From Chiloscyllium plagiosum (taxonomy: Eukaryota): 47,686 nt of DNA. Of this stretch, positions 1-47,686 are shown piece by piece. The position numbers and the translations under genes are program-made. The first letter of the stretch is position 1; each line of letters opens with the position of its first letter. The stretch is taken from positions 76,144,334 to 76,192,019 of the forward strand of contig NC_057718.1 of assembly GCF_004010195.1 (NCBI RefSeq), written 5' to 3'. A model generated the notes under the pieces. It did not search any database, was not told where the DNA came from, and saw only the letters and a program-made list of their open reading frames with translations.

Positions 1-293
1 GGAAATGTCGGGGGATGATTTGGTTTATGCGAAGGTTGGTAGGGTGGAAGGTGAGCACCAGGGGCGTTCTGTCCTTGTTGCGGTTGGAGGGGTTGGGTCT
101 GAGGGCGGAGGTGCGGGATGTGGATGAGATGCGTTGGAGGGCATCTTTGACCACGTGGGAAGGGAAATTGCGGTCTCTAAAGAAGGAGGCCATCTGGTGT
201 GTTCTATGGTGGAACCGCTCCTCCTGGGAGCAGATACGGCGGAGGCGGAGGAATTGGGAATACGGGATGGCATTTTTGCAAGAGGTAGGGTGG
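1..293 (-). mobile_element. Penelope-like retroelement, RT thumb region (runs off the window)
   Basis: Open minus-strand frame HPTSCKNAIPYSQFLRLRRICSQEERF...NKDRTPLVLTFHPTNLRINQII, typical of the PLE RT C-terminus. Confidence 0.88.
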
Positions 294-420
294 GCATTTA
301 AGCAGGCATTGGATAGGCAGATGGAGGATAGTGCGCTAGTGTAGGTTAGGTGGGCTTGGATCGGCGCAACATCGAGGGCCGAAGGGCCTGTACTGCGCTG
401 TATTCTTCTATGTTCTATTC
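294..420 (+). mobile_element. CR1-type LINE 3' end
   Basis: gagggccgaagggcctgtactgcgctgta...ctatgttctat tail; near reverse complement of 42000-42125. Confidence 0.8.
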
Positions 421-739
421 GCCAATTTGGTGACTTCTGCAAATTTAGGAATTGTATTTTTGGTTTGATATTTCAAATCTTCAATTTAAATTGAGAACAG
501 CAGTAGTTCTAACACTTATGGAAGTCTATTTCACATCTTCTACCACTATGTGTAGTATGCCTGTGCTCTCTTTTCCCTAGAATCTTTTAAAGTGCAATCC
601 ATCTAGACCAAGGGATTTATCCTTTTCGATTAATTTATTTAATACACACCCTTTAACGAAAAATTTAAATACATTTACTTCATTGTTCATCTTATTGTTC
701 AATTTCTGTCTCACATAAAGGAGCAAAAGGATTCCTGTT

Positions 740-2590
740 ACAGGGAGGAGATTCAATTAGGTTCTTGTCTAATGTGTGGAATGTTGGGGTGGATATCCAT
801 CTCAAATTTCCCGAAGAACTCTCCTGATTAGTATGTTCCGGGTTCAACGAGAGAGAAGGCATTCCTGGATCTGGAGCTGGAAATGAGGTGGGTCCAAGTG
901 ATCAAGTATCTCTGGGAGGTATTTGGTTAAGTGTTCGGTTCAAGTTCCACCTGCTCCAGAGCAGCACTATATCATCTCTGAATAGGTTGATGAGGAAAAT
1001 GTCTTACAATTGAAAAGGAGGGAGGAAGTACTGGTAAGGCTCTCTAAACATAGGGTAGATAAGTCACCTAATCTGATGGCTTGGATTCTAAAGGAAGTTG
1101 GGGTGGAGACAGTAGCAGGACTTCCCTTAACCTTTCAATCTTCCCCAAATGATGGATAAGGTTTTGATATCCTTAATCACAGAAAAATACAGAGATTTGA
1201 GGTAACTAAGGTGAGCCAGCATGGATTTTTAAAAGGTATATTGTGCTTGCCTAATCTAATCCACTTTTTGATGTTCTCTGCATGGATTTAAAGAAAACAT
1301 TGTTCAAATTTTTACCAAAAAAGGCTGATTAGCAACACTAAGGCTTATGGAATAGGAGGACAAAAGACAATCTGAATAACATATTGACTTAAGGAAAGAA
1401 AGCAGCTTGTCATGGGAGATAGTTAATTTTTCAGTAAGGAGGCAAGTGTACAGTTTTGTTTTAGGAGAAAGTGAGGATTGCAGATGCTGGAGATCAGAGC
1501 TGAAAATGTGTTGCTGGAAAATCACAGCAGGTCAGGCAGCATCCAAGGAGCAGGAGAATCGACGTTCGGGCATGAGCCCTTCTTCAGGAAGTTTTGTTTT
1601 GTTTTGTTTTTCAAAGGTAGATCTGCTGCTTTTTAAAAATACACTTACAAATAAATGATTTGGATCTTGGAATATGGAGTAAAATTTTAAAATTTGCTAA
1701 TGATTAGCAAACTCAGAGAAATGGTGAACAGTGGGGATGTTGTGAGGCACTGGCAACAGATAATCAATAGGCTAGCAAAATGGGCAGATAAAAGACAGGT
1801 GGAATTTACTTCAGAGAAATGTGTGAAGGTAAAGACAATGTCAACTTAATGACATAGATCTAAAGAATATGCAGGAACAGAGATACTTTGATATGTTTAT
1901 CAATCTTTGATGGTGACAGATCATATTAAGGGATTTGCTAGCAAAGCATGTCGGAATCTGTACTTCATAAATAAAGGGAATGAATACAACAGTAGGAATG
2001 TGTTGATGAACCTTTAAAAACCTGGCACGGCCCCAACTAAAGCACTATGTTCAATTCTGGTCACCAGACTTCAGGGAATACGTGCATATCCTTGAGACAG
2101 TGCAAAAGAGATTTACCTGAATGTTTCCAGGGATGGGAAGTTTTTAGTTACAGGTTTATGTTGGGAAGGTTGGGTGCTTTCTCCTTGGAGCAAAAGGTTT
2201 TGAGGGGCTATATGATTGATAAATTCAAGACTATGATGGGCTTGGATTTGTTGGACTTGCTTGGATTTACTTGGATAATCTGTTCCTGTTAGCTAATGAT
2301 CCAAGGGTGAGGGGAGACAGTTTTAAAGTCTTGGACAACAGATAAATGGGGCATGTGAGGAAATACATTACATGGAGCGTGCTAGTAACCTGGACATTAA
2401 TCATCCAGAAGAATACTGAAGCAAAAGCAATGAAAGATTTCTAAAGAAGTTAGAGGTATATTAATAAGAAATGACTTTGTAGTGCTATGCAGATGAAATG
2501 GCAGTATAGGAGTTATGGAATAACTCCATGGAAAGCCAGAATAGGCCCGATGGGCCATTTGGCACACCCCCTCCTTCCCTGCTGTAAATG
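740..2590 (+). mobile_element. Old, degenerate CR1-type LINE ORF2 and 3' end, interrupted at 1463-1589
   Basis: Decayed RT motifs (gataagtcacct, cagcatggattt, tatgttcaattctggtcacca). Boundaries approximate. Confidence 0.7.
1463..1589 (-). mobile_element. Solo PLE 3' terminal repeat (family A) with a defective hammerhead core
   Basis: Same sequence as the terminus attached to the GIY-YIG ORF at 40141. TSD agttttgtttt at 1452-1462 and 1590-1600. Core reads CTGAAGA...GAACGTC (one A missing). Confidence 0.88.
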
Positions 2591-2604
2591 TCTCTGACAC
2601 AACT

Positions 2605-2790
2605 ACAACAAAGAACTGCAGATGCTGAAGATCTGAAACAAAAACAAAAATTGCGGGAGAAGCTCAGCAGATCTGGCATCATCTTGGAGAGAAAGCAAAG
2701 ATGGTGTTTCAGGTCTAGTGACTCAATGAAGAGTTTTTATAGCAATTTCTGTTTTTATTTTAGATTTCCAGCATCTGCAGTATTTTTCTT
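2605..2790. mobile_element. Older fold-back PLE-terminus element
   Basis: Inverted ends actgcagatgctgaagatctg ... agatttccagcatctgcagt; related to the family A terminus. Confidence 0.6.
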
Positions 2791-2831
2791 TTCTAACAAT
2801 ACTGCTTGACTAGTGAGGGAGATAACAATCA

Positions 2832-3140
2832 GCACGGTGGCTCAGTGGTTAGCGCTGCTGCCTCATAATGCTGGGGCCTGGGTTCGATTCCAGCCTTGGG
2901 CAATTGTCTGTGTGGAGTTTGCACATTTTCCCCATGTCTGAATGCGTTTCCTCCAGGTGCTCTGGTTCCCTCCCATAATCCAATTAGCCATGCTAAATTG
3001 TCCATAGTGTTCAGGGGTTAGGTTAGGTGCATTAGTCAGGGGTAAGTGTAGAGCAATAGGGTAGGAAATTGGGTTTGGTTGGGATACTCTTCGGAGGGTT
3101 GTTGGGTTGGAGGGCCTGTTTCTAGACTGAAGGGATTGAA
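2832..3140 (+). mobile_element. tRNA-derived V-SINE (HE1-like)
   Basis: A-box ggtggctcagtggttagc, B-box ggttcgattcc, V-domain tgtgtggagtttgcac, CR1-like tail gggcctgtttc. Confidence 0.85.
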
Positions 3141-3549
3141 TTACAAAAAAAATGTTCTACATGACAAAAGTGAGTAGCACAATCATTAAAACAGAAGTTA
3201 AATTTTAATTTGTTACATCACCTTACAGATAAAACAGGAGTATTTTAAGAATCTCGGAAGTTTAAACTTCAGCAATGTAATGAGTTTGTAAATGATTCAA
3301 TGTATATCTGAATATTTATATTTACATATTTACTTAGAATTGAGCAATTTAAAGCTTGGTACGCCCAATGAGAATCTTGAATAATAATCTGAGACCCAAT
3401 TCAAAATACATCTGAACTTACACAAAATTCGGTGAATGCTAGAAATCTGTTATCTCTTTCCCTGCCTGGCCTACTGAGTATTCGCAGGAATTTTAGTTTT
3501 AATTCTACATTAAAATTGAGCTGGGTAAGACAATGTCAATTATCCTGTT

Positions 3550-4460
3550 CATCCATAGGTTGTAGGCATCACTGACTGGGCCTGAGTTTATTGCCAGCTC
3601 CTAATTGCTTTTGAGAAGGTGGTGGTGAGCTGCCTTCTTGAACTACATTTTTGCATTACAGCTACATTACAGGAGGTGAATTCCAAGATTTTATGGCAGG
3701 GACAGTGAAGGAACAGGGATATAATTCAACAATAATACACGACTCAGAGGGGAACTTGCAGGTAGTGGTGTTCCTATGCATCTACAACTTTTGTCCTTCA
3801 AGGTGGCAGAGATCACATGTCTGGAAGATACCGGCAAAGGAACCTTGGTGAGTTACTGCAGAGTGTCTGTGTCTTGTGTGTGTTAATGGTGGATAGAAGA
3901 AGTGTTGAAAATGTTAGGGTAATAATCAAGAGGGCTACTTTGTCCTGAATGGTGTCAAGCTACTGAGTGTTATTGGAACTACTTCCATCCATGCAAATAA
4001 AACCATATTCCAGCACAATCCTGATTTGCACTTTGCAGATGGTGGAGGCATTGGGAAGATAGAGGTTGATCCATTGCAAAAATCCTTGTTCACCCCCCCC
4101 TCCCCCCTCTCATAGTCACAGTGTGTATATAGTTGGTACAGTTCAGTTTATGGTCAATGGTAACAAGCTGTTGATTGTGGGGAATTCAGTAATAATGATG
4201 CCATTGAATGTCAAGGATGATGGTTAGGTTCTCTCCTGTTGGAGATGGTTATTGCATGGCAATATTATTTCTGGCTTATCAGGCAGAATACATAGTAATT
4301 CTTACAGTCTTGTTGCATTTGGTCATGGACTGTTTTAATATCTAAGGAGATTCAAATGGTACTGAACATTTTGCAATCATCAGTGAACATTACCACTTCT
4401 GACTTTATGTAGAGGGAAGATCATTGATGAAGCAGCTAATGGATGAGCCTAGGACACTAC
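3550..4460 (-). mobile_element. Degenerate L2/CR1-clade LINE 3' part
   Basis: Reverse complement resembles the LINE at 35330-37280, including its tail. Approximate. Confidence 0.6.
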
Positions 4461-6060
4461 ATAGAACATAAAACTTGAACAGTACAGGTCCTTTGGCTCA
4501 CCATGGCTGTGCTGAATGTTGCTATTCTAAACTAATCCCATCTGACTGCACATGGTCTGTATCCCTCTATTCCTGCCTGGTCAAGTGTCTGAAAGCCTCT
4601 TAAACATTGCTGTTGTATCTGCTTCTATTACTCCCCCAGCAGTACATTCTAGTTAACTATCACCCTCAGTGTAAAATGCTTGGCTCACACATTCCCTATA
4701 AACTTTCTCCTTCTCATTTTAACCCATGTCCCCTAGTATTTGATATTTCCACCTTGGGACAAAGAATTCAACTATCCACCCTATTTATGCCTGTTATAAT
4801 TTTATATACTTCTATCAGGTTGCCCTTCACCCAGTGACTCTTTCGTGAAAATAATCTAGATTTGTCCAGCCTCCGCTTATAGCTATTATACTCCAATCCA
4901 GGCATTGTCCTGCTAAACCTCTTTGCACCTTTTCTAAAACCTCCACATTCTACCTATAGTGAAGTGACAGAACTGTACATAATACTCCAAATGTGACCTA
5001 ACTAAAGTTTTACATTGCTCCAGTAGGACTTGCCAACTTTTATATTCAGTACCCCAAACAAAGGCAAGCACTGTATGCCGCCTATACCACCTGAACCACT
5101 TGTGTTGTCATGGTTAGTGAGCTATGTACTTGCACTCCAAGATCTCTCTGTATGTCAATGCTCCCAAGCATCCTGCTCTTTACTGTATACTTGCCTCTTA
5201 TATTTGACTTCCCAAAATGCAATATCTCTCACCTGTCCAGATTAAAGTCCATCTGCACTTTTTCAACTGATCTATATCCTGCTGTATTCTTTGGCAAACT
5301 TCCTTACTATCCACAACTCCACTAATTTTTGTGTCATTTGCAAACTTATTAATCACGTGACTTACATTTTCATTCAAATCATTTATGTATTGTAAACAGA
5401 AGCCCCAGTACTGGTCCATGCAGAACACCACTGCTACGGACTTCCAGTCAGAAAAGCATCCCCCACAACTATCCTCCAACTTCGATGACCAAGCCAATTT
5501 TGTACCCAACTCACCACAGAATCCAAATGACTTAAATCTTCTGCACTAGCCTACCAGGAGGAATTTGTCAAATGGTTTAGAAAACTCCATGTAGACAAAA
5601 TCCACTGTCTTAGCCTCATTACTCACCTTCACTTCCTCAAAAATTCAATCAAATGTGAAACAAGACTACCTCATAAAACCATGCTGACTCTCCTACTAAG
5701 TCTATTCTTTTTCAAATGTGAGTAAATCCTGTCCCTAAAAATCTCCAATAATTTCTCTCATGCTGATGTAAAGCTCATCAGCCTATAATCTCCCTTAATG
5801 TTTTACAAGACACCCAACACCTTCTCTCCTTAATATCGACATGCCCTAGACTATACATACAGTCCTCCCTAATTTTATCATCATCCATATCCGTTTCCTT
5901 GGTGAATACTGATGTGAAGTACTCATGAAGGGAACCTCACTCACCTTTTCTGGCTCCATGGGTAAATTCTCTCCTTTGTCTTTGAGTGGGCCTTCCCCTA
6001 GCTACGCTCTTGCTTCTATAAATGCCTTGGGATTTTCCTGAATCCTACTTGCCACAGGAC
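4461..6060 (-). mobile_element. CR1-type LINE RT region and 3' end
   Basis: ORF 5198..5509 contains YINDL...KFANDTKI (decayed FADD motif); tail at 4461. Confidence 0.82.
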
Positions 6061-6065
6061 ATTTC

Positions 6066-6250
6066 TCAGTGGTTAGCACTGCTGCCTCACAGCACCAGTG
6101 ACCCAGGTTAGATTCCTGCCTCAGGCAACTATTTGTGTGGAGTTTGCACATCTCCCCATGTCTGCGTAGGTTTCCTCTGGGTGATCTGGTTTCCTCCCAC
6201 AGTTCAAAGATGTGCAGGTCAGGTGAATTGGCTATGCTAAATTGCCATCC
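6066..6250 (+). mobile_element. Truncated V-SINE (HE1-like)
   Basis: ctcagtggttagcactgctgcctcacagc head plus V-domain; homologous to 2832-3140. Confidence 0.82.
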
Positions 6251-6364
6251 AGGGTTCCTGAGTTTTGCCATCCTTACCTTGCACCCTCACAGGAACATAC
6301 TGATCCTGACCTCAGATTACCTGGCTATTATTTAACCCCAAGCAGCCATTCCATTCTAATTTAA

Positions 6365-6790
6365 AAGAAAGAAATGTGAGTGCTGGAGCTCTGAAATGTA
6401 AGCAGTTTCTGGTAAAACCGACGACATCTGTGGACAGAAAAGAGTTAATGTTTTGAGGCTAGTGACTCTTCATCAGAGCTGTCAGCATCTTGGAAATGTG
6501 GTATTTATGCTGAATCTGAAGTTTGGGGAGTGGGGTTGGGGAACCTGAAGGGGAGAGATATGTGGATGGGTGGAGATGGAGCCCAGAAAAAGAGAGATGT
6601 GAAACGGATAGGTAAACAAGGAAATTAAGTGTAGCAGGCCCAGACAGAAGGTAATAAGAGCTAAGAGTAAGAGAGAATAGGTGAGTTATACTGAAAGGAA
6701 CCCACATAACATGAGAATTGGTCAAGGTGTGGACAAGAATGAGTGACTGTGCTAAAAGCAACCTATCTCATAATGGGACCAAGGATGGTT
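6365..6790 (-). mobile_element. Old PLE 3' end with a decayed hammerhead motif
   Basis: Minus strand ctgatgaagagtcactagcctcaaaacatt near 6447-6476, followed by a purine-rich stretch similar to 23900-24100. Confidence 0.5.
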
Positions 6791-6809
6791 TAAAAAAAGG
6801 AAGATGGCC

Positions 6810-7620
6810 TAATATTACCAAATACTGTTGTAATTAGCCTTCCATCCCAATTTAGCACTTGTACCCTAGGACCAGTTTTATCCTTATCCATAAGTATCTT
6901 AAAAACTACAGAATTATGATCACTGTTCCCAAAATGCTCCCACATTGAAACTTTGATCATCTGGCCAGGCTCATTCCCCAATACAAGGTCTAGAAGAATA
7001 CAAGAAACCCTCACAGATGCACCTACAAATTCTGACCCATCTCAGCCGCTGGTACTAACTTCCCCAGTGAGTATTACCCACTACAACCCTATTGTTAAGT
7101 AAAACATAACTGCCGACATATCTGTTCTTTTATCTCCACTGGCTAGTGGGAGGCTGATAGTGAAAGCCCAATATAGTGTAGTGTACATACAGTAAAACTC
7201 CATGCACATTTCTTATTCCTGAATTCAACCCAAACTGCCTCATGGGACGAGCCCTCCATGATGTCCTCTCATTGTCATAGCTGCGATATTCTCCTTACTC
7301 AGTAATGCAACTCTTGAAAACACCTGAAACATCTAGACCTTGGAACATTGAGTTGCCAGTTTTGTTCTTCTCTGAACCAAGTTTCTATAATGGCTAAAAT
7401 ATCAAAGTTCCATGCACTAATCCAGGCTTTAAGTGCATCTGCCTTGCCTGTTACACGCTTTGCATTAAAATAACACTTCAGATTGCTAATCCTGCTGTGT
7501 ACTGCCTGTCTTCCTATTAAACTTGCTTGACTTAACCTCAACATTCTCCTCAGTGACTTCATATGCTGCCTACTCTGGTAACCAAACCTTCCCCATCGCC
7601 ATTAGTTTAAACCATCTTAA
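6810..7620 (-). mobile_element. CR1-type LINE endonuclease region
   Basis: ORFs 6790..7014 (LDLVLGNEP...SDHN) and 7299..7562 (YFNA...IAIIETW-like motif). Confidence 0.8.
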
Positions 7621-7699
7621 AGTTTAGGTGAACTCATCCTATTTGTACAAGTCCCTCCTGGCCTGGAAGAGATCCCAATTATCCAGTTATCTGAAGGCC

Positions 7700-9010
7700 T
7701 CCCTTCCACACCCACTGCCTCAGCAGTTCTTGTAGAGATGTTCTTCATCTGAGATAATTGATCTCCAAACAATTACCACCTTCCTTTGCTGGGTATGACT
7801 CCAGTTTTGCTATAGCTCCTTGATGACATTTTCTTGTCAAATGCTGTCTTGATGTCAACTGGTAAGTCTTGACTTCCCTCTGGACGCCACTCTTCTGTCT
7901 ATTTGGACTGAAGCTGTAATGAGGTCAGGAGTTCAGTGACCCTGGCAGAACCCAAACTGAACATCAGAGAGCAGATTGTTGCTGAGTAAATGTTGCATGA
8001 AAGTAATGTTGATGACCCCTTCCAGACTGGTTTTGTCCTGCTTTTTTCCAGACAGGTCTTAGTGGCAGTGTGGTAGCTATACTGGAACTGCTTAGCTAGG
8101 GACATGGCTAGTTCTGGGACATAAATATTCAGTACTATCAGGGCCCATCTTTGCCACTAAGTACTTCAGCCATTTCTTGCTATCATTGGAATAAACAGAA
8201 TTGGAAGACTGACATTTGCACTGCAGGGTCCTCAGGAAGAGACCAAAATAGATCAATTTACTCAGCACTCCAGGCTAAACATGTACGCAAATGCTCCAGT
8301 CCATCTGCACACATGTGCTGGGTTCCCCATTGTTGAGCTTGGTAATATTTGTGGATCCATATCCTCCTGTCAGTTGTTTTGTTGTTCACCACCATTCATG
8401 ACTTAATATGGCAGGACTGCACAACTTTGCTCTGATCTTTTGGTTGAGGAATCGTTTGACTGCATCTCATGCTGCTTTCACGGTTTGGCACTTTTCTTTG
8501 TTGTAGCTTCACCAGATTAACATTGCAGTTTTAAGAAATGCCTAATGCTGCTCCTGTACTCTGCACTGAATCAAGGTTAATCTCCTCATTTGGTGGTGAT
8601 GGTAATGGTAGAGCGGAGGAAATGCCAGGCCATAAGATTACACATGGTGGTTGAATATAAACTTCTGTTGCAGCTGATGCCAACAGCAACTCACAGATGC
8701 CCAGTTTTTGGGATGCTAGAGCTATTTGCAATTGATCATTTTTAACACTGTAGCTATACCAAACAAAATAAGGAGAGTTAAGCTAAGTGTGAAGATGGGA
8801 CTTCATTTCTGCAAGGATTATCAAGTGGCCACTCCAACCATTAGGGTCATAAACATACTTAATTATGCTGATAGACAATTTTCCAGACATGACTAAGATA
8901 TGACAGCATTTTATTAACAGGTTGTTGCTTGTCTCGTCTGTGGGGCACCTCTCCTAAATTAGGCACATGAACAAGCTGTTAGTAAAGAGGACTATGCAGG
9001 GTTAACAAGA
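7700..9010 (-). mobile_element. Degenerate L2/CR1-clade LINE fragment
   Basis: Complementary to parts of 35330-36200 (agtact...cccagaactagccatg, gatgtcaa). Approximate. Confidence 0.55.
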
Positions 9011-9788
9011 CAACTGATGACATTTTATTTGTGGGATGTTGGTATCTTTCAGTAAAGAAACTTGCAAATTATGATCTATTAAACACCTACTTTAGTTTAA
9101 ATAGAGAATGCTGATGGAAACACACCCAAAGTGGTTTGGATAAATTACTAGCCAGCATATATAGGAGACAAATATTATGGTATTGAGTGCATTGGGTTGC
9201 ATTAGAATAACCCAAGTGATATCTTAAACTAGTTTGATTACCAAAAGAGGGTCAGAAGAGAATTTCCTAGATTCTTTCCCTCACAAAGATATTAATCTGC
9301 TCTTTTCACTTCTGGAAAGTGCCATGTAACTTTCTGGGAGAAGTTATAAAAGGAAACAATATTGTGTGAAAAGTTTTTGGATGATTACATAGGTTGATGG
9401 CAACAGTTGAGAGATATGGAGAATGCTTCCAGCTGAACAATAAATCTTGTTTTCATCATTCAAAGACCTTCCACAAAACAGAAATAAATTTTTTCGTTGC
9501 AACCAGGAAGAGAAGGCTTGAAAAAGGAGTCTCATACATCCAGGAACAACCTGCAAAAAGGAGATCAAGAATTACTTGGAATTTAACAATGTTAATTGGC
9601 CTAACTAGCACCTGTTATAGGTGCTATCCAGTAACCTCCTTGAGGCCATCGAGCCTAGTGAATGTATCTACTTGAATGACCTTCAGCCCTACTTGAAAGA
9701 TTTTGCTCCTCCTCATTTGGAGTTGCCAACACTGATTAAAGCTTCTCTTAGAGGTTTCATCATAAGTCTTGCCTGTCACTCCAGTCAG

Positions 9789-10000
9789 AGCTGAAAAATG
9801 TGTTGCTGGAAAAGCGCAGCAGGTCAGGCAGCATCCAAGGAGCAGTAGAATCGATGTTTCGGGCATAAGCCCTTCCTGAAGAAGGGCTTATGTCCGAAAC
9901 GTCGATTCTCCTGCTCCTTGGAAGCTGCCTGACGTGCTGCGCTTTTCCAGCAACACATTTTTCAGCTCTGATCTCCAGCATCTGCAGTCCTCACTTTCTC
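9789..10000 (+). mobile_element. Fold-back PLE-terminus element (family A)
   Basis: ~90 bp inverted arms; TSD (tc)actccagtcag at 9776-9788 and 9999-10011. Confidence 0.9.
9873..9908 (+). ncRNA. Minimal type-I hammerhead ribozyme motif (weak stem I)
   Basis: CTGAAGA, extra A, stem II GGGC-TTAT-GTCC, GAAAC-GTC; only 2 bp of stem I remain. Confidence 0.55.
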
Positions 10001-12224
10001 ACTCCAGTCAGTCAACTAACATATCCATCCTTTTGACATCGTGCCTTCCTAAACCAATTGGAAAGCAAAAAGATCCATTCATCGATTGGTGGATGGTAAG
10101 ACTGTTAGCCAAACAGTCTTTCATCCCATTTTTATATCTGATAAAGAAAAATATTCAAGTAACAAAAACCTATTTTATTTTCATTTCCGTATGCCTTATG
10201 CAACCCTGATACAAAATCTGGTGTTCAGAAGACTGATCTTCAACGCCTGGAGATTTTAGACTAACTCTCAGTATGGCAAGACAGAATGAATTCAGTCATA
10301 TAACTATAGGGAATCTTACCTAATCTAATCAAATCAAAGAAACACTTTTTACAAGTCCACACTCCTTTGAATTCATAAAATGAAAGCTGCATGCCAACAC
10401 AGGATTCTAAACTTGAAGGCAATTGAGCATTTCTGATACCAAATGTCATTGTTTAATTATCCAGGTTTAGAAAACAATCTACACATTGTTACTAACTGGA
10501 ATACTGTGCATTGATAGTCCACTAGATAAGTACTGCTCAACACTGACACAATTCAAATGTCCATCAGCAGAGTCAACTTTTCAGCTCTGGCTCCATCGCT
10601 CCTCAGACTGAGAGTTGTGTGCCTACACAAGTTTGTTGTTTAGTTAAAAGGGCAAATACTACCAGAATTAAAGGAAAACCAGCAAGGAATCTAGAAGCAA
10701 TAGAATATTTGGTTCAAATGCAATCATTTGTGTTCCATCCTTAAAACCAGATAATGGTGAGATTTTCAAAGACGTTTCAGTAATTATATACCTGCTATAC
10801 CGATGGCACAATTTCAAATTCTATCCCTGACTGGGTAAATCAGTGCCAAACTTAACTGCCAGAATAATTGGGAGTAATCATTCTACATCAGAAAGAAACT
10901 GGCATGTCTCAAAGATGTGCAATGGAAAAGGAAAGTTAGCAAGCAGTACAAAACTAAAAGCATCGACAGAAATATTAGCTTATTGGAACAAAAAGAAGCC
11001 ACTCACTGGACTATTAACAAACATTTTAATCCACAATAGGAAAAATATTATTTGCTCCCTTGTAGTTGGTCACCTAATTTTACTGAAGGGAAAACATGTA
11101 AATACTACACAGGATGAAGTAATTATGTTGCAGCTTGCCTTAAGTGATTAATGTAATAAGGTATAGAGTCCTCCAATTTCCTCCCTCCTCTCCCACAGGT
11201 GGCAAATCATGCTACAGTAAACAGGAACAGTTGACTCAAACTCTCTAATTAGCTACCCAGAGTGATCATCCTTTAAATTAGAGTCTGGACCATGACTGTC
11301 ACCAGACTATTAAATGATGGGGCATGACACATGACTTGACTCAAGGCACACTTCAAACAAATGTTGATGGGTAGAAATAAGGTGGACAACTCCCTGCCTA
11401 CAATTTATGACTGCAGACATCAAAAATTAGCAGATTAACATTTCCAAATGGAAACCAACCATGATGTAACACATCTTGCATATAGCATTCATTTGGTTAC
11501 CATTGTAGAAATGACTTTTAAATTTTGTTCCAACCTCTTTTTTTTAAGAAAGGGAGGAAGTTCAAAAGGTAATTCACAAGATTAAACCAAAGGATTGCTA
11601 ACATCAAAATATGTGAAGTAGCATCTGACAGGATTGCCATCATGGTGCAAATAGTTCAATGCTTAAACTATTCCCTCACTTGCAACCAATAGTGTATTTG
11701 AGAGGCATCTCTGGTTGTAGCAGCAGAAAAAAAATGAAATATAATCAAAGCTTAGGCATGTCCCATAAATTAATACACAGATTTCAGTTTAAAACCAGAG
11801 TTACAGAAAATCAGCACAAAGTTGTTTTTATAGCAATTACAGATATACAGATGTACATAAATATGCTGAGGTATTGTTGCGAAGGAGAAATAAATCTGCA
11901 ACATATTCAGTCAAGTTCCAAATATGATTAGATTAAATAAACCTCTGAAAACAGTTTTAATACAACTGAACAGCAAAAACTGACAATAGACAGTTTCTGA
12001 GGTAAGGGGAAATGAGTAATGGTTTTAAAGACAACCAGACTTAATTTCAGTGGTAGTCTTAGTTTGATTACAATCAATTTCATGGAGACTTTTACTTTGG
12101 GGTTTGTCAGTCTTTCATCACCCAACACTTAATTGGGTAAACAAAAAGTATCATCTGACTTGATTGCAAATAAATAACCATTACATGCAGAGATGTATAA
12201 ATGTATACTAATCACCCAAAAGAA

Positions 12225-13246
12225 TTTTTTGAAGGCACTTGCTCGCTTTATTTATGTATCGAAATCCTCGTATAACAAATTTCTCTTCTCCAATTCCATT
12301 CTGGAAAACACCTAGTTCCAGGTGAAGTACAATCAAGTACCTATTTAAATAGGCTTCACTTACACAGGAGCCTCAATTCTAAAACCCAAAAACATCCTGG
12401 TTGATATTGTCCAGCAATTAAAAGAACACGATGTACAACCATGTTCAGTGCTCTCACAGATGGCTGCTGACATACAACATGCATTCCCATTTAAAAAACT
12501 GGCTCAAATTTATTCATTGTGCCTGCAGTTCAGCAAAATTAGTTATCCAGTTTTCAAGTTAGTTGATCGCAAGCTAGGAAACAAATTAACCTTGGTACCC
12601 TCGGGTTAAAGATGAGAAATAAGCTCAGATTCTTGTTCTTTAATAATCTATGTTGGAAGTATGCACAGACAGACATCTGCTAAGAGCAGGATTGGATTCT
12701 CCACAGGTGAGCAAAGCTGCCAATATAATATCAAGGGCCACGCTTAAAGGCAACTTTGACTACGTACTTAAGGACACCTTGGAACCATGTTCAAGCAAGG
12801 AGTGAATTCATTCATGCGAGCAGGGCGGTCAGGGAAAATGTATAGAGAAACTCGGCAAAAAAATAATAAATTTGCCCGGTCCATTTAATGCTACAATAAC
12901 TTTTAATTATACTTGTAAGTAGCTATCAAACTACCTTTAACAAAAGTACATACCAAAATGCTTACTAACCCAAACAGTGAAACTGATCACAAATGCAGTA
13001 AATTCAGTTTATGAACATATGTACAGTTTGTTATATTTATAACAGCACATTAACATTCATTTGGGTGTCTGTAAAATGAAGACGTGTGCATCAAAATGTT
13101 CCATAAGATCAAACGCACACAAAAAAAATCATCCTTCTATGGAAGCCAACACTTGAACAAATCCAAGTCATTTCTGCGTTAGTGCAACAACATCCAGTAT
13201 TTGAAAATGGCATCTTTCGTCAGAGTCTATGTTGACCAGGCATTGC
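12225..13246 (-). other. SENP6: Probable SENP6 3' UTR to the proximal polyA site; may extend to ~10170
   Basis: Follows the stop codon, AT-rich, no recognisable transposon sequence from 13246 down to ~10010. Confidence 0.6.
12247..12252 (-). terminator. Candidate polyadenylation signal AATAAA
   Basis: Minus strand AATAAA, then a CA about 15-20 nt downstream and a U/GU-rich stretch (ttcttttgggtgatt). Other AATAAA hexamers at 12509-12514 and 10174-10179. Confidence 0.55.
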
Positions 13247-13414
13247 TCATGAAGGTGCCTCTGTTGCTCTGAGTTCCTGACCTTTCTTTCCTTTGCTTTG
13301 TGTCTCACAGAGTTTGAGAATTACATTGCGGATTTCTTCTCGTTTCTTTTTAACTTGTTGCTGAGGAAACCATTCCATCAAATTCATAGGCAGTTCAAAA
13401 CTAGGAATTGGATT
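13247..13414 (-). CDS. SENP6: SENP6 last coding exon: [55 protein letters not shown]
   Basis: cattccacag acceptor, 168 nt to TGA at 13247-13249. [17 protein letters not shown] motif. Confidence 0.95.
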
Positions 13415-13529
13415 CTGTGGAATGACATTGAGCTGATATTAACTCGACAGCGTAACATCCTGGAGGGGGAACAGTAAATATTTCTGCTGCACAGTGCTTT
13501 TATATCTACTGTCTAGGCAACTTTGGCTC

Positions 13530-14320
13530 TGCCTCTCAAAAACGTAGAAAAAAGAAGCTGGAGAAGACCATCCCAACATTCAGCATAATCATGATTAATC
13601 GCCCAACTCAGTACCTGTTCCTGCTTTCTCCCAGTACCCTTTAAGCATTGTAGCCCTAATGCCTTTTGAAAACATTCAATGATTTGGCCTCAATCACTTT
13701 CCATGACAGAGAATTCCACAATCGTACCACTGTGAAGAAATTTCTCCTCATCTCAGGCCTAAATATCTTGAGAGTGTAACCCCTGCTCCTCGATTCCCCG
13801 GACATCTGGAACATGCTTTCCTCAATTACCCCATCAGTCAAGTTAGAATTTTTTTGGAATTCTACGAAATTCCCTACCTTCTTCAAGACCCCAGGTGAAC
13901 ATCGTCATAACTGATCCAGTCACCTTTCATACATCAGTTCTGTCGTCCCAGGAATCAGTCTGGTAAACCTTTGTTGTACTCCCTCCATAGTCAGAACAAC
14001 CTTCTTCATGTAAGGAGGCCAATAATGCATACAAAACTCCAGGTGTGCTCTCACAAAGGCCCTGTACAATTGCAGCAAGACATCTCTGCTCCTGTACTCA
14101 AATCCTCTCACTACGAAGGCCAACAGACTATTTCATTCTTCACCATTTGCATGCTTACTTTCAGCAACTGGTGTACAAGGACACCCAGGTCTTGATACAA
14201 CTTCCACTTACCCAATCTACTGCAGTTCAGATAATCATTCGCCTTTTTTTTATGACCAAAGTGAATTACCTCACATTTATCCAAATTAGACCTTATCTGC
14301 CATTCATTTGGCCACTCACT
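13530..14320 (-). mobile_element. CR1-type LINE RT C-terminus and 3' end
   Basis: ORFs with KCEVIHFG, LQLYRAFVRAHLEFC, VQQRFTRLIPG and RLWNSL. Confidence 0.85.
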
Positions 14321-14329
14321 CAACTTGGA

Positions 14330-16140
14330 TATAATTGCATAGAGGTGACTGGTGGGTCAGATGACTGGTCAGGCCGAAAAAGGCAAAGGATGACAAAAGA
14401 TTAGTCAAGCCAAATAAAGCTTGAGAAAAGGCTACCTCGAAATCTAAAACCAGACAGTAAGACTTTCTACATATATCTAAGATGTAAAGAGTAAGTAAAG
14501 TAACTGCTGGTCCTCTAGAGGGTGAGAGTGGTGAATTAATAGTATATAAAGAAATGGTGACTGGGGTAAATAAATATCTTGCTTCTCTCTTCACTCCAAG
14601 GGATACAAAAAAAACCCAGTATTATTTGTAAATCAGGAGGTTGAAGAAAAAGAGAAACTTGGTGAAATTATGATCACAAGGCAAGTAGTACTGAACAAAT
14701 TAATGGAGTTGTGGGTTGGTGTGTCTTTAGGTCCCAACTGACCTCATTCTAGAGCTTTAATGGTTAATGAGGTAGCAGGTACATCGGTATTAATTTTCCA
14801 CAATTCATTAGATTCTGGAAAGGTTCTGTTAGACTAGAAATCTGAAAATATAACCCCTCTGTTCAATAAAGGAGAGAAGGAGAAAAGAAGAAACTATAGA
14901 CCAGCTAGCTTGACATCTGCCATAGGTGTTAGAATAGATGATTAAGGACGTTATGACTAGTTACTCAAGATAATTGGCAAGAGTCATCATGGCTTCATGA
15001 AAGGGAAATCATATTTAATCAACTTACCTGAAGGAGTAACATGTGCTATAGAAATGCTGTACTTGAATTTCCAGAAGGTTTTTGTCAAGGTTCCACATAA
15101 AAAGTTATTGTGCAAAGTAGCAGCTCATGGTATAGGATCTAACATATTACCATGGCTAGATGATTGGCTATTTGCAGAAATCGAACTGTGTGGAAATTAA
15201 TCTTTTTCAGATTGGCAGGAGATCATGTGAGGGGCCCTGCAAGAGTCTATGCTGGGCCCTCAACTTTTGACAATTTTATTAATAACTTACATAAGGAGAT
15301 TGAAGACATGGTAGCCAAATTTGCAAATAACACAAAGATACGTTCATTTATATAGAACACTGGTGAGATCACATGTTGAATAGACAATAGACAATACTAC
15401 GTTTAGTCTGCGCTTCCTTCTTTAAGGAAGGACATAAATGCATTAGATTTAGTTCAGAGGGTGGCTTACTAGATTGATGTCAGGAACAAGGGGTTGGATT
15501 TTGACAAATGAATGAACATGGTTGTTTTCACTGGAGTTTTGAAGAGTAAGGCTTGATTTGATTTTAGTGTCATATGATCCTGAATAGTCTTAAAGTAATT
15601 GTGTAAAGGACAATCCATAACTCAAGGGGACTTTTAAAAATCAAAGGTCCTCTTTTAGGGAAGTAACAATTTCAAGATTGGCAGAAAGAGAGCTAGGAGT
15701 GAGACAAGGAGAAACTTGTTTACTCACAACATTGTTAGGATTTGGATTGCACTGCTTGACAGAGTGGTGGAGATGGATTCCACCCAGTTTCAAAAAAGAT
15801 ATGGAAATATATTTGAAATGTAATGAATTTTGAGGGCTATGGAGATAGAACTGGAGAATGGGATGAGCTGGATAACTCTTTCAGGAACTGGAACAGGCAT
15901 CGTGGGTCAAATAGAATCGCAGAATTTTGAAGGAGGCTATGACAGATGGTTTTCCATCAGAGAGAACTGTGAAATTTTGAATATTTTTAAGGTGGAGGTC
16001 GATAAATTCTTGTTAGGCAAGGGAATCAAAGGTTATTGAAGATACATGGGAACGTAGACTTTCGAGCCATGACCTAATTGAATGGCAGAACAGACTTGAA
16101 GGCCTGAATAGCATATTTCTGCTCCGAATTCATATGCTAC
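14330..16140 (+). mobile_element. Degenerate CR1-type LINE ORF2 fragments
   Basis: ORFs with YLNFQKVFVKVPH and KFANNTKI; aactatagaccagctagcttgac motif. Confidence 0.78.
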
Positions 16141-16395
16141 GTGAGTTAGACCATATGCTAGGTCAGTATTCTCAAATGAATAAGAACAAGAAGATTGCAC
16201 TCATGATTGAATACTCATCCCCCAAGCTGGTTGCTGGCACCTCACATTCCTATCATAGCAACAGAATAGGATAGACTCAAATCCTTACAGACGAAACTGA
16301 TTGGTCACTATGACCGATACATGTACATGCAAAGCCTTTCTTCTTTTACAAAGATTCCCCTCCTGTTCTAACCCACAATAAAAGTTGATACTTAC

Positions 16396-16546
16396 CTCAA
16401 AAAAACTTTCGACATACTGTAAGATGTATATACCACAATCACTGAAGTTGTCTTGCTGAGGAACACGAGGGTTGGAGCCCTTTATCACATCTTTGGTGAA
16501 AGCCTTTTTGCTTCCTTTTCTCATTTCCCACTCTACTTCAAGGTAT
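16396..16546 (-). CDS. SENP6: SENP6 exon with oxyanion Gln and catalytic Cys: [50 protein letters not shown]
   Basis: gaaacag acceptor after an 89-nt intron, GAG|gtaagt donor, 151 nt, phase 2 to 0. PQQxNxSDCG motif. Confidence 0.97.
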
Positions 16547-16635
16547 CTGTTTCAAATACCAACAAAAGAAAGTTAAGTGGGAATAATCCTTATTAAAATT
16601 TTTGAAAAAACAACACTTTACAGAAATGCCCTTAC

Positions 16636-16704
16636 TCTCGCAGGATCTTAACCACATTTGTACGACTTGGTCCACGTAAAGAATCCATGATGAGAATGCA
16701 AGGC
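16636..16704 (-). CDS. SENP6: SENP6 exon with catalytic Asp: [22 protein letters not shown](E)
   Basis: Poly-T tract then atag acceptor, GA|gtaagg donor, 69 nt, phase 2 to 2. MDSL motif. Confidence 0.96.
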
Positions 16705-16834
16705 CTATAAAAAAAAAATAAAATCTGAAAATCCATATCATTGTTACGGTGTAAAGTGAGTTGAGAGAGTCTGGCAAAAACTTCATATCCTCTGATAAAT
16801 ATGCAAGAATATATTTGAATATATATATTTCCTG

Positions 16835-19490
16835 ATTATGATGTGGTAGGCATCACAGAGACGTGGTTGCAGGGGGTTCAGGACTGGCAGTTAAACATTC
16901 AAGGATTTACAACTTATCGAAAAGACAGGGAGATGGACAGAGGGGGTGGTGTTGCCTCGGTAGTTAAGAATGAAATTAAATCCGTGGCACTGAATGACAT
17001 GGGGTCAGATGATATGGAGTCTGTGTGGATGGAGTTGAGGAAACACAAAGGCAAAAAAAACAAAACAATAAAGGGTGTTATGTACAGACCTCCCAGCCAT
17101 GGTCAGGACCAGGTATGCAAGATGTACCAGGAAATAGACACAGCATGTCAGAAAGGCAAGGTCATGGTGATCATGGGGGACTTCAATATGCAGGTGGACT
17201 GGGTGAATAATGTTGCCAGTGGATCCAAAGAAAGGGAATTCATGGAATGCTTACAGGATGGCTTTTTGGAACAGCTTGTGATGGAGCCCACAAGGGAGGA
17301 GGCTACTCTGGACTTGGTTCTATGTAATGAGCCAGACTTTATAAAAGATCTTAAGTGTTCCCTTACTTTAGGAGGCAGCGATCATAATATGGTAGACTTC
17401 AGTCTGTAGTTTGAAAGAGAGAAGGCAAAATTGGATGTAATGGTGTTACGGTTAAATAAAGGTAATTACATGTGCATGTGAGAGGAACTGACGAAAATCA
17501 ACTGGAAGACAGTAGAGCAACAATGGCAGAATCTCAAAGAAAAGAAAGATTACCCAGGGATGGATTAGACAGCCATGGCTGACAAAGAAAATCAGGAAAT
17601 GCATCAAAGAAAAATAGAGAGCCTATAAAGTGGCACTGGAAAAATCAGAAGAATGGGAAGACTACAAAAACAGAGGATAACAAAGAAAGAAATAAGGAAG
17701 GAGAGGATCAAATATGAAGGTAAGCTAGCCAGTAATATTAGAAATGATAGTAAAAGTTTCTTTCAAGAAACAAACGAGAGGCAAAAGTAGAAATTGGGCC
17801 ACTCCAAATTGATGCTGGAAGGTTAGTGCTGAGAGATAAGGAAATAGCAGAAGAACTTAATAAGTACTTTGTGTCTGTCTTTACAGTGGAAAACAGGAGT
17901 AATATCCCAACAATTCAGGAGAGACAGGGGGCAGAGATGAGTATGGTAGCCATTACAAAAGACAATTGCTAGAAAAGCTAAAAGATAAATTGATAAATCG
18001 CCTGGTTCCGATGGGCTACATCCTAGAGTTCTAAGAGAGGTTCTAAGAAGAAATAACAGAGGCAGTAAATGTGATCTTTCAAAAATCACTGGAGTCAGGG
18101 AAAGTCCAGATGATTGGAAAATCGCTGTTGTAACCCCCTTGTTCAAGAAAGGATCAAGACAAAAGATGGAAAACTATAGGCCGATTAACCTAACCTCGCT
18201 TGCAGGTAAAATTCTAGAATCCATCGTTAAGGATGAAATTTCTAAATTCTTGGAAGTGCAAGGTCAGATTAGAACAAGTCAGCATGGATTTAATAAGGTG
18301 AGGTCCTTTCTGACAAACCTGTTAGAATTCTTTGAAGAGGCAACAAGTAGCTTAGATCAGGAGGCTGCTGAGTAAGGTGAGGGCCCGTAGTGTTCGAGGT
18401 GAGCTACTGGCATGGATTGGGGATTGGCTGTCTGACAGAAGGCAGAGATTTGGGATAAAAGGTTCTTTTTCGGAATGGTAGCTGGTGACAAGTGGGGTCC
18501 TGCAAGGTTCAGTGTGGGGCCGCAGCTGTTCACTTTATTAATAATCTGGATGAAGGGACTGGGGCATTCTGGCAAAGTTCGCCGATGATACAAAGTTAGG
18601 CAGATAGGCAGGTAGTAATGAGGAGGTGGGGAGACTGCAAAAAGATTTCAACAGTTTAGGAGAGTGGTCCAGGAAATGGCTGATGAAATTCAATGTGAGC
18701 AAATGTGAGGTCTTGCACTTTGGAAAAAAGAATACAGGTAGGGACTATTTTTTAAACTGTGAGAAAATTCATAAAGCCAAAGTACAAAAGGGAGTGCTAT
18801 CCAGGATTCTCTAAAGATTGATTGGCAGGTTGAGTCAGTGATTAAGAAAGCAAATTTAATGTTGTCATTTATCTCAAGAGGGTTAGAATGGAAAAGCAGG
18901 GATGTGATTTTATTACGCTCGAGTTAGGCCCCATTTAGAATGCTGTGTCCAATTTTGCACCCCACACTTCAAGAAGAACATACTGGCACTGAAGCGTGTC
19001 CAGCGGAGATTCACACGGATGATCCCTGAAATTGTAGGCCTAATATATGATGATCGGCTGAGGATCCTGGGATTGTATTCTTTAGAGTTTAGAAGGTTGA
19101 GGGGAGATCTAATAAAAACTTACAAGGTAATGCATGGCTTAGAAAAGGTGGATGCTGGAAAGTTGCTTCCATTAGGCAGGGAGACCAGGACACGTGGGCA
19201 GAGCCTTAAAATTAGAGGGGGTCAAATTAGAACGGAAATGAGGAGACATTTCTTCAGCCAGAGAGTGGTGGGACTGCGGGATTCATTGCCACAGAGCGCA
19301 GTGGAGGCCGGGACAGTTGGGTGTCTTCAAGGCAGAGATTGATAAATTCTTGATCTCACTAGGAATTAAGTGCTATGGGGAAGAGTGTGGGTAAGTGGAA
19401 TTGAAACGCCCAACAGCCATGATTAAATGGCAAAGTAAACTCAATGGGCTGAATGGCCTTGCTTCCAGTCCTATGTTTTATGGTCTTATA
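16835..19490 (+). mobile_element. Near-complete but frameshifted CR1 LINE ORF2 (APE endonuclease plus RT) with 3' tail, antisense to SENP6
   Basis: ORF 16843..17409 (GITETWL, YRPP, MGDFN, SDHN), 18139..18375 (NYRPINLTS, QHGF), 18626..18814 (KCEVLHFG), 19019..19342; tail cctatgttttatggtcttat. Confidence 0.93.
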
Positions 19491-20193
19491 TTTGCAATGT
19501 CACATTCTGGATTGTTTGACGACTGGTTACACAACTTACAAATGTACGATCAAGGAACAAAAGTAGGCCACTTGGCCCTTTGAGCCACTTGGCCCTTTCA
19601 ATAAGATCATGGCTGACTCAATTTAAACCTCAACTCTACATTCCTGCATATTCTCAATAAGATTTCAGTTCCCAGATAATCTGAAGTAGATCTGCCTCTG
19701 CGTTAAAAAACTAAAAGATTCTGCACCCACTACCTTTTGAGGAAGAAAACTCCAAAGACACTCAATCCTCATTGATAAAAATGTTTCTTCATCTCTGCCT
19801 TAAATGGACACTCATTTTTAAACTATAACCCCTAGTTTTACATTGTCCCAGAAGAAGAACTATTGTTTCGACATCCATCTGGTCAAGTCCCCTCAGGATC
19901 TGTGTTTTAATTAAGTCACCTCTGACTCTTCAGAATTCCAGAGAATACAGGCCTAACCGATCTAGCCTTTTCTCATAAGGTAATCCAATCATTCCAACCT
20001 TCTCTGAACTGCTTCCAATGCATTAACATCCTTCCCCAAGTATGATGACCAGCATACTACACAATATTCCAGATGCTGTCTCATCAATGCCTTGATTAGT
20101 TGACATGATTTGGAGATGCCAGTGTTGGACTGGGGTGTACAAAGTTAAAAATCACAACACCAGGTTATTGTCCAACAGGTTTAATTGGAAGCA

Positions 20194-20228
20194 CACTAGC
20201 TTTCGGAGCGACGCTCCTTCATCAGGTG
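20194..20228 (-). ncRNA. Minimal type-I hammerhead ribozyme motif
   Basis: CAC-CTGATGA-A-GGAGC-GTC-GCTCC-GAAA-GC-TA-GTG: intact core, perfect 5-bp stem II, 3-bp stem I, palindromic AGCT in place of stem III. Confidence 0.75.
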
Positions 20229-20337
20229 GTAGTGGAGGGCTCAATCCTAACACTAAATGTTTGCTATAAATTCTCAGTTACATCACACTGTAAATTTTTG
20301 CTATAAATTCTGTGTGTTAGAATTGAGCCCTCCACTA

Positions 20338-20374
20338 ACACCTGATGAAGGAGTGTCACGCCGAAAGCTAGTGT
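20338..20374 (+). ncRNA. Minimal type-I hammerhead ribozyme motif (stem II with one mismatch)
   Basis: ACAC-CTGATGA-A-GGAGT-GTC-ACGCC-GAAAGCTA-GTGT. Confidence 0.62.
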
Positions 20375-21039
20375 GCTTCCAATTAAACCTTTTGGACTAT
20401 AACCTGGTGTTGTGTGGTTTTTAACTTTGATTAGTTGAAGTATAATCTCCCAACTCTAGTATTCAATTGCCCTTGCAATAGAACATAACATTCTATTAGC
20501 TTTCCTGATTACTTGCTGTACCTGCAAATTAGAATTTTACAATTCATGTGCTAGGACACCCAGATCACACTGCAACTCTGAGCTCTGTGACGTCTCACCA
20601 ATTTAGATAATATGCCAAATGAACAATTTTAAAACTTTCCCACATTGCACTGCAGTTGCCATATCGTTTCCCACTCCCAGCTTATCTATATCCACTTGTA
20701 GACTTCTTACGTCCACTCCATAACTCAGTTTCCTACCTATCTTTTCTTCAATTAGCAAATCTAGCTACTATACCACCAGTCCCTTCATCCAATTATCGCA
20801 CGTTATGAATTAAGACACCATCATCCACCACTGTGGCACATCACCTATGACATCCTGCCAGCACAAAAAAGATGCAGTTATTCTTACTCTCTGCTTCCTG
20901 TTGGCCACCCAATCTTCTATTCATGCTCATACATTACCATCTACATCATTACCTTTTATTTCCTGCATTAATCTTTGAATATCAAATGCTTTCAGGAAAT
21001 CTAAGAAATACAAAGAAAAAGAATTTTCCCCAAATCTAA

Positions 21040-21280
21040 ATTTAAAAAAAGACATGAGGAGCATTTTTTTTAAAACATAGTTTGCGTGTGGAATGAACTT
21101 CCAGAAGTGGTGGGGAATGTGGGCACAGTTACAACATTTAAAAGACATTTGGATAAGTACATGGATATAAAATGTTTGGAGGTAATGAGCCAAGTGCAGA
21201 CAAGTGGGACTAGTTTACTTTGTGATTATAGTCGACAAGGACTGGTTGGACTGAAGGGTCTGTTTCTGTGCTGTATCATA
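21040..21280 (+). mobile_element. CR1 LINE 3' end
   Basis: WNELPEVV...TFKRHLDKYM in ORF 21086..21286 and tail ggactgaagggtctgtttctgtgctgta. Confidence 0.82.
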
Positions 21281-22019
21281 TTATAAGTAGTTTTAGAAAA
21301 TTACCAATGCATCCACTCACTCACTAGCTAATTATTTTAAGGCCCTAGGATGAAATCCGTCAGAATGTGGGGACTTGTCAACTCTCAGTTCCAACAATTT
21401 ACTCAGTACTACTTCCCTGGCGATTGTAATTTTCCTGAGAATCCCTGCCTTCCCATTCCCTCCCCTCAAACCCCAGTTTCAATTCCTGATTTACTGCCAT
21501 TTCTGAGATGTTACTTGTATCCTTTACTGAAGACAGCCACAATATTTCTGTTGAATTTACATGCCATTAATTTATCCTCTATTATTAATTCCCTAAACTC
21601 ATTTCCAAAAGGATCACTTACTTTATTAACACGTTTTTTAAAAAGTCCAAATAAACTTTTCCTATTTGTTTTTGTATTTTTGGCTAACTTTCTCTCACTT
21701 TTATCTTTCCCATTAAATGTTTGCCAGTACACCTCTAATGTCCTATCCCTTAACTCAAATTTTCAGTGCACTTTGACTGGCTCTGCTTTCATGTACTCAT
21801 GTCTGCCCTTGTTTAAGTTCAAAAAAATAGTTATAAACCCACACTTCTCTCCCTTCAACTGGTGCTACCCATGGGTGCTTTCACTAGGTGGTCAGTAACT
21901 AATACTATTGCATTGTTCAAAACCAGGTCAAGTATACCCTGCTGTCTGGTTGCTTCACATCAGATACAATTGTTTATCTTTCATCAACCAAACATCTAAT
22001 TACCCTTCTTGGTACAATA

Positions 22020-22178
22020 CAGAGGAAACGCAATTATCCAAATATCGATTATCCGGCAAGATCACAAGGTCCCGATGCTCGGCTAAACTGTGTTATCCGG
22101 CATTCGATTATCCAGAACTCGATTAACCAAATGAAATACTTCCTGCCAGTGTCCTTCGAATAATTGAGGGTTCCTCTG
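22020..22178. mobile_element. Tigger/pogo-like MITE
   Basis: Imperfect TIRs CAGAGGAAACGCAATTATCC / GAATAATTGAGGGTTCCTCTG, left flank TA (right CA), internal cgattatcc repeats. Confidence 0.72.
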
Positions 22179-22721
22179 CACTCACTCTTTCCATGCTATA
22201 AATTTAACACTCCCAAATGAATTTTCCACATGAAACAGAGTTTTTCCAATTATACATATTGCATTCAGTATTCAAATGTACATCCTCCTTTATATTGGAG
22301 GCTGAAGATAAAAATTGAACTTTGAACAACTGTTTTAAAGGAGACAAGAACAAAGGTAAATATTGCCTGTTCGAAATTGCTCTGGAAAGATCATGCAACT
22401 CAATTTCTGATCCAAGGACAACATGGACGAAACAACACAGATCTGTTGCTATGTTTAGGGTTGGCAGCTAGTGGATATTGAATTTGTCAGTCGAAAGAGA
22501 ACAAGCTCTCACTGGGCTTTGAGAGGAGGCAGTGTGATTTTTGAAAACGTCTGCAGACAGTGCTGCTTGGTTTTGTTCTCTCTCTAGATTCTCTCAGTTT
22601 TCAAATTGTTGAAGGTTCTGAGAAAAGAATTCCAGTCCGTAATAAATAAGTATATATTTCTAGAAATCTGAAACCGTTTGCATTCACAGTGACTTTGGAA
22701 TTCAAGATAGATATACAGTTC

Positions 22722-23144
22722 TACAAACACTATATAGGACAAACAGGAAGACAGCTAACAATCCGCATCCACGAACGCCACGAAATGACACGACCAGCTA
22801 TCCCTAGTAGCCACACACGCAGACGACAAGCAACATGAATTTGACTGGGACAACACTACCATTATAGGGCAAGCCAAACAAAGAACAGCCAGGGAATTCC
22901 TAGAAGCATGGCACTCATCCACAAACTCCATCAACAAACACATCGACCTGGACCCAATATACCGGCCACTACAGCAGACAGCTGAAACTGACAACCGGAA
23001 GCGGCAGGGACAGGCCACTATAAATGCCGGAGGAAACACCACAGAAGCGCTTCACAGGAGGCTCCCAAGCACTGAGGATGTCACCTAGACAGGGGACGAA
23101 ACGTTTGCAACAAAAATTTCCAGCTCGGCGAACAGAACCACAAC
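22722..23144 (+). mobile_element. 5'-truncated PLE (second lineage): GIY-YIG C-terminal half plus 3' terminus
   Basis: Plus-strand HYIGQTGRQLTIRIHE, then after a small deletion HEFDWDNTTIIGQAKQRTAREFLEAWHS; followed by a hammerhead motif. Confidence 0.85.
23069..23108 (+). ncRNA. Minimal type-I hammerhead ribozyme motif
   Basis: GCA-CTGAGGA-T-GTC(ACCTAGACAGGG)GAC-GAAAC-GTT-TGC: stem I GCA/TGC, extended stem II, palindromic AACGTT. Confidence 0.72.
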
Positions 23145-23792
23145 CATTAATCATTAGAAACTGTTTGTTGAACTGACAAACTACAATTCCTTTATTTTCT
23201 TTTTTAAAATATCCTTTAACCCCATCTTGTGAGAAAGTGTAAGTTATGATCAAAAAAGATTGGGCTTTTGATCTTAAAGACATTAGATAACTTTGTTGTT
23301 TTTCTGTGTTCTGCTAAAGTTAAATTAGCAATTCACTATGAATAATACTCGTTTTAGTTGTAAACTTGATGCCCAAAATCAGTTATTCATAAAGTGTGGT
23401 TAGGAATAATTGAACAGTTCGGAGGGTCATTGAAGGTGTTGGTTTCACAGCACAGTGAAATTAATGATAAAGAGGCAGACTGATTTGGCTTGCTATTCCT
23501 GAGGACACATGCAGTTGGGTGAACACTTTGCTGAACACATCTGCTCTGGCAGCAAAACAAATCACCCTAGCTTACTCAGGTCTGTTCATAAACTCCTGTG
23601 CTGGTCACAATCAAGATTAATGCAAACTGCAAGGTAGCTATTCTTTCCCCTGAGCTCTTTGAAATGTGCTGAAATAATTATGGATTTTCTCAATTTCAGA
23701 AGAGAGCAAACTCTCATTGCTAACCAGACTTAGAACCTGCTGACATTCAAGCTGTCAGATGTCAGCTGATTGAAGGGAGTACAAGATTGAAA

Positions 23793-25060
23793 TAAAAACC
23801 AGAAATTGCTGGAAAATCTCAATAGGTCTGACAGCATCTGAGGAGAGAAATCAGAAATAATGTTTCGGATCCAGTTTCAGGTGATGATAGCTAGGATAAA
23901 GTTGTTTTTTTTTTTGCAGAAGTTAGGTATGGGAGGGGGAAAGGAGTAAATGATATGACAAAGGAGTGGATATCAGTCAGCCTAGGAGAATGAATGGTTG
24001 TTAATAGGGATTACTAGTGGCTGACACCGGGTAGTTTGTAATAGCAGACCATGTGATAACAAGGCCTGGTGTGTGGGAATTGAGGTAAGGACATGCGAGA
24101 AGGTGCCTCAAACCCTAAAATTGTTGAACTTGGTATTGAGTCCAGAAGGCCGCAGAGTTCCCAAGCGGAAAGTGAGGTGCTGTTCTTCCAGCTTCGCTGG
24201 AGCACTGCAGCAAGCTTGAGACAAAGATACTGGCCAGACAACAAAGTGCTATGTTGAAATGGCAGGCAACTGGAAACTCAGGGTATTTTCTATGGACAGA
24301 ACATAGCTGTTCTGCTAAATTGGTCACCCAGCCTATGCTTTGTTTCCTCAGTGTACTGGAGACCACATTGTGAGCACTGAATGCAGTAGACCAGATTAAG
24401 TGAATTGCATGTAAAGCACTGCTTCACCTGGAAGGTATGTTTGGGCCCTTGCATATGAAGGAGGAAGAAAGTAAATGGGCAGTTGCCACACCTTCTGCAG
24501 TTGCATGGGAGGATGCCGTGGGTGTGGGGTGTGAGTGGGGGTGGGGGGTCTGTGTATATCTATGTGTTGGGAGTGAAGGAGGAATGGATCACAGTGTCCC
24601 AGAGAGAACGATCCTTGTGGGAGGCTGACAAGGGAGAGGAAAGGAATGTGTGGCTGGTGATGGCGTCCCGCTGGAGGTAGTGGAAATGGCGGCTAATAAT
24701 CCTCTGGATGTGGATGTTGGTGGTATGGTAGGTGAGGACAAGGGGGAATCTATCCCTGTTATGGGAGGGAAGAGAGGGGGTGAAGGCTGAAGTGCAGCAA
24801 ATGGGTTGGACTGGGCTAGCAGCCCTGTCAATTATGATGCTGTGGAATCCTTGGTTGAGGAAGATGGTGGACATGTTGAAGGCTCCCTTGTTGATTTTAT
24901 TTCATCAGTACAGGTGTGATGGAAATGGAGGAACTGAGAGAATGGAATAGAATCTTTCCAAGAGGTAGGGTATGGGAATATATAGTCATGGTAACTGTGG
25001 CAGTCAGTTGGTTTATTGTGGATATTGGTGGCCAGCCTATCCTTGGAAATCGAAACAGAA
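23793..25060 (-). mobile_element. Older PLE copy: RT thumb, GIY-YIG remnant and 3' terminus
   Basis: ORF 24560..24874 (NRDRFPLVLTYHTTN) is homologous to 1-293; ORF 24115..24366 (PVACHFN) is homologous to 40204-40677. Confidence 0.82.
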
Positions 25061-25439
25061 GGTTTACTTATCTATCGTCTTGTGGGGTTGGATGTCCACC
25101 GCATGTTACAATTTTATGTTTTCAGCTCCAGATTTCTAGTACTTTTCCTGAAATTCCTTGCATAATTTCCCCTTCTTTAATATCTGCTCAATCACATATA
25201 AATTTATCTCTGATCACTTTCTTGAATTGCTCTCCACCCAGCTCTTCACTCTTCATTTTCTTCTAGATTCATTTACAACTTCATTTTCAAAATTCAAGCT
25301 GTGGCTTTTACTCATGACATTTCTGTGGTTACTTATCTATTTATCCACACCTTTATCTTTGATGTCTACTTCCACTGTTCTTTCAAACACTGGTTGTTCA
25401 ACTAGTACAGATCTCATCCTCACTTCCATTCGAATTCAA

Positions 25440-25675
25440 TAAAAGAAATTTAGAATTCAATCTAGTGATGACCATAAATCCAATACTGATTGTCGGAAAA
25501 ACCCATCTGGTTTTCTAATGTCCTTTAGGGAAGGAATCCTTACTTGATCTGACCTACACCTGACTTCAGACCAACAGCAAGCGATTGACTCTTAACTGAT
25601 CTCTGGGCAATTAGGGATAGGTAATAAATGATGATCTAGATGGCAATGCCCTCATCCAATAAACAAACATAAAAC
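25440..25675 (+). mobile_element. tRNA-head SINE family (3' half) with a LINE-shared tail
   Basis: aaaacccatctgg...aatgtcctttagggaagg...ggcaattagggat; same family as 31845-32372 and 40945-41240. Confidence 0.7.
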
Positions 25676-26473
25676 AATTAAGACCAAGGGATACAGACTC
25701 AAGTCGACATGGCAGACAACGGTTTTAGCTATTCATCACCAGATCTGGCAGCCAGCTCTAGATCACTTGTATCTTACAAACTACCGACCCATTTGCAAAC
25801 TTCCTTTTCTTCTTCAAAATCCGTGAATGTACTGTCACCTCCCAAACCAATGCATTCCTTCCAGGAACTAGTGTTTGAATTGCTCTGATCAGGTATATCC
25901 CACTGGCACCGTATAGAAGTGGTTGTCATTTATAAAGCATGATATTTGATATTTAGGCCAACAGATCACAATGTCACAGTCTGGTGACAGTAGAGTGTGA
26001 TGAATCAACTTAATTTTTTTTGGGAAGCCTTCATTAATTAATATGGCTGTGGTGAGTACTTGCTCACAAGTGTAACCACAGCAGGTATCAGCATGGTCTG
26101 AGCTTTGCACAGCAACAACAACTAGAGATATATTTTAAAGTAACAACTCCACATTGACTACTGGGGAAAATAGCAGAACAAAATGGAAAATGTAACAGTT
26201 TCACAAGATGATAGGAATAGTAACAGGGAAAATTTAGTGCAATGAAACCTTGTTTGAATAGCTCAAGCAGATGTACCCATGTAAAGGAAAATCAAAAAAC
26301 GAATATCACACTTAGCAGGTTTGGGTATTGAAAAGTCCAAGATTCCAAAGCCAGATGAGGAGAAAACTCCACTGTAATAAAGGCAATTTTAAGAAATTAT
26401 ACAACTGTGAAAAACAAGTTTGCAACGAAACTCAAATATGGACCTGCCTTCTTCACAACACTCATGTACTCAC

Positions 26474-26553
26474 TGTTTTGAAGGTTGCTGGCCCCATGGT
26501 ACACTTTCTGATGAGCTCTCCTCTGTCATGCTCCCACCTTCATTGCTATCCTC
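26474..26553 (-). CDS. SENP6: SENP6 exon: EDSNEGGSMTEESSSESVPWGQQPSK(Q)
   Basis: taag acceptor (AAG/GAG tandem), CA|gtgagt donor, 80 nt, phase 0 to 2. Acidic-SSE-W-KQ pattern matches the SENP6 segment preceding PCIL. Confidence 0.85.
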
Positions 26554-27167
26554 CTTAATAATAGGACAAATTTTTATAGTCAATACAAAGGACTGATCCT
26601 GACCAGCAAGGTTTGTGAAAAGTATGAAGCAAGTCATATTAATGAGTTCATAATCATCAATTCTATCCCACCTCCCCTTGATTCAAGTTGTGAGAACAAT
26701 TCAAGTATGATATTTAGAATGACATTTTTATATCTCATAATCATCTCATGGAGGACAAAATAAAACAGACAAATGCATAATCATTGCACCAACTAATCCA
26801 TGTATTTTTTGCACAGGAGCTATTAACTGTCGAGAGATATAATATTTTGTTTTCAATGTCAACATCACAGTGCATGTAAAATGCAGTTTCAACTCTCTAT
26901 GCTATCTAGTCATTAAGGTGACGTGAGATTTTATGCTGCTTTTCACACATTAGGCTTTACTGTAAGATTGAGAATATACGCTTTTACACAGTGAGTGGTT
27001 AAAACCTCAAAACCACTACCTACACGAATGGTGGAGGCAGATTTAATTGTTACTTTCAAAAGGAAATTTGATAAATACCGAAAGAGAAAAATTTGCAAGT
27101 CCACAGCGAAAGGGCAGGGACATGGAGCTCCTACAGAGGACACCCTTGGCTTATTTGCATTCAAAAC

Positions 27168-27300
27168 GGTTCTGAAGCAGGGTCACTGGACTTGAAATGT
27201 TAATTCTACTTTCTCTCCACAAATGCTGCCAGGCCTGAGCTTTTCCCAGAAATTTCTATTTTTGTTTTAGATCTTCAGCATCCACAGTTCTTTGTTTTAT
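27168..27300 (+). mobile_element. Old PLE terminus with a decayed hammerhead
   Basis: gttctgaagcagggtcactggacttgaaatgttaat followed by ...cagcatccacagttctttg. Confidence 0.55.
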
Positions 27301-28347
27301 ATTTTTGGTTTAATATAATTTTGTATTTAAATATTAAATTGAATATAAATACAAACAATCAATCCCTTCTGCTGTTAAAACCAAATACAAACTACTGGAG
27401 GATTAAAAGAGTTGGTAACTTAACAGTAACTTATGAAATAACAGTAACAGGCTGGAAGACATAGGAAAGACAAATGATATTTACAAACATCATTCTATAC
27501 ACAGACATTCTACAAGATTTGAGGTTTCACTTTTGGTGAGATTAAAGCTTGAGCATTACATATATAGAGACACAATGAACAGGGAACTAAATACTGTAAT
27601 ATTGCAAGTGTGCAGTTAAGACCAATGTGCTAAAAACTGCATAAGATTGGGGCAAATACGAAGCAGTCTAAGATATGGGTTTGAAATGCAAGTGCATAAG
27701 ATAAATAAGAGTAGTGAGCTGGAGATGCAGATCATCGACATGGAACATGACATATCAATAATAATAGAGGCCCTGTCTCAAAGAAAGTGTAGAATGAGAA
27801 CATCTGGTTACAAGTTACATAGGATTGATAAGGAAGAAAAAAATGAGAATTTGCAATATTGGTCAAAAAGGACTAATGTTATTAAGGGAATAATGAGATA
27901 ATCTATTTGATTAAAATTAAGTAACATAGAAACTTTTATTCTACTTAGTGTATACTATAAGCTACCAAATAATGTGAAGGCTAACTTTAAAAGTATGCAA
28001 AAATTACAGAGTAACCAGAGACATACTACTGTCCTCACATAGAATGGGCATTCAAAACTAGAGCTCCTTGTATAACTGAAGATATCATGGGTTAAATTCA
28101 ACAGTCATTGAAACTGGGTGTGGGATTGTAATGCATTGCACACATTGACTGCTATGCAGTCAGCATGACAATTTCAAAAATGCAAATAGCTTTTCTCTTT
28201 GAAGTGTCAACAAATGATGCTGTTATTCTGAAACACCTACAAGTGCAATTATTAATGAGTCATACATGTATGAGGCCATAAGAAGACTATCCTGTTACCC
28301 TTAAAATAATTACACAATAAAATTGCTATACAGGGTTCTGGTCTCAC

Positions 28348-28427
28348 CTGACTATACTCCTGATCTGGCAAAAAGTCAAAGGAATCATCATCATCAGCAT
28401 AACTGACTTGGATTTGCCTTAAAGCAT
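28348..28427 (-). CDS. SENP6: SENP6 exon: (D)ALRQIQVSYADDDDSFDFLPDQEYSQ
   Basis: tttctaaacag acceptor, CAG|gtgaga donor, 80 nt, phase 1 to 0, exactly bridging its neighbours. Resembles the recalled human DGLSKIRLNYSDE...DFSEDQDNQ segment. Confidence 0.85.
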
Positions 28428-30021
28428 CTGTTTAGAAAATCAACATACATTGTAATCAGTGTTAAACTGAAAATTCTAAACATCAACAGCTCCATTAAAC
28501 CTGTAGCTCTGAAAATTATGAAACTGATGTTAACATGGTTCAGAATGTGCTGAAAATCAAAATTAATAGCAGAATGTCCTTCAACTTCAATGGTCAATCT
28601 TGGGACAACCTGATCACCAACCACACCCCAGTCACCCTTGCAATTATCCTCCAAAATCAAGGAACATCTGACTTCAAATTAGCAACTTCAATTATCCCAA
28701 CCGCAGTGTCCTGTCCTGGGTCAGTCAGCTGGTTGTTTAAGTCACGACAGTTTTCAGTTTCATTCACACCCGCCTTATAAACATCAAGAACAAATTCAAG
28801 AGTTATTTCTTGGAATCAGATGCTGGAATTTAAAATAAATATTTGCTCAATCCTCTAAGGCAGGGGTGTTCTATGTGGTTGACTTAAATGCCTCATACTC
28901 CATCAGATACACATGACATACACCAAGCAGATAGCTGAATATCATGGCACATAAATAGGCTTAACTGATAACTTTGGGTCACAGTGAACCCATCAGCTCC
29001 AAGCATTTCTTAAGTTTAAAACTGCAACTTTGAATCTATTGCCTGAATTTACAATTTTACTGTTTCATAACAAATTTTGAAACAAAAGCAACGTAGCACA
29101 TTCTGTGACAATATTGGTGGAGAAACAAAATGAAATTGTTGTTTTGGAGTGTGAAGCTTTCCACAGAAGGTACAGCACTTTCAGACAGAACAGTGAGGTT
29201 GGAAGAGAAGTTGAAAGAAGGTAAGGAGGTAAATCTGGAGATAGTGGACCTGAATAAGCAAAACCTGCAATGACTATGTAAGAGAATTGATTTTACAATT
29301 AGTAGTTTTTAGCAGACCAACAGTGCTGGTATCATTGTTAGACAAATGCTGTGTGCAGAAAACATGAACTGATGTACCTTTTATTTGTAAAGTACCCAGA
29401 GCGTTCACATAGTACAAAACCATAATCCAGCTCGAAAACTTATGACATTTCACAGCCCCTTCATTTCTAAACTATGTTTCAGATTAAAGGAACCATAATT
29501 TTCAATGAAATCTCTGAAATAAACTTGCAATATAATCAAAACACCTTCACATTTGATACCAATTGAATGTTACCCAAATGATTTCCAAGGGTGTAAAATG
29601 ATGAGAAAGTGGAAAACCCACAGTGGGGAAATCCACACTAGAAAGCACATTTCTGCCTCCCCCCCCAGAAAAACTTAAAATATTTACTGAAAGTGGTGAA
29701 TCAAAATGACAAAATTAAGTGTCAATAATGGATGAAAACTCATATTTCTGCATATATTATTGAAAATAATGTGTAGCAATATCAGAACCAACTAATTAAA
29801 ATCCAAAGAAGTGAGAACCAAGGAGTGTAAAGTTGTCATTAATTATGAAATCAGTGAAACAAATTCTGAAATGACAATTTGGCAGGGGTACCGATCTCAA
29901 ATGGCAACTTGTAAAGTTTACTTAAATCTTGACAATTTCAGGTTCTTTTGTACAAAAGATCCAAAAGGAAAACTTCTCGAGTAGATCAAGAATAAATGTT
30001 AACAACTACCTAGCTGTTTAC

Positions 30022-30401
30022 CTTCCGCAACATTTTGTGCCTTCTGGTTTGAGTTTTGGTCATCTTCTGATTCAGTATCCAGTTGATTAACATTACTCAG
30101 GAATTTATTAGTTGCTAACAGACATCTTCTTGTATGTAGTTTATCAAATTCCACACACTCACAGATATTGCCAGCACTAAGTTCAGGGATTTTGTCTGTG
30201 GTGTCAGGGGATTTTCTCAGCACATTTGCTGCAGTCAAGTTGTCTGCTAAACCATCAGTCTCCCCTGGCAATGATGGCCAGTTACTGTTGCTTTCCTCTA
30301 GTACGGAGTTGTTGATTTGCATTCCTTCATTTTCCTGTGACTTAGAATTTGATTCAGTGCAAAGGCCAGGAAAACAAATCACAGCCAAAAACCAATGAGC
30401 C
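30022..30401 (-). CDS. SENP6: SENP6 exon with catalytic His (AHWFLAVICFPGL) and start of the long disordered insertion
   Basis: ttgttttag acceptor, AG|gtaaac donor, 380 nt, phase 2 to 1. Overlaps ORF 29999..30388. An alternative donor 12 nt further on is also in frame. Confidence 0.93.
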
Positions 30402-31321
30402 CTAAAACAAAGAAAAAGGATTTTACATTAATATCTTGATTCATTCCTAAAGAACTTAGGCACTTAACTCCGTTTTCTAGGTTAGGTTAATTATGCCACA
30501 ATGAAAGCTTAGAAAACTTCTAAGTTATATTTTCATAAACTGGTCTGTTTTCAGATGACTCAGTAAATTATTAAGTAACGGACAGTAAAAATTAGGGTCC
30601 TATTCTAGATTTCTATAAATTTGAGCACATGTGGCTATAGTAGAAATCACTGGTCTCAACACATGGATGCAACGGTCTTTAGCTTGGGCACTTCTTGCCT
30701 TAACCGTTCCATGCTTCAAGTCTTCCCTCATTTCGCCTTTCATCCTTGAATCACGATCCAAAAAACACAGTCACTCTCTCAAAACCTCCTCGCACCTTAA
30801 TTGGGTTGCTTCACAGTTTCCTCTGCTTTAGTGCCCATAGAATCTTCTGTATTTGTCAAGTTACTGATAGGAAATTTACTAGATAGTTATCAAGGACGAG
30901 GAACTTCAGTTATGTGGAGGAAGCAGGAAAATGGGGAGGATTATCGTTGAAGTAAAACAGAGGGAGCGAGGCAAGATTTGATGCAAATGTTCAAAATCAT
31001 GAAGGGTGCTGAGAGAACAAATAAGGATCCCAACTCCCAGTTGCTATTCAGTTGAAACATCACATGCAGATTTTGGCTGAGGGCAGGATTAGACCAAGTT
31101 ATAATGTCTGCAATACTTGATTGATCAGTTAAACTTTGTTATGGATCAGGCATTAATAACAGCCATTTAGAAGTGTTCATGGATACCCCAGTTTCTTATG
31201 ATCTAAATTGATGATACTACTAGGTAAGTCAGAACCTAGGATAAAATCTGGCTTGACAGAACATATGTTTATTTTATTTGTTTAGTTGGTTAATGTAGCA
31301 GTTAGTCACCAAGACATAATA

Positions 31322-31630
31322 GCGACACAGTTACTCAGTGGTTAGCAGTGCAGCCTCAGTGCCAGGGAGGCAGGTTCAATCCCACCCTTGGGTGACTGTG
31401 TGTGTGGAGTTTGCATAATCTCATGTCTGCGTGGGTTTCCGCCAGATGCTTCAGATTCCTCCCACAGTCCAAAGGTGTGCAGGTTAGGTGAATTAACCAT
31501 GCTAAATTGCCCAAAGTTTCTAGGAATTTGCAGGCTAGGGGATCATGGGTGGGTCTGAGGGGGAAGCTCTTTGGAGGGCCATTGTGGACTTGATGGGCCA
31601 AATAGCCTGCTTCCACACTGTAGGAATTTT
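31322..31630 (+). mobile_element. V-SINE (HE1-like)
   Basis: ctcagtggttagc head, ggttcaatccc B-box, V-domain, tail gggccaaatagcctgcttccacactgtagg. Confidence 0.83.
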
Positions 31631-31875
31631 ATGGAAAGTAACAGTCACATTAGATTGGAGATTGTCTTTAACAACAGAATGAAAGTTTATTAAACAAAAG
31701 AATTTTAAAATTTTACTAGAATTAGCTCAAAACACTTAGCAAAACATAAGGTTCAATTTGTCCCCAACATTATTCATTATGTAGTCTCAAGTCCAGAAAG
31801 AGAGATCACCCCCTTATCTGAACTCTTTAGATTTTTACTTTCTTAAAATTCATTCATGGGACATGGGCATCATTG

Positions 31876-32072
31876 GTGAAAAATGTGGTGCTGGAAAAAC
31901 ACAGCAGGCCAGGCAGCATCCGAGGAGCAGGAGAATCGACGTTTCGGGCATAAGCCCTTCTTCAGGAATGTCGATTCTCCTGCTCCTCGGATGCTGCCTG
32001 GGCTGCTGTGCTTTTCCAGCACCACATTTTTCAACTCTGGTACTCCAGCATCTGCAGTCCTCACTTTCTCCT
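31876..32072. mobile_element. Fold-back PLE-terminus element (family A variant)
   Basis: Inverted arms; perfect 15-bp TSD acatgggcatcattg at 31861-31875 and 32073-32087. Confidence 0.92.
31933..31969 (-). ncRNA. Minimal type-I hammerhead ribozyme motif
   Basis: ATTC-CTGAAGA-A-GGGC-TTAT-GCCC-GAAAC-GTC-GATT. Confidence 0.72.
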
Positions 32073-32572
32073 ACATGGGCATCATTGACTAGACCAGCAT
32101 TTTATTGCCCGGAGGGCAGTTAAGTGTCAATTACATTGTTGTGAGTCTGAAGTCACATGCAGGCCTGACCAGATAAGGACAGCATTCCCTTTCCTAAAGG
32201 ACATCAGTAAACCAGATGGGTTTTTCTGACAATCAACAATGGTTTCACAATCATCAGTAGACTCCCAATTCCAGCTATTTATTGAATGCCATTTATTTAA
32301 TGTCCCCAGACATTACCTGGGTTGGTGGATTAATTGTCTGGTGATAATACCACTAAGGCCATAACCTCCCCATCACTTAACTGACTTGACAGTTTTCTTG
32401 CTGCGGACTTTAAGAGAATTCAATGGGTTTTTTTCCAAATCCGTCAACTTAAGCTTTTTCACAAATCTGAGAGCCTCATGTGAAGATTCATAACCAAACC
32501 CACTTGGCCTAGAAATTTCTCAAATTAAACTCTTCTGCCAAGGTAGTTTATTCCAAGAACTACCTCTCGGAG

Positions 32573-32969
32573 TGATGTGGAGGTACTGGTGTTGGATTGG
32601 GCTTGACAAACTTAAAAAATCATAGAACATCAGGTTATAGTCCAACAGATTTATCTGGAAGTACAAGCTTTCGGAGCGCTGCTCCTTCACCAGATAGCTA
32701 GTGGGGCAGGATCACAGGACACACAATTTATATTGAAAGTTCAAAGTGCCATACGAAATTGTATGACACTTTGAACTTTTACTGTAAATTCTGTGTCCTG
32801 TGATCCTGCCCCACTAGCTACCTGAAAGCTTCTCTGCTCTAGTGCCCAGAGAGTCTTTTGTATTTGTCAAGTTACTGCATAGGAAATTTACTAGATAGTT
32901 ATCAGGGATGAGGAAAGCTTGTACTTCCAAATAAACCTGTTGGACTATAAATTAATGTTGAGAGATTTC
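32573..32969. mobile_element. Older fold-back element (family B-related), both hammerheads disrupted
   Basis: Long inverted arms with apex at ~32755-32760; degenerate TSD ctacctctcggag / ctacttctaggag. Minus core reads CTGGTGA; plus core is replaced by an insertion. Confidence 0.8.
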
Positions 32970-33792
32970 CTACTTCTAGGAGGAAAAGAAAACTAGTTTC
33001 TAAACTCAACATTGTGGTCATTTGAACTAAACAGAAAAACTTGCTTTTGAACTGAATTTTATAAAAACGTTGTTCATCATAAATTCTTCTGAACCATAAA
33101 CAAAGTAATGGCCCAACTTGTTTCCTTTATAATGCTGGATTTGCGACATGTAAATGTCTTACCAGGAACACAACAGGAGCTTGCAGTCATTGCACTCTGA
33201 CACATTTTGATTAGATCATTGTTCTGGAGGGACATTGAGCATTTTTGTTGAGGAATCAGTTTTTTTCCCCTACTTCTCTCATTCACAGATGGGGAGCAAA
33301 GCACTGAGTTTCCTTTCCTAAAATCTCTGACTTTCTCAACAAGGCCCATCTTAAAATTGTATGATCAAGCTTTTTTGTCATCTGTCCTAATGTTGCCTTT
33401 GGGTCATAAAGTGTTGTGGGATGTTATACTACATTAAAGGTGCTGCATCAATTCAAGTTGTTGTTATTGTTATAATTCAGCATTCGCACTGTACATAAGG
33501 TTCTAATCTTATGAGAGAGATTACTGGTGATAATTCAGTACTGGTTTCTACATTTTATTATTCTTTTGATCCATGGATACATCCCCAGCAACATCAACCA
33601 TCAGACAAATATTCTGTTTTATCTGTGGTCCTCTTAGGAGAGTGGTTAATATAAAACCTGGAAACGGATGAAATATAACTGAACATACTTCAAGGGGAAA
33701 GGACATCAAACCGTAGCACTTGAATAATTCGCAAGACCAATATTTATGATATCCTGCATAAATTAACACAATCAGGTTGCTAGAGTACTCAC

Positions 33793-33885
33793 GTTTCATT
33801 AATAGGAACAAAAATAAAATCCTTTTGAAAGATATCCACGTGTCTTGTCCATGTTTTCACTCTGGCATGACGTCGTTGTGGTAAC
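33793..33885 (-). CDS. SENP6: SENP6 exon: [30 protein letters not shown](T)
   Basis: ccacttag acceptor, AC|gtgagt donor, 93 nt, phase 2 to 2. [12 protein letters not shown] motif. Not in the ORF track; found by reading the minus strand. Confidence 0.95.
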
Positions 33886-34669
33886 CTAAGTGGTAGATAT
33901 CAGAAGACTTGAGGTCACAGATGAAAGAGAATCACATGACAAAAAGCATTCTCTGCTGTACAGCCTATATGAAAATTGAACTAATTGGCACCAATTAAAA
34001 TGGCAGTTTATTATCATTCAAATTTAATCTTGGGACAGTGTTAACTAATTGAGAACCCGTGGCAGAGTGACAATATTTATGAGGTACCTTCAGCATACAA
34101 AATATCAAGGAACATAACCACAGAAAGAGGTTAGGTCAACTGAACATGTATTTGTTTGAAAATAAAGACTTACAAAGGTTTCCAGAAAGTATTCACAGTA
34201 GTAGAGATGTAGAAAACATTAAAGTATTTCAAAAGTGTCGATTCAAAGTGACCAAAATCTCTGCTCATGATGCAGTATAATTGTAGAAAGATAAAAATAA
34301 CTGAAAAATGCTTGAGGACATTCAAAGATGAAAGATTTTGTTTCGGTAGATAAGATTCTGGCATTAAACAAAACTTTGAATCAGACATTGGGAAATTCAG
34401 AGAACCAATGTTGTTCGGCAAACAGAAAGCGGGAAGAGGAATGAGTGTGTTGAAAGGTAAACTGGATATGCTGCAAAGCAGAAAACAGGCAGCCACAGTT
34501 TGGATAAGTTGTAACATGTTTAGGTGGACAATGGATTACTACAGCACAAAAGTAAAAGCAAGGCAGAACTTTTCAAAAGTAAAACCAAAGTAGAAACAAA
34601 ACCACCTCCAGCATAAGTCAAATAGAAAAAAAATTGAATGCATGAACATAAGAGGATCAGAGAACATTG

Positions 34670-35275
34670 TCCATGATAACACACCAAAATTGGAGGTGTT
34701 GTGGACAGAAAAGGTTACCTCAGAGTACACCGGGATCTTGATCAGATGGGCCAATGGGCTGAGGAGTGGCAGATGGAGTTTCATTTAGATAAATATGATA
34801 CGCTACATTTGGAAAGGCAAATCAGGGCAGGAAGTATATGCTAAATGGTAAAGTCCTGGGGAGTGTTGCCAAACAAAGAGTCCTTGGAGCGCGGGTTCAT
34901 AGTTCCTTGAAAGTGGAGTCGCAGGTAGATAGGATATTGAAGGTGGCATTTGGTATGCTTTTCTTTATTGGTCAGAGCAGTGAGTATAGTAGTTAGGTCA
35001 TGTTGCGGCTGCACACGACATTGGTTAGGCCACTTTTGGAATAGCATGTGTAATTCTGCTCTTCCTGCTATAGGATGTTGTAAAGATTGAAAGAGTTCAG
35101 AAAAGACTTACAAGGATGTTGCCAGGATTGGAACATTTGAGCTATAGGGAAAGGCTAGAGTGGGGCTGTTTTCCCTGGCGCTTCGGAGGCTGAGGCGTGA
35201 CCTTATGGCAGTTTATAAAATCATGAGGGGCATAGATAGGGTAAATAGACAAGTTCATTTCCCTGGGTTGGGGTG
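34670..35275 (+). mobile_element. CR1 LINE RT C-terminal fragment
   Basis: gataacacaccaaaattggagg, gagttcagaaaagacttacaaggatgttgcc, LRRDLMAVYKIMRG. Confidence 0.82.
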
Positions 35276-35329
35276 CTGTAGGCAGTCAGCTGCAGCAGAA
35301 TTGCATTCTACCTCAATTTGTAAACCTGT

Positions 35330-37280
35330 GGCCTCTTTAGTCCTCAATTTTACTACTACCATCAAGCCAGGTGCAGGGATACCCCATCATTTTGGATGGG
35401 AATACTTATGGAACAATTAGTTGTTTAATTATGCAGAACCATAGATATCGCAGGAACTGCAGAGCTTCGAAATCAAGCCTATTTCAATGAAAGCTGCAGA
35501 GGAACTACAAGTAGCACCAGTTGATGCTTAAAAATAAAGGGTCAATCAGGTGAAGCAACAAAACAAACAAATGGATCTGATCAAAGTGCTGCAGTCCTGC
35601 CATAATTAAACAATTGCTCAACAAATGTTCCTATCCACAATGATGGGGGAACCCAGCACCTGTGCAAAAGACAAGGGTAAATATTTGCATTCATCTTCAG
35701 CCAAAAGCGCTGAATGGACAATCTACTACGGCTCCTCCAGGTCTCTCCAGCATCACAAGTGTTAGCCTTCAATCAATTTAATTCCCTCCTTATGATATTA
35801 AAAAAGTTGAAAAACAATGCATACTGAAAAGACCCTGACAACATTTTGGTAATAGTACTGAAGATCTGTGTTCTAGAACTAGCCGCATTCCTCGTCAAGC
35901 TGCTTCAGTACACTACAATACCGGCATCTTAACTGGCAATGTGGAAAATTGCTCAGATATGTCCTGGTCACTCAAAGTAGAACAATTGTAACCCAGTCAA
36001 TCAATTACTACCCTACCAAACTACATTCTATCAAGAAAGTAGTGGAAGAGGTCATCGACAGTGCTTTTATGCAGAACTTGCAAAGAATGACCTGTTCGCT
36101 GACATTCAACTTTGGTTCTCCCAGGGCCAGATGCTTCTGACCTCATTAAAGCCTTGGTCCAGACACAGACATAAGATCTAAATTCCAGAGACGAAGAGAG
36201 AATGGGCGCCCTTGATATTAAGGCAGCGATCAGAGTATACTATCAAGGAACCAGCTTAACCGAAGTCAATAGGAATCCAAGGAAAAGAGCCATGACTAAC
36301 ACAAAGGAAGATAGTTGTAGTTTTTGGAAATCAGCTATCTCAGTTCCAGAACATCATACAGAAGTTTCCCAAGGTGGTGACTTAGCTCAACTATCTTCAT
36401 CTGCTTTATTAATTACTTTCGTTCCATTATAAAGTCAGAAATGGAGATATTCACTGATAACTGCACAATGTTCAGCACCACGTGCGATTCATCAGATAAT
36501 GAAGTAGTCCATATTCAAATGCAGCGAGACCTGGACAACATACAGGCTTGTGCTGCTAAGTGACAAGGAATATTAACACCATACAAGTGACAAGTAATTA
36601 ACATCTCCAATAAGTGAGAATCTGATCATCAACCTTTGAGTTTTAATGGAGTCAACATTACCAAATCACCCACAATAAACATTTTGGGTGTCTCTATTGA
36701 CCAGTTATGAAATTAACCAAGCATATAAATATTATGGCTAAAACAGCAGTTCAGAGGCTAAACATTTTTCTGGTGACTAATTCACCTCCTAACTTCCCAA
36801 AGCCTGCCCACCATCTACAAGGCACTAGTCAGGAGAATGAATGGATGTGGGCAGCTGCAAAAACACTCAACAGGCTTGACACCATCCAGGACAAAGCAGC
36901 ACACTTGACTGCCATTACATTAACTCCTTCCACCACTGACATACACATTGCTTCCACCATGCAGTCAACAAAATGCATCACAGTAAGTCACTAAGTGTTC
37001 TTTGGTCTTACAAACCCACCCTGACCACCTAGAAAGACAAGGGACAACAGCAGCAGATGCACAGGAGCACCACACCATTTCAACTTAGAACTATATCGCC
37101 ATTCCTTCACTGGGTCACAATCGTGCAACTCATCACCTAACAGCATTGAGTGTGTTCCTCTACCCTAATGGCTGCAACACTTCAAGGCAGCTGCTCACCA
37201 TCTTCTCCAGCTCAATTAGAGATGGGCAACAAATGCTGGTCTAGCCGTTATTGCCCACATCACAAGAACAAATAAAAGCA
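35330..37280 (+). mobile_element. Degenerate L2/CR1-clade LINE with 3' tail
   Basis: INYYPTKL (decayed NYRP), ALDIKAA, ttcactgataactgcaca (decayed FADD), LDTIQDKAA; tail caattagagatgggcaacaaatgctgg. Confidence 0.75.
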
Positions 37281-38060
37281 AACTGTGGTTCTCAAGTCTC
37301 TTAGAAGTTAATTGATAATCCAACAAAATAAAATTAAGCTACTGAGGGAAAGGGTTATTAGCTAGGTTACGATATCCTTTTTATTCAATGTGCAAGATAA
37401 TGGTTTAAAAATCATTAAAAATCAATTTCTTCCAGAAATACATGAACTGGGATTCTGCACATGACAGCCAAAGATGTTCTATTACATAAATCAAATGAAC
37501 AGAAAACCACTGGGAGGTGGACCAGCAGAAAACTCTAGCCTCAAGCTTTAGATGAATAAACAGGGTGCGTACTAAATTAAGTGCATCTATATTGGGACAG
37601 GATGGTGTATCAGGAAAGGATATTTTAGAAATTGCCATTCATCCAATATGGAAAGGGAAAAACAAGTTCTTCAAATGGAACTGAAAGTATTTTGAAAGGC
37701 ACATCAATAATTAGTTAAAGCAAAGTACTGTGGATGCTGGAAATCTGACATAAAATCAGAAACTAATTTGATGTGGAAAAGAAACAGAGTTAATATCAAG
37801 TCTAGTACAAGTTTGTTTCTTTCTGCACAGGTGTTGGTAATCCTGCTGATTTTCACCAGCATTTTCTGTTAACAATGAAAAGTTAGGGTCCAATATGGAC
37901 ACTCCCTCAACACAATCAGCCTTACTGATTTCCCATTGGTTTAATAGGACATCCTCAAAACTTTGGAAGAACATAGGATTTTTCACAAAACCCTTTTCAT
38001 GCATCCCACTCCAATACAGGAAAGTCACACAACTGTTGTTTCTCAGTTATGAAAGCTTAC

Positions 38061-38183
38061 GATAAATTGGCAGATTCCGGAATGTTCCGTCGTTCTCGTT
38101 GATTCAGTCGTTTGTAAAAAAAGGAGCTGAAAACGTGTACTCTATCTGCATCTTGCTGCTTGATCTTTTCAAGAACTAAATAC
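38061..38183 (-). CDS. SENP6: SENP6 exon: [40 protein letters not shown](S)
   Basis: ctctgcag acceptor after a pyrimidine tract, TC|gtaagc donor, 123 nt, phase 2 to 2. FSSFFYKRL motif; the NQRERRN context fits SENP6 better than SENP7. Confidence 0.96.
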
Positions 38184-38789
38184 CTGCAGAGTTGAAAAGA
38201 AAGAATCAGGAAAAAGCCAAAGAAAAAATCCTCGCTTGTCACAGTAATGCTAAATCAATGTAGACTGGCCTCCTGCCAAATACCTAAATTGTACAATTAA
38301 CTCAGGCCTTGCCATGCCCTATGGTGAAAGATCACCTCAACAGTCATAAAACTTACACCAATATATAGTTAATTGACAACTACACTTAACAAATATTTTC
38401 AGAAGACAGCTTACACCTTTTCCCTAGTTTCAGTTCTCCTCCACAGATATAATTGAAATAATTAATCAATAAATATCTGCAAGAAAATTTGTATGTTCTT
38501 TGCTTTCTTCCTTAGGATCAGGGTGCTCTGTTTGATTGGAAGCTGCAGTCACAGATGGTATTGAAGGTCCTTTAGATCTTGCATGGAACCTTTCTACAAT
38601 TCCTGACAAAACAAACAGTGGAAGTAATCCATCATTGAAATTTGATGGAACTTGAAGCCATTTGCACCACTGCTTTACGTTATTTAAAATTTTAGTTTCC
38701 TTCATGCCACACTCTCCTGATTTCAATAACTGACACATTCACTCAAGAGTCTGAAATGCACAATTTCAAGTTTCACAGCAGCAACTGCA

Positions 38790-39150
38790 TAGTAAATCTA
38801 AACTGACGTTCCAGTATTAAGAATGATTATTAAAGGTAGAGCTTTTGACATGAGATATCAAAACAATGCAGAACCTTTTGTGGTTATTCAAATGGATATG
38901 AAAGATCTTATAACAATGTTTGTGACATTGAATTGGTGCCCCAGTCAGCTTCCTAACGACCAAGATAGATCAGGTTATTAATTTAAAAGTTACATGTGGA
39001 ATTGGTGTTATCAGTAGGAAACAATACATTTAAAAAGCAAGTAAACAGGAATTGTAAAAGTTAACAGTAACATTTCTTCATTAGCTGGAAAGCATTTAGC
39101 ATGTTCTGAGGAAGTCACTTTAAAAATGCCGATTCTTTTCTTTTTATAAA
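38790..39150 (+). mobile_element. Very old SINE remnant, Deu-SINE-like
   Basis: tgagatatcaaaac...tggatatgaaagatct resembles the recalled Deu core; L2-like tail. A second remnant lies at 45815-46075. Confidence 0.45.
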
Positions 39151-39379
39151 TATAATTCTTTATTTAAGTCTCATTTGTTAAAGAATTAATAGTTACTACA
39201 CAATACCAATAACTTGCTGTGTTAAAACAAGAAAATTTCTGCAACACTGCCGTGAAACAGTTATAAAAAGGATGAAACCAATTACATTAAGTTTTCTGAT
39301 AGTGCCATCCAGTGGCATGAATTATGTACTACTACATATAAGTAAACTATTCAAGCAAAGTAGACATGATGCATTGGAA

Positions 39380-40135
39380 TGGACAAGTATCAGATATTTT
39401 GAATAAGGATTTAAATGGCGCTTGGAAGAAACTTGAATTCATTGTCAGGCTGGAAGCTTGAATAGGGATATGATGAGGGGGATCCCATACTGAATAAAAT
39501 GTGGAAGTCTGAATTTCTGTCTGCTATGGGTTTTAATCAGTATCAATCACAGGGAGGTAGCATCAAGTACCCTTACTCTTTCTGAAAATGTGTTGTAAAG
39601 GTATCTACGCCCATTCCAATGGAATTGGCAGAGGACAAGAATTTAAAACTGAAGCTAAGGATAGGCCATTCAGAACACAAACAGAAAGTAGATCTTTAGG
39701 CTAGTAAGCTGGTTTTGTTCAATCTTCAAACCAATATTCCACTTGCCTTTTTGATTACAGTTTCTATCTGTGCACGAACTTGCAGCAATCTGTATACATG
39801 AACAGTTTTGCGCCTCAACAATTCCTAGAATTTCACCATTATAAAAATATTCTGGTTTGTATTTCTCAAGACTCAATATGAATGATATTGCACTCTTATG
39901 TTGAACTGCATCTGCCACATTTCTGGTACTATCTACAAGACTTAGTGTTACTCTGAACTTTATCTCTTTTGTAAATTTGGATATACAACTGGATTCTTTC
40001 AAAGTTAACATATATGATGAAAAGCACAGGCTGTTGTAGAGCACCACTCATTATATCCTGATGCTCTCCAAATACTCGCTTTATTCCTACCAATTGCCCG
40101 TATCCAATCATTACCTCTAATTCTGTGCGCTGATT
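39380..40135. mobile_element. Degenerate CR1 fragments in both orientations
   Basis: Plus-strand RT C-terminal remnant to ~39680, then a minus-strand remnant (PVLFIIYVN, SKFTKEIK). Confidence 0.5.
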
Positions 40136-40140
40136 CTTGG

Positions 40141-40677
40141 AGGAGAAAGTGAGGACTGCAGATGCTGGAGATCAGAGCTGAAAATGTGTTGCTGGAATGC
40201 AGGTTAGGGAGGCGGTGCTGAGTTCGAGGGGTTTGGCTGAGACAAGGTGGGGGGAGGGGAAATGAGGAAACTGGAGAAATCTGAGTTCATCCCTTGTGGT
40301 TGGAGGGTTCCTAGGCGGAAGATGAGGTGCTCTTCCTCCAACCGTCGTGTTGCTACAGTCTGGCGATGGAGGAGTCCAAGGACCTGCATGTCCTTGGTGG
40401 AGTGGGAGGGGGAGTTGAAGTGTTGAGCCACGGGGTGATTGGGTTGGTTGGTCCAGATGTCCCAGAGGTGTTCTCCGAAACGTTCCGCAAGTAGGCGGCC
40501 TGTCTCCCCAAAATAGAGGAGGCCACATCGGTTGCAGCGGATGCAATAAATGATGTGTGTGGAGGTGCAGGTGAATTTGTGGCGGATATGGAAGTATCCC
40601 TTGGGGCCTTGGAGGGAAGTAAGGGGGGAGGTGTGGGCGCAAGTTTTGTATTTCTTGCGGTTGCAGGGGAAGGTGCC
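40141..40677 (-). mobile_element. Young 5'-truncated PLE: GIY-YIG endonuclease frame joined to the family A terminus
   Basis: Uninterrupted frame 40677-40204: GTFPCNRKKYKTCAH...FTCTSTHIIYCIRCNRCGLLYFGETGRLLAERFGEH...PVAQHFN...RRLEEEHLIFRLGTLQPQGMN. The Cys-rich linker suggests the Neptune group. 40141-40197 matches the fold-back element terminus. Confidence 0.92.
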
Positions 40678-40944
40678 TCATTCACAATGCGTTCTAACTG
40701 AAGTTTTTATGCATTTCAACTATAAGGTGCTCTTGCATATAATGTAGACAGGATCATTTTCTTTTTTGCATGCTCAAAAATACCCACATTTATGTACTTA
40801 TGCCTCCACACACACGCACACAAACCTATATTTAGATAAATACTTGAAATGACACTGCCTAGAAGATTACAGGCTAAGTGCTGGGAAACAGGATTACAGT
40901 AGATAAGTGCTTGAGACTGGCAACGACATAATGGCCTTCAAACA

Positions 40945-41240
40945 TTTTTTAAAATTCATTCATGGAAATGTGGGCATAACTGACTGGTCCAGCATTATCC
41001 AGAATTAGCTTGTCACAAATTGCCCAGAACGCAGTTAAGAGTTAACTACATTGCTGTGGGTCTCGACTCACATGTAAACCAGACCAAGTAAGCACAGACG
41101 CTTCCCTAAAGGACATCAGAGAACCTCACAATCAACAATGGTTTCATGATTTTTTAAAAATTCAATTCAAATTCCAGCTGTGATTCAAACCTGGGCCCTC
41201 CAAAACCTGGGATTCTGGAGTAATAGCCTAGTGAGAATAT
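40945..41240 (-). mobile_element. tRNA-head SINE (same family as 31845-32372)
   Basis: attcattcatgg...cagttaagagttaactacattgctgtggg...ttccctaaaggacat. Confidence 0.7.
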
Positions 41241-41338
41241 TGTAGAAAATGTTAATCAGGGCAACTTATGAACTTCCACACAATTTCTATAAACGTGCAC
41301 TGTATTATTTGAGCCGGTAATCTACCTCCTCTGAATGG

Positions 41339-41549
41339 AAAAAGTGAGGACTGCAGATGCTGGAGATCAGAGCTGAAAAGGTGTTGCTGGAAAAGCGCAG
41401 CAGGTCAGGCAGCATCCAAGGAACAGGAGAATCGACGTTTCGGGCATAAGCCCTTCTTCAGGAATCAGGGCTTATGCCCGAAACGTCGATTCTCCTGTTC
41501 CTTGGATGCTGCCTGACCTGCTGCGCTTTTCCAGCAACACATTTTCAGC
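41339..41549. mobile_element. Very young fold-back PLE-terminus element (family A)
   Basis: ~85 bp arms with one mismatch; perfect 18-bp TSD tctacctcctctgaatgg at 41321-41338 and 41550-41567. Confidence 0.94.
41429..41466 (-). ncRNA. Minimal type-I hammerhead ribozyme motif
   Basis: GATTC-CTGAAGA-A-GGGC-TTAT-GCCC-GAAAC-GTC-GATTC: full core, 4-bp stem II, 5-position stem I with one U-U mismatch, palindromic ACGT. Confidence 0.78.
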
Positions 41550-41999
41550 TCTACCTCCTCTGAATGGCCAACACTGAAAATGAGTCCATTGTTACTGTTC
41601 AGCTTTTCTTTCAAAACCTTTTATGCAAAATCAATGCCATTGACTTTATACTTATGTCACGTGTTTAAAGTGAAAACCACTACCCAATGTTCAACTGCAT
41701 TGTATATCTCATCAGGCTAAAAACTGTTAACTGCCTGTGCCCCTAGTTTAATGCTGTCTGCAATTTAAAAACAAAACTTAACTGGCTTTTATATGCAGAT
41801 AAAAAAATGGATCTAAACATTGACACTTTGTTTTCCTTTCAAAGTGACCTTTTCCATTGAACAACTCCCTGTGACCGTGTAACACACTGCCTGCCAACAA
41901 ATTCTTATCCAGGTCCATTTTCTACCTTAAATTCTCAGTCAAATCTACCACATGAGACATTGCAAAAATCCTTCTGATGGTTCAAATAAACAATTTAAC

Positions 42000-43410
42000 A
42001 TAGAAAAAAATACAGCGCAGTACAGGCCCTTTGGCCCTCGATGTTGCACCGATCCAAGCCCACCTAACCTACACTAGCCCACTATCCTCCATATGCCTAT
42101 GCAATGCCCGTTTAAATGCCTATAAAGAGGGAGAGTCCACCACTGCTACTGGCAGGGCATTCCATGAACTCACGCTGAGTAAAGAATCTGTCCTAACATC
42201 TGTCCTATACCTACCACCCCCTAACATCTGTCCTATACCTACCATCCCTTAATTTAAAGCTATGCCCCCTCGTAATAGCTGACTCCATACATGGAAAAAG
42301 GTTCTCACGGTCAACTCTATCTAAACCCCTAATCATCTTGTATACCTCTATCAAGCCGCCCCTACACCTTCTTTTCTCCAATGAAAACAGCCCCAAGTGC
42401 CTCAGCCTTTCCTCATACGATCTTCCTACCATACCAGGCAACATCCTGGTAAACCTCCTCTGCACCCGTTCCAGTGCCTCCACATCCTTCCTATAGTATG
42501 GCGACCAAAACTGCACACAATACTCCAGATGCGGCCGCACCAGAGTCTTATACAACTGCAACATGACCTCAGGACTCCGGAACTCAATTCCTCTACCAAT
42601 AAAAGCCAGTACGCCATATGTCTTCTTCACCGCACTATTTACCTGGNNNNNNNNNNNNNNNNNNNNNNNNNNNNNNNNNNNNNNNNNNNNNNNNNNNNNN
42701 NNNNNNNNNNNNNNNNNNNNNNNNNNNNNNNNNNNNNNNNNNNNNNNNNNNNNNNNNNNNNNNNNNNNNNNNNNNNNNNNNNNNNNNTGGGGAACCTTAT
42801 CAAACGCCTTTCTAAAATCCATATACACCACATCTACCGCTTTACTCTCGTCTACCTCCTTAGTCACCTTCTCAAAGAATTCAATAAGGTTTGTGAGGCA
42901 CGACCTGCCCTTCACTAAACCATGCTGACTATCCTTGATCACATTATTCCTATCCAGATGTTCATAAATCCTATCCCTTACAATTCTCTCTAAGACTTTG
43001 CCCACAACAGAAGTGAGACTCACCGGTCTATAGTTACTAGGGTTATCCCTACTCCCCTTCTTGAACAAGAGAACTACATTTGCTATCCTCCAATCTTCTG
43101 GCACTATTCCTATAGACAACGAGGACATAAAAATCAAGGCCAATGGCTCTGCAATCTCCTCCCTTGCTTCCCAGAGAATCCTAGGATAAATGCCATCAGG
43201 CCCAGGAGACTTACCTATTTTCACCCTTTCCAGAATTTCCAACACCTCTTCCCTACATACCTCAAAGTCGTCCAATCTAATTAATCATGACTCAATATTC
43301 ACATTGGCAACAATGTCCTGTTCCTGAGTGAATACTGATGAAAAGTATTCATTCAGTGTCTCCCCAATCTCTTCAGCCTCCACACGCAACTTCCCATTAC
43401 TATCCTTGAC
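42000..43410 (-). mobile_element. Young 5'-truncated CR1 LINE (RT), spanning an assembly gap
   Basis: ORF 42211..43275: KSPGPDGI, NYRPVSLTS, QHGL, YMDFRKAFDKVP, LEYCVQFWSP. 28-bp tandem duplication at 42192-42247. Confidence 0.93.
42647..42786. other. Assembly gap (140 N)
   Basis: Run of n characters. Confidence 1.
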
Positions 43411-43696
43411 AGGGAATTTAGCAGGGAATACCTGTGGTTTTCAGCTATAGAGTTACAAAATAAAAGGTGGCTTGTCAATCACATGTACTCTCTTATAATA
43501 TTAATACTTATTGTTCTCTATTAACTAAAGTGTCACTATTCAGCTATTTATCCATAAAGTGACTTCACTATTTTACCCATTGCTGACTATTAAAGCCATG
43601 GGGCCATGGTCAAGACTCTGCTTTTAAACAAACAGTCACTTCATTTATACTGCCCGTTAATACTTACAGAAATTTAAAATGAACAGTATTACTTAC

Positions 43697-43813
43697 TTTA
43701 AATAGAAATCTATGATAACATCATTCAAGAATTCTCCCTCTTTCAGACAATAGAGATCTTCATTAGTCACAGATATGCCACCCTTGGATGGAGGAGGTGG
43801 GTAAACTACCAGC
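43697..43813 (-). CDS. SENP6: SENP6 exon: [38 protein letters not shown](K), start of C48 domain with the SENP6/7 loop-1
   Basis: tttttaccag acceptor, AA|gtaagt donor, 117 nt, phase 2 to 2. Contains YPPPPxKGG and [11 protein letters not shown] motifs. Confidence 0.96.
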
Positions 43814-44469
43814 CTGGTAAAAACAGAACCACACTTGGAGCCATAAAATTCCTTGAGAGATGGAAATGTATGCAAATTATAAGCATTTTCTCATTCTAGA
43901 CAGTGCAACATTCAAAACTATGTGGCAATCATTTTAAGTGTATAAAGCACCAGATGAAATTCCAAGCTGCTGCAGAAATGCTCTTCCAGTCAGGTTTACA
44001 TCAGAAATCATCTTAATTGAGCTGAAGGATGGTGAGGAGGAGAAATGTACAACAAAAAATCAAGAAAGTAAATTTGGTGATCTAGTGGGTTTAGGGTTCC
44101 AGAAAAATTAATGGTTGCGAAAATTTCTGCTGCATTTTCTTCCTCCATCGGCTAATATTTGGCCTCAGCTTAAAATCCATCACAATTGAAACACCAAATT
44201 CTGTACAAAATGGAATGGGGAATCTGAACCCCTCTGTGTCCCCATTCATTTTATACATACCTATATGTCAACTGTTAATAACTTTTATAAAATATAACTT
44301 TTGTTACCTTCAAAAAGGTAACATTTTATGATTGAAATCCGTAAACCAGCCTTGTGGATCACTTCAACAGCATATTTGGTCTATTTCATTATTCTGAAAT
44401 AAACTGTAGTTTGTTTCAAGGACTTTTACTTAACTATTGAGAGTTTTCCTCTCAGTTTAATAGACTTAC

Positions 44470-44561
44470 TTTTCAATGGGACCCGTAAAGGAAGTATGGG
44501 ATGCTCCCAGACCATCATCAGTTGAAAGGCTGGCGTTTCGCAAACAATATTTGGAGGAAGC
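44470..44561 (-). CDS. SENP6: SENP6 coding exon (most 5' exon supported in window): ASSKYCLRNASLSTDDGLGASHTSFTGPIE(K)
   Basis: ttcttctag acceptor, AA|gtaagt donor, 92 nt, phase 0 to 2. HTSFTGPIEK matches the SENP6 segment just before the catalytic domain (recalled human HTIFIGPVEK) and joins in frame to the next exon. Confidence 0.85.
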
Positions 44562-44717
44562 CTAGAAGAATAGATTAAAAACATGTGACATGTAGGTAAA
44601 GAAGAAAACAGAAGCAATGTTGGGAAATGGGGGAAAGAAGGGATTGAGGGAGAGTGGACGAGAGAAAAGGGTGGGAAACAGAGAAAGAGACATGGAGAAT
44701 GGAAGAGAGAGGAGAAA

Positions 44718-44721
<4 letters not shown>

Positions 44722-44786
<65 letters not shown>

Positions 44787-44820
44787 AAGAGAGACAGAAA
44801 GAGAGAGACACACACACACT
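44722..44820. repeat. (GA)n microsatellite with a short (CA)n, inside a purine-rich tract 44600-44945
   Basis: About 30 uninterrupted GA units at 44722-44782, then degenerate GA/GAAA and (CA)n. Confidence 0.97.
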
Positions 44821-45814
44821 ATGGGAGAGACGGATGGAGCAGGAGAAAGGGGGGAAGCGGAAGCGAGAGAGACAGATACACTGAGAAAGAGCAACATGAA
44901 CTTGGGGGAAGGGGAGTTGCAGAGGCGGGCAGAGAGAAAGGAAAACATAGTAACTTACTGCTGTTATCCCAGTAATTTTTCCCTCCATTAGACTAACAGA
45001 TAGTACTGCTTGATATCAGTTGCCTTGTGACACTATTTTAAGGCTCTCCTACTTGCATTGTCAGTTTGCTGTGAGAGCCTTGTCCCTCTCAACTATCTGA
45101 TATCATGTGCCTATCTTTAGTTCTTACTTCTTAGCAACCAATCACAGCAGGTCAATTAGTTCTTGACAACTTCAGTTCCTTTCATTTACAGATGGAATGA
45201 AAATAACTAGTGTTTGACATTTAATTAGAACTTTAATTATATCTGGTCGAATACTGCTTGGTCTGAAACTTCATTAACTTGCTGACTCAATTCAGTAGAA
45301 AACCTACTTTCACTAGTTTGGGAAGCAGGTGAAGTTGACATTTGCAACATCCTTTCATGGCAAGTTGAAGGTTAATAATACCTGAAGAGACCTTACTTCT
45401 GCATTATTACACCTTGTATACTGTTAGAAACCTATTCAGATTTTTAAGAACATGCCAGAGTCTACCTTGAAACATAATTGTCAATGAAAAATAGGGGTCA
45501 AACTATATCGATAGCAAGCCAGTGATATCGCACTGAATGAGCAGAAAAACTGCATAAAAGAACCTCACTTGCCAAAGTTAGTGCCTGACTGCCATTGTCA
45601 GAGCAGCAAGGTCACTGATCCAGGACCATGTAAAATCTCCTTCATATTAAGTACAGAAACAGCATTTCCTCAGTAATGGTGGTCCCTCTCTTCTGCTGAG
45701 ATTGCCAATTCATGTTTATATAGATTTGCAGATCCTGGTTACATTCGTTGCTCCTTTCAGGAGAAACCATTCTTAATTTTGGAGCTTTGATTGCAAAAGC
45801 CTGCAGGCTGATAA

Positions 45815-46075
45815 GACTACATTTATATAATATTATTCATGACCTCACAGCATCTCCACAACCAAATTACAACTAGGACTACTTGAGAACTGTAATAACT
45901 GTTGCAACATAAGGAATGTCAATTTAAACATAGTTAACTCACACAAACGGAAATGAAATAAATGACCAATTAATTTGTTTTAGATGTTGGTTGATGGATA
46001 AATACTGGCCAGGGTACTGGGAGATGTCAAGTGAACTCTCCTAATTTTCTTCAAATGTTGCCATAGGATTTTATA
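45815..46075 (-). mobile_element. Old SINE remnant, Deu-SINE-like
   Basis: ataaatactggccaggg...tcttcaaatgttgccataggatttta resembles the reverse Deu core; catttatata tail. Confidence 0.5.
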
Positions 46076-46084
46076 TTATAGGTT

Positions 46085-47100
46085 ATTCATCATAGATGAC
46101 TTTCAGCGAATCAGGTTGGTAGTGAATTGCAAGAAAAAGAATTTGTTGAATGTCTACAAGATGGCTTTTTGGAGAAGCTTGTGGTGGAGCTCACTAGGGA
46201 ACAAGCAGACTTGATAAGGGAGCTTAAGGTGAAGAAACTCTTAGGAGGCAGTGATTATAGTATGATTGAATTTACTCTGCAATTGGAGAGGGAGAAGATA
46301 GAATCAGGGGAAGTGGTATTAAAACTGAATAAAGGCAACAACAGAAGTCTGAGGGAGGAGCTGGGTAGAAATGACTGGGAGGGGAGCCCAGCAGGAAGGA
46401 CAGTAGAACATCAATGGCAGGAGTGTCTGGGAATAATTCAGGAGACATAGAGATTCATCCTGAGGAAAAGGAAGCATGGTATGGGGGGGGGGGGGTGGAA
46501 ATGAGGCAACCATAGCTAACTCAAGAAGTCAGGGATAGCATAAAAGCAAAAGAGAAAGCAAATAATGTGGCGAAGGGCAGTGGGAAACCAGAGGATTGGG
46601 AAGCTTACAGAGACCAATAGAATGGAACGACAAAAAGATTAAATATGAGAGTAAGCTAGCTCGTAGCATATAGGACGACTGTAAGGGCTTCTTTAAATAA
46701 ATACAGGGCAAAGGAAAGGCAAAAGGGCACATTGGGCTGCTGGAAAATGTCACTGGAGAGATAGCAGTGGGGAAGGAAATAGTTGATGAATTGAATATTT
46801 ACTTCGCATCAGTCTTCACAGTGAAGACATGAGTAATATCCCAAAACTTTGAGTACGTGAGGGGGATAGAGCTAAGTATGATCAAGGCCATGATCAAGGA
46901 GAAGATGTTAGAAAAACTGAATGGCCTGAAGGTGGATAAATCACCTAGGCCAGATGGACTACACCCTAGGGTTCTAAGGGAGATCACTAAAATGATAGTG
47001 GAGGCACTAGTGGTGATCTTTCAGGAATCGTTAGAGTCAGGGAAGGTTCCAGAGGACTGGAAAATCACTAACTTGACAGCCCTGTTTAAAAAGGCAGTAA
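46085..47100 (+). mobile_element. CR1 LINE ORF2 fragment, interrupted by the L1 at 47101
   Basis: EFVECLQDGFLEKLV, GSDYSMIEF, KSPRPDGLHPRVL; homologous to 17230-18150. Confidence 0.88.
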
Positions 47101-47686
47101 GGGAGGGATCCAAGATGGCGGAGACCCAGCAAGTCTGAGTCTACAGTGCTCCTCCCAAGACTTGGGCAAAGTGGGTCACCCGCCCGCACCACACTCACCA
47201 AATCATTTAAAAGTTTTTACTTAATGTAATTAGTTGTTTAGTATTGAATTTAAACAATTTAATCTCCAGTAAAAATGACTAATGGGAAGGAAGCCCATAG
47301 CTCTCAGCAAGCAGGAACCCCTCCCCCACCCACCTCAGCTGCAGCAGAGGCGTCCGCAGCCACCCCGGGGGACTTACCTACGGTGGCAAGTCTTATGGAA
47401 ATAATCTCCAAACTCAATGCGAAGATAGATGCTTTTATTGAAGAATCCCTAATCAGATGGGACTCACTCTCGGCAGCGCTGCAAAAGCACGACCGAGACA
47501 TCAAGGAAATCGAGCGCCGAGTCGGAGGGGCGGAGCTGAAGGCCGCGACCTCTGAAACTGCAGCACAATCGACCGTGGATCGGGTCCGGACTCTCGAACA
47601 GCGAATCCGGACCTTAGAGAATTACATTGACGACCTCGATAATTGAGGTCGTCGAAAAAATATTCGTTTGCTGGGCCTTCCCGAAC
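47101..47686 (+). mobile_element. L1-clade LINE 5' end: 5' UTR plus ORF1 with a premature stop (runs off the window)
   Basis: G-rich start and caagatggcgg (YY1-type) motif at 47111-47121. ORF 47275..47646 is coiled-coil-like and continues DDLDN*GRRKNIRLLGLPE, the L1 ORF1p DLENRSRRNNIR motif; TGA is consistent with CpG decay of CGA. Confidence 0.9.

Follow-up and report, generated by a model that had tools for sequence, protein, structure and literature searches.

A 47,686-nucleotide stretch of the genome of the shark Chiloscyllium plagiosum (here called the window) carries five short fold-back insertions, each of which is composed of two 5′-truncated 3′ ends of the Penelope-like element (PLE) type joined head to head. 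These hairpins are likely to be one-off products of abortive insertion in which the hammerhead ribozyme is predicted to be shut. Because the layout has already been described for the PLE class, the elements themselves are no surprise, and most likely they do not constitute a new self-spreading element.

The five fold-backs, which an earlier note had proposed from the sequence, are real: they span 197-397 bp each, with inverted arms that are 84-97% alike. Three belong to family A. The insertion at 9789-9998 (A2; its end had been placed at 10000) has a tail-less left arm and a right arm that carries the tail and a hammerhead core at 9876 on the plus strand, with a 3-nt overlap at the apex (arms 9785-9875 and 9881-9971, 95%). 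At 31876-32072 (A3) the tail-less left arm holds the core (31965, minus strand) and the tail-bearing right arm begins 3 nt short of where cleavage is predicted (arms 31877-31943 and 31967-32033, 96%). The insertion at 41339-41549 (A5) has its tail on the left arm, a core at 41461 on the minus strand with cleavage predicted between 41434 and 41433, and a right arm that begins in stem II (arms 41369-41459 and 41462-41552, 97%). Two others belong to family B, both with the tail on the left arm. That at 20104-20426 (B1; arms 20153-20253 and 20314-20414, 93%) keeps an intact core at 20225 on the minus strand, the right-arm core (20342, plus strand) has a damaged stem II, and a 60-nt loop includes a 15-nt duplicated segment. 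The older insertion at 32573-32969 (B2; arms 32691-32754 and 32761-32824, 91%, plus 32617-32672 and 32913-32968, 84%) has both cores broken; in its right arm an 84-nt stretch (32832-32915), 92% similar to 30821-30903, stands in place of the core. Loops are short in A2 (5 nt), A5 (2 nt) and B2 (6 nt). A sixth, older fold-back, absent from the earlier list and belonging to the related family C, lies at 2604-2795; its arms are 79% alike and both have tail-like ends. A solo family A end on the minus strand (1463-1589) runs from a degraded hammerhead to the tail, and its 5′ end lies within 2-3 nt of the common family A stop.

Element 3′ ends face outward in all five listed fold-backs, and a single arm carries the extension, or tail, of 27-44 nt (five of five, or five of six when the older insertion at 2604-2795 is counted). 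The apex differs in position in each of the five and none is shared within the window, which suggests separate insertion events, as judged from these five elements. Target-site duplications (TSDs) are exact at four insertions, with 13 bp at A2 (9776-9788/9999-10011), 12 bp at B1 (20092-20103/20427-20438), 15 bp at A3 (31861-31875/32073-32087) and 18 bp at A5 (41321-41338/41550-41567). For B2, a 13-bp repeat with two mismatches (32560/32970) was found by eye, a quality matched by 22 of 19,767 random pairs, and a scripted direct-repeat search gave just a chance-level 8-mer; in the control for direct repeats, a score of at least 11 was reached in 1 of 295 random position pairs. The 11-bp repeat around the solo copy (1452/1590) is of low complexity and weaker than the fold-back TSDs, and the direct-repeat search found none for 40141-40677, 2604-2795 or 35368-35662. 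Together, the one-sided tail, the outward-facing 3′ ends, the variable TSDs of 12-18 bp and the differing apices support a PLE origin and a stereotyped abortive insertion product, both of which the earlier note had put forward. Its other suggestion, a non-autonomous class of hairpin-ribozyme elements, is not supported, as no apex recurs within the window and the hairpin is predicted to close the ribozyme.

A descriptor for minimal hammerheads gave five matches over the window, at 9876 and 23072 on the plus strand and at 20225, 31965 and 41461 on the minus strand, compared with a mean of 0.09 (maximum 2) in 200 shuffles. Four fold-backs thus keep a core and the fifth is broken, as had been claimed, and the motif at 23072 is a new addition. 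The core, the extra nucleotide before stem II, G10.1-C11.1 and a palindromic stem III are all present, and helix II has 4-5 bp. Helix I has 2 bp in family A and 3 bp in family B, shorter than the 4-5 bp described for the type, and in the solo copy GAAA lacks one A. A scan with Rfam, which had been proposed for detecting type I hammerheads, returned no hammerhead model among its 12 matches at E ≤ 1; all were miRNA-hairpin models with sub-gathering scores.

Folding z-scores, computed for two insertions, are −24.7 (41339-41549) and −19.1 (32573-32969). The paired fraction of the MFE structures is 0.68-0.88 across the fold-backs, so that the description “almost entirely self-complementary” is overstated for 32573-32969. 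In every predicted fold, the tail is unpaired with the opposite arm. Adopting the active shape is predicted to cost 11-56 kcal/mol in four of four hairpins versus 1-4 kcal/mol for their arms alone, and the predicted probability that the cleavage nucleotide is unpaired in the hairpins is at most 0.001. Moreover, the antisense arm always precedes the ribozyme in the fold-back, and each strand has at most one sense core. These features, together with the cost of the active fold, make a working ribozyme in hairpin form unlikely; it is predicted to be folded shut. Neither a promoter nor a second sense core was seen in the hairpins.

Consistent with the earlier statement that the fold-backs have no coding sequence, their longest ATG-led frames are 19-64 aa. 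On the minus strand, the last 57 nt of a family A end, with the tail and without the hammerhead (40141-40197), are joined to the end of a GIY-YIG frame (40204-40677). This attachment had been reported for a family A terminus as such; the joint is real, but neither a hammerhead nor a 3′ UTR is present at 40141-40677, so the link is weaker than first stated and could reflect a deletion or a chimera. The 157-aa frame corresponds to a 5′-truncated Neptune-type PLE endonuclease with a CX4-(C>Y)xxC linker and a CxxC within GIY-YIG; the motifs read CNRKKYKTC (one C>Y, at a cysteine that homologues retain) and CNRC. Its linker ahead of GIY-YIG (CX2-5CxxC in general form), C-terminal EN and CCHH cysteines within GIY-YIG place it in Neptune/Nematis, an assignment that covers both clades. 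The GIY-YIG homologues are RT+EN proteins, the best named being from Chiloscyllium punctatum (83%) and Rhincodon typus (62%).

Two other PLE relatives lie in the window. At 23783-25113 (minus strand), a broken RT-to-GIY-YIG frame is accompanied by a 3′ UTR of ∼230 nt, a degenerate hammerhead and a family C end, 71-73% similar to that of family A and continuous with the RT-EN frame. At 22725-23145 (plus strand), a frameshifted C-terminus that resembles an endonuclease and has a YIG motif occurs together with TATAAAT, the full minimal hammerhead at 23072 and the terminus; a Pfam search with a 44-aa piece gave no match, and neither did the 22882-23031 peptide against P0008. We saw no intact copy with ORF, 3′ UTR, hammerhead and end for family A or B, and no protein-coding partner or ORF link for family B. 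With a 40-aa peptide spanning the end of family A as query, no longer protein was recovered (one candidate, none at E ≤ 0.01), which gives no confirmation of an ORF start in the family A hammerhead region.

Public reads and contigs were compared in three runs with data, covering two related species (organisms A and B); of 395 joints, 15 were listed, as were 18 of the 2009 loose ends, and the X2 counts are incomplete. Among those listed, loose ends fall at 41337 (716 reads; 1187 and 1278 contigs), 41381 (475 reads; 903 and 825 contigs) and 41465 (300 reads; 519 and 447 contigs), and all three recur in three of three runs with unrelated flanks (agreement 0.32-0.49). Qualitatively, these data support a family A end that is very abundant in both species, in line with the high copy number expected earlier; the summed contig depth (11-19 million, against 6.5-15 for the unique flank) is a qualitative indicator and does not count copies. 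Family A has two preferred 3′ ends in the reads, the tail end and the tail-less end at 41381. Its 5′ ends cluster ∼4 nt before the CUGAAGA core and away from the cleavage site, which suggests run-off from the RNA 5′ end. The pile-up at 41465 may include ends 1-3 nt further on, cut back because of a private letter at 41466; 207 reads pass 41466, and 177 of these carry one common next letter. Such a fixed 5′ stop is not general, since family B arms extend ∼28-66 nt beyond the core.

The alignment of a 2067-nt single-copy contig of organism B breaks off at 41338, where the left TSD copy ends, and a contig of organism A continues into the element at 41339-41549; judging by the organism B contig as far as 41338, the site appears to be empty in that organism. 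Some joints, such as that from 41464/41465 to 41431, of a kind not given, have a depth of 54-96 versus 6.5-15 for single-copy sequence, and because this is the depth of several copies, apices may recur. Also among those listed are head-to-tail joints from 41465 to 41337 (28 and 16 contigs) and to 41341 (17 and 16), as well as rare opposite-strand joints between the tail end and the tail-less end (41341/41376; 5 and 9 contigs). In contigs the terminus has ∼5-10 times the depth of GIY-YIG, a ratio inflated by a GIY-YIG reference that is 10-15% off most records. In RNA, a tandem joint occurs in one read only. RNA run X21, a fragmented polyA library in which circular or monomer RNA ending at the cleavage site would not be expected to register, shows no pile-up of starts or ends; its strand bias at the terminus is ∼2:1 towards hammerhead sense and is reversed over GIY-YIG, and because 95% of its reads continue into unlike sequence, the signal is taken as read-through of many copies and carries no weight here. 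A 20-nt family A motif had no matches in viral contigs and none in metagenome contigs. Among the indexed runs no RNA data set was listed as a carrier, which weighs neither way.

Insertions of EN+ PLEs that combine a pLTR, an adjacent inverted 5′-truncated copy, a one-sided tail of 30-40 bp and a TSD are described in Craig 2021 (PMC8557442) and Arkhipova 2013 (PMC3846280), and opposite-strand pairs of minimal hammerheads 100-700 bp apart in Schistosoma in Cervera 2014 (PMC4209133). For an anole PLE in vitro, Frangieh 2024 (PMC11167929) reports that both strands are nicked and extended, that two internal starts define the tail and that the hammerhead is dispensable. The origin of PLE tandem and inverted structures is called undefined (Craig 2021) and the later insertion steps are left unvalidated (Frangieh 2024).

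Insertion probably begins with a GIY-YIG nuclease making staggered cuts 12-18 bp apart, of which the TSDs are the observed trace. Reverse transcription of PLE RNA would then be primed from both exposed 3′ ends, from one of them at the tail end (the outer start) and from the other 27-44 nt further in; the two ends are observed here, and two-strand extension from two internal starts is drawn from the anole PLE in vitro. Both cDNAs would end prematurely, and the family A stop seen before CUGAAGA is probably the RNA 5′ end at an initiator-like sequence. The cDNA ends would then be joined over the 0-3 nt of overlap seen at the junctions and presumably filled in by repair. The hammerhead would be a passenger of the terminal repeat, active, if ever, in ordinary tandem transcripts.

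The shark insertions share outward 3′ ends, an inverted copy, one tail, a variable TSD and a hammerhead in the terminal repeat (pLTR) with canonical EN+ PLEs (Penelope/Poseidon, Neptune, Nematis). However, both shark copies are reduced to 66-200 nt with no ORF between, the TSDs are 12-18 bp versus 8-10 bp in rotifer examples, and the 5′ ends of family A favour a stop immediately ahead of the core. In PAc (Poseidon, Anolis carolinensis; Frangieh 2024) the two ends are likewise separated by 30-40 nt and lie ∼90-145 nt downstream from the hammerhead, and the cleavage site shows no RNA ends, whereas the endonuclease beside family A has the Neptune/Nematis linker, which is absent in Poseidon. Minimal type I hammerheads from PLEs of metazoans (Cervera and de la Pena 2014) match in core, extra nucleotide, G10.1-C11.1 and palindromic 15.2-16.2, but have a helix I of 4-5 bp (the 2 bp of family A are as in D. 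virilis Penelope), and the shark hairpin motif, with its helix II of 4-5 bp, faces its own antisense strand. Non-LTR retrozymes are also non-coding, hammerhead-bearing and PLE-related, and family A forms head-to-tail joints elsewhere in both organisms; yet retrozymes are direct tandems with two same-strand ribozymes, and the window's elements are inverted pairs that contain no head-to-tail same-strand hammerhead units.

The same PLE origin and one-off character would hold if a cDNA primed at the tail stalled, folded on itself and was copied back to near its start, a snap-back route that we judge decidedly unlikely. It would account for private variants common to both arms in A3 (2 differences in 56 nt versus 4-7 between insertions), A5 (0 versus 3-6) and B1, whose arms are also more alike than those of different insertions, and it agrees with the short loops of A2, A5 and B2 and with the self-complementarity of stems II and III. 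However, it leaves unexplained the ending of the second arm at the tail-less position (41381), where public reads with unrelated flanks also tend to end and which coincides with the second RT start of the anole PLE, and the arms of A2 (4 differences versus 3-7 between insertions) have no private variants in common. We give little credence to family A as a non-autonomous unit, a retrozyme- or SINE-like RNA just ∼130 nt long with its own 5′ end, that a Neptune-type PLE mobilises in trans and that yields solos, tandems and fold-backs as insertion forms. The sharp 5′ boundary, the head-to-tail joints and the depth of the terminus relative to GIY-YIG would fit, as would retrozymes being PLE derivatives, one of them chondrichthyan (bioRxiv 10.64898/2026.07.22.740005). 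But the window has no tandem, RNA offers the single tandem read, the dominant 5′ end differs from the cleavage site, the depth ratio is inflated, and the agreement of reads past 41466 argues for common upstream sequence. Such a unit would in any case alter the template and not the insertion chemistry.

That the hairpins spread as units, their fold-back transcripts leaving the tail as a single-stranded 3′ overhang on which PLE RT starts, is very improbable: the unpaired tail, the rare tail/tail-less joints and the possibly recurrent apices speak for it, and the five differing apices, the lack of a promoter or second sense core and the predicted closure of the ribozyme against it. Ordinary DNA MITEs with chance hammerhead-like words are hardly credible. 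Although the insertions resemble MITEs in being short, non-coding, inverted and abundant, their ends are asymmetric by 27-44 nt, their TSDs are long and variable, their apices vary, solo and ORF-attached ends exist, and the cores occur far above chance; the TSD and tail data contradict this reading.

Beyond abortive insertion as such, it is conceivable, if on the whole unlikely, that family A stubs are integrated ‘strong-stop’ cDNAs, with RT proceeding from two internal sites on both nicked strands at once to an RNA 5′ end 4 nt before the core, and with a share of second arms made from ribozyme-cleaved RNA and starting at the cut. Were this so, the shark genome would document in vivo, on a very large scale, how inverted ends and tails of PLEs arise and whether the hammerhead cleaves in the course of transposition; re-mobilisation of some hairpins from the single-stranded tail might also occur.

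Repbase and Dfam are said to list palindromic Penelope-derived repeats, such as the crocodilian Chompy, for which our literature search gave no confirmation. Nothing on short shark PLE fold-backs or a fixed stop before the core was found among the matches listed by that search, which covered openly available papers. The value of these insertions lies in a natural dataset, young, abundant, TSD-bounded and minimal, that would allow start sites, stop sites and junction overlap to be counted and two-strand priming to be set against snap-back. For annotation, the fold-backs look like MITEs and attract matches to miRNA hairpin models, as in the 12 sub-threshold Rfam matches.

The five fold-back insertions are real. 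Three belong to family A (A2, 9789-9998; A3, 31876-32072; A5, 41339-41549) and two to family B (B1, 20104-20426; B2, 32573-32969). An inverted-repeat comparison bears out the positions given in the earlier note, with arms of 56-101 nt that are 84-97% alike, and the two elements tested by folding have z-scores of -25 (41339-41549) and -19 (32573-32969). Direct repeats had also been claimed beside the insertions; they are exact in four of the five (12, 13, 15 and 18 bp), a score equaled by one of 295 random pairs. The repeat flanking 32573-32969 is 13 bp long with two mismatches, and 22 of 19,767 random pairs are equally good.

Read along the hammerhead-sense strand, each arm is a 5′-truncated 3′ end, and the 3′ ends of a pair point outward. 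One arm extends 27-44 nt beyond the other in all five elements, forming a tail. The apices, where the arms meet, differ among the three family A elements and between the two of family B; the arms either overlap there by 0-3 nt or are separated by a short additional sequence. In A3, A5 and B1 the two arms resemble each other more closely than they do arms of other insertions; A2 does not show this. A sixth, older fold-back, of the related family C (2604-2795), has tail-like ends on both arms and a degenerate hammerhead.

Four of 24 listed public runs, from two related species (organism A RNA reads and DNA contigs, organism B DNA contigs), were compared with 40199-41482. Among the best 18 of 2009 loose ends, positions 41337, 41381 and 41465 are found in each of the three informative runs; their flanks are unrelated (agreement 0.32-0.49), and the loose parts in contigs are about 255 nt long. 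By contrast, where the repeat simply continues, agreement is 0.55-0.77 and contig loose parts are 14-20 nt. Position 41337 marks the tail end. Position 41381 corresponds to the tail-less end, which a private letter at 41380 cuts short, and position 41465 lies four bases before the hammerhead core on its 5′ side. All four hammerhead-bearing family A insertions of the window have an arm end within 3 nt of the 41465 equivalent, and the predicted cleavage site (41434/41433) is absent among the best six loose-end places of each run. Because G occupies 41466 in 177 of the 207 RNA reads running past it (junction letters being the best 12 of 156), the sense sequence around 41465 fits an initiator consensus, and the RNA start site of family A may lie near this position. 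A 125-129 nt unit is joined head to tail in at least 16-28 contigs among the best 15 of 395 joints, organism A contig counts being lower bounds. In organism B, the match of a single-copy contig of 2067 nt stops at 41338, the end of the left duplication copy, and that of another contig begins at 40680, so the insertions at 41339-41549 and 40141-40677 look absent there. A sister subfamily has the family A tail in common and diverges behind 41372 (245 reads; at least 578 and at least 570 contigs).

We consider it probable that the fold-backs were made by two-strand priming. A staggered cut at the target would provide two primers, each of which would start at either of two sites inside the RNA of a Penelope-like element (PLE); both cDNAs would halt prematurely, which in family A would often be at the probable 5′ end of the RNA, and their ends would be joined and then filled in. 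The window or the reads show target-site duplications, two 3′ ends, a single tail in each hairpin, apices that vary and a preferred 5′ stop; the joining step would complete the scheme. In an anole PLE both strands are nicked and extended, two starts define the tail, and a dimer is predicted (Frangieh 2024, PMC11167929); by analogy, the same chemistry may hold in the shark.

Against two-strand priming we count the small number of elements, joints known from the best 15 of 395, some recurrent joints at 41464/5-41431, and a family B that has no fixed stop beside the core. Snap-back copying is an unlikely source of the arms, and copying from a short retrozyme-like template is more doubtful still. 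That the hairpins spread as whole units is very improbable, and that they are MITEs is scarcely credible.

Parts of the layout that two-strand priming would yield are familiar. An inverted truncated copy with a one-sided tail and duplications is described for PLEs (Craig 2021, PMC8557442; Arkhipova 2013, PMC3846280) and repeated in a curation guide. Opposite-strand hammerhead pairs 100-700 bp apart are reported, as are many solo motifs from truncated PLEs (Cervera 2014, PMC4209133), and tandem retrozyme forms include one chondrichthyan (bioRxiv 10.64898/2026.07.22.740005). In the main texts of the open literature, a scope outside which Repbase and Dfam lie, we found no description of short shark PLE fold-backs or of a fixed stop before the hammerhead core. 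The preferred 5′ stop of family A is the single part that merits a census.

The two family B apices are each some 56-66 nt ahead of the core, which may mark a second preferred stop (n=2). The B1 loop (20254-20313) contains a 15-nt segment twice (20259-20273, 20297-20311), TATAAAT included. In B2 the right-arm core is replaced by 84 nt (32832-32915) that are 92% identical to 30821-30903, 2 kb upstream in the same orientation; the AAGCTT palindrome of stem III lies on both sides, and the replacement appears to be a templated insertion of local origin. In families A and C the tail-less ends (41369-41381, 2735-2760) are no more than about 5 nt from a run of pyrimidines with AG after it, a sequence resembling a splice acceptor.

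A minimal-hammerhead descriptor gave five matches in the whole window against 0.09 expected, one at 23072 and four inside listed fold-backs, in agreement with the earlier claim of a core in four elements. An Rfam scan of the window, which the note had proposed, found no hammerhead. The motifs carry an extra nucleotide before stem II, a G-C closing pair and a palindromic stem III, all listed features of PLE minimal hammerheads (Cervera and de la Pena 2014, PMC4209133), from which they differ in a helix I of only 2-3 bp. In the alignment, the two family B elements have different third pairs in helix I, C-G in one and U-A in the other (one pair, two elements).

Because the 3′ ends point outward, the antisense arm comes before the sense arm along either strand, and no strand has more than one sense core. 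The predicted cost of the active shape is 11-56 kcal/mol in four of four hairpins, versus 1-4 in their single arms; pairing of the cleavage nucleotide is predicted with P≥0.999. In the predicted fold of family A the CUGAAGA word is in the apical loop, yet the fold ties up stem I and the cut site. The hammerhead is thus predicted to be shut in the hairpin form. Minimal hammerheads are described as requiring a second same-strand copy and cleaving weakly (Cervera 2014, PMC4209133), and the anole ribozyme as protein-dependent and dispensable for in vitro insertion (Frangieh 2024, PMC11167929).

The proposed tie of family A to a GIY-YIG frame stands in part: what is attached at 40141-40677 amounts to just the final 57 nt of the family A end, lacking the hammerhead and 3′ UTR. 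This copy is therefore a chimera or has undergone a deletion, which leaves the tie suggestive. The frame itself (40204-40677) has a weak Pfam GIY-YIG match (E 7e-4, below cut-off), RT+GIY-YIG proteins among 15 longer homologues, and best named homologues in Chiloscyllium punctatum (83%) and Rhincodon typus (62%), which makes a carpet shark the probable host. It starts with a CX2-5CxxC linker with one Cys changed, a linker that Craig 2021 (PMC8557442) assigns to Neptune and Nematis, not Penelope/Poseidon. The usual order of ORF, 3′ UTR, hammerhead and end occurs in two other relics. One (23783-25113, minus strand) is a broken RT-GIY-YIG relic with a 3′ UTR and a family C end 71-73% like that of family A; an 11-bp direct repeat lies around it at 23745/25292. 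The other (22725-23145, plus strand), a truncated PLE end of another type lacking a fold-back, has a YIG motif, a frameshift, TATAAAT, the complete minimal hammerhead at 23072 and a terminus; we presume from its motif that it is Poseidon-like. No ORF link was found for family B within the window.

Further PLE pieces are a family A solo end (1463-1589), solo family C ends with degenerate hammerheads (27160-27301, 37716-37762) and an RT-region fragment (2-298, minus strand; 91% identity to P0003 over 99 aa). An inverted repeat at 35368-35662 (arms 60-73 nt, 77-78% alike; spacer 175 nt), partly like 8403-8565, showed neither a target-site duplication nor a hammerhead when searched for both. Several broken LINE relics that retain parts of an endonuclease and an RT lie at 16819-19342, 42211-43284 and 46100-47138, and an N run at 42647-42787. 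An open frame of 142 codons (29999-30427, minus strand), with nothing better than E 0.076 against Pfam, may be a host exon. Two short dispersed repeat families, each of three pieces (2833-2983, 6062-6246, 31326-31511; and 25461-25612, 32104-32261, 41018-41146), are probably of SINE type.
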